Source: an uncultured Actinomycetes bacterium (lineage in GTDB: Bacteria; Actinomycetota; Thermoleophilia; RBG-16-64-13). From it: 64,000 nt of DNA. Where the stretch lies: contig CAWJDT010000001.1 in the NCBI GenBank assembly GCA_963841735.1, positions 416,001-480,000 of the forward strand. Direction: 5' to 3'. Below, piece after piece: positions 1 to 64,000 of this stretch; position 1 is the stretch's first letter, and the number at the start of each line of letters is the position of its first letter. The translations under genes were made by a program, and so were the position numbers. The notes under the pieces were generated by a model. That model had not been told where the DNA came from and did not search any database. It saw only the letters and a list, made by a program, of their open reading frames with translations.

Positions 1-319
1 GGCCCATGATGGCGCCCATGCGCTCCACCATGTCTTCATCCCACGTAGCACCGAGAGCCGAGGAACAGGGGATGTTCTGCGAAGGATCGCGCTCATCCCA
101 ATGCCTGCCCCGCACACCGGACGGGCCGTCCGACACAACAAGCTCTTTGAGTCCGATCTTGGCTAGAGAACGCAGCCGAGAGAAATCGGGAGCCGTCAGC
201 AGCTGTATCTTCTCCTCGAGCGTGAGCGAGGCCACGCGTTCGGCGATGGCAGATGCCAGCTCCTGATCCGGCTCGCCCGCTCCCACGCCCCCGGGGAGGA
301 CACTTCGCACACCGCCCAA
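1..319 (-). CDS. GH3 beta-glucosidase/xylosidase, N-terminal part (runs off the window)
   Basis: Manual translation gives LTLEEKIQLL...VSDGPSGVRG...PCSSALGATWD, a typical GH3 N-terminus; start uncertain (TTG at 319 after AAGGAG). Confidence 0.8.
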   Translation of the reverse strand, partial: MGGVRSVLPGGVGAGEPDQELASAIAERVASLTLEEKIQLLTAPDFSRLRSLAKIGLKELVVSDGPSGVRGRHWDERDPSQNIPCSSALGATWDEDMVERMGAIMG

Positions 320-391
320 GCTATCTCCTTCTCCGGCCCGCGCCTTTGCCGTCAAACTTCGAACCGACCTATTTGTATGCCGGCCGCACTA

Positions 392-412
392 TTTGTTGCA
401 CGATACAACAAA
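392..412. promoter_or_regulatory. Palindrome TTTGTTG-N7-CAACAAA, candidate ROK/XylR operator
   Basis: Perfect inverted repeat upstream of the GH3 gene, next to a ROK regulator; resembles XylR-type boxes. Confidence 0.55.
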
Positions 413-469
413 AGGGCCGACGCATCAAGGCACAGGCCCCTCAGTCTGTAAGAACAATCTACAAATGGA

Positions 470-1798
470 CTACCCGTGAGGGAGCGCGCGCCGCCCGCCA
501 AGGGCTCGACTCTCCACAAACGGGACGAGGAAGGGATCAGCACACACAGCCCGCAATGCCAGCGAAGCTGCGCCTCGAACGGCCGCATATGCCCCCAGTT
601 GGGAGCCGACGACGTCGACGTGGGAGTGTCCCGTCAAGAAGGCCCGTCTCTCCAGCTCGGCGCGAAGCGGACCGCTCAACCACGGCAAGAGCGGGGAGTA
701 GATTCCACCGAGAACGACTGTGTTGGGGGCGAACAGGTTCACAACTGTCGCGCAGGCAAGACCGAGTGCAGTACCCGCGTCCTCCAGAGCCGACAAAGTC
801 GCCGCATCGCCCCTCCGTGCACTCTGGACGAGCATCGACATTCCTCCGTCCGGCAGCGCGACGCTGGTACCGATGACAGTTTCGACCCCAGCCGCCCTCA
901 ACAGGGCCTCCTGACCGACCTTCTGCTCAAGACAACCGCGCGATCCACAAGAACAAGGAGGTCCATTAGGATCGACGGTGATGTGGCCGATCTCTCCCCC
1001 AAGCCCGCTACCGGAGCGCAACAACTCACCATCTACCACCAAGGCGCCACCGACGCCTATCTCGCCAGAAATGCGGACGAAATCTCCCCAGGCTTGTCCT
1101 TGGCCATGTGAGAGCTCGGCCAGGGCGGCAAGGTTAGCCTCGTTCTCCACGGTGACGTAGTGCTGAGGACGTCCAAGACGGCGTCCTACCTCCTCCGCAA
1201 GTGAAAGGGGACCCCAGCCAAGATTCGGCGCCGTCAGCAGCAGCCCGCTGGCGGTGTCCACGAGCCCGGGAACGGCGAGCGTAGTCCCTACGGCGATGAG
1301 GCCCTCGCCTTCGACACTGTCCAGCGCCCGACGGCCCAGGTCTGCGAGCGCGTCGAGAACCGCGTCTACCGGGACCTTGCGGTTGTCGTGCCGAAGAAAC
1401 TGCTCGTAACGAACGTTGCCGGTGAGATCGAGCACGCAGGCGGCGAGGTAGTCCACATTGATCTCCAAACCGAGCGCCACCACGGTGGTGTCGGAGACCG
1501 CGACCAGGCGTCCCGGCCTTCCCACGGTGCCCGGCCTCTCCAGGTCGCGCTCCAGGAGCAGCCCACGAGCTATGAGCTCGCCGACGAGACTCGACACTGT
1601 CGACCTGGTGAGTCCAACCGCTTCAGAGAGGCCGGCTCGCGAGCGCGGGCCGTTGTCCATCGCCTCCCGCAGCACAAGAGCAAGGTTCTGCCGGCGGATG
1701 CTCCGCTGTCCCGCCCGCCCTGGCTCCGCAGAGTGCGTCATGGCGATAACCACCACCCCATCCTTGTCCACTCGGGCCACCTGCCCGATGCCCGCCAC
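470..1798 (-). CDS. ROK family transcriptional regulator (XylR/NagC-like)
   Basis: N-terminal HTH (SRAGLSEAVGLTRSTVSSLV); ENEANLAALAE and GEIGH...CSCGSRGCLE ROK motifs. Confidence 0.92.
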   Translation of the reverse strand: MAGIGQVARVDKDGVVVIAMTHSAEPGRAGQRSIRRQNLALVLREAMDNGPRSRAGLSEAVGLTRSTVSSLVGELIARGLLLERDLERPGTVGRPGRLVAVSDTTVVALGLEINVDYLAACVLDLTGNVRYEQFLRHDNRKVPVDAVLDALADLGRRALDSVEGEGLIAVGTTLAVPGLVDTASGLLLTAPNLGWGPLSLAEEVGRRLGRPQHYVTVENEANLAALAELSHGQGQAWGDFVRISGEIGVGGALVVDGELLRSGSGLGGEIGHITVDPNGPPCSCGSRGCLEQKVGQEALLRAAGVETVIGTSVALPDGGMSMLVQSARRGDAATLSALEDAGTALGLACATVVNLFAPNTVVLGGIYSPLLPWLSGPLRAELERRAFLTGHSHVDVVGSQLGAYAAVRGAASLALRAVCADPFLVPFVESRALGGRRALPHG

Positions 1799-1861
1799 AA
1801 TATCCTAATCGCGGCGCCGCGCACAGCGTTTATCGCGACCGTGAACATCGTGGCCGCGAAC

Positions 1862-1957
1862 GGAGGGAGGCTGCGAATCTCTCTTCAAATTCTGGCGCTG
1901 TTTGGACGAAACACTACGGGCACGCAGGCGGTGAGTCTTGGCGCGGGGAGCCAGCTA
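1862..1957 (+). repeat. Array repeat copy 1
   Basis: TCAAATTCTGGCGCTGTTTGGACG...GTGAGTCTTGGCGCGGG; aligns with 7 other copies. Confidence 0.8.
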
Positions 1958-2043
1958 GACCTCCCGGCCAGGCATGCCGGGACGCCAGCCTAGAACCTAA
2001 GATGCACTGAGGTGCGGAACCGAAGTCGTACGGTTTCCTGATC

Positions 2044-2145
2044 ATGAAAGTACGTGACGTGATCAGACTGCTTCTCGACGACTGATGGTTCATGGTCGCC
2101 CAATCCGGAGGCCACCGAACAAGCCGGAATCGAGGTGGAGCGGCG
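2044..2145 (+). pseudogene. hicA: hicA toxin remnant (internal stop and deletion)
   Basis: MKVRDVIRLLLDD*WFMVAQSGGHR matches the intact hicA at 19851. Confidence 0.75.
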
Positions 2146-2376
2146 ATGAGAACCTTCGTGCTCGTCATAGAAGATGCGGGCAAGAATTACTCCGCTTACG
2201 CTCCGGAAGTGCCGGGTTACGTGGCCACAGGCTCATCGGAGAAAGAGGCCGAGGCGAACATGCGCACCGCGCTCGAGCTACACCTCAAGGGCATGCAGGG
2301 AGATGGCCTCCGGGTCGAGTCTCGTGACGTATTCGTGCGGCGAATACGGGTCGGTTCCGCCCGGCGAGCTTCGTAG
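2146..2376 (+). CDS. hicB: HicB family antitoxin
   Basis: VIEDAGKNYSAYAPEVPGYVATG...ALELHLKGM. Confidence 0.85.
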   Translation: MRTFVLVIEDAGKNYSAYAPEVPGYVATGSSEKEAEANMRTALELHLKGMQGDGLRVESRDVFVRRIRVGSARRAS

Positions 2377-2699
2377 TCGGTCCGCTGTGTCAGCGACCCG
2401 ACTTGTTCCAGGGGGCCGCAGCGACAAGCCCAGCGTGCCAGGATAGCGGCTCCCTAGAGGACGCCCGCCCCGTACAAGGCGATGAAGACCACCGCGACCG
2501 CCAACAGCGCTAGGCCCCCCTTGAAGCCCGGCGTGCTGTCGCGCAGCCCCAGCCACCGCCACTTCCATATGGCCTCGCGCTGCCTCTTGCGCAGCTGCTC
2601 CCGCCGCTCACTCACCTGACGACTCCTTGCCGAAGGGCACTAGCCTACTCGTCGGCGCGTGGTGCCCGCGGCTTTAGCGAGGCGGCGCCGGCCGCCGAC

Positions 2700-2724
2700 G
2701 TTCCGCGAGCTTCTGGTCGTCGAC
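2700..2724 (-). pseudogene. Very short mrr remnant (VDDQKLAE)
   Basis: 23/24 nt match to the IDGQKLAE segment of the mrr remnant at 19173-19196. Confidence 0.5.
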
Positions 2725-2853
2725 GGATCGTCGTTGGCGCTGCTCCGTGTGATCCCGAACCTGCCCTCGACGAGTTCAGCGGGGCCCTCGAGGGAGACGA
2801 TGCTCATTTGCACCGCCGTGTCGATGGACAACTTGGGCATGGGCAGTGGGCGC

Positions 2854-3216
2854 TCACGCTGGGGCGAGCAGGTCGGCCAGCAGTTCACGCGCCTCGTCAG
2901 CGTCGCCGGCGGCGACCTGCAGCTTGGCGGGACCGGTGATGAGGTTGAAACCGGTCCCGAAGCAACCGGCGCCGAAGAGATCCTGGATGCCCTCGCCTTG
3001 CACCATGAAGGGTATCTCGGCGGACTGGAGGAGCGACTTGGCGATGGCCATCAGGCCGGGGTCGCCGGTGGCCAGAACGGTCACGAGCGGAGCAGGCAGC
3101 CCGGACCGGCGCCCCAACTTAGGCTCAGGCGGCAGCTGTTCGACCAGGGGCACCATACAGTCGGAACAGCGCGTGCAACCGGGGACGTACTCAGCACGGC
3201 ACTTGGGACAGTACAT
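2854..3216 (-). CDS. DUF2007-like protein with N-terminal zinc ribbon
   Basis: MYCPKC...CSDC; AKSLLQSAEIPFMVQGE. Confidence 0.75.
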   Translation of the reverse strand: MYCPKCRAEYVPGCTRCSDCMVPLVEQLPPEPKLGRRSGLPAPLVTVLATGDPGLMAIAKSLLQSAEIPFMVQGEGIQDLFGAGCFGTGFNLITGPAKLQVAAGDADEARELLADLLAPA

Positions 3217-3242
3217 TTTAAACGCCTCGCTCAGCGCCGCGG

Positions 3243-4052
3243 CTATTCACCGGCGGTGCCTATGCGTTTGTTGGAGCTTCTTCGCGCCTCCGCGTCGTCA
3301 CGCGTTACGGTTACCCCCTCGTAGGCGATGAAATCGTCAAAGTCGACCTTGACCCTGAAGCGATCTTTGAGATACCTGCGTTCCTTGGGAACGATCGCGA
3401 CGAGCACTTCGTGTGTCTCCAGGTCGCCTTTTTGGAACGAACCGAACCAAACACGTGGTCTGCAAATCATGTTGACACTGTCGAGGCGCCTTTCAAACTG
3501 AAAGTGCCACTCGTTGTCCTTCTCTCCGATGTTTCTTTGAAAGACTGCGAGCTTGTTCCCACGAGAGACACTATCGCTAGAAACATGAACTGTGAGCGGA
3601 CAACCGAACAATGACCAGTACACCGGTTCTGGTGTCTCAATGACAATGCGAGCATTCTGCACTGGTTCAACATCAAAAGAGGCGAGCAACTCCCTAAGAC
3701 CCGTGTGGTAGTCGCTTCTGAAGTCGGCGTACCTTTTGCCGCGAAGAAAGGCGGGGATATCGCAGTCTTCCGCCAGAAGCGGCAGCACCATGGTGCTGCC
3801 GGACTCTATCTCGTCGTGGAACTTCGTACACCATTCACGCTGAACCCAGTTGGACCGTATGGCTTTCTTTGTCAGCCAAACCGCCACGAAATCGCAATGC
3901 TCGATCCCGTCCTGAAGCTTCTGAACGATGACATCTCCAAGACGGATCTCGTACTCATCAAGCCAAACGTCGATGCCATGGGCGCGCAGATCTGCGGCAA
4001 GGCGTCTGACGGAGTTCTTGTCCACACTCGAATGACTTAGGAAGATCTTCAT
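3243..4052 (-). CDS. TIR-domain protein with uncharacterised C-terminal domain
   Basis: MKIFLSHSSVDK, VWLDE, SNWVQRE, RYADF TIR_2 motifs. Confidence 0.88.
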   Translation of the reverse strand: MKIFLSHSSVDKNSVRRLAADLRAHGIDVWLDEYEIRLGDVIVQKLQDGIEHCDFVAVWLTKKAIRSNWVQREWCTKFHDEIESGSTMVLPLLAEDCDIPAFLRGKRYADFRSDYHTGLRELLASFDVEPVQNARIVIETPEPVYWSLFGCPLTVHVSSDSVSRGNKLAVFQRNIGEKDNEWHFQFERRLDSVNMICRPRVWFGSFQKGDLETHEVLVAIVPKERRYLKDRFRVKVDFDDFIAYEGVTVTRDDAEARRSSNKRIGTAGE

Positions 4053-4297
4053 CTCTTGTGTCTAGTCACCGGAGCGAACTCATCGGGATGCTGCCGGGAG
4101 CACTCTTCGAAAGTGCCGATGAGGGCCGGCACGCCGTCGCCCGGAGTGTAGGGCTGCCTGCCCATGAGACGATCGAAGAAACCCATATCTCCCCCTTGCC
4201 GTATTCCGACTATCCGACCTGGTGATCGGCCTCACCAACCGGTGGTGGCGTCTCTTTGTAGCACGAATCGCGGACTACTCGCCGGCCCGCACTTCTT

Positions 4298-4346
4298 GCG
4301 ACGAGACTCTCGAACAGGCTGGGTGAGGCCGCCTTCACCCGTGCGG
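4298..4346 (-). pseudogene. mrr remnant (ARVKAASPSLFESLV)
   Basis: Homologous to AQASAVSPSLLERLV of the mrr remnant at ~19600-19650; abuts repeat copy 2. Confidence 0.6.
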
Positions 4347-4349
4347 TCG

Positions 4350-4447
4350 ACGTAGGGGGAGGTCACGTGTCTCTTTTCAAGATCTGGTGCTGTCTGGACT
4401 GGGTGGTGCGGGGGCCGGCGTCGGAGTCTCGGCGCGGGGGCTGACTA
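4350..4447 (+). repeat. Array repeat copy 2
   Basis: ACGTAGGGGGAGGTCACGTGTCTCTTTTCAAGATCTGGTGCTGTCTGGAC...GAGTCTCGGCGCGGG. Confidence 0.85.
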
Positions 4448-4599
4448 CGCCTGAAGGGTGGCCGCGAAGGCAGCTGGGGTCGCTACTTCGCACCAGGGTC
4501 GGACCGCCTCAGCGAGTCACCTGTCACCGCTGATCAGCACGCAGCGCCGCGTCAAAGGTCAGCCTCGGCCGCCGGCACAATGCGGCGCTGCGGAACCCA

Positions 4600-6030
4600 T
4601 CATCGGCCGCCGGCAGGAACTTCTGCGGTGGGATTGTAGGCCCACGTGTCGTTGATACAGGTCCAATACTGGCCGTTGTCGTAGTCTCCTCCGAACATGA
4701 TCACCCGTCCGGAGGATGCGGCGTAGATCATCGCTTGGCCCTTGCGACGGGGCGGCAGTGCCCCTGGCGGGTCGAGGTCGGTCCAGGCGTTGGCGGCCGG
4801 GTCGTAGGCCCAGGTGTCGTTGAGCATGCCGGCGAGAACGTCGTCGCGATCTCCCCATCCCCCAAAAACGATCACCCGCTTGGTGGAGGAGTCGTAGACC
4901 ATCGAATGGCTGCGGCGCCCGGCCGACGGTGCCTCCAGCGGCTCGAGGTCGGTCCAAGCGTTGGCGGTCGGGTCGTAGGCCCAGGTGTCGTTGAGAAGGG
5001 CGCCGGTACCGGCCTCTCCTCCGTACATGATCACTCGACCGGAGCGGGGGTCGTAGACCATCGCCTGCTGCCAACGGGCAGAGGGAACGGCGCCAACGGG
5101 GTCGAGGTCGGTCCATTTGTTGGCGGTCGGATCGTACGCCCAGGTGTCGTTGAGGCAGCCGCTTTCGTCGGAGCCTCCGAACATGATCACCTGGCCCGTG
5201 GAAGGGTCGTAGACCATCGACTGGCACCAGCGCGCGGAGGGAACTGCGCCAACAGGGTCGAGGTCGGTCCATTTGTTGGCTGTGGGGTCGTACGCCCAGA
5301 TGTCGTTGAGAAGTTCGCCGGTACCATCGAGGAGGGTGCCGGTAGTGTCCTCTCCTGCAAATACGATCACCCAGCCGGCGGAAGGGTCGTAGACCATCGA
5401 TTGGCACCTGCGCGCAGCCGGGGCGGCACCGGCGGGATCGAGGTCGGTCCAGGTGTTGGTGGCTGGGTCGTAGGCCCAGGTATCGTTGAGGTAGTCGGAT
5501 CCGCCGGACCCTCCGAACATGATCGCGCGGCCGGTGGAAGAGTCGTAGACCATCGAATGAGAGGCGCGCGCGAGCGGCAGCTCCACCGATGGGTCCTCGG
5601 ACGGGTTCAGCACCCGCGAGTTGAGTTTGGTCCACGTGTTTGCGACCGCCGGTGGGATGGTAGTGGTAGTCGCGCCGGTCGTAGTGGTCTTCGCAAGGCC
5701 GGTCGAACCGTCTCCCCGCAAGAAGCCGAAGTACACACCAAGTACAGCGCCGACCAGTATCAGCGCAGCTAGAGGAACAATCCAGAAGAGGTGGCGGCGA
5801 CCAGGATGGGCAACGTGTGCGGAGACCGCCGCCGGAAGAAGCCCGGAAATCTGGGCGGCAGGAAGCCAATCGGGAAGCGCCGGGTTCCACACCAAGTCGC
5901 TGGGCGTCAGCGTTCCGGCCTGTGCCACCAAGGAGAGTTGCTCCCACGTGACCGGACCGGTCTGGTGCCGAGAGGAAGTGTCCCCCTTGAGGTAGTACCA
6001 ATCTGAGGCCGTCAAGTCCGCGTTCGTCAC
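4600..6030 (-). CDS. GYF_2 (DUF4339) domain + TM helix + Kelch-repeat beta-propeller protein
   Basis: WYY...GPV...LVW...LPDW; hydrophobic segment; six NDxWAYxP/MVYD/MFGG repeats. Confidence 0.85.
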   Translation of the reverse strand: MTNADLTASDWYYLKGDTSSRHQTGPVTWEQLSLVAQAGTLTPSDLVWNPALPDWLPAAQISGLLPAAVSAHVAHPGRRHLFWIVPLAALILVGAVLGVYFGFLRGDGSTGLAKTTTTGATTTTIPPAVANTWTKLNSRVLNPSEDPSVELPLARASHSMVYDSSTGRAIMFGGSGGSDYLNDTWAYDPATNTWTDLDPAGAAPAARRCQSMVYDPSAGWVIVFAGEDTTGTLLDGTGELLNDIWAYDPTANKWTDLDPVGAVPSARWCQSMVYDPSTGQVIMFGGSDESGCLNDTWAYDPTANKWTDLDPVGAVPSARWQQAMVYDPRSGRVIMYGGEAGTGALLNDTWAYDPTANAWTDLEPLEAPSAGRRSHSMVYDSSTKRVIVFGGWGDRDDVLAGMLNDTWAYDPAANAWTDLDPPGALPPRRKGQAMIYAASSGRVIMFGGDYDNGQYWTCINDTWAYNPTAEVPAGGR

Positions 6031-6104
6031 AGGTCCCCCCTGATGCTGGGCCCGACACTCCACCCAGTATATCCGGGTCTAGTCGACCCTGCCGGTTCGA
6101 CCAG

Positions 6105-6210
6105 CCAAGCTGGCGATCGACGGGCTGGAGCGGCGATGAGACCCTTTGCGATTCCCATAGAAGACGCGGGCAAGAACTACTCCGCCTACGCTCCAGAAGT
6201 GCCGGGTTGC
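6105..6210 (+). pseudogene. hicB: hicA 3' end and truncated hicB remnant
   Basis: MRPFAIPIEDAGKNYSAYAPEVPGC, then homology ends. Confidence 0.7.
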
Positions 6211-6281
6211 GGGAGGCGCGGGGTGCGAGTCTTGGCTCAGGGTCGGCCGGGCCTCATGCCCCGCTGCTATACCCCCTATGC

Positions 6282-6698
6282 TCAGGCGCGGCCAGCACGG
6301 ACCTTGGCGGTCTCTTCAAGGGCGAGAGCCATGGCCTCATCCTCGCTGAGCCCCGAGTCGACCCCGGCTCGTGCCAAGATCTCCTGCGCGCTGCCGATGA
6401 CACGCCCTATGTCGGCGCTGGTCGCCCCCAGGGCAAGCAGGGACCGCACCATCAGGTCCAACGATACCGACAGATCCGCGGCTTCCATCTTCGCCACCCG
6501 CGATTGGCTGGACCCCAGATGCTCCGCGAGCGCCGTCTGGGTCCAGCCCCGGGCTTGTCGAAGCTCCCGAAGCCGCTTGGCCAGGCCCAACCTGATCTCG
6601 ATGAAGGCGGCCTCTTCCGGTGTTAGACCGAGAAAGTCGGCGGCGTCACCGACCCACCAACCGGCGGCTTCGAGTTCCCTCCTTCTGCTCTCTTGCAT
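6282..6698 (-). CDS. XRE-family HTH antitoxin
   Basis: LEAAGW.VGDAADFLGL; TQTALAEHLGSSQSRVAKMEA. Confidence 0.85.
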   Translation of the reverse strand: MQESRRRELEAAGWWVGDAADFLGLTPEEAAFIEIRLGLAKRLRELRQARGWTQTALAEHLGSSQSRVAKMEAADLSVSLDLMVRSLLALGATSADIGRVIGSAQEILARAGVDSGLSEDEAMALALEETAKVRAGRA

Positions 6699-6708
6699 CA
6701 GCTTCTCC

Positions 6709-6833
6709 CTATCGAGCCCAGCAGACGATCGTAGCTGCCGAGCCGCCTCTTGCAGGCCTCGATGACCGACGTGGGCGTGGCCCTAGTAGTCCTGCAACCA
6801 CACGAGTGGCTTGTCTGGGCGCGATTCAGACAT
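6709..6833 (-). pseudogene. Internally deleted RelE/Gp49-like toxin
   Basis: N-terminus MSESRPDKPLVWLQ joined to C-terminus ATPTSVIEACKRRLGSYD; middle missing. Confidence 0.6.
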
Positions 6834-6842
6834 AACCAGTCT

Positions 6843-6858
6843 ATGTCAGATATGACAT
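6843..6858. promoter_or_regulatory. Palindrome ATGTCA-GATA-TGACAT, likely TA operator
   Basis: Inverted repeat directly upstream of the toxin start. Confidence 0.5.
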
Positions 6859-6954
6859 GGGAGCAACCTCGTAGCAGGGGAGCTGTGCGAGCCGTGCCGC
6901 GGCAGATTGTGCCGAAGAAGTCGGGAAAGAGGTCTAGGCCTTCAGGCTGAGTCT

Positions 6955-6980
6955 GGCGAGGCCACCTTCACCTGCTGCCG
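6955..6980 (-). pseudogene. mrr remnant (QQVKVASP)
   Basis: Similar to 4322-4346; same junction to the repeat. Confidence 0.45.
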
Positions 6981-6983
6981 TCC

Positions 6984-7158
6984 ACATGGGGGGTGGTCAT
7001 GTGACTCTTTTCAAGATCTTGTGCTGTTGGGACGGTGTTGTGCGGGCCCACGGGATGTGAGCCTGAGCCCGGGATCCAGCCACCTTTCGACCGGCGGCGC
7101 TACTGCGCCCCATCACCCCGTGGCTGGCCATACTCCAACCAAAGACGGAGCCGGCGAC
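6984..7158 (+). repeat. Array repeat copy 3 plus ~75 bp extension shared with copy 8
   Basis: TCAAGATCTTGTGCTGTTGGGACGG...CCAGCCACCTTTCGACCGGCG...CGGAGCCGGCGACA. Confidence 0.85.
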
Positions 7159-7180
7159 AATGGGAGTCCAGTACTTTTAC

Positions 7181-7263
7181 TTCCCAGATAGCCTTGGACT
7201 AGATTCCCAAATAGCCGGAGTGGCTTTTCCCAATTAGCCGGGGTACAATTTCCCAGTCAGCCG
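7181..7263 (+). repeat. Four direct repeats TTCCCAnnnAGCC at exact 23 bp period
   Basis: Copies start at 7181, 7204, 7227, 7250. Confidence 0.8.
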
Positions 7264-7272
7264 ACCAAGGGA

Positions 7273-8535
7273 GTGCCGACAACCATGACAGCGCCCTCCA
7301 GCCCGATCCAACGACTACTCGCGCCACGGTTGAGCGCCGCGCTCGCCGACACGCCCGTCGTCCTCATCCATGGTGCTCGTCAGAGCGGCAAGACAACGCT
7401 CGCGCGGATGGTCGGCGAGCCCCTGGGATACGCCTATTTGTCGTTTGACGACGATGCTGTTCTTCAGGCGGCATCGCGCGACCCAATCGGCTTCGTCGGA
7501 GAACTGCCTCCGCGTGTCATCTTGGACGAGGTCCAGCGCGTCCCTGCGCTGTTCACTTCACTCAAGGCTGAGGTGGACCGGCGGCGTCTACCGGGGCGTT
7601 TCATTCTCACGGGGTCGGCAAACGTCCTGCTTGTGCCTGCGCTCGCGGATTCTCTCGCGGGTCGGATGGGCATGCTGAGGCTACATCCCTTCGCGCAGAG
7701 TGAACTGACCGGCCAGGGGCAAGGGTTCTTGAATGATCTCTTCGCGGGCCGGTTTGCCACCCGTGTCGTGGAGCGGCTGGGCGAGGAGTTGGCTCAGCGG
7801 ATCGTGGCCGGCGGATACCCGCCTGCGCTTGAGCGACGCACGGCCGCACGACGTGGCGCTTGGTACCGAGACTACGTGGACACACAAATACAGAGGGACG
7901 TGCGTGATCTATCCCGCATCCGGTCGCTGGAGATACTCCCGCGTCTTCTGGCTGTGGCCTCCGCCAACACCGCCCGCCTGTTGAACGTCAGTGAGCTGGC
8001 CGGGCCCTTCTACGTCGACCGGCAGACGATCCACGATCACATGGTGCTGCTCGAGGGCGTGTTCCTTCTTCAGCGTCTTCAACCCTGGTTCACAAACCGG
8101 CTATCGCGGCTGGTCAAGACACCGAAGCTGCACATGGGCGACACTGGAGTCGCGTGCGCTCTCCTGGGCGTGCAGGCGCCCGACCTGCAGCAGGATAGGG
8201 CTCTTCTTGGATTCCTTCTTGAGACCTTTGTGCTGCAAGAACTCCAGCGCCAGGCGAGTGGACAAGGGGAACACCACGCGTTCTTCCACTTCCGCGATCG
8301 TTACGACCACGAGGTGGACATCGTCATTGAGCGCGGCGCGTCCGCGGTGGCGGGCGTGGAAGTGAAGGCGGCGGCGACCGTCACCGACAGTGACTTCCGC
8401 GGGCTTCGACGACTCAGTGAGGCCGCGGGTGACCGTTTCTCTCACGGAATCGTCCTGTACGACGGCACAGCTATTGTGCGGTTTGGCGAGAAGCTCCATG
8501 CGGTGCCCATTCGCACCCTTTGGGAGACCTACTGA
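7273..8535 (+). CDS. AAA-family ATPase with DUF4143 / PD-(D/E)xK-like C-terminus
   Basis: GARQSGKTT Walker A, ILDEVQ, LTGSA, LAGRM, EVDIVIE...VEVK. Confidence 0.9.
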   Translation: MPTTMTAPSSPIQRLLAPRLSAALADTPVVLIHGARQSGKTTLARMVGEPLGYAYLSFDDDAVLQAASRDPIGFVGELPPRVILDEVQRVPALFTSLKAEVDRRRLPGRFILTGSANVLLVPALADSLAGRMGMLRLHPFAQSELTGQGQGFLNDLFAGRFATRVVERLGEELAQRIVAGGYPPALERRTAARRGAWYRDYVDTQIQRDVRDLSRIRSLEILPRLLAVASANTARLLNVSELAGPFYVDRQTIHDHMVLLEGVFLLQRLQPWFTNRLSRLVKTPKLHMGDTGVACALLGVQAPDLQQDRALLGFLLETFVLQELQRQASGQGEHHAFFHFRDRYDHEVDIVIERGASAVAGVEVKAAATVTDSDFRGLRRLSEAAGDRFSHGIVLYDGTAIVRFGEKLHAVPIRTLWETY

Positions 8536-8618
8536 CTGCGAGCAGCGTGATAGGGCGGAGTCTGCCCCGGTGACGGTTACCAGGGACTCCTCACTCGACG
8601 GCGTCCAGCTGACTCGCC

Positions 8619-8646
8619 CTACTCAGAGAAGTAGTCGGCGTCGATC
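8619..8646 (-). pseudogene. mrr extreme C-terminus remnant (IDADYFSE*)
   Basis: Typical Mrr tail IDxDYF; abuts repeat copy 4. Confidence 0.55.
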
Positions 8647-8647
8647 G

Positions 8648-8722
8648 CTTCAAGATTTGGTGCTGATCGGCCGGGGTCGTGCGGCAGACGGGGGGCGTGA
8701 CTCTCAGACCGGGAGCAAGCTA
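8648..8722 (+). repeat. Array repeat copy 4
   Basis: TTCAAGATTTGGTGCTGATCGGCCGG...GTGACTCTCAGACCGGG. Confidence 0.75.
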
Positions 8723-8779
8723 CACGTGGCATCTGGCCTTGTAGGCCCAGCAAATCTGCTCCAGCATGGTACGAACACC

Positions 8780-9550
8780 TGGTCTGCTCCCGTCGCGAGC
8801 GCAGCAGCGCACACAGGCATCCGCCAGGGTCAGGGAGCCGTCCTGTCCCGTGGAGCCACCGAGCACCGGCAGCCACGAACCCTCGCCCTGCGGCACGTTC
8901 ACCTCGGCCACCGAGCCATCGCGCCGCGTCACCCGAGTCTTGCCCGCGGGAGCATTGCGCACGCACGTGATGGTGGGATAGGTCACCAGCTCCCCGAAGG
9001 TATCCTCGGGCACCAGGTGGATAGCTCACATGGGGCCGGGCCGCCGCAGCGGACCGGCGCTGTCCACGTAGAGATACTTCTCGGGCGTGATGAACACCAG
9101 CCGGCCCCCGGGAGCCAGACCGGCGAGCGCCTGCTCGAAGAAGAGCATGTACAGGTCGAACCGGCCGCGTGCCGTCGCGAAACCGGCCCGGTAGTGCTGC
9201 TTCTCGGCCTGCGACAACCCCGTGATGGCCACGTAAGGGGGATTGCCGCCGATGAAGTCGTACTCCCCGGGCTCGCTCAGCAGATAGTCGGCGTGGCGTA
9301 TCTCGACAGCAGGGTGCCCATCGAACTTGCAGCGCAGTACGGTCACATGGCGAGGGTCGGACTCCACCCCGGTGACTCGAGGCACAGGGAGGTCGCGCGT
9401 CGCGCACCAGCGGATGATCCCCTCGATGAAGGCTCCGGCGCCGCATCCAGGATCGAGCACGCGGTCATGCGAACCGGGCGGCCGCTCGCGGAACAGCAGC
9501 TCGACCATGCCGTCGACGGTCTCGGTCGGTGTCGGAACGAATCCCTTCAT
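8780..9550 (-). pseudogene. N6-adenine DNA methyltransferase (Eco57I/TaqI-like), truncated and frameshifted
   Basis: VLDPGCGAGAF, GNPPY, DLYMLFFE, FITPEKYL; continues in another frame and breaks off near repeat copy 4. Confidence 0.8.
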
Positions 9551-9621
9551 AGTGAGTCCATCGTACACGACGGAGTGGACGGGGCTGCGAGCGACTGCCC
9601 TCTCACGGACCACGGCCGTGG

Positions 9622-9708
9622 ACGTAGGGAGGCCGTCAGGCTCTGGTCAATATCTGGCGTTGTTTGGACGGGGTGACGCGGGAGACGTGGGGTGAGTCTG
9701 AGCGCGGG
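9622..9708 (+). repeat. Array repeat copy 5
   Basis: ACGTAGGGAGG...TCAATATCTGGCGTTGTTTGGACGG...GTGAGTCTGAGCGCGGG. Confidence 0.75.
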
Positions 9709-9900
9709 CGATCAGATACGGGACCAGCAACAGCGACGACCCAGTGGTGGTGGTGATCATCATCATCATCCTGCCGACGACTTGTTGATGATGATGATGT
9801 TCTTGGTGGTGGTTGTGGTGGTGGCGACGACGGCGTTGCGCGTCATCATGACGATGGCGATGACATCCTCGCGGTTATCCTTGATGCATGAGCTTTGGCC

Positions 9901-9980
9901 AACCCCGCAATGATTGCGGGGTTTGTTGCGGGATAGCCCGGAGGCGGCCAATTCCTCTCCCGTATCACGCAATGATTGCG
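9901..9980. promoter_or_regulatory. Two CGCAATGATTGCG palindromes, centres 62 bp apart
   Basis: 9901-9923 has perfect 11 bp arms; second copy at 9968-9980. Confidence 0.5.
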
Positions 9981-10056
9981 GGTCCCTTTGCGCGAAATGG
10001 ACGAAACCAAGTGGACATGACCCGACAACCCTGGTTCCGACTCAGGGCGAAACACC

Positions 10057-11550
10057 TCATGTCAAAACGACCTCATAGCGCGTGGCGGGCCCTGAACCAG
10101 AACGCCGGAGCAATCCTAGCTCCGCCAAATGCCCCAGGTGGTACAGGGCGGCTCGGTCGCTCAGACTCATGGCCTCAGCGTACGATCGGGTCGTGACCAA
10201 CTCCTGCTGAGTGATCCACTGCCACCCCCGCAGCTCTGAATCACTTAGGGTCTTGGCCACGTGTTCTTCCAGCCCTCTCACTGCTGATTCGGCAAATCGG
10301 TAGAGCGTGAGGGCAAGATAAGGAGGTTCCCACCTGAATCGTGGCAAAGGTAGCGAGAACTCTACAGCTCCGTCCCTTAACGAGCCGAGGCCAAGGCCTT
10401 GTTCTTCCGCCATCCCCATGCGGGCAAACACAAAGTGAAGCACCGGGTTGCGGCTCAATGTGGGCGCGGAAAACTTCTGCATCTGCTCCAAGGTGATAGG
10501 AGGCGTCGGCGCTCCGGGGCTTCGGATCACAATGATGTCCGAATCAATAGCAATCTGGCACTTCGCGCCTTCAATGGAATAGTCGCGATGAATCAATGCG
10601 TTGACGACCGCTTCTCGGATCATTTCGAAAGGTAGTGCAGAGCGTTCAACTCTCTGCGTCCGGGTCCTCTCGAACACGTTCGGGAGCTTGTTCCGCAACC
10701 ATTGTTCGAGCAACTCCGGTATGAGCACCGCAGGCTCGTCGAACTCCTCCCGCTCCTTGTCACCGTTCGGGTAGGCTATCGAAGCTAGGAGTCCGGCCTG
10801 ACGCATCGCCCGACGAGGCTCCTTGCCAAAGAGCAACATGCCAAAGCCCGTCGGAACCATTCCGGCCGCCTCTTCCTTCAATAGGCCCTGCTGCAGTAGG
10901 CGCCGCTTGAACTCCGGTGAATCGGCAGATTCCGCGATTCCGGCGCGGCTGCGATACACCTCGATGGCTTCCGCAGAGAAGTCCGCCATAACCCCGGCCT
11001 GAAGCGGGTTCTCCAGAGGCGACAGAACAATCGCGGCGGACTCCATCTTTGCCTCGACCGCCCGCTCGTTGGCCTGCCTCAAGAATTCCTCGTTCTCCCT
11101 TTCGATGATGACCTGCAGGTCCCGGTCGAACATGTGAACCTCGATCCCGCTGGTCTCCAGGTACTGGATCCCCTTTCTAGCGACCTTGGGATCCGGGTCC
11201 TGAATGCCGACCCACACTGCCTTGAGTCGAGCAAGGCAAATGCGCTCGGCGCAGCAGACCTTGGGATTTCGTCGCGCACCTGGTGCGCACGGCTCTAGTG
11301 TGGCGAAGAGCGTTGACCCATCGAGTTTGGCGTCGCGGTTCTTCCGCTCCAGCAGAGTGAACTCCGCATGGTCCCCTTGACGCAGCTCGCCGCGGTAGGC
11401 TGTGTCGATTGTTCCATCAGCTCTTACCAGCACAGCCCCGACCCTGGGAGTGGCCTTGCCGTCGGATCGTGGTTCCTGCACAGAGTGGCGCATGACCTCG
11501 ACGGCGAGCTCCATCATCTCCCGCGGACTGAACCCTCCCTTGGCGTTCAC
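10057..11550 (-). CDS. Zn-dependent deaminase domain fused to HATPase_c_4 (RecG C-terminal-like) and wHTH
   Basis: HAE...TLEPC...C deaminase motif; REAVVNALIHRDY, SPG, SRNP, EQGLG; start approximate. Confidence 0.85.
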   Translation of the reverse strand: MNAKGGFSPREMMELAVEVMRHSVQEPRSDGKATPRVGAVLVRADGTIDTAYRGELRQGDHAEFTLLERKNRDAKLDGSTLFATLEPCAPGARRNPKVCCAERICLARLKAVWVGIQDPDPKVARKGIQYLETSGIEVHMFDRDLQVIIERENEEFLRQANERAVEAKMESAAIVLSPLENPLQAGVMADFSAEAIEVYRSRAGIAESADSPEFKRRLLQQGLLKEEAAGMVPTGFGMLLFGKEPRRAMRQAGLLASIAYPNGDKEREEFDEPAVLIPELLEQWLRNKLPNVFERTRTQRVERSALPFEMIREAVVNALIHRDYSIEGAKCQIAIDSDIIVIRSPGAPTPPITLEQMQKFSAPTLSRNPVLHFVFARMGMAEEQGLGLGSLRDGAVEFSLPLPRFRWEPPYLALTLYRFAESAVRGLEEHVAKTLSDSELRGWQWITQQELVTTRSYAEAMSLSDRAALYHLGHLAELGLLRRSGSGPATRYEVVLT

Positions 11551-11596
11551 TGGTTCAACCTCTCCCCCCATGTGCCGGCACAGCGAGTTCGTACTT

Positions 11597-11875
11597 CGCG
11601 CACCAGCGGATGATCCCCTCGATGAAGGCTCCGGCGCCGCACACCGGATCGAGCACGCGGTCATGTGGACCGGGCGGCCGTTCGCGGAACAGCAGCTGGA
11701 CCATGGCGTCGACGGTCTCGGGCGGTGTCGGAACGAATCCCTTCATGGTGAGTCCATCGTACACGACGGAGTGGACAGTCCGGCGGATGTGGCCTTGGTC
11801 TGCGCGCCGACGGAGCACAGAGCTCGAACAACTCAGTCTCCGCTGGACCTGGGGCGGTTCACTTGGCCGGTCCGT
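11597..11875 (-). pseudogene. Second methyltransferase 5' remnant with upstream region
   Basis: MKGFVPTPPETVDAMVQLLF...VLDPVCGAGAFIEGIIRWCA, nearly the same as 9401-9580. Confidence 0.8.
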
Positions 11876-11893
11876 GGAACCGGTGAGCCGGGG

Positions 11894-13156
11894 CTAGTAG
11901 GAGTAGCCCCAGACACGGCGTATGGGTGAGATGAATCCTGGAAGGCCAGTCTCCTCCTCGACTGTCTCGCCCAATAGTGTGAGACCAAGAAACCGTCTGA
12001 CCGGCGTGAACAGGTACAGCAGACGCCCGTCAGCTGAGGCAGCCCACACAACGAGCCCTTCCCCCGCGCTGGACTTCTTGGCGAGAGGCAGAGGCTGTCC
12101 CATACGATCCCAGCGGTCAAGTTGTTGGGTCCACGCCTCCGACATGAAGACCAGCCCGTCGACACCCTCGGCAGCCACTTCCTTCGCTACTTCATGCCAG
12201 AAGAAGTACTTGTCCGTCTGATTTCCGAAGTATGTCGAAATCATCTGCCAGCTCTTCTCAGGATGGTGCAACCACAAGAGGGTGGTGTGGTATCCATCAG
12301 TCCTCATCAAGTGTCGAGCTTGGGGAAGGAGCGCACGAGCGAACTCAAGGGGGTCATCTGGGTTGTCAGTGTGGCTCATGCGCGACGTTCCGTACCGCTT
12401 GACTACCTTCTGCTTGAAATCAGGGTCCTCTAGGCAATTCGGCGCGTCCCTAGTCACGAGTCCTTTCTCTTCAAAGGTCGTTGGGTCAACAACAATCTGG
12501 TAGTCATCCTCGGTCAGAGCAGGGCAACTATTGGGGATTGCCTTGACGATCTCGCCTGGTGGAGGAGTCGCCTTCCCTGCCACTCGGGCTTCGAAGTCAA
12601 GCACCAGCAGAACCATTATGTGGAGAAGCTCGCGCAGGGCGGCAAGAATCTCCTGGTCTGGGAGCGTGTCGACTTCCCAATGGCGCTCAACAATCAGCGT
12701 GGAGCCCTCCAACTGCTCGGCGGGGGTTGACTCTGCAACGACCGAGACGGCCTGTTGCGTTGTCAAGCACGGGGGCAGACTAAGGCTCGTCTTGAATGGG
12801 CACAAGTAGGAGTTGACGAGTGTGACGGTCGCGCGGCTGCTTGGAGCCAGACCTTCCTTCTTCACAACTCGGTTGCGCGCCTCGATGGCCCACTTGGCAG
12901 TGGAGTTGGCGCGAAGCAGCGACTGCCATGGTTCATACCACTGTTCGAAGTCAGACAGTTCCTTCTTGTTGGCTTGTACTCTGAAGGTGATGTTGCGTAG
13001 GTCCTGTATTAGGGTGTTGAGTGAGAATATGAACTCGCGGGGGTCGTGGTAGTTCCGACGGCATTCATCGAAGTAGTAGGTGGCCTTGTCCAGGACTTCC
13101 CTTACGCTGGAGACAGCCTCGGGCCTTTGGCTGCCCACGCTTCGCTTCTTGCTCAC
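11894..13156 (-). CDS. Hypothetical protein, possible HEPN-like N-terminus
   Basis: Long ORF; helical N-terminus with ARNRVVK (RNxxxH-like); start approximate. Confidence 0.65.
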   Translation of the reverse strand: MSKKRSVGSQRPEAVSSVREVLDKATYYFDECRRNYHDPREFIFSLNTLIQDLRNITFRVQANKKELSDFEQWYEPWQSLLRANSTAKWAIEARNRVVKKEGLAPSSRATVTLVNSYLCPFKTSLSLPPCLTTQQAVSVVAESTPAEQLEGSTLIVERHWEVDTLPDQEILAALRELLHIMVLLVLDFEARVAGKATPPPGEIVKAIPNSCPALTEDDYQIVVDPTTFEEKGLVTRDAPNCLEDPDFKQKVVKRYGTSRMSHTDNPDDPLEFARALLPQARHLMRTDGYHTTLLWLHHPEKSWQMISTYFGNQTDKYFFWHEVAKEVAAEGVDGLVFMSEAWTQQLDRWDRMGQPLPLAKKSSAGEGLVVWAASADGRLLYLFTPVRRFLGLTLLGETVEEETGLPGFISPIRRVWGYSY

Positions 13157-13387
13157 GAGCAACTCACCAGACTGCTCCCCCGCTTGCCAGCATGACTCAC
13201 TGAGACAACGAGACCCATCGTGCTGCAAAGAAACTACGCTCCGGCGCAAGGGTGGTCAAGTGGAATGCACTGCGAGCCAAACTGCGGTCTCTTGACACGG
13301 TGCGCGGCGTGGTCTGAATTCGACATCACCGCGGCAAGTGGCGCACCTCACCGCCCGGGCACCCGACTGAGACCAGAGGCAGCTCAG

Positions 13388-14315
13388 CTACAACTCGTCC
13401 GGCAACCCCTTCAACTCCGCCATGGAGAACACCGGCCCGTCCACGCACACATACTTGGGCCCGACGTTGCAGCGGCCGCAGATGCCTATGCCGCACTTCA
13501 TCCTCTTCTCGAGGGTGGTATAGGTCTGCTCGGGCGTGAAGCCTAGCTTCTCGAAGCTGATCAGGGCGAACTTGATCATGATGGGCGGACCGCAGGTGAT
13601 GGCTATGGTGTTGGCCGGGTCGGGGTTCATGCGCTCCAAGACCGTCGGCACCATGCCCACGTCGCACTGCCAGCCGTCGCACTCGCGGTCGATGGTGAGC
13701 ACCAGCTCGATGTCCTTGCGCTTCTGCCACTCCTCCACGTCATACCAGTAGGTGAAGTTGGTGGGGTGCGTCGCGCCGTACAGGATGGAGATGCCGGCGT
13801 AGTCGGCGCGGTGTTCCAGGGTGTATTCGATGGTGGCCTGTGACTCGTTTCGAAACGAAGCCGCGGCCGCCTAGTTCACGCCGGACGGCACAATACCACG
13901 TCCTCAGTCGCGCCAATAGCTCCGCTATTGACGCTCCTTGCGTCCTTGTCTTGCGCTTGCCCGGCGTGTCCCTGACGGCCGAGCGTCACTTCGAAACGAG
14001 TCTTGGAGCGCTGCCGAACCGATGCCGCCCAGGACGTAGAGGATCCTCTTGCCCTTCCAGGCCTCCACCGGGAAGCCGCAGCCCATGGGGGCGCGGATGC
14101 CCACCTTGTCGCCCTCGGACAGGTTGTGTAGAGCCTTGGTGACCTCGCCGGCCTTCATCACTGAGAACTGGATGAACTCCTTCTCGCTGGGCTTGGAGCT
14201 GATGGCGAAGGTCGACTCGCCTATTCCGAAGATACCCAGCTGGCCCACCTGGCCGGGGGCGAAGGTGAACTTCTCCTGCACGGCGGGATCGTCGAAGCGC
14301 ATGCGGAAGGTCTTG
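13388..14315 (-). pseudogene. 5'-truncated, diverged duplicate of flxA interrupted by a MITE
   Basis: Aligns to 26046-26808; same stop codon context; insertion at ~13841-14003. Confidence 0.92.
13841..14003. mobile_element. MITE (~163 bp) with 13 bp terminal inverted repeats
   Basis: GACTCGTTTCGAA (13842-13854) and TTCGAAACGAGTC (13990-14002); absent from intact flxA. Confidence 0.85.
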
Positions 14316-14350
14316 CGCGAACCATATACAGGGTTGGAGAGACACCGCGA

Positions 14351-14428
14351 GTCTCTTTTCAAGATCTGGTGCTGTTTCGACGAGTAGTGCGGGCAGCGGG
14401 GCGGTGAGTCTTCGCGCGGGGGGTAGCC
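14351..14428 (+). repeat. Array repeat copy 6
   Basis: GTCTCTTTTCAAGATCTGGTGCTGTTTCGACG...GTGAGTCTTCGCGCGGG. Confidence 0.85.
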
Positions 14429-14442
14429 GCACAGGCCTTGGC

Positions 14443-14720
14443 TTACAATAGCGTCCCTTGAACACCCGCTGTGTGCAGGCCATCGGACCGATCTAGGACA
14501 AACCGTGCCTTCTCAACCCTCAGCATCTCAAAGGGGGTCATGGGCTTGATGCCCATGCCAATGCACACGTTCGGGATCTTGATCTTCTTCACGCTCTGAG
14601 CCGGCACTTCGTGCGTCACCACTGTGTGCCCGTGCGCGAGTGCCTGCGCGACGAGGTAGAAGTCGGCGGCCTGCAAGAACGTCGTGACGGCGGCTGGGTC
14701 GTAACCCTGTTGGCTGGCCC
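14443..14720 (-). pseudogene. DUF4411 (PIN-like) protein C-terminal remnant
   Basis: FLQAADFYLVAQALAHGHTVVTHE...KIKIPNVC...TPFEML. Confidence 0.7.
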
Positions 14721-14810
14721 ACGAACTGCCTCGTACTCTCCGTCCACGTCGATGCCCGGGGTGTTGTCCCGCGCGACGCGGGGCGGGTTCACGTTGTCGA
14801 TGTACATTCG

Positions 14811-15035
14811 AGGTCGAGCACCCGGTCATCCGGTCCGGGCGGCCGTTCGCAAAACAGCAGCGCGACCATGGCGTCGACGGTCTCGGGGCGGTGTGGGGAA
14901 CGAATCCCTTCATAGTGAGTCCATCGTGCACGACGGAGTGGACGGTTCGAGGGCTGTGGCCTTAGTCTGCGCGCCGATAGGGCACAGAACTCAAACAACT
15001 CAGTCTCCATTAACCCTGCGGTTCACTGCTGGACG
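14811..15035 (-). pseudogene. Third methyltransferase 5' remnant with upstream region
   Basis: MKGFVP../ETVDAMVALLFCERPPGPDDRVLD; upstream region matches 11789-11865. Confidence 0.75.
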
Positions 15036-15036
15036 C

Positions 15037-15064
15037 GGGCGAACTTGATCACGATGGGCGGGCC
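15037..15064 (-). pseudogene. Short flxA remnant (GPPIVIKFA)
   Basis: GGGCGAACTTGATCACGATGGGCGGGCC versus 13564-13591 and 26222-26249. Confidence 0.6.
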
Positions 15065-15072
15065 CCCGCCGG

Positions 15073-17395
15073 TCAGGGTTCGCGGGCATGAAGCAGGCCA
15101 AGGGCAACAGTCACCACGACCGCGACGAGCACAAAGGCAAATGGCGTATAGCCGAACCCCGCGATCTCGGGGAGTCCGGTGTCGTGGGCGAACGCCAGCC
15201 CGGCGATCGAAGCAACCGTGATCGCCCCGGTGACCGGGAGGAATGCAGCCGTGCCCGTGACCACCCGCCGGGCGGGTGTCCGGCCGGACCTAACCATGAG
15301 CAGCCGAAACTCCCGTTCTTCAGAAACAAGCTGGAATCCCAGAGCGACGGCCATCAGGGCCACGAGCAGTGCCGCTCCGTAGCCGAGCATCTGCGAAAAC
15401 GCATAGAAGCCGCCATCCTGGTAGCCGGCGTCGATATCGATGAACGCCGCCGGCGCAATGGACCTGGCGAGGCCTTCCAGCTGACCCTGATCGGCCGCGG
15501 ACAAACTGGTGAAGTCGAGCAGCGCGATATCTCTCAGCTCATTGGGCTGACCTCCATAGCGGGCGAGGCTGTCAACCACAGCGTCCGGAAACCCCCCGCC
15601 ACCGCCCAGTAGTGAGGTCGGCACGGCGGCGACCGTGGCCAACGGGGTGAGCTCTCCCTCGCGCAGCCGGGCTATCACAACTTGCCCGTTCTCGATGAAG
15701 GACGGGTCTGCAAGGACGGAGTGCTCCTCCGGACGAGCATCGATCGTCCAGACTTCGGCCGGCTCGCCGATGGAGCCCCAGGTCGAGCCGTTCTCAATAG
15801 TAAGCTCGGCATCAAGGCCGGCGAGGATACGCTCCTCGTCAAGCGGCGGCAACATCGCTTCAACGGCCCGAGCGATGGACGGTCTGACAACGAGAAGACC
15901 CGTAGAGTCAAAGCGGGTTGACATCTCGTTGCCGGAGTTGGCATCAGCCAGCTGCCGCAGGACCTCGAGAGTGGTAACTTCTCGCACGGCCAGCGAACCC
16001 GCGGGCTGGAACGGACGATACCAGGCCTCCTCGATCTTGCTCCCGTGGGCGTACTCCGTCGCGGCGATGCTAGCCGCGAGAGCGATGACAGTCAGTATGA
16101 GAATAGCGGGCAGCGCCCGCTTTGAGCGCTGCCTATGGACGTATGCCAACGCGCGCAGTCTGGACCGTCGTGTCGCGGCCGCAAGCGCGACCGGGATGGC
16201 GAGTGATATCGCGGCTGAGCCGGTGAGCGCGAGCCACCAGTTGATGTCGGCGTACTCACGCGAACGCGGAAAGGCCACCATAGCCACGCCGGCGCAGCAC
16301 AGTACCAGCGCGATCCAGCCAGTTGCGCGCGGCAGTGGCCGTCTTCGTAGCGCTCGCTCGACAGCGGGTCGTCGCGCCGGAAGCACCGGAAGCAGGAGCG
16401 CGACGCACACGAGAACGAGGACGAAGATAGCTGTGGCCGGCCGTAGATCGAAGGGAACATCAAGCCAGCGCATACCCCACGGCCGCCCCGAGAGCCGCGG
16501 CGCCAGAAGAAACGTGAGCGCAACAACTATCCACCCTGCAAACGCGCCACACGCCGCCGAAAGCGCGCACGCCACAGAAACCACAGCTCCGGCCTGGCGC
16601 TCTCGCATTCCCGCTGCCACCAGCCCGCGATGCTCCACTGAGACCCCGGAATTGAACAGCATGACCAGAAAGGCGAACAGGCATGCCGCGATCACCAAGA
16701 ACGCCGGCCTGAAGTACGCGGACGAAACCCAACGGGCCTTGGTCGATCACCTCTGCCGCGAGCATCGTCTCAAAATCGGCCGAGTTGGCCGTGTAGCCTG
16801 AATCGCCCAGATACTCCGGTATGTCATTGACAAGCCACGCCGTAGGTTCATCCACGGTGGGGCCGGCAAGGCCGGCGATGGCAGCCCACTGGGGGCGCGT
16901 GGGCAGCACAAATATGCCCACTACTTCGAACACCTCGGCACCGATCTGTACCTGGTCCCCCACCGATACCGCCAGTCTGGCCGCGGCGGTTTCCGAGAGC
17001 GAGACCTCGCTTGCCGAGGAGGAGTGACTACCCGACACGAGCAGGCCAAACTCGGCGACGCGGGAATCGGCCGAGAAGGCGTCCAAGCCCACCCGGGAGC
17101 GGCCGACATCAGCGGAGCGGCCGCCTGCGTTGACTCGAACCTCGTCGGTCTGCACAGCGACGGCGCCTGTCACAGTGGGGACGGCTTGATCAGGGACTAT
17201 CTGAAGTCGGAACCCGCGATAGGTGGACTCTACCGACGCCCGCGTCTGTTGCAGCGTAGTCGAGTACGACATGTCCGCCACGGCAAACGCGGCAGCTAGG
17301 CACGTGGCAACGATCGCCACACCGAGGCAACGGAGCCGCTGCCAACCCATCAACCCCCAGGCCAGGCGGCAGACACGAGGCCAAATGCGGGTCAT
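15073..17395 (-). CDS. FtsX-like ABC transporter permease (split by a frameshift near 16700)
   Basis: Multiple TM segments, periplasmic domain (EVSLSETAAARLAVSVGD); follows an ABC ATPase. Confidence 0.65.
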
Positions 17396-18036
17396 TGGAC
17401 CGCGCTCGTCACTCGACCATCACGGATGTGGACTACGCGATCTGCCAGACCAGATACCAGAGGATCATGCGTCGCCACCAAGACGCCCACCTGGTGCGTT
17501 CGGGCGATCTCGACGAGCAGTCTGCCGATCTGGACACTGTTGTCCGCGTCGAGCGATCCGGTCGGCTCATCGGCCAACAGGTAACGCGGGCGCGTCGCGA
17601 CCGCTCGGGCTATCGCCACTCGCTGCTGCTCTCCGCCCGACAGGTGCACCGGGAGTTCCTTCATCTTGTCTGACAGCCCCACCGCCTTGAGTGCGCGATC
17701 AGAGCGGTCGGCGATGTCCTGAGGGCCGATCCGCTCAAGCAGCTCTACCGCGAGCGACACGTTGGCGTGAGCGTTGATAAACGGTACAAGCCGGTAATCT
17801 TGGTATATCCGAGCCAGCCCCCGCGTGCGCTGCTTGCCCCCCACCCGTTCGCCGTCGATGGTCACTTCTCCGTCGAAGCCGGGAAGATCACCCGAGAGAA
17901 CTCCGAGGAGCGTCGACTTGCCCGATCCCGAGGGACCAACCAACGCAGTGACCTCGCCCTCGCGCACGCACAGCGAAATGCCCCGCAAAACAGGAGCTGT
18001 CCCATATGCGAACTGCACGTTCGACGCCTGAATCAC
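17392..18036 (-). CDS. ABC transporter ATP-binding protein (LolD/MacB-like)
   Basis: GPSGSGKST, LSGGEQQR, LADEPTG, ATHD. Confidence 0.92.
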   Translation of the reverse strand: MIQASNVQFAYGTAPVLRGISLCVREGEVTALVGPSGSGKSTLLGVLSGDLPGFDGEVTIDGERVGGKQRTRGLARIYQDYRLVPFINAHANVSLAVELLERIGPQDIADRSDRALKAVGLSDKMKELPVHLSGGEQQRVAIARAVATRPRYLLADEPTGSLDADNSVQIGRLLVEIARTHQVGVLVATHDPLVSGLADRVVHIRDGRVTSAVQ

Positions 18037-18131
18037 CAGAGACCCCCCTTGCTATTGGCGCAGATCCGGTACGGCCCACGATAGCAGCGGAGGTGCCGCG
18101 CCGTCGGCGGCGCGGCACCTCCACAGGTGGG

Positions 18132-18458
18132 CTACAAGCCTGAGAGTTGGAGTGAAGGCGTACCGTCAACGCTGCTTTCGCCTGACTGATACGTCACATT
18201 CAGGGCCGTGAACCACACGGTCGCTTTGTCAGGCCAATTGTTCACGGTGTAGTAGCCCCGGGCTTTCGTGTCGGCGTTCAGTGAGTACGCTTTGGCCTTC
18301 ACGCTGTACTTGTCCGGCGACCAGGAGACGACACGCTTGACCTCCCACGCCGTTCCGCTCCCCCCAATGCCCAGGGCGGGTACGGAGATGACCAAAGCAC
18401 AAACCCCAACCAACGCCACAGCCAACGCGATCCTCAGTTTCCCGCGGAGGTGTTTCAT
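18132..18458 (-). CDS. Small secreted protein with Sec signal peptide
   Basis: Basic N-terminus, hydrophobic core, VPALG cleavage-like site. Confidence 0.6.
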   Translation of the reverse strand: MKHLRGKLRIALAVALVGVCALVISVPALGIGGSGTAWEVKRVVSWSPDKYSVKAKAYSLNADTKARGYYTVNNWPDKATVWFTALNVTYQSGESSVDGTPSLQLSGL

Positions 18459-18896
18459 TCTTGCGACTCCAGTCTACTCGATGACTTCAGCTGCCTTTGG
18501 CGCCCTTTTGCGCAGTGGCGGAAACGCCAGAGTGGGCCGCCATTTGATGCGCGCCTTGTACCCACGGCAAGACCGATAGCTCGATAGGCCCCCCCTTTCA
18601 GATTGCCTGGCATATGTCGGAGCCCTACCGGCCGTCTCGCCGCGCCTTCCGGCGTGGCTTCCTCCGCCAGCGCCCTACCCTCATATATGTCCGGCAGGCG
18701 CAAAACTGTGCCTTCCGACAATCGTGACCCACACGAGAGAGCCGCGTTTTGCGTGGATTCGCCGCTGCAGTTGGCTGTGAGAGCCGCCAGGACGGACTGG
18801 CGTCCGACAACCAGCGAGACTGGCCGTCCGCCACTGCTCGGCATTCCCAAAGGGCAAGGGTGGCGCCTCTCGGCGCCAGGTCTACCCGGCCACGGC

Positions 18897-18982
18897 GCGA
18901 GCAAGGACCTCTGCGTTCAGCCGGTCCCGCAGGGCGTCCGGGGCCACATCGAGGTCGTAGTCAGCCTGGAGCCCAAGCCAGC
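18897..18982 (-). pseudogene. HigA-like antitoxin C-terminal remnant
   Basis: LGLQADYDLDVAPDALRDRLNAEV resembles the HigA tail (WLNLQxxYDL). Confidence 0.5.
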
Positions 18983-19030
18983 AGCATCTGACTCCGTAGG
19001 ACTTTAGTTGGACTCTGGCGCGGAAAGAGC

Positions 19031-19105
19031 GTGCAAGATCTTGTGCTGTTCTGGCGCGGTTTATTGGCCGGCCGGGACGCGAGCCTTAGCCCTCGCGCAA
19101 CTCAC
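19031..19105 (+). repeat. Array repeat copy 7 (most diverged)
   Basis: GCAAGATCTTGTGCTGTTCTGGCG...GCGAGCCTTAGCCC. Confidence 0.65.
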
Positions 19106-19149
19106 ACCATTGCCAAGCTGACGCCGTTCGTTCTGCTACTCCACCTTGA

Positions 19150-19650
19150 GCTCGACTCGTGGTCGATCATCAGTTCCGCGAGCTTCTGGCCGTCGATGAG
19201 GGCGATCTTGTTGTCGATCTTGCCGACGTAGTCGCGCGCTTCGGCCGAGAAGCACGAGGTGGTGATCATGATCCCCTTCTTGGAGCTGGTTTCAGAACGA
19301 AGCCTTCGCCACCCGGCGACATACGGCCGCCGAGTCCGCGCTCAGCGGAGGGATCCGTCGTCCTCGGTCGCGCCCGTAGCGCCGCTACGAACGCTCCCTG
19401 CGTCCTTGGCCCTCTCGCGCCGATCGCATCCTGATGGCGGGGCGTCATTCTGAAACGAGTTCTTGGCCCGGATGTAGATGATGTCCGGCCCCTGGCGATC
19501 CTTGTTGATGATGCCGTCGATATCTTCATCGCCGCTGCGCCCGATGGCCCGGCCCGCGTCCTGGCGGCTGCCTCCGTAGCCCATCTTGAGCAGCAACTCC
19601 ACGACGAGTCTCTCGAGCAGGCTGGGCGAGACCGCACTTGCCTGTGCCGA
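19150..19650 (-). pseudogene. mrr: Mrr restriction endonuclease catalytic-domain remnant interrupted by a MITE
   Basis: LERLVVELLLKMGYGGS...GRSGDEDIDGII...IYIRAK / KGIMITTSCFS...IALIDGQKLAELMIDH. Confidence 0.85.
19283..19462. mobile_element. MITE (180 bp), related to the 13841 element, flanked by TTG direct repeat
   Basis: GAGCTGGTTTCAGAA / TTCTGAAACGAGTTC (13/15 IR); shared internal GTCCTC.GTCGCGCC..TAGC.CCGCTA..ACGCTCC.TGCGTCCTTG. Confidence 0.8.
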
Positions 19651-19652
19651 GT

Positions 19653-19826
19653 ACGTCGGGGGTGTCACGTGTCTCCGTTCAAGATCTGGTCCTGTTTGGA
19701 CGGTGTTGTGCGGGGACGCGTGTTGTGAGTCTGTGTCCAGGAGCCAGCCACCTTTCGACCGGCGACGCTGCCGCACCCTTCGCTCCTAGGCTGGTCATAC
19801 TCCACCCTAAGGCGGAGCCGGCGACA
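19653..19826 (+). repeat. Array repeat copy 8 plus extension shared with copy 3
   Basis: ACGTCGGGGGTGTCACGTGTCTCCGTTCAAGATCTGGTCCTGTTTGGACGG... Confidence 0.85.
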
Positions 19827-19850
19827 GGATGCGACAAGTAGGGTATCTTC

Positions 19851-20051
19851 ATGATGAAGGTACGAGACGTGATCAGGCTGCTTTTCGAAGATGGCTGGTT
19901 CCAGGTGAGCCAGTCGGGAAGCCACCGCCAGTTCAAGCACCCAACCAAGGCCGGCCGGGTGACAATCGCCGGCAAGCCGGGACACGAGATCGCACCGGGG
20001 ACGCTGCGCAGCATTGTGAGACAAGCCGGCATCAAGGTAGGACAACCATGA
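19851..20051 (+). CDS. hicA: HicA mRNA interferase toxin
   Basis: DGW...GSHRQFKHP...RVTI...GTLRSI. Confidence 0.9.
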   Translation: MMKVRDVIRLLFEDGWFQVSQSGSHRQFKHPTKAGRVTIAGKPGHEIAPGTLRSIVRQAGIKVGQP

Positions 20052-20275
20052 GAACAGTCGCGATAATCATCGAAAGAGCAGGTCGCAACTACTCTGCCTA
20101 CGCCCCCGAAGTCCCCGGCTGCATAGCCACCGGAGCGTCGGCCAAGGAGGCCGAGGACAATATGCGGAGCGCCCTCGAGCTTCACCTGAAGGGCATGGCA
20201 GAGGACGGCCTCGAAATCGTGTCTGATGACGTCGTGGTACGAAAGGTCACACTGGCAACCAGGTGTAGAGAATGA
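20048..20275 (+). CDS. hicB: HicB antitoxin
   Basis: NYSAYAPEVPGCIATG; ATGA overlap with hicA. Confidence 0.9.
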   Translation: MRTVAIIIERAGRNYSAYAPEVPGCIATGASAKEAEDNMRSALELHLKGMAEDGLEIVSDDVVVRKVTLATRCRE

Positions 20276-20314
20276 CAGATGCCGAGGGTGCATGGCTTGA
20301 CGCACTGATAGCCT

Positions 20315-21380
20315 CGAAGGAAGACGAGCACCTCGAGTTCAAGGAGGCCAAGAACCACTTCGACTTCGAGAAGCTCGTCAAGTACTCGCGGCCCTAGCGA
20401 ACGAGGGTGGTGGCCACACTGTGCTTGGTGTGACGGACGTCCGCCCGCGCAAAGTGGTAGGGACCACCTACTTCAACCCCGTGGAACGCACCACCGCTGG
20501 TCTGGTCCAACGACTCCACCTCAAGATCGAATGCACCGAAGTGGCTCACGCTGGCGGTAGGGTTCTTGTGTTCACTGTGCCCCCACATCCTGTCGGGCTT
20601 CCTATCGAGTACAAGGGAGCCTACTGGATGCGAGGCGGGGAAGAACTAACTCCGATGACGCCCGACCTTCTGTGCCGGATCTTCTCAGAAGCCAGTGTGG
20701 ACTATTCGTCGGAGGTCTGCAGTAGGGCTAGTCTGAAAGACCTCTCTGATACGGCGATTACTACCCTTCGGGTGCGTTGGGCCGCGAGGTGCACCAACCG
20801 GAACATACTGGATGCTTCCAAGGATCAGCTACTGGAGGATTTGGGGCTACTTACGGATGGGGCAGTAACCATCGCAGCTCTCGTACTGTTGGGTAGTCAG
20901 GATGCACTTCGGCGCTACCTCCCACAAGCCGAAGTCGTCTTTGAGTACCGTGCGAGCGAGTCATCACTACCATTCCAGCAACGACGGGAGTATCGCGAGG
21001 ACTTTCTGTCCTTTGGCGAAGACCTATGGGAGACCATAAACCTGCGCAATGAGATCTACCAGTACCAAGAAGGCTTGTTCATGCGCGAGATCCCGACATT
21101 CAACGAGGCCGTCGTTCGTGAGGCTGTGCTTAACGCTATCAGCCATCGCGACTATCGTCTCGCTGAGTCCATCTTTGTACGCCAGTACCCCCGCAAGCTC
21201 GAGATTGTGAGTCCAGGCGGATTTCCTCCGGGAATCGAAACGTTCGAACATCCTATGGCGCCAGTCTCCCCGCAACCGGAGGATTGCCGAAGTGCTTGCC
21301 AAATGCGGCCTCGTGGAACGGTCCGGACAAGGCGCGGACCGGATGTTCGAGGAGTGCGCGAAGGAGAGCAAACCATTCCC
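20315..21380 (+). pseudogene. Schlafen/AlbA_2 + HATPase_c_4 protein, frameshifted and 3'-truncated
   Basis: EDEHLEFKEAK...ALANEGGG...LGVTD; REAVLNAISHRDY; SPGGF; ERSGQGAD. Confidence 0.8.
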
Positions 21381-21570
21381 AAGAATCCGCGTAAAGAATC
21401 AGCGCCCCGATGGGGTACCCCCGGACCAATGAGGCGACCAACTGCATCTTCTGGTCATCTGACCATACCGGCGTGCGCTGGAACCTGGGAATCTCCACGA
21501 TGAACTCGCCGGCGTGGTTACGCGCATCCACCAGTTCTCGAACCTCATGCGTGCGCTGCTGTGTGCCCAA
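21380..21570 (-). pseudogene. DUF262 (ParB/GmrS-like) N-terminal remnant
   Basis: IPRFQRTPVW...SLVRGYPIGALIL. Confidence 0.75.
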
Positions 21571-21762
21571 GTCAGAACCCCTTCACTCAAATGCGTCCCG
21601 AAGCCACTCGACTCACGCTAGCACACAGGGGGGACGGCATCCGTTGGGCGGCCCGAGTTCGGCTCGAAGACGTTGCCCAAGTCGAAGCTCAAGCAGCCGC
21701 ACCCGTGCCTTCCTTCTCGTACCACGCCTGGTCAGGCTGTCTTGAGAGTGCAGTTCGGTGAC

Positions 21763-21816
21763 GATGCCACACTTCACGCGTTTCTCGAAGGCGGTGTAGG
21801 TCTGCTCGGGGGTAAG
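21763..21816 (-). pseudogene. Short flxA remnant (TPEQTYTAFEKRVKCGI)
   Basis: Aligns to flxA TPEQTYTTLEKRMKCGI at ~26145-26198. Confidence 0.8.
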
Positions 21817-23554
21817 GTAGTCCAACGCCCTTGATAGTCGGGGCCGTCTGACTTCGGCTTGGTACGCGGCTCATCAATCTGAATCGTCAGCGGAATTGGG
21901 AAGTCGGCACCGATGATTGCTGCTTCTCCGGGCCGCAGATTGGGTAGAAATGCGGAGGCCGCACGATCAATCTCCCCGCAGGCGCGCTCCACCACTTCGC
22001 GGTCGCTGTCGTTGGTCAGCCGATGCACAATCAGTGTGCCCATTTGGCTGAGCACCCCCTCTGTGATATCACGAGGGCGTTGGCTCGCAAGACAGATATT
22101 TAGACCGTACTTGCGGCCTTCTTTGGCGATCAACTCGAAAGCATCCAGCTTGGCCGCGTAGTCCTCGGCCCCAATTTGTCGGCCCAGGAAGTTGTGGGCC
22201 TCGTCTACCATGACGAGCGTCGGTCGGTCTCGAAACGTACCCGCCCTCGCTTTTGTCAGCAGGTGACGGCCAATGACATTCGCGATGATCTCGCGCGCAT
22301 GATACTCATAACCGATGCCCCCCATGCAAATCCGCAGAAGCCTCACGTCTCGGGCAACGAACTCGTCGATTAGGGAGGCTCACCCGGCGCTCGATCAGCA
22401 TCGAAGACACACTCAAATGCCGGAGATGTCAGGACTGCGTTGATACGCGAGAATAGCCGCGAGACAGTTCGCATAGCTTCCGTCGTCAGGTCCGCCCCAT
22501 CTTGTCGAATCCGGCGCCCTCGAATTCCCCCCATTCGGCCACACGCATTCCTGCTCGATCTGGGCCACCAAGTGGCAGACATCAAATGGCTGTCGCGGGT
22601 CGTCAAGCAGCGACGAAACCTCCGGGGCCAGCTCAGCATCCAAAACCGGCTGCTTGAGTTGATCGTGCTTGCGAATCTTCCCGTCGGGTGCAAGATCGGG
22701 CCGAATCGTTGCTAGTCGCAAGCTCCTCATGGCCGCCCGCAACTTCGGCCCCTGCACCTTCCCAGCAGGCTCAAACAGCGCCACGAAGTCCGATTCCAAG
22801 AAGCTCGTCGGCGGGAGGGAACACGCCACCGAACTCTGACCCTTTTCGAACGGCTCGCCCAGATGACAGTGGGAAATCCCATCACCGTCGAACTTTCTGT
22901 ACTCCCCGGTGGCGTCAATCAGAATAAGTTTCGCCTTGTGCCTGATGCATTCCTCGATGATTCGCGCCATGGTCCAACTCTTACCGCCCCCTGTCGTCCC
23001 CAGAATCGCGCAGTGACGTCCGAACAGGCGCTCTGGCTTCACGGAGACGAGACTTTCGTGGGCAGCGTCAATCGCCCCAGATTCAGAGTGACTGGTTCGT
23101 CGCCAACTCCCTCTGGCTCCATCAGTCTAGGCAATAGCGCGATGAATCGATGAGGCGCTGCGTAGATGCGATCCCCGAGACGCGGGTAGGCATCAACGCC
23201 CGGGGTGACCAGCAGGTCATCCATACGAATTGAACCGAGAAGCTGGACTTGTCCCAGTGCGTCCAAATCGCTGCTGCCAACGAAATCGCGCCCGACAGAG
23301 CGGCGCTCCGGTTCGTGAAGACGAATCTCCTTGATACGGCCCAGGAGCACGCTGCGCTGTCCTTCTATCAAAACGAATTCGCCGACCTCGCCACGCCCAT
23401 ATCGCCCGCCAGCGAAATGGGCACCGCTGGGCTGACCAGCCTCGCTTAGGTTGACGCCTACCGTCCATGCGGTCACCGAACACGCGACACCGAGGAACAG
23501 TTCAGGACGAAGAAGCCCCTTGGGAAAGGCTTGGTCAATGTCGAGCTTGCTCAC
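21774..23554 (-). CDS. HerA/DUF87 helicase-ATPase (split by frameshifts)
   Basis: HAS barrel; RHCAILGTTGGGKS; DATGEY; VDEAHNF; IAKEGRKYG; SQRP; HRL.N..D. Confidence 0.88.
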
Positions 23555-24738
23555 GGTTCCCTCGCCACGCTTCTGATTGCTTGCACAAGAGCGTCCGCGG
23601 GCGTCAGCGACTTCAAATCAGGGAGCATCGGGGCAAAATCCTCGAATGACGCTTCTACAAACCAAACGTCCTCGCCGCGCGCGCCAAGTTCGAAAAGGCG
23701 CTTCCAGTACCGATTGCCGTTGGTCTCGTTGGCCCTCGCCTGAGGATCCACCACGACAAGTCGCAAGTGCGGATTTGACTCCACCGCGGCCAACAGCGGT
23801 TCGGCCAGATGATTGTCATTAAAGCCGAAGCCGAGAGCGAGGAGACAGGTGCTCGGTTCGCGAACCGCGGCGAGGTATTGCGCCATTGCCTCGAGATGGG
23901 GCTGAACGAAGCTCTGCTGATATTTCCCGATTGCCGGATAGATCAGGCAGGCCTCCGCAGGTGTTGGTCTTTGTTCCTCGTAGATCGTTCCGTCATCACG
24001 CCTTGCCCAGTTGACCGATCCATGTAGCTTGTACAGTATGAACACCCCCTCAAGGTAGTGCCCAAGATCATCACTGGTGCGCGGCCGTCGGATAATGTCG
24101 TAGGTGAAGAAGCGCGGATCGTAGCGGCGAGGAGCGGCGAAAGAGAATCCGTCCAGCGCAACCCCGCCCAACTCAGCGGCGGCGCGTTCAAAGCACAGGT
24201 CATAGTTCGTGGTGAACACCCGCAGACGCTGATCTCGGACCCGGCGACGGGAGAGCCGGTGAAGAAGGGTCTTGTGAGTCCCAAGGAGAGTTGGGTCAAG
24301 AAACGCCGTGCACTCATCGAGAATCACCTGCTTGCTTGACTCGAGGAACTTGCTGACCACCGAATCCTGCTTGACCTGTAGGAAGGCTTCAACCTTGGAC
24401 AGAAAGAGTTCGATGTCGTGATTCGTAAGATCATGGTTGACCTTCTCAGCCACCGCTTTCGCGCTCGCTGTCGCCGCTTCACCGACTGCGCCATTCCACA
24501 AATCCATCATTGAGGGACCACCGGCAGCGCGCGAACACCCACACCCGGCGAGGACGACAAGGTTCCGCATCTGCACGGAAGCGAGGAGCACATTCTTTAT
24601 GTCATCTTGGGCCCGGCGGACCTCATCGCGCGCATTGTCGTTGGCGTCAGGAACCTTCAATCCACGCCAATGGTCGGTGCCTGGTGCTCGAAATGCGGGC
24701 TGTTCTGGCCCCTGTTCTGCTGCCGACATGTTCCCCAA
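23551..24738 (-). CDS. SIR2-family protein (SIR2-HerA defence pair)
   Basis: LAGCGCS, FTTNYD, YKLHGS, GFGFNDNH. Confidence 0.9.
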   Translation of the reverse strand: MGNMSAAEQGPEQPAFRAPGTDHWRGLKVPDANDNARDEVRRAQDDIKNVLLASVQMRNLVVLAGCGCSRAAGGPSMMDLWNGAVGEAATASAKAVAEKVNHDLTNHDIELFLSKVEAFLQVKQDSVVSKFLESSKQVILDECTAFLDPTLLGTHKTLLHRLSRRRVRDQRLRVFTTNYDLCFERAAAELGGVALDGFSFAAPRRYDPRFFTYDIIRRPRTSDDLGHYLEGVFILYKLHGSVNWARRDDGTIYEEQRPTPAEACLIYPAIGKYQQSFVQPHLEAMAQYLAAVREPSTCLLALGFGFNDNHLAEPLLAAVESNPHLRLVVVDPQARANETNGNRYWKRLFELGARGEDVWFVEASFEDFAPMLPDLKSLTPADALVQAIRSVAREP

Positions 24739-24908
24739 CTCCTATTTCCGCTTCCTACACCCCCCGGGACTTGCGTGGACCATCGTCGCAAACCCGGCTC
24801 GAGCACAACGGGCCAATCCCAAACGTGAGCGGCTTACGTGCATCGCAGCAACCATGCGGCAGAGCGGATTGCTCCATGAGCTTGTTCGACATCAGCGGGT
24901 GGGGTGAG

Positions 24909-25691
24909 CTATGTGCCATCTTGAGCGAGAATGTCGTCCTCTTGGTCTGCGTCAATGACGTCCTCGACTTGGCCAGTCTTGAGTTGGATTTGTGCCTGAT
25001 GAAGCGAGTTCGCGTAGTACTCTTCTGCGGCCTTCCATGATCGGAAGATGCGACATCTAATCTTTGACACGAAGATCTGCGGTTCCAGGGCGAGGAACAG
25101 ACCCGTGGTACTGGCAATGCTATCGAAAATCCGTCGTCGGAGTGGGTGATCGTGGGGAAGAAGGCCAGGATTGAAATTGTCAAACACGAAGTTCCTAATC
25201 GACTCTTTCACTCCCCGCCAAATGCACGCTTCCACCTCAACCGTCTTCTTTGTAGCCCTCTTGTCATACTGCAGGGGTGGACCAGCAGCGTTCATTTCCT
25301 TGAGCAGAGCTTTGGAGCCTTCGAAGAAGAGTGATTCCGAAATCAGCACCACGTCAACGTCAGATGTCTCCGCGAATGGCTGACCGAACTTGTGCGCAGA
25401 CGGGCTGAATCCCAGCCGAGCGCTGCCCACAATGCACACGTCTTGCGAACCCAAGCCAAACTCAGAGGCGACCTGTTCCTTGAAGATGATGTACTTCATG
25501 GGACTGCTGTGAAACACGAATGGAGTTCCGTCGAGAAGAAAGACCCGCGCGAGGATTTGATGATGATCCAAGCCGACTACCAGAGAGCGGAAGACCTCGG
25601 CTTCGGGAATCCCCCCGGCCTTAATGGCACTGAGGAGTTTCGCTTCCTCACCTTGCTTGTGACCGCCCTCAGCTGCCATCGCCACCCTCAA
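24909..25691 (-). CDS. Hypothetical protein with Pol-beta-like nucleotidyltransferase motif
   Basis: IVGSARLGFS...SDVDVVL. Confidence 0.65.
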   Translation of the reverse strand: MRVAMAAEGGHKQGEEAKLLSAIKAGGIPEAEVFRSLVVGLDHHQILARVFLLDGTPFVFHSSPMKYIIFKEQVASEFGLGSQDVCIVGSARLGFSPSAHKFGQPFAETSDVDVVLISESLFFEGSKALLKEMNAAGPPLQYDKRATKKTVEVEACIWRGVKESIRNFVFDNFNPGLLPHDHPLRRRIFDSIASTTGLFLALEPQIFVSKIRCRIFRSWKAAEEYYANSLHQAQIQLKTGQVEDVIDADQEDDILAQDGT

Positions 25692-25872
25692 TTGCCATCG
25701 CCATCGCCTCCACCGTCGGCCAAATAGTGGCCATCAGCCCTGCGCGAGCCAACCGGGGCAACACTTGGCGCCTACACACCACCCGTCCCGAGTCTCATGG
25801 TGCCCCCCTCCAGCGTGACCGAAGCGTGGCGCGGGAACTGGGAACACTCACCGCAGTTTCATGACTATACAG

Positions 25873-25901
25873 ACTGTATCTGTCGCTCCACGGCGCGTCA
25901 A
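25873..25901 (-). promoter_or_regulatory. Candidate sigma70 promoter reading into the array
   Basis: TTGACG-N17-TACAGT, overlapping palindrome ATACAG-A-CTGTAT. Confidence 0.4.
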
Positions 25902-25934
25902 GCCGCTACGTAGACCCTACCTCTCAAAGAATGA

Positions 25935-25956
25935 GGGGGCGCCTTTCGGCGCCCCC
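25935..25956 (-). terminator. Intrinsic terminator after the hdr-flx operon
   Basis: GGGGGCGCC-GAAA-GGCGCCCCC followed by TCATTCTTT. Confidence 0.75.
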
Positions 25957-26045
25957 AAAGGAAACGAACAAGGATTTGACCAGAGCCCGGCGGTTGAACG
26001 TCGACTCCGGGCGTCGCACCAAGAGGCGGGTGTACCTGGCCGCCC

Positions 26046-26951
26046 CTACAACTCGTCCGGCAACCCCTTCAACTCCGCCAGCGAGAACACCGGCCCGTCC
26101 ACACAAACGTACTTGGGCCCCACGTTGCACCGCCCGCAGATCCCAATCCCGCACTTCATGCGTTTTTCGAGGGTGGTGTAGGTCTGCTCAGGCGTGAATC
26201 CCAGCTTCCCGAAGCTGATGAGGGCGTACTTGATCATGATGGGTGGGCCGCAGGTGATGGCTATCGTGTTCTCGGGCTTCGGAGCCATGCGCTCCAGCAC
26301 CGTCGGCACCATGCCCACGTCGCACTGCCATCCGTCGCACTCGCGGTCGATGGTGAGCACCAGCTCGATGTCCTTGCGCTTCTGCCACTCCTCCACGTCA
26401 TACCAGTAGGTGAAGTTGGTGGGGTGTGTCGCGCCGTAGAGGATGGAGATGCCGGCGTAGTCGGCGCGGTGCTCCAGGGTGTATTCGATGGTGGCCTTAA
26501 GAGCCGCCGAGCCGATGCCGCCCAGGACGTAGAGGATCCTCTTGCCCTTCCAGGCCTCCACCGGGAAGCCGCAGCCCATGGGGGCGCGGATGCCCACCTT
26601 GTCGCCCTCGGAAAGGTTGTGCAGGGCCTTGGTGACCTCGCCGGCCTTCATCACCGAGAACTGGATGAACTCCTTCTCGCTCGGCTTGGAGCTGATGGCG
26701 AAGGTCGACTCGCCTATGCCGAAGATGCCCAGCTGGCCCACCTGGCCGGGGGCGAAGGTGAACTTCTCCTGCACCGCCGGATCGTCGAAGCGCATGCGGA
26801 AGGTCTTGATGGTCGGGGTCTCCTCGATGATCTTGACCACCGTGGCGATCTCGGGCAGGTAGGAGTTGCCGGCCAGCTTGCCGGCGCGAGCGGTCGTCGC
26901 CCCAGGGGTCACGTCGCCGATGGTGAGGCGGGTCTTGCCGTTGGCGGCCAT
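26046..26951 (-). CDS. flxA: FAD/NAD(P)-binding oxidoreductase subunit FlxA (AsrB/HydG-like)
   Basis: GGIG, CGPPIMI, MKCGIGICGRC...CVDGPVF. Confidence 0.85.
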   Translation of the reverse strand: MAANGKTRLTIGDVTPGATTARAGKLAGNSYLPEIATVVKIIEETPTIKTFRMRFDDPAVQEKFTFAPGQVGQLGIFGIGESTFAISSKPSEKEFIQFSVMKAGEVTKALHNLSEGDKVGIRAPMGCGFPVEAWKGKRILYVLGGIGSAALKATIEYTLEHRADYAGISILYGATHPTNFTYWYDVEEWQKRKDIELVLTIDRECDGWQCDVGMVPTVLERMAPKPENTIAITCGPPIMIKYALISFGKLGFTPEQTYTTLEKRMKCGIGICGRCNVGPKYVCVDGPVFSLAELKGLPDEL

Positions 26952-28151
26952 CTAGCCCTCCTTCCCGTCGGTCGGGGCGGGCGCGGTCGGCGCCGCTCCG
27001 GCGGGCGTCGCGCCGCTCGCACGCCGGCGCGCAGTCCGCCACGGTGCGCACCGGGTCGCCGCCGCGGTGTCCGTCGCACCCGGCGCCCCCATCACCCGCA
27101 CCACCTCGCGGATATCGATGCGCGTCGGGCAGTGCATGATGCAGCGACCGCAGCCCGAGCAGAGCAGGCTGTCGTATTTGTCGGGGTAGTACCAGAACTT
27201 GTGGCTGAAGCGGTTGCGGAACCGGTTCGACTTTGCCGCCCGCGGGTTGTGGCCCGAGGTCTCCTCGGTGTAGAGGGGATTGAAGCAGTTGTCCCACACC
27301 CGGTAGCGGTCGCCGGTGCTCTCCACCAGGGAGTCGTTGATGCTGAAGCAGTAGCAATTGGGACACACGTAGGTGCAGGTGCCGCAGGAGATGCAGCGCA
27401 TGCCCAGGTCGTGCCAGTTCTGGTGCGCGATGTTGTCGTGCAGGTTGTCGCGGATGCCGTCGAGCGCGAAGGGCACGTCCACCTTGGTGGTCGCCTTGAC
27501 CTTCACCTCGGCCGCCGCGGCGGTCTGAGCTTCGGTGGCGTCGGCGAGCACCGCAGATGCCGCCGCCAGCGCCGCCTCGCCCTTCTCGGTGAAAGCCTCC
27601 ACCGTGAAGCCGCCCTCCACCTGGGTGAAGAGCGCGTCCACGCCTTCGTGCCCGGCCGGACAGCCGCCGATGGCCGTGCAGAAGCACGTCGAGCGCGGGT
27701 CGCGGCAGGTGAGCGCCAGCAGCGTGGTCGCCTCCCGCCGGGCGTTGTACAGCGGGTCGAAGTAGAAGCCGCCGTAGCCGCCGAACACCTGGTCCATCTG
27801 CACAAAGCCGCGGGCGTCGCAGGGGCGCAGGCCGAAGATCACCTGGGCCGGGGCCTCGTTCAGGGCTTCCACCGCCACCGTCTCGTGGGGGATGGCCGCC
27901 TCGCCCTCGGCGCCCTCAGGATCCGGTGCCATCTCGTAGCCGAACTTCAGATAGGTCTCGGTCTGCAGGAACACGCACTCCTTGGGCGACTGCTTGGCCA
28001 GCAGCACGTCCAGCTCGACGTCCTTGCCCTCCGCCCAGGGCTGGAACTGCACCACGCCGTCGGTCTTGATGGGCGCCACCACGCGCGCCTCTTGCGCGAG
28101 AGCCTTCAGGAAGGCCGGCAGCTGCATCAGAGACAAGAATTTGATCGCCAT
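26952..28151 (-). CDS. flxB: 4Fe-4S dicluster protein FlxB (AsrA-like)
   Basis: GLRPCD, CISCGTCTYVCPNCYC, CSGCGRCIMHCP. Confidence 0.8.
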   Translation of the reverse strand: MAIKFLSLMQLPAFLKALAQEARVVAPIKTDGVVQFQPWAEGKDVELDVLLAKQSPKECVFLQTETYLKFGYEMAPDPEGAEGEAAIPHETVAVEALNEAPAQVIFGLRPCDARGFVQMDQVFGGYGGFYFDPLYNARREATTLLALTCRDPRSTCFCTAIGGCPAGHEGVDALFTQVEGGFTVEAFTEKGEAALAAASAVLADATEAQTAAAAEVKVKATTKVDVPFALDGIRDNLHDNIAHQNWHDLGMRCISCGTCTYVCPNCYCFSINDSLVESTGDRYRVWDNCFNPLYTEETSGHNPRAAKSNRFRNRFSHKFWYYPDKYDSLLCSGCGRCIMHCPTRIDIREVVRVMGAPGATDTAAATRCAPWRTARRRASGATPAGAAPTAPAPTDGKEG

Positions 28152-28162
28152 CGTCCCTCCTC

Positions 28163-29130
28163 TCAGTCGCCGAATTGGTCGGTCAGGTCGAACACCTGGA
28201 ACACCGGCTTCTCACCGAGCTTGGTGCCCGGTTCAAAGCCGAACATGTCGTAGATCTCCTTGTTCATCTTGCGGTGCAGCAGCGACAGCGGGATCTCCAC
28301 CGGACAGGCCCGGTCGCAGGCTCCGCACGACGGGCAACGGCCGGCCACGTGGAACATGTGCACCATCTGGAACAACAGGTTCTCCTTGGTGCCCACCTTC
28401 TGGCTCACCAGCTCCGGCTGACGCGAGCGGTTGACGCACTTGTCCCAGCACACGCACACCGGGCATACGTGGATGCAGGCGAAGCAGCGCACGCAGGTGG
28501 AGTAGACGCTCTCCAGCACCTGCTGCTTGGCGTCGTCGGAGAGGGTCTCGTAGACGGAAGATGTCGCTCCAGTCGGGCTTCGTGTGCTCGCGGTCGGGCT
28601 CGGGCACCAGCGGTCCGGCCACGTCGTCCGCGTAGATGGCGTTGGGGTAGCGGCAGGTACTGCACACATCGAGCAGCATCCCGTGTTTGGGAAAGTCTTT
28701 CGTCTCCCCTTGCCTGGTGGTGACGGTCACGGTGTCTCCGGAGCTGGAGATGTCCACCAGTTCGTCCGCGAACTGCTTCTCCAGCTTGCGCCGGTCGACG
28801 ATGCCGTCACAGGGCACTCCCACCACGTACAGCTTCGCCTTGTCTACCAGCTCCTCCTGGAGCAGCGCCACCAGGGTGCGGCTGTCGCATCCCTTGACGC
28901 AGAGGCCTATCTTGGCATCGACAGGGTCGGGCATGTTGCGTTTGATGAAGGTCACCAGGTTGTGGTGGCACAGATCGTTCCAAACAAGTTGCTCCACCTG
29001 GGCCGGGTCTTTCACAAACGCCGGGATGACCTCCGAAGCGTTGTGACCCTGTTTCCAACCGATGAAGTAGTCCACGCGGCCGTCGGTGAGCGCCTTGGCG
29101 GCGAACTCGCGGATGTGGTCTTCGTCTCAC
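28163..29130 (-). CDS. flxC: 4Fe-4S protein FlxC (frameshifted)
   Basis: KGCDSR, CVRCFACIHVCP, AGRCPSCGACDRACP. Confidence 0.75.
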
Positions 29131-29630
29131 AGGGCCCTCCCTTCACGAGGGCCGAGCTTCTCCACGCCGGCCACGAACTCGGTGACCACCTTCTGCCAGC
29201 GCTGGCCTTCGGAGGCCGAGACCCAGGTCCACTTGAAGCGCTCCTTGGGGATGCCCAGGTGGTGGATCATGCGCTCCAGCAGTTCGAACTTGCGCCGGGC
29301 GTAGTAGTTGCCTTCGGAGTAGTGGCAGTCACCGGGATGGCAGCCGCTGATGAGCACGCCGTCGGCGCCTTTCTCGAAGGCCTTGAGGGCGAACAGCGGG
29401 TCGATGCGTCCCGTGCAGGGCACCCGGACAAGGCGCAGGTTGGGCGGCTGCTTGAAACGGCCGACACCGGCGGTGTCGGCGCCGGCGTAGCTGCACCAGT
29501 TGCAGACGATGCCGATGATCTTGACCGGACGGTCGCCGGCCGCAGAGCGCCGGAGGCGCCGGGCGTCGCGGCCGCCTGGTGCGGCCCCCGAAGCGGCGCC
29601 GCTGGCTTGAGTTGTCGTTGTTTCAGCCAT
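29127..29630 (-). CDS. flxD: MvhD-like [2Fe-2S] subunit FlxD
   Basis: CNWCSYAGAD, RVPCTGR, GCHPGDCHY. Confidence 0.85.
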   Translation of the reverse strand: MAETTTTQASGAASGAAPGGRDARRLRRSAAGDRPVKIIGIVCNWCSYAGADTAGVGRFKQPPNLRLVRVPCTGRIDPLFALKAFEKGADGVLISGCHPGDCHYSEGNYYARRKFELLERMIHHLGIPKERFKWTWVSASEGQRWQKVVTEFVAGVEKLGPREGRAL

Positions 29631-29632
29631 CT

Positions 29633-31614
29633 TCACCGCCTTCCTGTTGTTGATGGTTGGAGGACTTCTTCGATCTGGTCCAGGATGGCATCCGTGGGGA
29701 AGCCCTTCAGCGCGATGCAGTTGACCGGGCAGGTGGCCACGCAGACGCCGCAGCCCTGGCAGACCGTCTCGATCACGTGGCTCTTGAACTCGCCGTTGCG
29801 CTGCTCCTGCTTCTCGGGAGCGCTGAACGGGCAGACCTCGATGCACTTCCAGCACGACACACAGTTCTTCTGCTCGACTATGGCGATCATGGGGCTGGTC
29901 TTGAGCTTGTCGTGCGACAGCAGGCCGACGACCTTGGAAGCGGTGCCGCTCGCCTGGGCCACCGTGGCCGGGATGTCCTTGGGCGCCTGGCAGGCGCCGG
30001 CCAGGAAGACGCCGGCGGTATTGGTCTCCACGGGGCGCAGCTTGGGATGGCCCTCTTTGAGAAAGCCAAACTCGTCGTAGCTGATGTTGAGCTTCTGGGC
30101 CAGCTCTTTGGCGCCGGGAGCGGCCTGGATGCCGGTGGCCAGCACCACCAGGTCGGCGGCGATCTCCACCTGCTCGCCCAGCAGGGTGTCCGACCCGCGC
30201 ACCATGACCTTGCCGTCCTGCTCGTAGAGCTTGGAGACGCGGCCCCGCACGTACTTGACGCCATACTCCGTCTGCACGCGCTTGATGAACTCCTCGTAGC
30301 CCTTGCCGGTAGCGCGGATGTCGATGTAGAACACGTAGACCTCGGTGCCCATGCCCACATGGTCTTTGGTCAGCAGCGCCTGCTTGGCCGTATACATGCA
30401 GCACACGCTGGAGCAGTAGGGCCGGTTCACCGATTCGTCCCGGGAGCCCACGCACTGGATGAACACCACCGTCTTCGGGTCTTCGCCGTTGGAGAGACGG
30501 TGCACGTGGCCGCCGGAGGGGCCGGAGGCGTTCAGCATCCGCTCGTACTGCAGTCCGGAGATGACGTCCTTGATCTTGCCCGAGCCGTATTCGTGGTAGT
30601 GCTCTTCCCAGGGGAAGACGTCCAGGCCGGTGGCCACCACGATGGCGCCGAACTTCTTCTCGACTATCTCTTCCTTCTGGTCGTAGTCGATGGCGTCGGC
30701 GGGACAGACCTTCTCGCACACCCGGCACTTGCCCTGGGTGAACCAGCGGCAGTAGTCCACCTGGATGGCGGCCCGCTTGGGCACCGCCTGCGGGAAGGGG
30801 ATGTAGATGGCCTTGGTGGGCTCCAACCGGACGTTGAACGAGTCGGGAGCTTTCGCGGGACATTTTTGAACGCAGAGTTCGCATCCGATGCACTTGGTCC
30901 AGTCGACCATGGAGGCTTTCTTGCGGATATCCACGGTGAAGTTGCCCACATAGCCGGCGACTTTGTCGATCTCGCAGTAGGCCATGAGCGTGATGTTCTC
31001 GTGCTGGGCACAGTCGACCATGCGCGGAGTGAGGATGCAGGCCGAGCAGTCGATGGTGGGGAAGGTCTTGTCGAGCTTGGCCATGACCCCGCCGATGGTG
31101 GTCTCCTTCTCGACGATGGTGACCTTGAGGCCCGCGTCGGCCAGATCGAGCGCGGCCTGGATGCCCGCGACCCCGCCGCCGATGACCAGCACGTCTTTGT
31201 TGACCTCCACCTCGTTGGCCCAGAGAGGCTCGAGCTGGCGGGCCTTGGCGACGGACATCTTGATGATGTCCCAGGCCTTCTCGGTGCCCACCGGCTTGTC
31301 TGGGTGGATCCAGGAGCAGTGCTCGCGGATGTTGGCCATCTCGAACAGGTAGGGGTTGAGACCGCCCTTGTCGACGCAGCGCCGGAAGGTGACCTCGTGC
31401 ATGTGTGGCGAGCAGGCGGACACGACCACCCGGTCGAGCTTCTTGTCTTGGATGGCCTTCTGGATGGCGGCCTGCCCGGCTCGGAGCAGGTGTACAGATG
31501 TTCTCGGAGTGGACGACGTCCTTGAGGCTGAGGGCCCGCTTGGCTACCTCGGCCACGTCGACGGTGCCGGCGATATTGCGTGCCGCAGTGGCAGACGAAG
31601 ACTCCTATCCTCAT
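29633..31614 (-). CDS. hdrA: Heterodisulfide reductase subunit A (frameshifts near 5' end)
   Basis: MRIGVFVCHCG, ANIREHCSW, GGGVAG, LDKTFPT, QCVGSRD. Confidence 0.92.
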
Positions 31615-32658
31615 GGCGCCACCTCCGCGTCCGTGCCGGGCGTGGCTCCGGAGCCACTGGCGCCGCTGGGGTCGGCGCCGCGGCCGCGCGGCGGCCTTGG
31701 CGGCCCGCGCCGCCTCCTTGGCGGCGCGCGCCGCCTCCTTGGCAGCCTTCTCCGCAGCCTTGCGCTCTTCCTCAGCCTTGACGACGGCCGCCTCGGCGAC
31801 CACCCGCTTGATCAGCGGCTCGGGGTCGACCACGTTCTTGTTCAGTTGCACGTCGGCGGCGCTGAGGCCCAAGGCCAGGCCCAGCACTTGCGACAGGTAG
31901 AAAATGGGCACCTTGTAGTCGGTGCCCAGGAAGCTGTTGATCTGCGCCTGCTTCAGATCGAGGTTGACGTGGCAGAGCGGGCAGCACACCACGATGGCCT
32001 CGGCCCCAGCGGCCAGCGCCTGCTCGATGACCTTGCCGCTCAGCCGCCGCTGGATCTCGGCCTTGGGCATGCCCACGCTGGCGCCGCAGCACTCGGTCTT
32101 GTAGTTCCACCACTTGACGTCGGCGCCGGCGGCCTGCAGCAGCAGGTCCATCTTCATGGGCTGCTCGTTGTCGCACTCGTTGGTGAGGTCGCTCGGCCGG
32201 CCCAGAAGGCAGCCGTAGTACGGCACCACCTTGAGCTGCGAGAGGTCGGTCTTGACCAGCGAGGCGATCTTCTCCTCGCCCACGAAGTTCACCAGGTATT
32301 CGGGAAGAGAGTAGACCATGACCTTGCCGTCGTAGGGCTTGTCGAGCACCTCGTTGACCTCGGCCCGGAAGGCGTCGTCGGTGTGGATCTCTATCTGCGC
32401 GTTCTTCTCGCGCTGGTAGCAGGAGGGGCAGGGAGCCAGCAACTCGTCGCCCACCTCGGCCGCCTGGCGCAGGTTGCGCGCGGCCAGGGACTGAGCCAGC
32501 AGGTGGTCCATCATGTGAGCGGGGGTGGAGCCGCAGCACGTCCAGTCCGGCACTTCCTTGTACTCCACGCCAAGAACAGCGAGCACCTTGCGGGTGGAGA
32601 CGTCGAACTCGCCCGACGACTTGTGCAGAGAGCAACCGGGGTAGTAAGCGAGGCTCAT
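31615..32658 (-). CDS. hdrB: Heterodisulfide reductase subunit B (3' end uncertain)
   Basis: YYPGCS, WTCCG, YYGC, ECCG, CPLC. Confidence 0.9.
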
Positions 32659-33356
32659 GCCGCCACCTCGCCTTTGCCGGCGCCGCCCGACGCCGCGCTG
32701 GGCGCGCCGTGCGCGCCTCCCGGCGCCGCGGCCGCGGCCGCCCCGGCCGCGTCAGCGGAGGCCTGTGCCCGCGCCTTGGCCTCGGCCTTCTCGTAAGCCT
32801 GGGCCTTAGCCATAGTCTTCTTGTAGATGCGGCTGACCTCCGCGGTGCCCTTGGCTCGGCGCGGGATGAACGAAAGCTTCCGCTTAGTCACCATGGGCAC
32901 CATCAGGCCCATGTCACCCATGGCCATCTTGGGATTCATAGTCCCGGTGTAGAACATGGCCATCATTAGGAACTCGGGCAGCCTGCCAAAGCGGGCCACC
33001 GCTCCCATGAAGGCCTTGTTGAAGGTATTGGCGTGCTCGGGGACGTCTCGCCCCTGGGCGACAGCGATGGTCTTGAGATCTTCAAAAATGCCGGCGATAT
33101 CGATGTTGCGCGGGCAACGCGCCGTGCAGGTGAGGCACTGGACGCACAACTGGACCGCCTTGGAGTCCAGCACCCGCTCGACCAAGCCCACTTGGAGCAG
33201 CCGCATGATCTGGTTGGGAGTGTAGTCAAAAGTGAAAGCGGCCGGGCAACCTGCGGAGCAATTGCCGCACTGGTAACACTCGCGGACATCAGCCTGCACC
33301 CTTTTGACCAATTTCTCCCGATAGAACGCTGCTTGCTCTGCGTCGTATCGGATCAA
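32655..33356 (-). CDS. hdrC: Heterodisulfide reductase subunit C
   Basis: CYQCGNCSAGCP, CVQCLTCTARCP. Confidence 0.88.
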   Translation of the reverse strand: MIRYDAEQAAFYREKLVKRVQADVRECYQCGNCSAGCPAAFTFDYTPNQIMRLLQVGLVERVLDSKAVQLCVQCLTCTARCPRNIDIAGIFEDLKTIAVAQGRDVPEHANTFNKAFMGAVARFGRLPEFLMMAMFYTGTMNPKMAMGDMGLMVPMVTKRKLSFIPRRAKGTAEVSRIYKKTMAKAQAYEKAEAKARAQASADAAGAAAAAAPGGAHGAPSAASGGAGKGEVAA

Positions 33357-33575
33357 TCCAACCCTCCTAAAACGACCGACTGCTACTGGTCCTCCTGAGC
33401 AAGTGCGACCAGCAGCCGTTGGTCCAGAAGATAGGAGGGCTGGCGCGATGCACCAGGCGGCCAGTATATCATTGGGGACTTTTTGTTCGGGGTACAGTGC
33501 GGGTCGACAGCGAGGCGCATAGCCCCCTCGCAAGCCCTTGCGGGGCCGCCGAGGGGGCGCTCGTCAAGCCCTTAG

Positions 33576-34280
33576 CTACAAGGTGAAGTCCTTGTTCTCA
33601 CCACCCAGATTCGGGTAGATATCCGCTATGGGGGAGTAGTCGGTGATCGGATTGCCCTCCAAGTACAGAGTCGCAAGCTTCGTCATGCCTGCCAAAGGAG
33701 AGAGGTCCGTAATCTGGTCGCCCTTGATCCACAGACTCTCCATCTGCGTCATGCCCGCGAGAGCGCTTATATCGGTGATCTTCTCATTGCCCCATATCCA
33801 AAGATCCTTCATGCCAGTCAGCCCCTCTAGCGGGCTTATGTCCGCGAGATTGCAGCAGGCCACGTAGAGGCATTCCAGCTTGGTCAGCCCAGACAACACG
33901 CTGATATCAATATCTTTGCCGTCGTCATATAGCGCCCAGTTGAGGTTCAGACTGGTGAGATTGGGGAAGTACGCAAGGTCCGAGATGTCCTTGACTCTCG
34001 CTATGGGAACGCCACCCTCCATCTGAAGGTCCAGCTGAGTGACTGCCTGGGCCTCGGTCACCGTGACGTCACCCTCGGGCTTGTTCATCGCCTTGCGTAC
34101 CAAGCCCTCGAGCACCGTGTCTGTGAATACAACGGGCGACACGGGGTCAGCGGGCGATATGACATCGGTGGTGACAGCGGAGACAGAAGTGGCGGTCTCG
34201 TCGGTCGCACCCGAACCACATGCAGTTGACCCTATTGCAACCAGCGTGATCAGCGCGACAACCAGCAGCATTTTCTTCAT
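33576..34280 (-). CDS. Leucine-rich-repeat (internalin-like) lipoprotein
   Basis: Lipobox STAC; I.DISxLxG repeats. Confidence 0.8.
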   Translation of the reverse strand: MKKMLLVVALITLVAIGSTACGSGATDETATSVSAVTTDVISPADPVSPVVFTDTVLEGLVRKAMNKPEGDVTVTEAQAVTQLDLQMEGGVPIARVKDISDLAYFPNLTSLNLNWALYDDGKDIDISVLSGLTKLECLYVACCNLADISPLEGLTGMKDLWIWGNEKITDISALAGMTQMESLWIKGDQITDLSPLAGMTKLATLYLEGNPITDYSPIADIYPNLGGENKDFTL

Positions 34281-34399
34281 GGACCATCCTTCCTTGCGTT
34301 TACAGTGCGACAAAGCTCACAGCTCACCACTGTAGCAGTAGCGGCAGGGACCCCTCGACTCAAAGAGAACCCCGCGACCCGCGAAGATTCTTCATGCGA

Positions 34400-34549
34400 C
34401 TACTCTTTTGCCAGCAACGCGCGCGCCGCCGAGACGCGCCCGCGTTGGGTGATTACCACTGGCTCTTTCGACGCCGTCACTCGTTTGATGACGCCGGCGG
34501 TGTCTTGGCGAAGATCGGAGATGGGTATGATCTCGGGCAAAGCAGTCAT
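34400..34549 (-). pseudogene. Short Phd/YefM antitoxin remnant
   Basis: MTALPEIIPISDLRQ...EPVVITQRGR; 49 aa; GGTAC boxes upstream. Confidence 0.6.
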
Positions 34550-34603
34550 TGAAAGCATCTCTTATGGTACGTGCAATGGTACCGCTGGACAGTCACCAAT
34601 CCG

Positions 34604-34918
34604 TCAGATCGACACTCTCAGCTTAAGCCCCAAAGACCGGAGGACCTTCTGCACCGTCGCGAATTCCGGATTGCCCTGCTCCGACAGCGCCTTGTACAGG
34701 CTCTCGCGCCCCAGCCCTGTGTCGCGAGACACTTGGGTCATGCCCTTGGCCCTGGCTACGTCGCCGAGGGCAGCAAGGAGTAGTTCCTGGTCGTCCTCCT
34801 CTAGAACCGCGTTGAGATAGCCGACGATCTCCTCGTCGGAGTTCAGGTAGCGTGTGACATCCCAGCGACGAAGCTTGATCTTGGTCTCTCCCTGAGTCTC
34901 CACTCTGCTCACATCCAA
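34604..34918 (-). CDS. Addiction module antidote protein (HTH)
   Basis: ALGDVARAKGMTQVS..TGLGRESLYKALS..GNP. Confidence 0.9.
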   Translation of the reverse strand: MDVSRVETQGETKIKLRRWDVTRYLNSDEEIVGYLNAVLEEDDQELLLAALGDVARAKGMTQVSRDTGLGRESLYKALSEQGNPEFATVQKVLRSLGLKLRVSI

Positions 34919-35214
34919 CCCTCCATTGCCTCCCGGACCAGCCGCCTCGCTCGCGCGATGTCTCGCGCCTGGCTGGCCTTGTCGCCGCCGGCCAGAAGAA
35001 GGATCACGGCCCCACCTTGCCGGGTGAAGTACACGCGATATCCCGGCCCGTAGTCGATGCGAAGTTCATACGCGCCGCCTCCCACCGACTGGAAGTCGCC
35101 TGGGTTCCCGAGTATGAGGCGCCGCACTCGCGCCTCGATCCGCTGGCGTGCTTCCCGGTCTCGAAGTGCTTCGAACCAGCGCCAGTATTCGCTTGTCTCG
35201 ATGATCTCGAACAT
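34909..35214 (-). CDS. Addiction module killer protein (RelE/ParE superfamily)
   Basis: GNPGD..ELRIDYGPGYRVYF..LLAGGDK. Confidence 0.9.
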   Translation of the reverse strand: MFEIIETSEYWRWFEALRDREARQRIEARVRRLILGNPGDFQSVGGGAYELRIDYGPGYRVYFTRQGGAVILLLAGGDKASQARDIARARRLVREAMEGWM

Positions 35215-35415
35215 CTGTATTGTATCCCATAAGATACGGGCGCGCAATCAGCGCCCGGTTGGGGTTCCCTGGACACTGATTGTGCAGAGGGCGCGAAGGC
35301 GGAGAGTCAGTCGTTGGACTGACCTTGGAGACCCCGCTGGGTCGGGTCGACGCGGCGGTCAGGCGTGGCTCCGCCTGCCCCAGACGATGCACCAGTCAGA
35401 TGCGAGCCGGTTCGA

Positions 35416-36166
35416 TCAGCGGAGCGGCACCCCGGCAGCTGTCTTGACCATCTCCAGGAAGTACTCGTGCAGCCGAGTGTCGTCGCTCAGTTCGGGGTGA
35501 AAGGCCACAGCCATCATCTGGCCCTGCCGCACACCGACGATGTGGTCGCCACACCTTGCTATGACCTCCACCCCGGGGCCGACCTCTTCAACCCACGGAG
35601 CGCGTATGAAGATGCCGTGAAAGTCGTCGCAGGGTCGGCGCGCGGCGGCGCCAGGCGCGGGCGCCGCGGGCGTTGCGGCCGCCGCGGGCGCCGCGCCGCC
35701 GGCCGCGGCCCCTCCGGCCCCGGCCGCCCCCAGGCTGAGCTCCACCGGACCCTCAAAGCTGCGCGACTGCCGCCCGAAGGCGTTGCGGCGCACGGTGATG
35801 TCCATCACCTGCAGCAAGGGTTGCTCGCCGTCGGTGGTGTGTTTGGCCAACATGATGAGTCCGGCACAGGTACCGAACACCGGATGATTCTTGACAAAAT
35901 CGCGCAGCGGCTCCATCAGCTTGTACGTCCTCCAGGAGCAGGCCGATGGTGGTGCTCTCGCCGCCGGGGATCATGAGGCCGTCCAGCCCCTCCAGGTCGC
36001 GCGGTAGACGGACCTCGGTCACCTTGGCGCCGAGCCCGCGCAGCATGCGCACGTGCTCGCGAAAAGCGCCTTGTAGCGCAAGGACTCCTACACGAGGCTG
36101 CGCCCCAGTGGGCGGAACGGTGCCGCTCGAGCCGGCCGTGTCGGGCGAGGGAGTGCCGCCGGCCAC
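35416..36166 (-). CDS. pdxT: PLP synthase glutaminase subunit (frameshifted)
   Basis: GVLALQG, PGGESTT, GTCAG, RNAFGRQ, FHPE. Confidence 0.9.
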
Positions 36167-36167
36167 G

Positions 36168-37052
36168 CTACCAGCCGCGGTGCTGGATGAGCTTCTCCGG
36201 GTCGATCTGGCCGATCTCGAGGCCCGGCATGGCGTCGCCCAGTCCTTGGGAGACCTCAGCCAGGATCTTGGCGTCCTGATAGTGCGTGGTGGCCTGCACG
36301 ATGGCCTTGGCCCTGCCGGCCGGATCGGCGCTCTTGAAGATGCCCGAGCCCACGAAGACGCCATCGGCGCCCAGCTGCATCATGAGGGCCGCGTCAGCCG
36401 GCGTGGCGATGCCGCCCGCCGAGAAGTTGACCACCGGCAGCGTGCCGTTCTTGGCCACCCAAGCGACCAAGTCGTAAGGCGCCCGATGTTCCTTGGCCAT
36501 GGCGAAGAGCTCGTCCTCATCCATGGCTGTGAGAGCCTTCATCTCGCCCACGATGGTGCGCATGTGCCGCACGGCCTCCACCACGTTGCCGGTGCCGGCC
36601 TCGCCCTTGGTGCGGATCATGGCCGCGCCTTCGCTGATGCGGCGCAGAGCTTCGCCCAAGTTGGTAGCCCCGCACACGAAAGGCACGGTGAACTTCCACT
36701 TGTTGATGTGGTGGGACTCGTCGGCGGGAGTGAGCACTTCGCTCTCGTCGATGTAGTCGATCTCCAACGCTTCGAGTATCTGCGCCTCGACGAAGTGTCC
36801 GATACGGGCCTTGGCCATGACCGGGATGCTCACGGCCTTCTGGATGGCCACGATCATCTCGGGATCGGACATGCGGGCTACGCCGCCATCCCTGCGTATA
36901 TCTGCGGGCACGCGCTCCAGAGCCATGACGGCGCAGGCGCCCGCCTCCTCGGCGATGCGGGCCTGCTCAGCGGTGGTGACGTCCATGATGACCCCGCCCT
37001 TGAGCATCTCGGCGAGACCCGTCTTGACTCTAAGTGTTCCTTCTTCTCTCAT
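36168..37052 (-). CDS. pdxS: PLP synthase lyase subunit
   Basis: [30 protein letters not shown]. Confidence 0.97.
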
Positions 37053-37081
37053 GACCGACCCTTCCGTGCAATTTAGGCCGT

Positions 37082-37474
37082 CTATGATACATCCGCCCCG
37101 CCCGGCGCGCCGCCGGCCGCGTCATGCGCTCTCACCTCCAGCAAAGACCGTATCGCCTCGGCTTGGTCTCGCCGCAACATCGCGGTGGTCAGGTCGCCTT
37201 GATCCTCGAAAGCGGTGGCCTCGATCTCAAGGGCTTGTTGCAGGAGCGCGAGGACGCGAGCGTCCACCTCAGCCAGTCTCAGCAGTGCGCCCAGACTCTG
37301 GGGGGCCAGATTCGAAGCCATGGCCGGATCCATGGACAACGCCAGGCCTATGGACTCACCGGCGACCTCGGGGCGCTCCTCTGGGTCCTTGACGCCGAGC
37401 TTGCCCAAGGCCGTTCTTATCATTGCACCCAACTGCTCGATAAGGCGCAGGATGTAGTCATTCTCTTGTCGCAA
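37082..37474 (-). CDS. Hypothetical protein (DYILRLIEQ family)
   Basis: ORF co-oriented within the operon. Confidence 0.65.
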
Positions 37475-37497
37475 CAGGTGGTCCCCCTACTACTGAC

Positions 37498-38535
37498 TTA
37501 CGCGATACTCTCCACCAGGCTGTAGTCGGTGCGCCGCTGCGCGGGGACGAACCCGGCCCCCCGGATGGCATGGATGAGATCGGCGCTGTTGGCCTGGACA
37601 CTGAGGCCCGTAGCGGCCACCACGTTTTCCTCGATCATGGTGCTGCCCAGATCGTCGGCGCCAAAGCGCAGGGCCACCTGGCCCATCTTAAGACCCTGCG
37701 TGACCCACGAGGCCTGGATGTGGGGGATGTTGTCGAGGTATAGGCGGGAAACGGCCACCATCATGAGGTACTCCACTCCGGTGACCGGCCCGTAGATCCC
37801 CTCCAGCGCCGTATTCCCCGACTGGAAGCTCCAGGGGATGAAGGCCCGGAATCCGCCGGTCTCGTCCTGCAGCTCGCGGATGACGCGGAGGTGCTCCACC
37901 CGGTCCTCAAGCGTCTCCACGCTGCCGAACATCATGGTGGCCGTGCCGGGTATCCCCTGCAGATGGGCCTCGCGCATCACCTGCAGCCACGCCTTGGTGT
38001 CGGCCTTGCCCGGAGCCACCTGCCGGCGCACGCGGTCCACCAGGATCTCGGCCCCGCCACCGGGCAGCGAGTCCAACCCGGCCGCTTGCAGCCGCCGCAA
38101 GGTCTCGGCCGTGGTCAGTCCGCTCACCTGGGCGATGTGGACGATCTCGGGCGCCGAAAGCGAGTGGATGGTGATGTCGAAGCGCTCCTTGATCGAGCGA
38201 AACATGTCTTCGTAGTAGGCGATGTCCAGATCGGGATGCAGTCCGCCCTGCATCATCACCGCCGTGCCGCCTAGGTCGAGTGTCTCCTGGATCTTGGCGT
38301 GCAGGACGCCTTGGGAAAGCACGTAGGCCTCTGGCGAACCGGGGGCGCAGTAGAAGGCGCAGAACCGGCAACCCGAGGTGCAGACGTTGGTGAAGTTGAT
38401 GTTGCGGTCGACGATGAAAGTGGCCAGATTGCCCGGCACGGTGCGCTCGCGCACTTCGTGGGCTCGCGCCCCCACTTCGAGCAGGTCGTGCGAGCGCAGC
38501 AGCTCCAGGGCCTCACGCTCGGTCATCCGGGTCAT
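37498..38535 (-). CDS. mqnC: Cyclic dehypoxanthine futalosine synthase
   Basis: Radical SAM CxxxCxxC, QGGLHP, GSTMIEENV. Confidence 0.9.
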   Translation of the reverse strand: MTRMTEREALELLRSHDLLEVGARAHEVRERTVPGNLATFIVDRNINFTNVCTSGCRFCAFYCAPGSPEAYVLSQGVLHAKIQETLDLGGTAVMMQGGLHPDLDIAYYEDMFRSIKERFDITIHSLSAPEIVHIAQVSGLTTAETLRRLQAAGLDSLPGGGAEILVDRVRRQVAPGKADTKAWLQVMREAHLQGIPGTATMMFGSVETLEDRVEHLRVIRELQDETGGFRAFIPWSFQSGNTALEGIYGPVTGVEYLMMVAVSRLYLDNIPHIQASWVTQGLKMGQVALRFGADDLGSTMIEENVVAATGLSVQANSADLIHAIRGAGFVPAQRRTDYSLVESIA

Positions 38536-39503
38536 GAGGCTGCCGCCCCATCAGGCGCCGCGGTGGGCCCCACGGGCCCGCCGGCTCCGGCCGTGGCCGG
38601 GGACGGCGCGGGCGCCGCGCCGCCTGTCGCGGCGCCCTTCGCGCTGGCGTACTCGTCGATGAAGCGCAACTCCGGCACTTCGGCCAGTTCACCGGCCTGG
38701 TGAGCCAGCTCATAGAAGCGCAGCAAACCCCGCTGGTACTCAGGAGCGAAGCCGTAGTGAAGTAGAGCGAAGTAGCGGGTCAGGCTCTCCCGGTCGTAGT
38801 GGTAGCTCGCCAAGGCCGCGTCAACCACCTCGCCCGGGTGCTCGCTCCCGTAGTCCATGCAGGCCACCAGTTCCGTCTCGGCAGCCGAGACCTCAGGCCC
38901 GTGAGCGCGGGCGAACTCCTCACGGGTCGCCCAGACCGCGTACACCATGGGCAGCCCGGTCCAGTCCTGCCACAGCGCCCCCAGATCGTGACATACCGCC
39001 CCCCGCAGGGGGAAGTGCAGGGCGTCCAGCGCCTGGTCGCCGATGAGAAGCACGGCGTCACCCTGGTCGAGCGCAGCGGCCACAGGACCGGTGAGGTCGT
39101 GGTACTCCACCTCCTTGGCAAGCCGCAGCTTGAAGATGGTCTTCAACAAGGCCACCGCGGTGGCGCTCTGCGGGGTGAGGGCCACGCGTCTCACCCGGGC
39201 CAGCGGCCCGCGAGTGACCAACTGGATGCTGTCCACCGCGCCCTGCGACGAGATGCTCACGTGGCGCGACACCAGCAGCTCCCGGTGATTCCGAGCGTAG
39301 GCGATAGAGCTGATGGGGCCAAGGTCGATGTCGCCCGCCAGCAGCATACGGTTCAGATCGGTCGGCACCCCGGGAAAGAACTCGAGACCTGGCCGGCCCG
39401 GCAGGTCGAGAAGCCGCTCTTCGGCCAGAACGCCGCGCTGTTGCAGGCCGTGGTACAGCGGATAGCAGTTCAGAAACTCGATGTGGCCCACCCTCACGGT
39501 CAT
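38532..39503 (-). CDS. mqnA: Chorismate dehydratase
   Basis: GHIEFLNCYP, LLIGD, DLG..W...TGLPMVYAVW. Confidence 0.88.
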   Translation of the reverse strand: MTVRVGHIEFLNCYPLYHGLQQRGVLAEERLLDLPGRPGLEFFPGVPTDLNRMLLAGDIDLGPISSIAYARNHRELLVSRHVSISSQGAVDSIQLVTRGPLARVRRVALTPQSATAVALLKTIFKLRLAKEVEYHDLTGPVAAALDQGDAVLLIGDQALDALHFPLRGAVCHDLGALWQDWTGLPMVYAVWATREEFARAHGPEVSAAETELVACMDYGSEHPGEVVDAALASYHYDRESLTRYFALLHYGFAPEYQRGLLRFYELAHQAGELAEVPELRFIDEYASAKGAATGGAAPAPSPATAGAGGPVGPTAAPDGAAAS

Positions 39504-40645
39504 GACGCCCCCTCGGCGGCGCCCGGCGCGGCCCCGGCGCCATCCCCAGGCTCGCAGCGCCGCAGCACTCGATAGAGAGCGTCGCGCTCCACCGCTGTCC
39601 GGCCCGTGGCCTGGATCACCCGCACGAGCTCCGCCTTGGGCACCACCTGTCCATGCTCCGCTCCCGACAGCAGCGAGATCACTTCTTCCACCACCGTGCC
39701 GTCCATATCGTTGGCGCCGAAGAACAGTGCGGTCTGGGCCAGCTTCAGCCCGGTCATGATCCAGTACGTCTTGATGTGGGCGAAGTTGTCAAGCAACAAG
39801 CGGGACACCGCGAGCGTCTTCAGATCGTCGGTGCCCGTGGTTGCGGGGAGATGCGCAAGGGCGCTGTTCTTGGGTTGGAAAGCCAGAGGGATGAAGGCTT
39901 GGAAGCCGCCCGTCTCGCCCTGAACCGCGCGGAGCCGCAGCAGGTGGTCCACCCGGTCCGCGTAGGTCTCCACGTGCCCGTAGAGCATGGTGGCGTTGGT
40001 CTTCAACCCCAGTCCGTGAGCCAGCTTGTGGATCTCCAGCCATCGCTCTCCCGAGATCTTGGCCGGGCACACGCGGGCACGCACCTCCGCCCCCAGGATC
40101 TCCGCCCCGCCGCCGGGCATGCTGTCCAAACCGGCGGTCTTGAGATCGCGCAACACCGCTTCCGTCGTGACTCCCTCCGCTTGAGCAAAGCAGACTATCT
40201 CCGAGGCGGTGAATGCTTTTATGTGCACGTCGGGAGCAAGCTTCCGCACACCCGCCACCATCTCCCGGATAGCGGCATAAGGCAGGGATGGGTTCTCCCC
40301 ACCCACGATGTGAATCTCGGTCGCGCCCTGCTCGACAGCCTCACGAGCCTTCTCCAGCACGTCGTCCACCGTGAGTGTGTATGCGCCCTCTTCTCCCTCT
40401 CCCCGGCTGAACGCGCAGAACAGGCAGCGGTTGCGACACACGTTGGTGTAGTTGATGTGCCGGTTGACCACGAAGTAGACGTCGTCGCCCACCTTGCGCC
40501 GGCGTGCCCCGTCGGCCAACCGCCCGACGCGCAACAGGTCTGGTGATTCGAACAAGGTAAGACCGTCGGCGGCGGATAGGCGCTCCCCTCGAGCTACCTT
40601 CTCTTCGACTGCGGTGAGAGGATCGAGATGCCTGCCGACAGGCAT
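39500..40645 (-). CDS. mqnE: Aminofutalosine synthase
   Basis: NRHINYTNVC, EIHIVGG, NATMLYGH, DMDGTVVEE. Confidence 0.9.
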   Translation of the reverse strand: MPVGRHLDPLTAVEEKVARGERLSAADGLTLFESPDLLRVGRLADGARRRKVGDDVYFVVNRHINYTNVCRNRCLFCAFSRGEGEEGAYTLTVDDVLEKAREAVEQGATEIHIVGGENPSLPYAAIREMVAGVRKLAPDVHIKAFTASEIVCFAQAEGVTTEAVLRDLKTAGLDSMPGGGAEILGAEVRARVCPAKISGERWLEIHKLAHGLGLKTNATMLYGHVETYADRVDHLLRLRAVQGETGGFQAFIPLAFQPKNSALAHLPATTGTDDLKTLAVSRLLLDNFAHIKTYWIMTGLKLAQTALFFGANDMDGTVVEEVISLLSGAEHGQVVPKAELVRVIQATGRTAVERDALYRVLRRCEPGDGAGAAPGAAEGAS

Positions 40646-40646
40646 A

Positions 40647-41486
40647 CTAGGCCAACCCGTAGTGAAGGGCGATGATGCTCCCGGCCAAGATCTCGTAGCG
40701 CACGTTGCGAAGCCCGGCATCTTCCATGAGCCCCTTCAGCGTGTCGGGGTCGGGGAACCGGCGCACCGAAGCGGGTAGATAGCTGTAGGCGGCTTCATTT
40801 CCGGCGGCGAGCTTGCCCAGCCTGGGTACGGCATGGCCGAACCAAAGATCGTAGAACTGCTTGAACACGGGGATGGTGGGCTGGGTGATCTCCAGACACA
40901 CCACCCGGCCACCAGGCCGGCACACCCGCCGCATCTCGGCGAAGGCCCCGACGATGTCGGGCACATTGCGGATACCGAACCCCACGGTGCAGGCGTCGAA
41001 GCCCGCAGCCACGTCGCCCGCGGCAGCCCCGGCGCCTGCGGCAGCGGGAGCGGCCGCTCCAGAGGCAGCGCCGACCCCGTCGGGGAAGGGCAGGGCAAGC
41101 GCGTCGCCCGTGCGGAACTCCACATAGAGCTGATTGCGACCGCATTTATCCCGGGCGACGTCGAGCATCTCCTCGGAAACGTCCACTCCCACCACGCGGC
41201 CGTCCGATCCGATGGCCCTCCGCAGAGCGAAGGCAAAGTCACCGGTGCCGCAGCAGACGTCCAGTGCCGACGCCCCGGGGCCCACGCGGGCCAACATGAC
41301 ACCCAGCTCACGCCAACGATGATGGAGCCCGGCTGTCATGAGGTCGTTCAACCGGTCGTAGGTGCCGGCGATGCCGTCGAACATCTGCTTGATGCGGGCC
41401 GGCTCGGGCCAGGCATCCAAGCCGGTGCGGGCGGCCAAGCGCCCGCCGGCTTCCCCGCGCTCCTTGGTGTCAGTGTGCCCACTCAC
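40647..41486 (-). CDS. menG: Demethylmenaquinone methyltransferase (UbiE/MenG)
   Basis: MFD.IA..YD, LDVCCGTGD, GFGIRNV, YL..S...FP. Confidence 0.88.
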   Translation of the reverse strand: MSGHTDTKERGEAGGRLAARTGLDAWPEPARIKQMFDGIAGTYDRLNDLMTAGLHHRWRELGVMLARVGPGASALDVCCGTGDFAFALRRAIGSDGRVVGVDVSEEMLDVARDKCGRNQLYVEFRTGDALALPFPDGVGAASGAAAPAAAGAGAAAGDVAAGFDACTVGFGIRNVPDIVGAFAEMRRVCRPGGRVVCLEITQPTIPVFKQFYDLWFGHAVPRLGKLAAGNEAAYSYLPASVRRFPDPDTLKGLMEDAGLRNVRYEILAGSIIALHYGLA

Positions 41487-42340
41487 GGCACGTATAGCCC
41501 AAGCGTTGTGAAGAACAGAAAGACCACGCTGATGATCCCGTTCATAGTCATGAAGGCCACGCCCACTTTGCCCAGGTCGGCCTTGCGCATGAGCCAGTTC
41601 TCGTAGAAGAGCAGGAGCGCACATAGTCCGACCCCGAGATAGTAGACGAAGCCGGCGCCCTGCGCCCAGCCGGTCACGGCCAAAAGGACTACCGCCAAGA
41701 CATGAAACAGCCTGGTGCTCCAGAGCCCGGCGCGCTCACCAAGATCGGCCGGGATGGAGTGCAGCCCCTGTTCCCGATCGATCTTGACGTCCATGAAGGC
41801 GTAGATCACGTCGAAGCCCGCGATCCACAGGCCCACCCCGGCTCCGAGGACGAAGGGCTCCCAGGTGACCTTGCCTGTGACCGCCACCCAGGCGCCGACC
41901 GGCCCCAGGCCGTCGGCGACGCCCAAGACCAGGTGGCACAGCCAGGTCCACCGCTTGGTAAAGGGGTAAATGACCATGGGGGCCACCACCACCGGCCAGA
42001 GGTAGCGGGTGATGACGGGCAGGTTGAACGTGGCCCAGATCAGCACTCCCAGCGAGACTAGGGCGAAGATACCCACCTGCCACCGCTTCAGCAGCCCCGC
42101 GGGGATCTCCCGTCCGGCAGTGCGAGGGTTGCGCGCGTCGATGCCCGCGTCGATGAGGCGGTTCAGAGCCATTCCGAAGCTCCGGGCGGCGACCATGGCC
42201 ATGGTTATCCAGAACATGCGCCAAAAGCCTGGCACTTCCATCTCGGCCAAGAAGGCAGCCGCGTAGGCAAAGGGGAGCGCAAAGAGGGAGTGCTCGAACT
42301 TCACCAGCCTTGTGAAGCGGCGCGCGTAGGTGAGAGCCAT
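41483..42340 (-). CDS. UbiA-family prenyltransferase (MqnP)
   Basis: KFEHSLFALPF, NRLIDAGIDARNPRT. Confidence 0.88.
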   Translation of the reverse strand: MALTYARRFTRLVKFEHSLFALPFAYAAAFLAEMEVPGFWRMFWITMAMVAARSFGMALNRLIDAGIDARNPRTAGREIPAGLLKRWQVGIFALVSLGVLIWATFNLPVITRYLWPVVVAPMVIYPFTKRWTWLCHLVLGVADGLGPVGAWVAVTGKVTWEPFVLGAGVGLWIAGFDVIYAFMDVKIDREQGLHSIPADLGERAGLWSTRLFHVLAVVLLAVTGWAQGAGFVYYLGVGLCALLLFYENWLMRKADLGKVGVAFMTMNGIISVVFLFFTTLGLYVP

Positions 42341-42349
42341 GCCGATGCC

Positions 42350-43816
42350 CTAGCTGCCGGGGCCGCCGCTCCTGGCGACCGGCCCACCTAGACCCAAGCT
42401 GGGCCACAGTTCGTCGATGCGGGCCTTGATCTGCGGCGACATCTCCACATCGGGTGGCCATTCCCGGGGGTGCCCCTCTGCGGGGCCCTTCTTGGTGGCG
42501 TCGATGCCGATCTTGGCTCCCCAGAGAGGCTGCGGCGCCGAATGGTCGAGCACGTCGAGAGGTCCCTCGGTCACCACCACGTCCCGCCGCCAGTCCACGT
42601 TGTTGAACACCCGCCACGCCACCTGGGCGTAGTCATGCACGTCCACGTCGGCGTCCACCACCACGATGCACTTGCAGAACTGCATCTGCCCCGCTCCCCA
42701 CAACGCATGCATCACCTTGCGCGCGTGCAGCGGATAGCGCTTGTCCATGGACACCAAGGCGCAGTTGTGGAAACCCCCTTCCTTGGGAAGGTCGAAGTCC
42801 ACCAGTTCCGGGAGTGTGAAGCGCATGAGGGGCAGGAAGATCCGCTCGGTGGCCTTGCCCAGATAGGTGTCTTCCATAGGCGCCTGCCCCACGATGGTAG
42901 TGGAGTAGATGGGATCGCGCCGGTGCGTGATCGCGGTCAGATGAAGAACCGGGTACTGGTCGGCCAGGGAGTAGTAGCCGGTGTGATCCCCGAAGGGCCC
43001 TTCGGTGCGGGTCTCGTCCAGATCTATGTAGCCCTCCAACACGAACTCCGCGTGCGCCGGCACCTCGAGGTCCACCGTCTGGCACTTGACCATCTCCACC
43101 GCCTCTCCCCGCAAGAAGCCTGCGAAGAGCATCTCGTCCAGCGCCCCGGGGAGCGGCGCCGTGGCGGCGTAGGTCACCGCAGGGTCGGTGCCGATGGCCA
43201 CCGCCGCTTCCATGCGGCCCGTCGAGCCGGCGTAGTGCTCGGCGCCATCCTTGTGTATGTGCCAATGCATGCCGGTGGTGCGGCCATCGAACACCTGCAG
43301 CCGGTACATACCCACGTTGCGTGCACCAGTCCGGGGATGACGGGTAAAGACCAAGGGGAGCGTGATGTAACGGCCGCCGTCCAGGGGCCAGCACTGGAGG
43401 ATGGGAAGGGCCTGCAGATCGATTTGATCCCCGGTGAGCACCACCTCTTGGCAGGCGCCGTGCTTAACAGACCGCGTCTGCAAGGCGGCCAGGTCCTTGA
43501 GCCGGCCGAGAGCCCTCAGCTTGTCCATGGTGCTGCCAGGCACCTCCATGGCGATCAACTTCTCCACCCGGGCCGCCAGATCGTCGTATGATGCCGCCCG
43601 CAAAGCCAGGCACATGCGTTCGTGACTGCCGAACTGATTGACCAGCACAGGCACCGTGCTGCCCTTCGGGTGCGTGAACAGAAGCGCCGGTCCACCGGCC
43701 TTGCCCACCCGATCAGCGATCTCGGTGATCTCCAAGACGGGGTCGACGGGAGCGTCCACCACCGTGAGCAGACCCTTATCCCGCAGGAGAGCGATGTAGT
43801 CGCGCAGATCCTTCAT
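42350..43816 (-). CDS. UbiD-family menaquinone biosynthesis decarboxylase
   Basis: EGPFGDHTGYY, NVGMYRLQ, GIDAT. Confidence 0.9.
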   Translation of the reverse strand: MKDLRDYIALLRDKGLLTVVDAPVDPVLEITEIADRVGKAGGPALLFTHPKGSTVPVLVNQFGSHERMCLALRAASYDDLAARVEKLIAMEVPGSTMDKLRALGRLKDLAALQTRSVKHGACQEVVLTGDQIDLQALPILQCWPLDGGRYITLPLVFTRHPRTGARNVGMYRLQVFDGRTTGMHWHIHKDGAEHYAGSTGRMEAAVAIGTDPAVTYAATAPLPGALDEMLFAGFLRGEAVEMVKCQTVDLEVPAHAEFVLEGYIDLDETRTEGPFGDHTGYYSLADQYPVLHLTAITHRRDPIYSTTIVGQAPMEDTYLGKATERIFLPLMRFTLPELVDFDLPKEGGFHNCALVSMDKRYPLHARKVMHALWGAGQMQFCKCIVVVDADVDVHDYAQVAWRVFNNVDWRRDVVVTEGPLDVLDHSAPQPLWGAKIGIDATKKGPAEGHPREWPPDVEMSPQIKARIDELWPSLGLGGPVARSGGPGS

Positions 43817-43838
43817 AAGCGGGGGCCTCGACGCCCGG

Positions 43839-44966
43839 TCACAGGCCCGGGACCGGCTTCCCCGGCTCTCCCAGCACTTCACGATAGACCCGGATGGTGT
43901 CCTCGGCCGCCCTACTCCAAGGGAATAGCGACGATTGCCGCAGCCCCGCCCGGCGCAGGGAGCCCCTCAGATCAGGGTCGGTCAGCACCCGCACCACACA
44001 GTCCTCAAAGGCGTCCAGCGAGGTTGGGTTGAAAAGTAGCGCCGCCGAGCCGGTGACCTCAGGGAGCGACGACGAGTTCGACACCACGCAAGGGGTCCCG
44101 CAGGCCATGGCCTCGAGAGGCGGGAGGCCGAAACCCTCGTATAGCGACGGGAACACGAACACGTCGGCTGCCGAGTACACCGCCGGCAGGTCGTCGTCGG
44201 GAATGAAGCCGGGAAACAGCACATGCCCCTCCAGTCCCTGCTTGGCCACCTCTCCCAAGACCTTGTGATAGTCACCCCGCTTCTCCCCCGCCAGAACCAA
44301 AGCGGGCAGATCCGCCAACCGTCCGCGTAATCTCGCCCACGCCTGGACGAGAAAGATGAGGTTCTTCTCCGGCCGGAAGTCTCCAGCCCAGAACGCGAAA
44401 CGCTCAGGCAGTGAGTGGCGGTTACGCGCAGCCAACAAGACCTTCTCGTCGGTCTGCGGACCGAACCGCGCCGAGACCCCGTTATGGATGACTCTCACCT
44501 TGGTCTGGTCTACGCCGGCGTAGACCCCCAGGGCCGAATAGAGGATCTGCGAAACACAAATCACCCGATGAGACTCTTCTATGCTGCGGTTGAAGTGCCG
44601 CCTCCAGCGCAGGCGGAGAAGCGGGGAGAGGGTGCCGGGGTAGAGAAAAGGCGCAACGTCATGAACGGTGGTCACAAGAGGCGCGGGAACCGGGGTGGGT
44701 GCCCAAGGGCTGGGCACGTGTAGAAGATCCACCTTCGACGCTCTGACGAGCGCCCGAAAGGCCGGACGGCCGTGAGGCGCGAGGATGTCCATGTTGGCCG
44801 ACACGAGGGTGAAAGACTCGGCCCGCGGGATGCTACTCTTGGCTCGGTCCTCGCAGAAGACCACCGTTTCCAAGCCAGAATCAGCGAACTGCCTGAGCAA
44901 GTTGCGGGTATAGGTGCCGATACCGCCCCGGAGGGCGACGGCTCTTGCGTCGAAGCCTATCCGCAC
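43839..44966 (-). CDS. GT4 glycosyltransferase
   Basis: FPSLYEGFGLPPLEAMACG. Confidence 0.9.
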   Translation of the reverse strand: MRIGFDARAVALRGGIGTYTRNLLRQFADSGLETVVFCEDRAKSSIPRAESFTLVSANMDILAPHGRPAFRALVRASKVDLLHVPSPWAPTPVPAPLVTTVHDVAPFLYPGTLSPLLRLRWRRHFNRSIEESHRVICVSQILYSALGVYAGVDQTKVRVIHNGVSARFGPQTDEKVLLAARNRHSLPERFAFWAGDFRPEKNLIFLVQAWARLRGRLADLPALVLAGEKRGDYHKVLGEVAKQGLEGHVLFPGFIPDDDLPAVYSAADVFVFPSLYEGFGLPPLEAMACGTPCVVSNSSSLPEVTGSAALLFNPTSLDAFEDCVVRVLTDPDLRGSLRRAGLRQSSLFPWSRAAEDTIRVYREVLGEPGKPVPGL

Positions 44967-45122
44967 AAAGCCTCCAGTATGCGTTGATGAGGTCTCAAAC
45001 GGCGGTCAAGTTATCTTCGCATATACCCGAAATAGGTGTATGGGACATGTGTGCTTCTTGCACTGCGCGGGAAGTGATTGTAGAATGTGTGCAGTTTTTC
45101 ATCTTGAGCGAAGAGGCTGGCT

Positions 45123-46145
45123 GTGCTGAAAGGCGTCGACACACACGCGTGTGGCGAGGGCGGGGAAGCGGGCTCTATCCTGGCGAAGGCCAGGAATATC
45201 CTGGACGACCACAAACTCGACATAACCAAGGCATGGCTCGGCCGTATGGTCGGGCAGTTGGACGACCTTGAGGCCCTCGAGCGATTCCCCACCCAAGAAA
45301 GCATACGCACCTCGTTGGAACTCATAGAGGGGCTGACTAAGTGTCTCTCCGACGAGGGCGCCCTCGCGCAGTTTGACGAAGGTGGCCTCTACTACCAGCA
45401 AGCAGCCACTCTTGGCTTGTTGCAGCGCGACGACACCAGCACCATCGCTACCCTGTCCGACAGCCTTTGCGCCCTGGAGGATGCAATCTGGGACAGTCTG
45501 GCCAACGGACTCCGCCATCAAGACAAAGACCTGCTCCAGCTGGTCAGGGTGCTGCGCCTGGGCATCCATCGCATCATGACCGCGGCCTCCGAGGCTTATC
45601 ACAAGCAGAGCAACGCGGAACTAAACAGGCTGGCCCATACGGACGCCCTTACCGGACTGTACAACCGGCGCTACTGGGAACCGGAACTGCAACGGTACAC
45701 AGAGCTATACAAGCGGTACAGGCACCCCTTCGCCATCCTGATGCTCGATTTTGACAATCTCAAGTGGGTCAACGACACCTTCGGGCATGCGGCCGGCGAC
45801 ACGGCCCTCTCCCATCTGGCCACCGTCATGCGCATGAACATCCGCGATGTGGATATCCCCTGCCGCTTCGGAGGCGACGAGTTTCTCATTCTGATGCCAG
45901 AGGCTGACAAGAACGCTATCGAGATGGTCGGTCGACGCATCGCCGAGTCCATCAACAAGACCCGCTTCAAGCTCGGACGGTCCTTCGCCAGCCTGCAGGT
46001 AAGTTTTGGGGCTGCCGCGTGCCCTGAGGACGCGACGGAGGCTGATCTCCTTCTCAAAGAAGCCGACGCCAGTATGTATCGCGCCAAAGAGAAGAAGGGA
46101 GAACGGGGCGGCCAGGCTCAAGCCTCCGCTCCTTCGGCCACCTAG
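45123..46145 (+). CDS. Diguanylate cyclase (GGDEF)
   Basis: DALTGLYNRR, ND.FGH, RFGGDEF. Confidence 0.9.
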   Translation: MLKGVDTHACGEGGEAGSILAKARNILDDHKLDITKAWLGRMVGQLDDLEALERFPTQESIRTSLELIEGLTKCLSDEGALAQFDEGGLYYQQAATLGLLQRDDTSTIATLSDSLCALEDAIWDSLANGLRHQDKDLLQLVRVLRLGIHRIMTAASEAYHKQSNAELNRLAHTDALTGLYNRRYWEPELQRYTELYKRYRHPFAILMLDFDNLKWVNDTFGHAAGDTALSHLATVMRMNIRDVDIPCRFGGDEFLILMPEADKNAIEMVGRRIAESINKTRFKLGRSFASLQVSFGAAACPEDATEADLLLKEADASMYRAKEKKGERGGQAQASAPSAT

Positions 46146-46669
46146 CGATCTCGGCCCGGCTCCGCGCACTCGTAAGCTTCGCCCCGCAGCGTCTCCACGG
46201 CGTGCTCTAGCGCCGGCGCGATCACCGCAAAATGCTCCCGGCAGGCTTTGGGGCTGCCGGGCATGTTGATGATCAGTGTCCTCCCCCGCACTGCCGCCAC
46301 CGCCCGACTTAGCATCGCATGGGGTGTGATCTCAAGAGAGGCGGCGCGCATAGCCTCCACGAATCCTGGCGCCAGGCGATCGGCCACCACCCGGGTGGCC
46401 TCGGGGGTGCGATCGCGAGGAGCAAGACCGGTGCCGCCGGTGGTCAGGATTAGGTCGGTCTCACCGCCATCGGCGATGCTCCTCAAGACCCCCTCTATCC
46501 AAGCCTGATCGTCGGGGATCACCACCGGCTCGCCCACTTCGGCTCCCATCGCCCGCAACAAGGCCTGAAGCTCCGGTCCCGACGCATCCACGCGCTCTCC
46601 AGCGCTGGCCTTATCACTTAGAGTGACCACGGCGGCCCTGATCGGGCGCCGCGGCTGGAGATCCTTCAT
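46142..46669 (-). CDS. MogA/MoaB molybdopterin adenylyltransferase
   Basis: TTGGTG..PRD.TPEAT, NMPGSP. Confidence 0.88.
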   Translation of the reverse strand: MKDLQPRRPIRAAVVTLSDKASAGERVDASGPELQALLRAMGAEVGEPVVIPDDQAWIEGVLRSIADGGETDLILTTGGTGLAPRDRTPEATRVVADRLAPGFVEAMRAASLEITPHAMLSRAVAAVRGRTLIINMPGSPKACREHFAVIAPALEHAVETLRGEAYECAEPGRDR

Positions 46670-47694
46670 GCTCCGGCCCCCCAGGCCCGCACCCGCACGG
46701 CGTCACCCGGGGAGACCCGCCCGCCGCGCAGTACCCTCACGAAGATGCCCTCCCGCGGCATGACACAATCGCCCGCCTGCTCGTAGATGGCGCAGCGCGA
46801 GTGGCACTCCTTGCCGATCTGGGTGACTTCCACCAACGCCTCTCCCATGTCCAAAGTCGTGTTGATGGGAAGCGCGGCCACCTCGATCCCGAGAGTGGTG
46901 ATGTTCTCAGCGAAATCGCCGGGGCCCACGTCCAGGCCGGCGGCGGTCATCTTGTCGATGGATTCCTGGGCAAGTAGGCTGACCTGCCGGTGCCAGGGAC
47001 CCGCATGGGCGTCATCCTCTATGCCGTGCTCCACACGCAGAACCGCCTCGGCTACTGCCCTCTTCCGCTCTCCCTTGGCCGCGCTGATGTTCACGGCAAC
47101 CACTATCCCTGCCGGCGCGGTGGCTCGAGCCACCGGCGCCATGACTGCGGGCGCCGCGGCTACAGACGCCGCGACCGAAGACCCCAGGGTGAGCGCGGAC
47201 TCCGGCGCCGACGCGGGCGGGCGGAGATAGTCTTCCTTGCCCCCGGTCTTCTGCAGCAGCCGGAGGTCACCTATTACCATTTCCCTGTCGACGGCCTTGC
47301 ACATGTCATAGATGGTTATGGCCGCGATCATGGCCCCAGTAAGGGCTTCCATCTCCACACCGGTGCGGTCCTCGGTGCGGGCGATGCACTCGATGTCGAT
47401 GCGCGCCTCTTCGTCAACGATGCAGAACGTCAGATCCACCTGCGTCAGCGATAGGGGGTGGCAAAGAGGAATGAGTTCGGCGGTCCGCTTCGCCGCCATG
47501 ATGCCGGCCACCTTGGCCACGGCCAGAACGTCGCCCTTGGGGAGGGCCTGCTTCTGCAGGAGGTCCAGGGTGGCCGGGGCCATCCACACACGCGCGCCGA
47601 CCCGGGCCGCGCGCCGCGTGACCTCCTTGCCGCCCACATCCACCATGCGCGCGTTGCCCCTCTCGTCGACGTGGCTCAGAGACGACTGGTCCAT
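46666..47694 (-). CDS. moaC: MoaC fused to MOSC domain
   Basis: MVDV, LIPLCHP, TGVEMEA; GDFAEN, QIGKECH. Confidence 0.88.
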   Translation of the reverse strand: MDQSSLSHVDERGNARMVDVGGKEVTRRAARVGARVWMAPATLDLLQKQALPKGDVLAVAKVAGIMAAKRTAELIPLCHPLSLTQVDLTFCIVDEEARIDIECIARTEDRTGVEMEALTGAMIAAITIYDMCKAVDREMVIGDLRLLQKTGGKEDYLRPPASAPESALTLGSSVAASVAAAPAVMAPVARATAPAGIVVAVNISAAKGERKRAVAEAVLRVEHGIEDDAHAGPWHRQVSLLAQESIDKMTAAGLDVGPGDFAENITTLGIEVAALPINTTLDMGEALVEVTQIGKECHSRCAIYEQAGDCVMPREGIFVRVLRGGRVSPGDAVRVRAWGAGA

Positions 47695-47695
47695 C

Positions 47696-48676
47696 TCAGC
47701 CTCCTACCTGCGACATGCCCCGGCCGCTACGCCCCGGGAGGACGTTCTTGTCAAACGTCTTGCCCTCCAAAGAAGCTCCGATCACCGCAAGCACCGCCTC
47801 CATGTCGCGTGCCTGCACCGCAGGCCTCGCATCGACTTCGTCGCTCGAGAACAGGCAGTTCTTGAGCCGGCCGTCCGCCGTCAGGCGCAGGCGGTTGCAC
47901 TCCCCGCAGAAATGGTCGGACACCGAACCGATGAAGCCCAGCGTACCCTGGTGGCCGGCGAATGTGTAGTAGTGGGCCGGACCCCATCCGCCCGGCGAGG
48001 CCGCTGCCTCCAACTCACCCAATCCCTGCGCCCCCAACTCCCGCAGAGCAGCAAGCACCTCGCTCTTGGGCAGCGAGTCGCCGGCCGAGCGCGGGCCGCA
48101 TCCTCCCACGGGCATCCACTCGATGAAGCGCACGTGCAGGGGCCGGTCGCGCGTCAGGGCCACAAAACCGGGCAATTCCGCCAGTAGGCCGTGCATCATC
48201 ACAACGTTCAGCTTGACCGGACTTAAGTCATGACGGAGCGCCGCATCCACGCCTTCCAGAGCCGCCCCCAGTGAGCCGCCCCTGGTCAGATATCGGTATC
48301 GTTCGGGGTCCAGCGAGTCCAGGCTGATATTGACCCGGTCTAGACCCTGCGCCTTGAGCGCCTCGGCGAACCGAGGCAGAAGAGCCCCGTTGGTGGTAAG
48401 CGAGATATCACTGATCTCAGGCAGACCTCGCAGAAGACCCACCAGGTCTGCCGCGCCTTTCCGCACCAAAGGCTCGCCACCGGTAAGCCGCACCTTGGAG
48501 ATGCCCAAACGCGCGGCCGCCCTCACAAAGAAGGCCATATCCTCGTAGGAGAGCATGTCCTCATGCGGCTTGGGCGGAACCCCCTCGGGAGGCATGCAGT
48601 ACACGCAACGGTAGTTGCACCTATCGGTGACCGAAAGACGGAGGTAATCGACTTTCTGTCCCGCGAGAGAGTTCAC
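47696..48676 (-). CDS. moaA: GTP 3',8-cyclase
   Basis: CNYRCVYC, TGGEP, FCGECNRLR, C-terminal GG. Confidence 0.93.
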   Translation of the reverse strand: MNSLAGQKVDYLRLSVTDRCNYRCVYCMPPEGVPPKPHEDMLSYEDMAFFVRAAARLGISKVRLTGGEPLVRKGAADLVGLLRGLPEISDISLTTNGALLPRFAEALKAQGLDRVNISLDSLDPERYRYLTRGGSLGAALEGVDAALRHDLSPVKLNVVMMHGLLAELPGFVALTRDRPLHVRFIEWMPVGGCGPRSAGDSLPKSEVLAALRELGAQGLGELEAAASPGGWGPAHYYTFAGHQGTLGFIGSVSDHFCGECNRLRLTADGRLKNCLFSSDEVDARPAVQARDMEAVLAVIGASLEGKTFDKNVLPGRSGRGMSQVGG

Positions 48677-48727
48677 GCGCCGACATCCTTTGCCCTGTAC
48701 CGGGCCGCGGAAGAGCGGACCCGGTCG

Positions 48728-49942
48728 TTATACTTGTGCGAGTATACGCTGTTCGATGAGGTCGGCCAAACCACGGAAATCGTCGAGGGCGACCTGGGGG
48801 ACCGGGTAGTCGAGAAACGATTGGTCGCTGGCGATACCGATCAGTTCGTCAGGAGTGCTCACCAACTCACCGCTCCTCGCCCGGCGCGATACTTCTATCT
48901 TAGGGGCATCCTGCTTCTTGAATCCCTCGGTTATGACCAGGTCCACCGGTTCGGCGATCTGCCTCACCAGGTCTTCCAACGGACGTTCTTCCTCCACCGT
49001 GTTCAGCCAGACGTACTTGTCGGGAGAAGAGATGCCCACCACCGCTGCTCCCACTTCGCGGAACCGGTAGGAGTCGGTACCAGGCACGTCCACCTCGAAC
49101 CCGTGTGTGTCGTGTTTGAGGGCGGCCACCCGGTAGCCGCGGCTCTGCAGCTCCTTGATGACCCCCAAGACCACTGTGGTCTTGCCCGACTTCTTCTTGC
49201 CTATGAAAGACACTACCGGGAGTGGGGACGCGGTCATGAAAGCCTGGATGCTGGGCCGGAGCGCCGCGCGCCGGCTTCCGTCCTCCTCCGCCAGCCGCTG
49301 CCTGGCCACCTCCAGCTCACCGGGAGTGTTGACGTTGACAAACAACCGGTCGGGATCGCCGTACCTGCCGCCATCCATTTCCAGGAAACCCGTGTTGAGG
49401 TCGGGGTAGATGTCGAATATGCGGCGGCCACCAGAGCGGATGAAGTTCAGATAGGGCTCGAGAGTCCCCTTTCCGTACACAGCGCAGAGAGGCTGCATGT
49501 ACTCGCCGTGCCGGGGAACAAACACATCGAAACCCGCGGACCGCTCGGCCAGAACACGCAGCAATCGAGGAGTGACGAAAGGCATGTCGCAGGCCAAACA
49601 GAGCACTCGCTCGGTAGGCGAAGCCAGCGCCGCCGTGTAGACACCCACGGCGGAACCACCTTCAGTAAGAGCGTCGTTGACCACCGGCAGGCCCAATCCG
49701 TGGAAGCGAGAGGGGTCCTTGGCCACGATGAACACATCCGCGAAGAGCGGAGCCAGGCGGTCCCGCATCCACTCAAGTAGAGTCCCTCCCACAAAGGAGG
49801 CGAAGGCCTTGTCCTCGCCCATGCGGCTGGAGAGTCCGCCGGCCAGAAGCGCCAGACTCACATCCGACAGACACGTACGCTGCCGAGGCGAGCTCACCGG
49901 ATCAGCTGGGGAGCCTGCAGTCTCGTTCATCTGACCTTCCAT
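48728..49942 (-). CDS. MobA-MobB fusion (Mo cofactor guanylyltransferase)
   Basis: LAGGLSSRMG.DK, ACDMP, NVNTP; GKKKSGKTT, EGFK. Confidence 0.85.
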   Translation of the reverse strand: MEGQMNETAGSPADPVSSPRQRTCLSDVSLALLAGGLSSRMGEDKAFASFVGGTLLEWMRDRLAPLFADVFIVAKDPSRFHGLGLPVVNDALTEGGSAVGVYTAALASPTERVLCLACDMPFVTPRLLRVLAERSAGFDVFVPRHGEYMQPLCAVYGKGTLEPYLNFIRSGGRRIFDIYPDLNTGFLEMDGGRYGDPDRLFVNVNTPGELEVARQRLAEEDGSRRAALRPSIQAFMTASPLPVVSFIGKKKSGKTTVVLGVIKELQSRGYRVAALKHDTHGFEVDVPGTDSYRFREVGAAVVGISSPDKYVWLNTVEEERPLEDLVRQIAEPVDLVITEGFKKQDAPKIEVSRRARSGELVSTPDELIGIASDQSFLDYPVPQVALDDFRGLADLIEQRILAQV

Positions 49943-50062
49943 GTACCACCCATGCTCGCACCTCTCTCCACCCACAAGATCAGAGATTACCTCACGTGAG
50001 CTTCTGTGGCGTAGAAATGCTGCACCGAGTAGAATCGCACCAGCCCGTCAGACGGAGGTGGA

Positions 50063-50974
50063 ATGCCCCCTATCGACCGAATCTTGGCAGCCTACGAGCA
50101 AGGGCTCACCAGGCTGGCAGATGACCTCATAGCTCAGAACAACCCCCCCGAGGAGGACCGAGCCCACCTCATGCTGCTGGCCAGGCTCCTTCAGGCTGTG
50201 GTCGGCACGTACAAGTCGCACCAACTCGACCAAGCTGCCACTCTGCAGGCGGCCGGGTCGGTGCTGACGGCCGGCGGCGCCCACGAGAACCGGAGAGTAC
50301 TCAACGTATCTCTGCGCCGGCTCGTGGACGACAACCTCATGACCCCCTGGTACGCCCGGTTCCTCAACAGCAGCCTGCAACTCAAGCGCACCATCTTGAT
50401 CAGCGGGGGCCCCGGTGTGGGCAAGTCCACCCTACTCAACGCCCTAGTCGACCTGCTACCCCGCGATCACCGCATCGTCTCCGTCGACGAGGCCGACGAG
50501 AATCTGCCGGTGCTACGCGAACGCTCTTTCACGGTGCAGCTCAAAGCCAAGCGAGGCACGCCCGCCAGAACGGCCGTTTTCCGCAGAGCCGCTGAGATGA
50601 GGCCTACGTGGGTAGTAGTCGGCGAAGTGGCAAGGCGAGATGGTCCGGGCTTTCTGGACACGCTCAACGTCGGCGTCACCGGCGGACTGACCACAGTCCA
50701 GAGTCTTGACCCTGAGGCTACGCTGAACGACTGGCTGGCTCTCAACAAGGCCAGCGCCGAGCAACTTCAGAAGCTCAATCCGCTCGTGGTGCATCTGAGC
50801 CGCGATCAGGACGGGCGCCCCCGGGTCGAGAGAGTGATCGAGATCACCACCGACCGAGGCAATCTGGTGGTCACACCCCGCGAGCAGGTGGAAAGCGAAC
50901 AGGTGGGAGTGCAGGGCGGGCAGCGCAGCAACCTCGCCAAGAACGAGCAGGAGAGCGAGTTGGCCCGCCGGTAA
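50063..50974 (+). CDS. Stand-alone CpaF/VirB11-like P-loop ATPase
   Basis: ISGGPGVGKSTLL, RPTWVVVGEV. Confidence 0.7.
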   Translation: MPPIDRILAAYEQGLTRLADDLIAQNNPPEEDRAHLMLLARLLQAVVGTYKSHQLDQAATLQAAGSVLTAGGAHENRRVLNVSLRRLVDDNLMTPWYARFLNSSLQLKRTILISGGPGVGKSTLLNALVDLLPRDHRIVSVDEADENLPVLRERSFTVQLKAKRGTPARTAVFRRAAEMRPTWVVVGEVARRDGPGFLDTLNVGVTGGLTTVQSLDPEATLNDWLALNKASAEQLQKLNPLVVHLSRDQDGRPRVERVIEITTDRGNLVVTPREQVESEQVGVQGGQRSNLAKNEQESELARR

Positions 50975-51091
50975 TAGCCGACGGCTGTGCAGCACCACCC
51001 AGCCGCTCCTCCGCACATTGAAGCCGCGCGAGTGTGTCCTGCTCCACCCCCCGCCGAGCCCTAGCTAGCCCTAAGCCCTAAGCGCCTAGCC

Positions 51092-53851
<2,760 letters not shown>

Positions 53852-53855
<4 letters not shown>

Positions 53856-54655
53856 CACTCCCGCCCTCAGTCTGCCCAGCGCGCTCTCCCAGCCACGCAG
53901 TTGGTCCATGGCCTCGTGCGACATGAGGTCGAAATGGAGCGGCGTGATCGACACCCAGCCTTCGGCGATCGCTTCAAAATCTGTTCCCGCTTCCTTCTGG
54001 TAGCTAAGGTCGTCGTTGTAGATGTGGTACCCGTGGCGGTTACCTTTCGTCTCGCGATACTCGACCTTGTCGCCGTAGATGCGCTTGCCCAGAGTCGTCA
54101 GCCTCGACGCCCTGCAGGGCCTCCCACGAACGATCGGGGCAGTTGACGTTGATGAGCGTCTTGGCCGGAAAGCCGTCTGCCAGCGCCATGGAGACCAGCC
54201 TGTGCGCAATGCGGGCCGGCACGGTGAGATCGTATCCGGGATGGTAGTCCTCGGCCGAGATGGCGATAGCCGGGATGTCCAGCATGATGCCCTCGAACGC
54301 AGCCGCCACCGTGCCCGAGTAGGTGATGTCGTCGCCCAGGTTGCCGCCCAGGTTGATGCCCGAGACGATGAGGTCGGGCGTCCGGTCAAGCAGACCCAGC
54401 GCGGCCATGCGCACGCAGTCCACCGGGGTGCCGTCGGTGCTGAACGCCGGGCTGCCGTCGGCACAGCTGCACCTCTTCCACCCACAGGGGCGCGTGCATG
54501 GTGATGCTGCGGGCCGCCCCCGAGCGGTTCTGGTCGGGAGCCACCACTCGCACGTCGCCAAGAGATTCCAGCGCCGTCTTGAGCGCGCTCAAGACCAGGC
54601 GAGCCGACCCCGTCGTCATTGGTGAGAACGATCAGCGGATGCTTGGTTCCCAGAG
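53852..54655 (-). CDS. surE: 5'/3'-nucleotidase SurE (frameshifted)
   Basis: LTNDDG, DGTPVDCV, SGIN.G.N, YSGTVAAA, SITPL. Confidence 0.88.
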
Positions 54656-54699
54656 CAACCAGCGCGCAGTCCCTACCCGCCATGACAGCAGGCCGGAGC

Positions 54700-55054
54700 T
54701 CAGTCGCTCTTGGCGCCGGCCGCGGAGGTGACCGGCTTGGGCGACTCGGTGGCCGCCGGCTTGGCGCTGTCAGATGAGTCGGAGCCCGAGCCCGCCGAGC
54801 TGCTGGCCCGGTCGGAAGACGAACCGGCTTCGCTCGCCGGATGACGAGCATGAGCTACCCGCGCCCAACGTGCTCCGCTTGGCGTAGTCGGTCGAGTAGA
54901 AGCCTTTGCCCTTGAACTGGATGGCAACCGGAAATAGCAAGCGCCTTACCGGCTCGCCACAGACCTCGCACTCCTTCACCGGATCGTCGGACATCCGCTG
55001 GAAGCGCTCGAACTGGTGCTCGCACGAAAGACAACGATATTCGTATGTAGGCAA
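54700..55054 (-). CDS. FmdB-family zinc-ribbon protein with Ser-rich tail (frameshifted)
   Basis: PTYEYRC..C...CEVCG...FKGKGFY.TD. Confidence 0.8.
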
Positions 55055-55126
55055 GGTCGCTAGAACCTCCTGATTCTTCAACTAGCGAGCATTATACCGG
55101 AAATGCAGCCCTCCGTGCACAGCTGG

Positions 55127-55153
55127 TTGGCACTCTCCATGGGTGAGTGCCAA
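55127..55153. promoter_or_regulatory. CIRCE element (HrcA operator)
   Basis: TTGGCACTC-N9-GAGTGCCAA. Confidence 0.88.
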
Positions 55154-55172
55154 ACCGACGGCGCCGTTCTCC

Positions 55173-55781
55173 TCACCGATTGCGTGCCCAGGCCAGATAT
55201 CCGGCCACGGCCATGATCACCCAGTTGATCACCCCGCGGCTCGAGAGGGTGAACACCACCGCGTTCCAACTGAATCCAGTGTTCAAGAAGACCGAGATGA
55301 CCGGAGGGACCACAAAGGCCCAGACCGTCGACGCCGCCGCCACCATCGCCGTAGCTGTGCCGCGGTAGTAGCCGGAGGCCCGGCGCACCGCCTCGCCCAC
55401 GAGATACCCGATGCCGGCGGCCACGAAGAAGAAGATGAAGAAGAAGCCGATGCCGCCCAGGATGTAGTAGTAGGCGAAACCCACCGCCGTGCCCGCGCCC
55501 AAGCCGGCGGCTATCGCCCGCAGAAGGCGGCCGCGCTTGAGCGTCACCCGGGCCGAGCGGGGCATCTTCGCGCATTCCCGGCACTTGATGCCCACCGCCG
55601 AGAAGACCATGCAGTCCGGGCACAGAGGCTTGCCGCAGGAGTTGCAGGTGACCAGGGTGAGGCGTCCGGGATGATTCGCGCAGGACTGCTCGCACGCAGG
55701 CGGCGCCCCCGTGGTGGCTTGGTGGTCATCGCACGGCTGGGGCGGCTCCGGCTGCGCGACCCGCGAGAACTGGTCGCTCAC
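55173..55781 (-). CDS. B-box zinc-finger membrane protein
   Basis: CANHP...CNSCGKPLCPDC...CREC plus TM helices. Confidence 0.75.
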   Translation of the reverse strand: MSDQFSRVAQPEPPQPCDDHQATTGAPPACEQSCANHPGRLTLVTCNSCGKPLCPDCMVFSAVGIKCRECAKMPRSARVTLKRGRLLRAIAAGLGAGTAVGFAYYYILGGIGFFFIFFFVAAGIGYLVGEAVRRASGYYRGTATAMVAAASTVWAFVVPPVISVFLNTGFSWNAVVFTLSSRGVINWVIMAVAGYLAWARNR

Positions 55782-56197
55782 CGGCGACCCCGGTGTTGCC
55801 GGGCGACCAGGACGATCTCGCCGGGATGACCCAGCGGCACCAGTTCTCTGCGGTAGCTACGATGCACGGCCGCCAGTTCTTCGCTGGCCCCGGTCACGAA
55901 CCGCTCCATATCGGCTTGTACCTCGTCCAACTTGCGCTGCATGGCTTTGAGTTGCTCCTCCATCTGCATCACCCGCTCCACCCCGGCCAGATTGAGGCCG
56001 CATTCCGCCACCAGTTGCTGGATGCGGCGCAGCCGTTCCACGTCGTCCAACGAATAGAGCCGGGTGCTCTTGGACGAGCGTTGCGGGCGGATCAGCCCCC
56101 GGCGTTCGTACATGCGCAGGGTCTGCGGATGCATCTCGGCCAACTCGGCCGCCACCGAGATCATGAACACCGGTCTCATCTTGTCGTCAAACGGCAT
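55778..56197 (-). CDS. hspR: Heat-shock repressor HspR (MerR family)
   Basis: ISVAAELA.MHPQTLR.YE, G.NLAG; follows dnaJ. Confidence 0.9.
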   Translation of the reverse strand: MPFDDKMRPVFMISVAAELAEMHPQTLRMYERRGLIRPQRSSKSTRLYSLDDVERLRRIQQLVAECGLNLAGVERVMQMEEQLKAMQRKLDEVQADMERFVTGASEELAAVHRSYRRELVPLGHPGEIVLVARQHRGRR

Positions 56198-56213
56198 CTC
56201 CGTACCCCCTCGA

Positions 56214-57372
56214 CTAGGCCGTCCAGCCGGGCCGCCCGGCGCGCGGGTCTTCCTTGCGCGATTCCGCGAACTTCTTGAGCAGGTCCTTCTGCTCTCCGCT
56301 CAGGCCCTCGGGAGTGAGCACCCCGATCCGAGCAAGCAGGTCGCCCCTGCCCGATGCGCCCAGCCGGGGGGCGCCTTTCCCTTTGATCTTGAGCAGCCGG
56401 CCGTCTTGGGTGCCGGCCGGGATCTTGAGCGACACACTCCCTTCCGGAGTGGGCACCGGGACGCTCGCGCCCAGGGCGGCCTCCACCATGGTGACCGGCA
56501 CCTGGACCAGCAGATCGGAGCCTCGCCGCTCGAACACAGGGCTCTCGTCCACCTGGGCGATGACGTACAGATCTCCAGCCGGTCCTCCACGCAGGCCCGG
56601 CTCACCCTTGCCCTTGAGCCTGATCTTGGTGCCGTCTTTGACTCCCGCCGGAAGGGGGACTGTGTACTTCTTGAGGGCCCGCGTAGTCCCCGACCCATCA
56701 CAGGCGGCACAGGGGTTCTCAATGACGCTACCCGTGCCCCTGCAACGCCCGCAGGGCTGACTGAGGGCGAAGAACCCTTGGCTCTGACTCACCACGCCCC
56801 GCCCTTGACATTGCGGACACTTCACGGGCGCCGTGCCCGGCGCCGCGCCGCTGCCCTTGCAGGTGTCACACCGGACAGTCTGGGACACGCGGAATCTTGG
56901 TGGTGACTCCCTTGAGCGCGTCGTCGAACGACAGCCTAACCGCCACGCTCAAGTCCTCGCCGCGCTCCACCCGTTGCTGCCTCCGGCCACCCCCGGACCC
57001 GCCAAAAGCGCCGGCGCCGCCCGCACCGCCGCTGAAACCACCTCCGAAGAGGTTGCCAAACAGGTCGGCAAAGTCGCCGCCCATGGGTTGCCCGCCCTGA
57101 TAGCCACGGGTTCCGCCGCCCGAGCCGCCCCGCGCCCCCTGCCCAAATGGCATCTGAGGACCGACGTCGTACATCTTGCGCTTCTCGGCATCGGAGAGCA
57201 CCTCGTAGGCGCTTGACACCTCCTTGAACTTCTCCTCGGCTTTGGGATCGTCGGGGTTGGCGTCGGGGTGGTACTTGCGTGCCAGCTTACGGTAGGCCTT
57301 CTTGATCTCGTCCTGGGTGGCCGTCTTGCTGACCCCAAGGACCTCGTAGTAATCGCGCGTGCCGGCAGCCAT
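56214..57372 (-). CDS. dnaJ: Chaperone DnaJ (frameshift near 56880)
   Basis: J domain HPD, CxxCxGxG repeats. Confidence 0.93.
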
Positions 57373-57384
57373 CCCGTGTCGCCC

Positions 57385-57994
57385 CTATCCGGCCGTGCCG
57401 CCGGGCTCAGCCCCAGCCGGCCCAGCCGAGACTATCACCCGGGCCGGGCGCAAGACTCTATCTCCCTGCCTGTAGCCCCGCTCGAGCACGACGGCCACCT
57501 GACCCTCCTCGTGCTCCGAGGGCTGCACCAGTATGGCGTCATGAACAGCCGGATCGAACACGGTACCGAGGCCTTCTATCTCCTGCACCCCGATGCGGGC
57601 AAGCAGATCCACGAACTGGTTGCGGGTCAACCGCACACCGTCGAGCACCTTGCCCTCTTGGTGATGCTCGGCCGCGTCGAGCGCCCTCTCCAGGTTGTCC
57701 AGCACCGGCAGAAGCTCGCCCAGGAGGTCGCCCTGCGCCCGCTCGCGAGCCTCGACCAACTCGCGAGAAGCCCGCTTGCGGTAGTTCTCAAACTCGGCGC
57801 GCAGACGCAGTAGCGCGTCGGCCAGAGTGTCGCGTTCCCGAAGCAAGGTCTCTCGTTCGCCGGCCGGTGCTCCTCTTTCCGGCCCCGCGGCCGCTTCCGG
57901 CGCCTGAGTCGGGTCGCGCAGGCCCGCCTCGGCGGCCTGCCCCAGCCTTGGGCTCGTGATCATCGATAGGAATCTGTCTCTTGCTTGTGGTCAT
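57385..57994 (-). CDS. grpE: Nucleotide exchange factor GrpE
   Basis: AEFENYRKR, LDNLERA, FDP..H, LRPARV. Confidence 0.9.
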
Positions 57995-58056
57995 CGGTCT
58001 GTCTTTCACTTTCGATTCCCCGGCAGCGCCGGGAGCATCCGGGTGCTCCATTTACA

Positions 58057-58087
58057 CGGGGCGGCGGCCCTAGAGGCCGCCGCCCCG
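58057..58087 (-). terminator. GC-rich hairpin between hsp20 and grpE
   Basis: CGGGGCGGCGGCC-CTAGA-GGCCGCCGCCCCG. Confidence 0.55.
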
Positions 58088-58138
58088 CTCGCCATCGTCT
58101 CGCGACGCCATTCTACGACGTCGCTGCATCAGAGGCAG

Positions 58139-58620
58139 CTAGGACTTGCGCTCTTTGCCGGTGGCCTCCACCGTAGCCTGCCGGGCTTCGCCAACGGACA
58201 CAGTGATCTTCTTGGGTTTGGCTATCTCGACCTTCGGCACGGTGACCTCGAGCAGGCCGTTCTCGTACTTGGCCGGACGCCTTCCTCGTCGACGGTCTGC
58301 GGCAGCGCGATCGACCGGCTGAACGAACCGTACCGCCGCTCGATACGGTAGTACTTGTCCTCTTTGACTTCCTCCTGAAAACGGCGCTCACCACTCACTG
58401 TAAGGACGTTGTCCTGCACTTCGATGCTGATGTCCGCCGGGTCCATACCGGCGAGATCAGCTTTCAACCTGATAGCGTCCTCGCTCTCGATCACGTCCAC
58501 CAAGGGAGTCCACGACTGCCGCTCGGCCACGTCACCGCCGCCCACGCGGGAGAACAAGCGGTTGACCTCGGTCTGCAGAGCCGTCAACTCGCGGAAGGGA
58601 TCCCATCTGACCAGTGCCAT
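58139..58620 (-). CDS. Hsp20 small heat-shock protein (frameshifted)
   Basis: WDPF, ERRYGSFSRSI.LP, YENGLLEV. Confidence 0.88.
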
Positions 58621-58763
58621 TTCAATACCTCCTTTGTCTCTCTTTGCCGCGCCCGCCCCTGCTTGGTATGCGGGCCCCGGCCCCGGCCGCCTCCGTGGCG
58701 ACCGGGCCTTCACACCTGTTTCCTGCTTCAGCGCCCCGCCTTCCACCGACGGGGCCGCGCTTC

Positions 58764-60777
<2,014 letters not shown>

Positions 60778-60908
60778 TCTGTCTACCCCCGGTAGGGCGA
60801 GGCCGCGGACGCTCCATCGCGGCGGCCGGTGTGTCATGAGAGCCGAGTCTTGGTTCTTCGGCACCCCCTGGGTCTACAATACGTCTAGCGCTTACGGCGG
60901 CCAATGAG

Positions 60909-63043
60909 GTGAACATGAGGATCGGTCGAGAAAGACGCACCGCGCGAGTCCGCCGGGCCCACGCGGCCCGGCAGCGCCGCAGCATGATCCTGCTGGCGGT
61001 GCTCATCACCATCCCCGTCATCGTAGCCGGCATCATCGCGGCGGTGGCCTTGACTGGAATGCAGGCAGTCGCGGCGGTAGAGAAGGGGCTGCCCTCCCTC
61101 GAAGCCCAGGGCGACGTCGAGCTCGCCCAGACCACCAGTCATCTACGCCTCCGACCACTCCCTACTGGCCTACCTGCACGCCGGACGAGAACCGCACGGT
61201 CATCAGCGGCAAGGAGATCCCCGACGTACTGCAGGCACGCCCTGGTGGCCATCGAGGACGAGCGCTTCTACAACCATAACGGGGTCGACTTCGAAGGGTT
61301 GATCCGCGCATTGGTGGTCAACATCCAGTCTCAGGGCATAGAGGAGGGCTTCTCTACCATCACGATGCAACTGGTGGGCGGCCTCTACCTGGACCGCGGC
61401 GACATTTCCCTCGGCCGCAAGTTCAACGAGATGGCCTTGGCCTGGCAGTTCGAGAAGAAGTACTCCAAGAACGAGATCCTCGACATGTACTTGAACACCG
61501 TGTTCTTCGGCGAGAACGCCTGGGGAGTCGAGGCGGCGGCCCGCACCTACTTCGACAAGGACCCCATGGATCTCACGCTCCCAGAGGCGGCCCTCCTCGC
61601 CGGTCTGCCGCAGGCCCCCAGCCGTTTCAATCCAACCGAGCCTACCCACTGGAAGCAGCCCTCAAGCGCCGCAACCTGGTACTGGACAAGATGTACGAGC
61701 TGGGCTTCATCACGGCTCCCGAGTACCAAGAGGCCTTCGACACACCCATCGAGCTTGCCCCCTTCTCGATCTACAACAAGGTGCAGGAGCCCTACGTCGT
61801 GGCCTACGTGCGCAAGCAGCTCATCGACATGTTCGGCGAGGAGAAGGTCTTCGGCGGAGGTCTCCGGGTGGAGACCACCATCAACCCCGAGTACCAGAAG
61901 CTCGCCACGGACGCCATATCCTCCACTCTGGACGAAAAGGGCGACCCCGCGGCCGCGCTGGTGAGCATCGAGACCAGGACCGGCTATATCCGGGCCATGG
62001 TGGGCGGCAACGACTACGACACCTCCAAGTTCAACCTGGCCTCGCAGGGCCGGCGCCAACCCGGTTCGGCCTTCAAGACCTTCGTGCTGGTAGCCGCTTT
62101 GGAGAAGGGCATCAACCCGTACACCACCTACTATGAATCGCAGCCCGTCGAACTGATGTATCCAGGCGCCCTCGAACCATGGGAAGTCAATACCTACGGC
62201 GGCAAGGGTACTACGGACTGTCCAGCGTGGTTGCGGCCACCCTGCGCAGCGACAACACCGTCTACGCTCAGATGGCTCTCGACGTGGGGGTGGAGAGGAT
62301 CATCGACGTCGCCAAGCGCATGGGCATCACCTCGGAGCTCAACCCCAACCCGGCCATCGCCCTGGGCGGTCTCAAGTACGGCGTGTCGCCACTGGAGATG
62401 GCCTCGGCCTACGCCACCCTGGCCAACGGCGGTCAGCACATCGAGCCGACCATCATCCTCCGGGTCACAGACGCCAACGGCAATGTGGTCTGGGAGGCCC
62501 ATCCCAAGCAGACCCAGGCCATCTCGGCCGGTATCGCCTACGAAGCAACGCGGATCCTGGTCCAAAACATCTACAGCGGCACGGGCACCAGGGCCGCGAT
62601 AGGCCGTCCCGGCGGCGGGCAAGACGGGAACGGCCACAGACTGGTCCGACGCGTGGTTCTGCGGCTACACGCCGAACCTGTCCACAGCGGTGTGGATGGG
62701 CGACCCCGACGCCCAGGTGCCCATGGACAACGTGCACGGAACGGCGAATGTCACCGGGGGGAGCTTCCCGGCCATTATGTGGCAGAAGTTCATGTACGAG
62801 GCCGACCGGTACTTCCCCGAGGTGGACTTCGCCAAGCCAGAGGTCCTGGCGATCTACGACCCCTTCTTCCGCAGCACCTATGCGGTGGCACCTACCTCCA
62901 CCACCATGAGCACGACGACCACTACGACACCGCCCATCACGAGGCCGTCGACCACAGCAACCTCGTCAACAAGCTCGCCAACAACCGCACCACGACCACC
63001 GACAACTCCGACTGTCCCGAGTTCGTCGCCCACTGCGCCCTGA
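60909..63043 (+). CDS. Class A penicillin-binding protein (frameshifts)
   Basis: EDERFY.H.GVD, STITMQL, RQPGSAFK, SDN, KTG. Confidence 0.88.
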
Positions 63044-63124
63044 TCCGGTTGCGCCGCCCCGCAATCGGGTTCTATGCCGGTCCCGATGATTGCAGAACCG
63101 CATCTGTGGATATAACGAAACACC

Positions 63125-64000
<876 letters not shown>

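Follow-up and report, generated by a model that had tools for sequence, protein, structure and literature searches.

An oriented repeat of about 90 nt recurs at the joints of accessory modules in a family of uncultured Actinomycetes

Defence and toxin-antitoxin islands are mosaic, and the feature that sets their joints is rarely visible. The stretch of DNA analysed here (the window; 64,000 nt from the genome of an uncultured Actinomycetes bacterium) raises the question of whether a repeat that recurs between unrelated cargo genes is such a feature. A sequence-only reading had listed eight co-oriented copies and proposed an integron-like capture locus. A covariance model run with filters off places all eight copies where they had been seen, on the + strand within the first 20 kb of the window (matches at 1874–1962, 4366–4451, 7001–7085, 8639–8729, 9638–9719, 14348–14433, 19026–19108 and 19668–19753; 45–69 bits, E 3e-13 to 1e-20), and gives nothing above 8 bits in the core genes at 26–64 kb, in line with the reported absence of the repeat from these 38 kb. 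The consensus is reproduced by repeat finding and by MAFFT alignment of the window, and the 22-mer core, allowing at most three mismatches, occurs six times in the window versus never in 100 shuffles. This repeat, R1, is about 90 nt long (units of about 65–95 bp), asymmetric, non-palindromic and oriented, with the conserved blocks CAAGATCTGGTGCTGTTTGGAC (first block also given as CAARATCTGGYGYTGTTKGGAC) and GTGAGTCT about 27 nt apart. Its mutual identity of 61–82% and its spacing of 646–5320 nt in the window are unlike CRISPR, with near-identical repeats of 25–50 nt and spacers of 25–70 nt, as the kb spacing had already indicated. Across genera, conservation in a 60-copy alignment is block-wise, which is the pattern expected of a recognised site.

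The island is bordered on the left by a ROK-family regulator (470..1798, −) and on the right by a core gene for a PyrK/FlxA-like flavoprotein (26046..26951, −); the flxA-like border is also present in six other genomes of the genus. R1 copy 1 (1872..1965, +; 59.8 bits) lies between the start of the ROK gene and a decayed hicA/hicB pair (hicB, 2092–2376, +), beyond which DUF2007 (2854–3216, −) and TIR (3243–4052, −) genes are found. Copy 2 (4364..4455, +; 61.3 bits) separates the TIR gene from a Kelch-GYF gene (4600–6063, −), and between the latter and an XRE HTH gene (6282–6698, −) a weak match covers part of R1, in its G-rich half, and may be due to chance (6202..6251, +; 16.3 bits, E 3e-4). 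An AAA_14-DUF4143 ATPase gene (7273..8535, +) has copy 3 (6998..7090, +; 69.2 bits) upstream and copy 4 (8637..8730, +; 56.1 bits) 100 nt past its stop; copy 3, together with about 90 nt of its right flank, is homologous to copy 8. Copy 5 (9634..9725, +; covariance-model match) adjoins the start of an N-terminal fragment of an Eco57I/N6-type DNA methyltransferase (9026..9613, −). The cargo at 10057..18036 comprises a deaminase-HATPase_c_4 fusion (10057–11664, −), an unknown 451-aa protein (−), a DUF4411 C-terminal fragment (14443–14931, −), an unknown 541-aa protein (−) and a MacB-like protein plus ABC ATPase (16460–18036, −), with copy 6 (14346..14437, +; covariance-model match) among them. 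Copy 7 (19020..19112, +; 45.2 bits) is the most diverged in the window. Copy 8 (19667..19758, +; covariance-model match) lies in the last cargo block (19342..25691), which carries Mrr (19342–19776, −), hicAB (19851–20272, +), a GmrSD N-terminal fragment, HerA in three pieces (21774–23554, −), SIR2 (23551–24738, −) and an unknown 260-aa protein. The cargo calls made from the letters alone (TIR, Kelch, HicAB, AAA-DUF4143, methyltransferase fragment, deaminase, ABC, Mrr) were all recovered by Pfam, which detects no integrase or transposase domain among the 147 ORFs of at least 65 aa at 1–26.1 kb, where none had been visible before.

The truncated genes noticed beside the repeats are real. An incomplete, displaced second copy of the flxA-like border gene (13388..14315, −; 91–96% identical to it) lacks the first 143 nt and breaks off 31 nt before R1 copy 6. 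It is interrupted by a 167-nt insert (13840..14006), a copy of a second repeat, R2, which is a 165-nt MITE with terminal inverted repeats of 13–22 nt; another copy lies at 19325..19466, and R2 shares islands with R1. The methyltransferase fragment is an N-terminal piece of 195 aa, compared to 486–496 aa in two relatives, and occurs three times in the window, with two shorter copies at 11555–11818 and 14805–15021. R1 is not the upstream region of one repeatedly duplicated gene, a possibility that had been named as fatal to the capture idea.

If R1 marks joints, homology between genomes should tend to break there. We compared the genome carrying the window (G000) with related genomes (G001, G002, G004, G009, G012, G013, G014 and G026 among those discussed here). 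Homology-block ends fall within R1 ± 40 nt at 25 of 376 distinct inter-genome junctions versus 8.2 expected, about three times chance, in a comparison of one genome per species in which related genomes are not independent and the baseline is crude because many counted junctions are mere ends of conserved coding sequence. The expectation that junctions fall in the repeat thus holds for a minority, as the other 351 lie elsewhere. Those at R1 gather near either edge, 10 of them between −12 and +20 and 12 between +62 and +105. Junctions at either edge, at positions that vary within the latter range and without a single crossover point, are a poor fit to a site-specific enzyme. In favour of exchange at R1, the single R1 of G004 joins the left flank of the G000 copy at L004:14697 to the right flank of the one at L004:11574. 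The R1 and hicAB module of G004 is 89% identical to the window, with homology starting from 19671, at the 5' edge of copy 8, and G013 has the same pairing of R1 and methyltransferase fragment as copy 5, at 90% identity, which stops at R1 +68/70. A stretch of 104 nt at a 303-kb locus of G000 corresponds to 2827 nt in G004, which there carry Phd-PIN and an OYE reductase; the junction lies directly 3' of GAGTCT. In both G000 and G009, the AAA-DUF4143 gene lies between two R1 copies, of which the upstream ones are different variants. As the closest relatives of the window copies reside in other genomes (89–90% identity, flanks included), nearer than the window copies are to each other, the array did not arise by recent duplication in place. 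Copies inside one genome have at most about 22 identical bases in common, which is marginal for RecA-type recombination, and they show no sign of homogenisation. We tentatively consider it quite possible, and prefer it as a reading, that R1 is a portable recombination joint, served by a putative enzyme, at which accessory modules are inserted or exchanged.

The distribution of R1 bears on whether it is instead a small mobile element. G000 holds about 21 copies in about five clusters, and related copies are confined to the same family of uncultured Actinomycetes (17 of 61 genomes searched, several genera). The worry that the repeat might be scattered like a REP or MITE is therefore settled only in part: it occupies a few variable islands rather than the whole genome, but both orientations occur in the other clusters of G000. 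Co-oriented arrays recur in G012 (six copies, about 1 kb apart), G002 (three) and G014 (three), with PIN-MazE, ParE, Doc-RHH, HigB-like/HTH and HicB modules as cargo. A non-autonomous insert, MITE-like or like the Rickettsia palindromic elements (RPEs), that inserts where genes are sparse in tolerant islands would explain arrays by target preference rather than by cassette capture. In agreement with this, R1 behaves as a separate unit, with homology breaking at each of its edges, and it shares islands with a true MITE (R2), and some copies sit where an insert might: in frame inside a dnaE loop (G000, G001, G012, G026), inside a WecG-type gene call (G014), as the exact filling of the 76 nt that separate two convergent stop codons (G002) and amid ordinary metabolic genes (the 303-kb locus of G000). 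An origin of R1 from dnaE was rejected, since homology ends with the unit of about 80 nt. Unlike a MITE, however, R1 has neither terminal inverted repeats nor a target-site duplication in the 60-copy alignment, no empty site was found in the genomes compared, and MITEs are seldom so strongly clustered and co-oriented. No Y1 or RT gene was found in the G000 genome; a Y2 search of G000 gave no match, and its control also matched nowhere. IS110 was rejected as an element targeting R1, as the five identical copies examined adjoin integrase genes or remnants, with no R1 match there. Orientation is also independent of replication direction: a lagging-strand bias was rejected, since the + orientation prevails to the left as well as to the right of the skew minimum (about 660 kb). 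REP, BIME and REPIN sequences are palindromic, genome-wide and tied to RAYT, which R1, with its few clusters and no hairpin or Y1 transposase, does not resemble. Rickettsia palindromic elements are palindromic and dispersed and can sit in frame in an essential gene; the dnaE copies recall them, whereas R1 is neither palindromic nor dispersed. We regard a mobile insert as unlikely.

Block-wise conservation also resembles protein-binding sites, and R1 might be a cis-acting expression element (operator, mobile promoter, insulator or Rho-type terminator) that travels with cassettes. Promoter reuse apart from a promoter's own genes is described in a published study (PMC3575422). Units of R1 plus about 100 nt precede hicAB (twice) and AAA-DUF4143 by 90–190 nt; in G009 the latter is fronted by the different variant mentioned above. 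In 23 cases the two flanking genes run in one direction, and in 17 of these that direction is antisense to R1 (our own count), so that transcripts would read the C-rich strand of R1. Of 41 intergenic copies, 17 have a co-oriented gene start downstream. Yet the overall placement of these copies equals random expectation (7 convergent, 11 divergent, 23 tandem), and seven sit between two gene ends. One copy is moreover translated within dnaE, there is no terminator hairpin, and no −35/−10 or sigma-54 spacing was seen by eye in the conserved blocks. We consider a role in expression rather improbable. It is extremely unlikely that R1 codes for a short peptide or gives rise to a structured small RNA. 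Copies 4377, 7011 and 19679 do show, as read from the alignment, a Shine-Dalgarno-like GGGGGAGG followed by GTG or ATG and a frame of 19–26 codons through the core, but reading frames differ from copy to copy, and a small ORF was rejected. RNAalifold gives no consensus base pairs or covariation, MFE z-scores are null (+0.11 and +0.21 on the two strands, 61 copies), and a stem permutation test (3.81 observed versus 3.94 permuted) finds no copy-specific complementarity, which disposes of a hairpin around GAGTCT that looked plausible by eye. With Rfam 15, no family reaches its gathering score (the best overlap is a Na+ riboswitch model, 25.7 versus 40.5 bits). A G-quadruplex was rejected, as the four-tract motif occurs in only 6 of 61 copies.

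The remaining candidates are integrons and other recombinases. G000 encodes an integron integrase (TIGR02249, 484.5 bits versus a cut-off of 265), 375 kb from the window and with its own canonical attC arrays without R1; the attC arrays beside intI in G001 (16 attC), G012 (9) and G013 (7) contain zero R1 as well. An attC profile built from G012 finds nine sites in G000 and none in the window, where no CTAAC-N35-96-GTTAG pairs occur either. The R1 ends show no RYYYAAC/GTTRRRY inverse core sites, which, with the absent hairpin, upholds the earlier distinction from attC. R1 is independent of the integrons in the same genomes: across 22 same-family genomes, six have both R1 and IntI, five R1 only, five IntI only and six neither. 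Only two of 62 R1 copies touch attC-like ends. At C1:390.2 kb in G000, a small cassette array is closed by a canonical attC whose GTTAG end is 8 nt away from a complete R1; on the other side of this array, a partial R1 breaks off directly after CTGTT. The 2.8-kb insert of G004 meets R1 via a 13-nt attC-end-like string that occurs only seven times in the whole G000 genome. These contacts would suit an unusual integron-integrase substrate, attI-like or secondary, with the window as a non-canonical CALIN; set against the R1-free intI-side arrays, the window without attC and the 6/5/5/6 table, we judge this very unlikely. Integron arrays and CALINs are alike in their co-oriented repeats of about 60–140 nt, kb-scale spacing and unrelated, often toxin-antitoxin, genes, in arrays that may sit far from an integrase, and differ in that R1 lacks core ends and hairpin, its cargo lies in either orientation and true attC arrays stand apart from R1 arrays.

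The recombinase expected to co-occur with the repeat did not materialise: none adjoins R1 or is co-distributed with it in the islands and genomes scanned. A 446-aa tyrosine recombinase was rejected, as it is the integron integrase itself and is not co-distributed with R1. The only large serine recombinase gene in G000 lies inside an FtsK/Replic_Relax element, with a diverged R1 17 nt after it. It was rejected as well, since a tRNA-like 3' end separates the two, its G001 homologue abuts tmRNA/smpB and homologues occur in 2 of 15 genus genomes, with R1 not nearby. In Mycobacterium tuberculosis, REP13E12 repeats serve as attB for the phiRv1 serine integrase, a parallel in that a dispersed actinobacterial repeat is the integration site there; the lone large serine recombinase of G000 differs in adjoining a tRNA-like 3' end, or tmRNA in G001. 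AAA-DUF4143 was rejected as a partner of R1 because it was not found in the R1-positive G001 and G002.

How, then, might a portable joint work? R1 would connect exchangeable toxin-antitoxin, restriction and defence modules in a handful of variable islands, with modules gained, lost or swapped when two DNA molecules that carry R1 recombine. Recombination of a chromosomal R1 with the one R1 of a circle or fragment would leave the cargo flanked by two co-oriented copies. The catalyst could be host general recombination acting on the short conserved blocks, or an unlinked protein recognising them; we infer that R1 causes the exchanges rather than being a mere passenger, and the identity of the catalyst likewise. 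The islands may also grow by Campbell-type events, which would leave partial copies of border genes (flxA, dnaE, DUF362). A bolder and rather doubtful version makes R1 the site of a hairpin-less gene-capture system independent of classical integrons, whose putative enzyme would cut both R1 edges and insert kb-sized toxin-antitoxin and defence modules, by repeat duplication as in CRISPR adaptation or by exchange of R1-bearing circles, giving co-oriented arrays without a resident recombinase.

In staphylococcal and enterococcal cassette chromosomes and tRNA-side islands, direct repeats bound successive cargo blocks, recombinase-less remnants are common and partial border-gene copies accumulate. 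In such tandem composite islands, the repeat derives from the target gene itself, and a recombinase is present in some of the units. Partial border-gene copies (flxA, dnaE) accumulate here too; in contrast, R1 has no extended similarity to dnaE or flxA and no unit in the islands scanned carries a recombinase. [quoted passage not shown] A passage of one report proposes that these arrays promote recombination of flanking genes (PMC1797815). NIMEs differ in that they consist of 20-bp inverted dRS3 repeats, are found genome-wide and depend on natural transformation, whereas R1 is a single unit of about 90 nt, asymmetric and limited to about five clusters, in a lineage of Actinomycetes. With no linked recombinase, both orientations, most breakpoints elsewhere and junctions at the edges, the integron-like capture locus is still a proposal, one that the breakpoint enrichment at R1 supports.

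R1 is a defined, family-specific sequence that recurs at module joints in several genera. Because the same genomes also carry classical integrons, they allow a direct comparison of two modes of cassette stacking. Integrons had been regarded as nearly absent from this phylum. If R1 is an active site, it would represent a second cassette system, different in structure; as a mere passenger, R1 would still be useful for marking where modules begin and end in these uncultured Actinomycetes from soil and water.

R1, the ~90-nt repeat under study, was recovered by a repeat search of the window (entries D6-D8, D13 and D14), and alignment of its eight sites reproduced the consensus proposed in the sequence-only reading. 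A profile built from these eight copies matched them at E-values of 1e-16 to 2e-24, while a sequence-only covariance model run with filters off returned exactly eight strong matches, all on the + strand between 1874 and 19753, in agreement with the eight co-oriented copies first reported. The 38 kb of core genes, described as free of the repeat, indeed hold no match above 8 bits. The 22-mer core with up to three mismatches occurs six times in the window versus none in 100 shuffles. Sixty copies from ten genomes align into two information-rich blocks, CAA..TCTGG.G.TGTTTGGAC and, ~27 nt further on, GTGAGTCT, with a G-rich spacer between them and a weaker GC.CGGG tail behind. No terminal inverted repeats are present in this alignment. 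We regard a MITE-like insert as an unlikely explanation of R1.

The absence of a hairpin, asserted from the start, is upheld by four structure tests, all negative. RNAalifold predicts no consensus base pair for R1, its folding energies match those of dinucleotide-shuffled sequences (z +0.11 and +0.21 on the two strands, 61 copies) and no Rfam family reaches threshold. A hairpin around GAGTCT that seemed visible by eye fails a permutation test, as the mean best stem near this block is 3.81 within copies versus 3.94 between shuffled partners (54/57 copies). Conservation of reading frames across the core was not found either. Given the lack of secondary structure and the unconserved frames, R1 is, judged by its sequence, best treated as a double-stranded DNA motif; that it is an RNA or peptide gene is highly improbable.

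The source genome (2.8 Mb, 8 contigs), in which the window corresponds to C1:416001-480000, carries ~21 R1 copies: one at 303 kb (-), two at 387-390 kb (+), the eight of the window (+), nine from 1523 to 1579 kb (six +, three -) and a diverged one on contig C5. Because the copies are clustered, R1 is not dispersed like REP sequences; from the REP-like picture of genome-wide scatter in both orientations, only the mixed orientation is seen, as a single orientation is not always kept. Among 61 genomes searched, 17 contain R1, including the source genome, and all belong to the same family. Of the 36 other family members, 16 carry it (10 of 15 in the genus); the 24 genomes from seven further families have no copy. 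Each of the five genus genomes lacking R1 is an assembly of 150-370 contigs, so this lack is weak evidence of absence. Arrays can be denser elsewhere, with six co-oriented copies spaced by 760-1225 nt in G012 and three copies apiece in G002 and G014; their cargo consists mostly of type II toxin-antitoxin pairs or fragments.

Pfam confirmed the reported cargo of the window island and both border genes, a ROK gene on the left and flxA, a PyrK/FlxA-like gene (26046-26951, -), on the right. The accessory cargo comprises HicAB twice (one decayed), TIR, Kelch-GYF, AAA-DUF4143, a deaminase fusion, ABC transporter parts, Mrr, a GmrSD fragment and SIR2 with a HerA broken into three pieces. The latter is a SIR2-HerA type defence pair (21774-24738), with HerA split into ORFs of 171, 209 and 190 aa and an N-terminal GmrSD fragment (21253-21570) adjoining it. 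Five tandem ~170-nt units at 4672-5572, 69-72% identical, encode the Kelch blades of the 487-aa GYF-Kelch protein. Just right of the fifth R1 copy, at 9740-9800, an ATC-repeat run faces GAT repeats, forming a long inverted repeat (ATCATCATCATC...GATGATGATGATG).

Of 48 R1 copies at 15 loci, 41 are intergenic and seven lie inside ORF calls; genes outside the window come from a simple codon-usage ORF caller, which makes their positions approximate. By manual count, the intergenic copies lie between convergent (7), divergent (11) and tandem (23) gene pairs, near random expectation, with one bias: in 17 of the 23 tandem settings the genes run antisense to R1. A role as expression or insulator element is rather improbable. 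Four of the seven genic copies lie in dnaE (G000, the source genome, and its relatives G001, G012 and G026), where R1 is in frame within a family-specific ~150-residue loop insertion between the finger and HhH domains of Pol III alpha. In family f1 (e.g., L007:6351-8570, L020:774-5189), this loop is largely low-complexity; its two ends are conserved (YDPFAQAWTAEHGWGLTEADL ... PRAPRARGGVEPGACLAP), and R1 lies in frame in the hypervariable stretch between them. Another family lacks the insertion, and in several genera its R1 part is decayed or missing. That R1 is a functionless relic takes whatever probability the other readings leave.

When 61 copies, each with 700-nt flanks, were compared all against all, many pairs proved to have in common only the left flank and R1, or only R1 and the right flank. 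For instance, one R1 copy of the relative G004 (L013:1584) matches L004:14697 of the source genome from -699 to +92 at 93% and L004:11574 from +21 to +793 at 83%. Likewise, an R1-hicAB module in G004 corresponds to the window from 19671 on (89%), the left flanks being unlike, and a methyltransferase-fragment-plus-R1 unit in G013 corresponds to the window up to 9702 (90%). At the 303 kb locus, the source genome and G004 align collinearly (82-85% identity) apart from one indel, 104 nt in the former and 2827 nt in the latter, with one end directly after the GAGTCT block; the extra DNA codes for Phd-PIN and an OYE-type reductase. AAA-DUF4143 has R1 on both sides in the source genome and G009, the upstream R1 sub-types differing between the two, and the conserved module (7181-8536) ends before reaching either R1. 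Over 29 island loci (515 kb, 65 R1 copies), homology blocks shared between genomes (300 nt or longer) have 376 distinct ends, of which 25 fall within 40 nt of R1 versus 8.2 expected from coverage. These cluster at two edges, -12 to +20 and +62 to +105, rather than at a single point. The other 351 lie away from R1, and many simply mark where coding conservation stops. The expectation that junctions fall in the repeat is thus borne out as an enrichment, which falls short of proving R1 to be the cause of the exchanges. Our favoured reading, held tentatively, is that R1 is a portable recombination joint.

As first noted, no recombinase is visible in the island: integrase or transposase domains are absent from the 147 ORFs of at least 65 aa in window positions 1 to 26.1 kb. 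Co-occurrence of R1 with a recombinase had been envisaged, and no linked one was found. The sole serine recombinase of the source genome heads an FtsK/Replic_Relax element and is followed by a diverged R1; it was rejected as partner because a tRNA-like 3' end lies between gene and repeat, its homologue in G001 adjoins tmRNA and 2 of 15 genus genomes have a member of the family. This integrative element (C5:260700-267700; L058:4724-11662) encodes an FtsK/TrwB-like ATPase, Replic_Relax, an N6/N4 methylase, an HTH protein and the 584-aa large serine recombinase; it stops at a 22-nt tRNA-like 3' end, a sequence with three further occurrences in the genome. AAA-DUF4143 was likewise dismissed, as it was not found in two R1-positive genomes. 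No Y1 transposase or RT gene was found in the source genome; in the Y2 transposase search, the control had no match anywhere.

The tyrosine recombinase of the source genome matches TIGR02249 at 484.5 bits (cut-off 265), which identifies it as an integron integrase. Canonical attC sites (TCTAAC...ACGTTAG, ~90-105 nt) lie beside it and its paralogues in G012 (nine), G001 (sixteen) and G013 (seven), and the source genome has nine (C1:813-816 kb, C1:1360 kb, C1:390-391 kb, C5:146-149 kb and C6:26-28 kb). Complete integrons with co-oriented attC arrays downstream of the integrase are present in this lineage labelled Actinomycetes (source genome C1:809235-816000 (L102, L104), C6:25800-32600 (L105) and C5:146-152 kb; L106 in G012, L107 in G013, L108 in G001); published surveys (PMC4889954; bioRxiv 10.1101/2022.02.28.482270) report no complete integron for genomes of Actinobacteria. 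Six IS110-family genes occur in the source genome. Five near-identical copies (98.7-99.5% over 1.6-1.7 kb) were examined (C1:810678-811760, C1:403272-403697, C1:1356160, C5:150986, C6:30990); four lie immediately behind the point where the conserved C-terminal coding sequence of an integron integrase gene (or its remnant) ends, and C1:1356160 has only an attC ~3 kb away. They may be insertion sequences targeting the integrase end or attI.

None of the nine attC sites, nor any CTAAC-N35-96-GTTAG pair, is located in the window, no R1 was found in the attC arrays beside intI, and among 22 family genomes R1 and IntI occur together in six, R1 alone in five, IntI alone in five and neither in six. 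R1 arrays are therefore not integron arrays. Contacts do exist: at C1:390.2 kb, the last attC of a small array has its GTTAG end 8 nt away from a complete R1, a partial R1 breaking off after CTGTT lies on the far side, and the 2.8-kb insert of G004 joins R1 via a 13-nt attC-end-like string. With these contacts on one side and the separate arrays on the other, R1 is very unlikely to be a side-substrate of IntI. The array itself (C1:390195-392255; L002:12195-14255) is integrase-less, with at least four attC and PIN-RHH and ParE-antitoxin cassettes, and its bracketing R1 copies have opposite orientations.

The island beside flxA forms a conserved hotspot. Of 15 other genus genomes, 11 have the flxA partner gene; in six of these (G001, G004, G008, G010, G013, G014) R1 lies on the same contig at 1.8-29 kb, always with its 3' end pointing toward the gene, and island content differs in every genome. 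The window also holds a partial flxA (13388-14315; 91-96% identity to the border gene) that lacks the first 143 nt, contains a 167-nt insert and ends 31 nt short of the sixth R1 copy. The same island has further partial 3' copies in G010 (three, of which two follow a LuxR gene as fusions), G014 (two), G008 (one) and G009 (one); every copy extends to the stop codon, the 5' cut points differ, and no R1 lies between the G010 copies. In G010 (L078, C11:544001-564000), a small LuxR/GerE regulator gene occurs twice (4728-5455, 7231-8012), each time directly followed by a C-terminal flxA fragment, so the duplicated unit spans both. Similarly, partial 3' copies of dnaE lie behind the intact gene, three more in the source genome (C1:1565476-1579811; L006, L007; cargo genes and IS21 in between) and several in G014 (C6:67-79 kb), and N-terminal fragment copies of a DUF362 gene and an aldo-keto reductase gene adjoin R1. 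Partial border-gene copies would be the expected leftovers of single-crossover (Campbell-type) insertion through a shared gene piece, and such duplications are a second process, separate from R1. A second, separate repeat family is R2, a MITE of 165 nt whose terminal inverted repeats measure 13-22 nt (window copy ends GACTCGTTTCGAA...TTCGAAACGAGTC); it was found at window 13840-14006 and 19325-19466, L006:13838-14001, L007:1426-1590, L005:16376-16505, L021:778-903 and L075:17091-17207. One copy sits cleanly inserted in the partial flxA, and others at the ends of truncated dnaE copies.

Neisserial repeat arrays and minimal mobile elements (PMC1797815), together with integron CALINs, are the nearest systems described; R1 is unlike both in structure and distribution. 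A hairpin, a linked recombinase and a fixed crossover point were not found. The initial observation holds, and its interpretation is supported in part: R1 is specific to one family and marks the joints between modules in toxin-antitoxin and defence islands.
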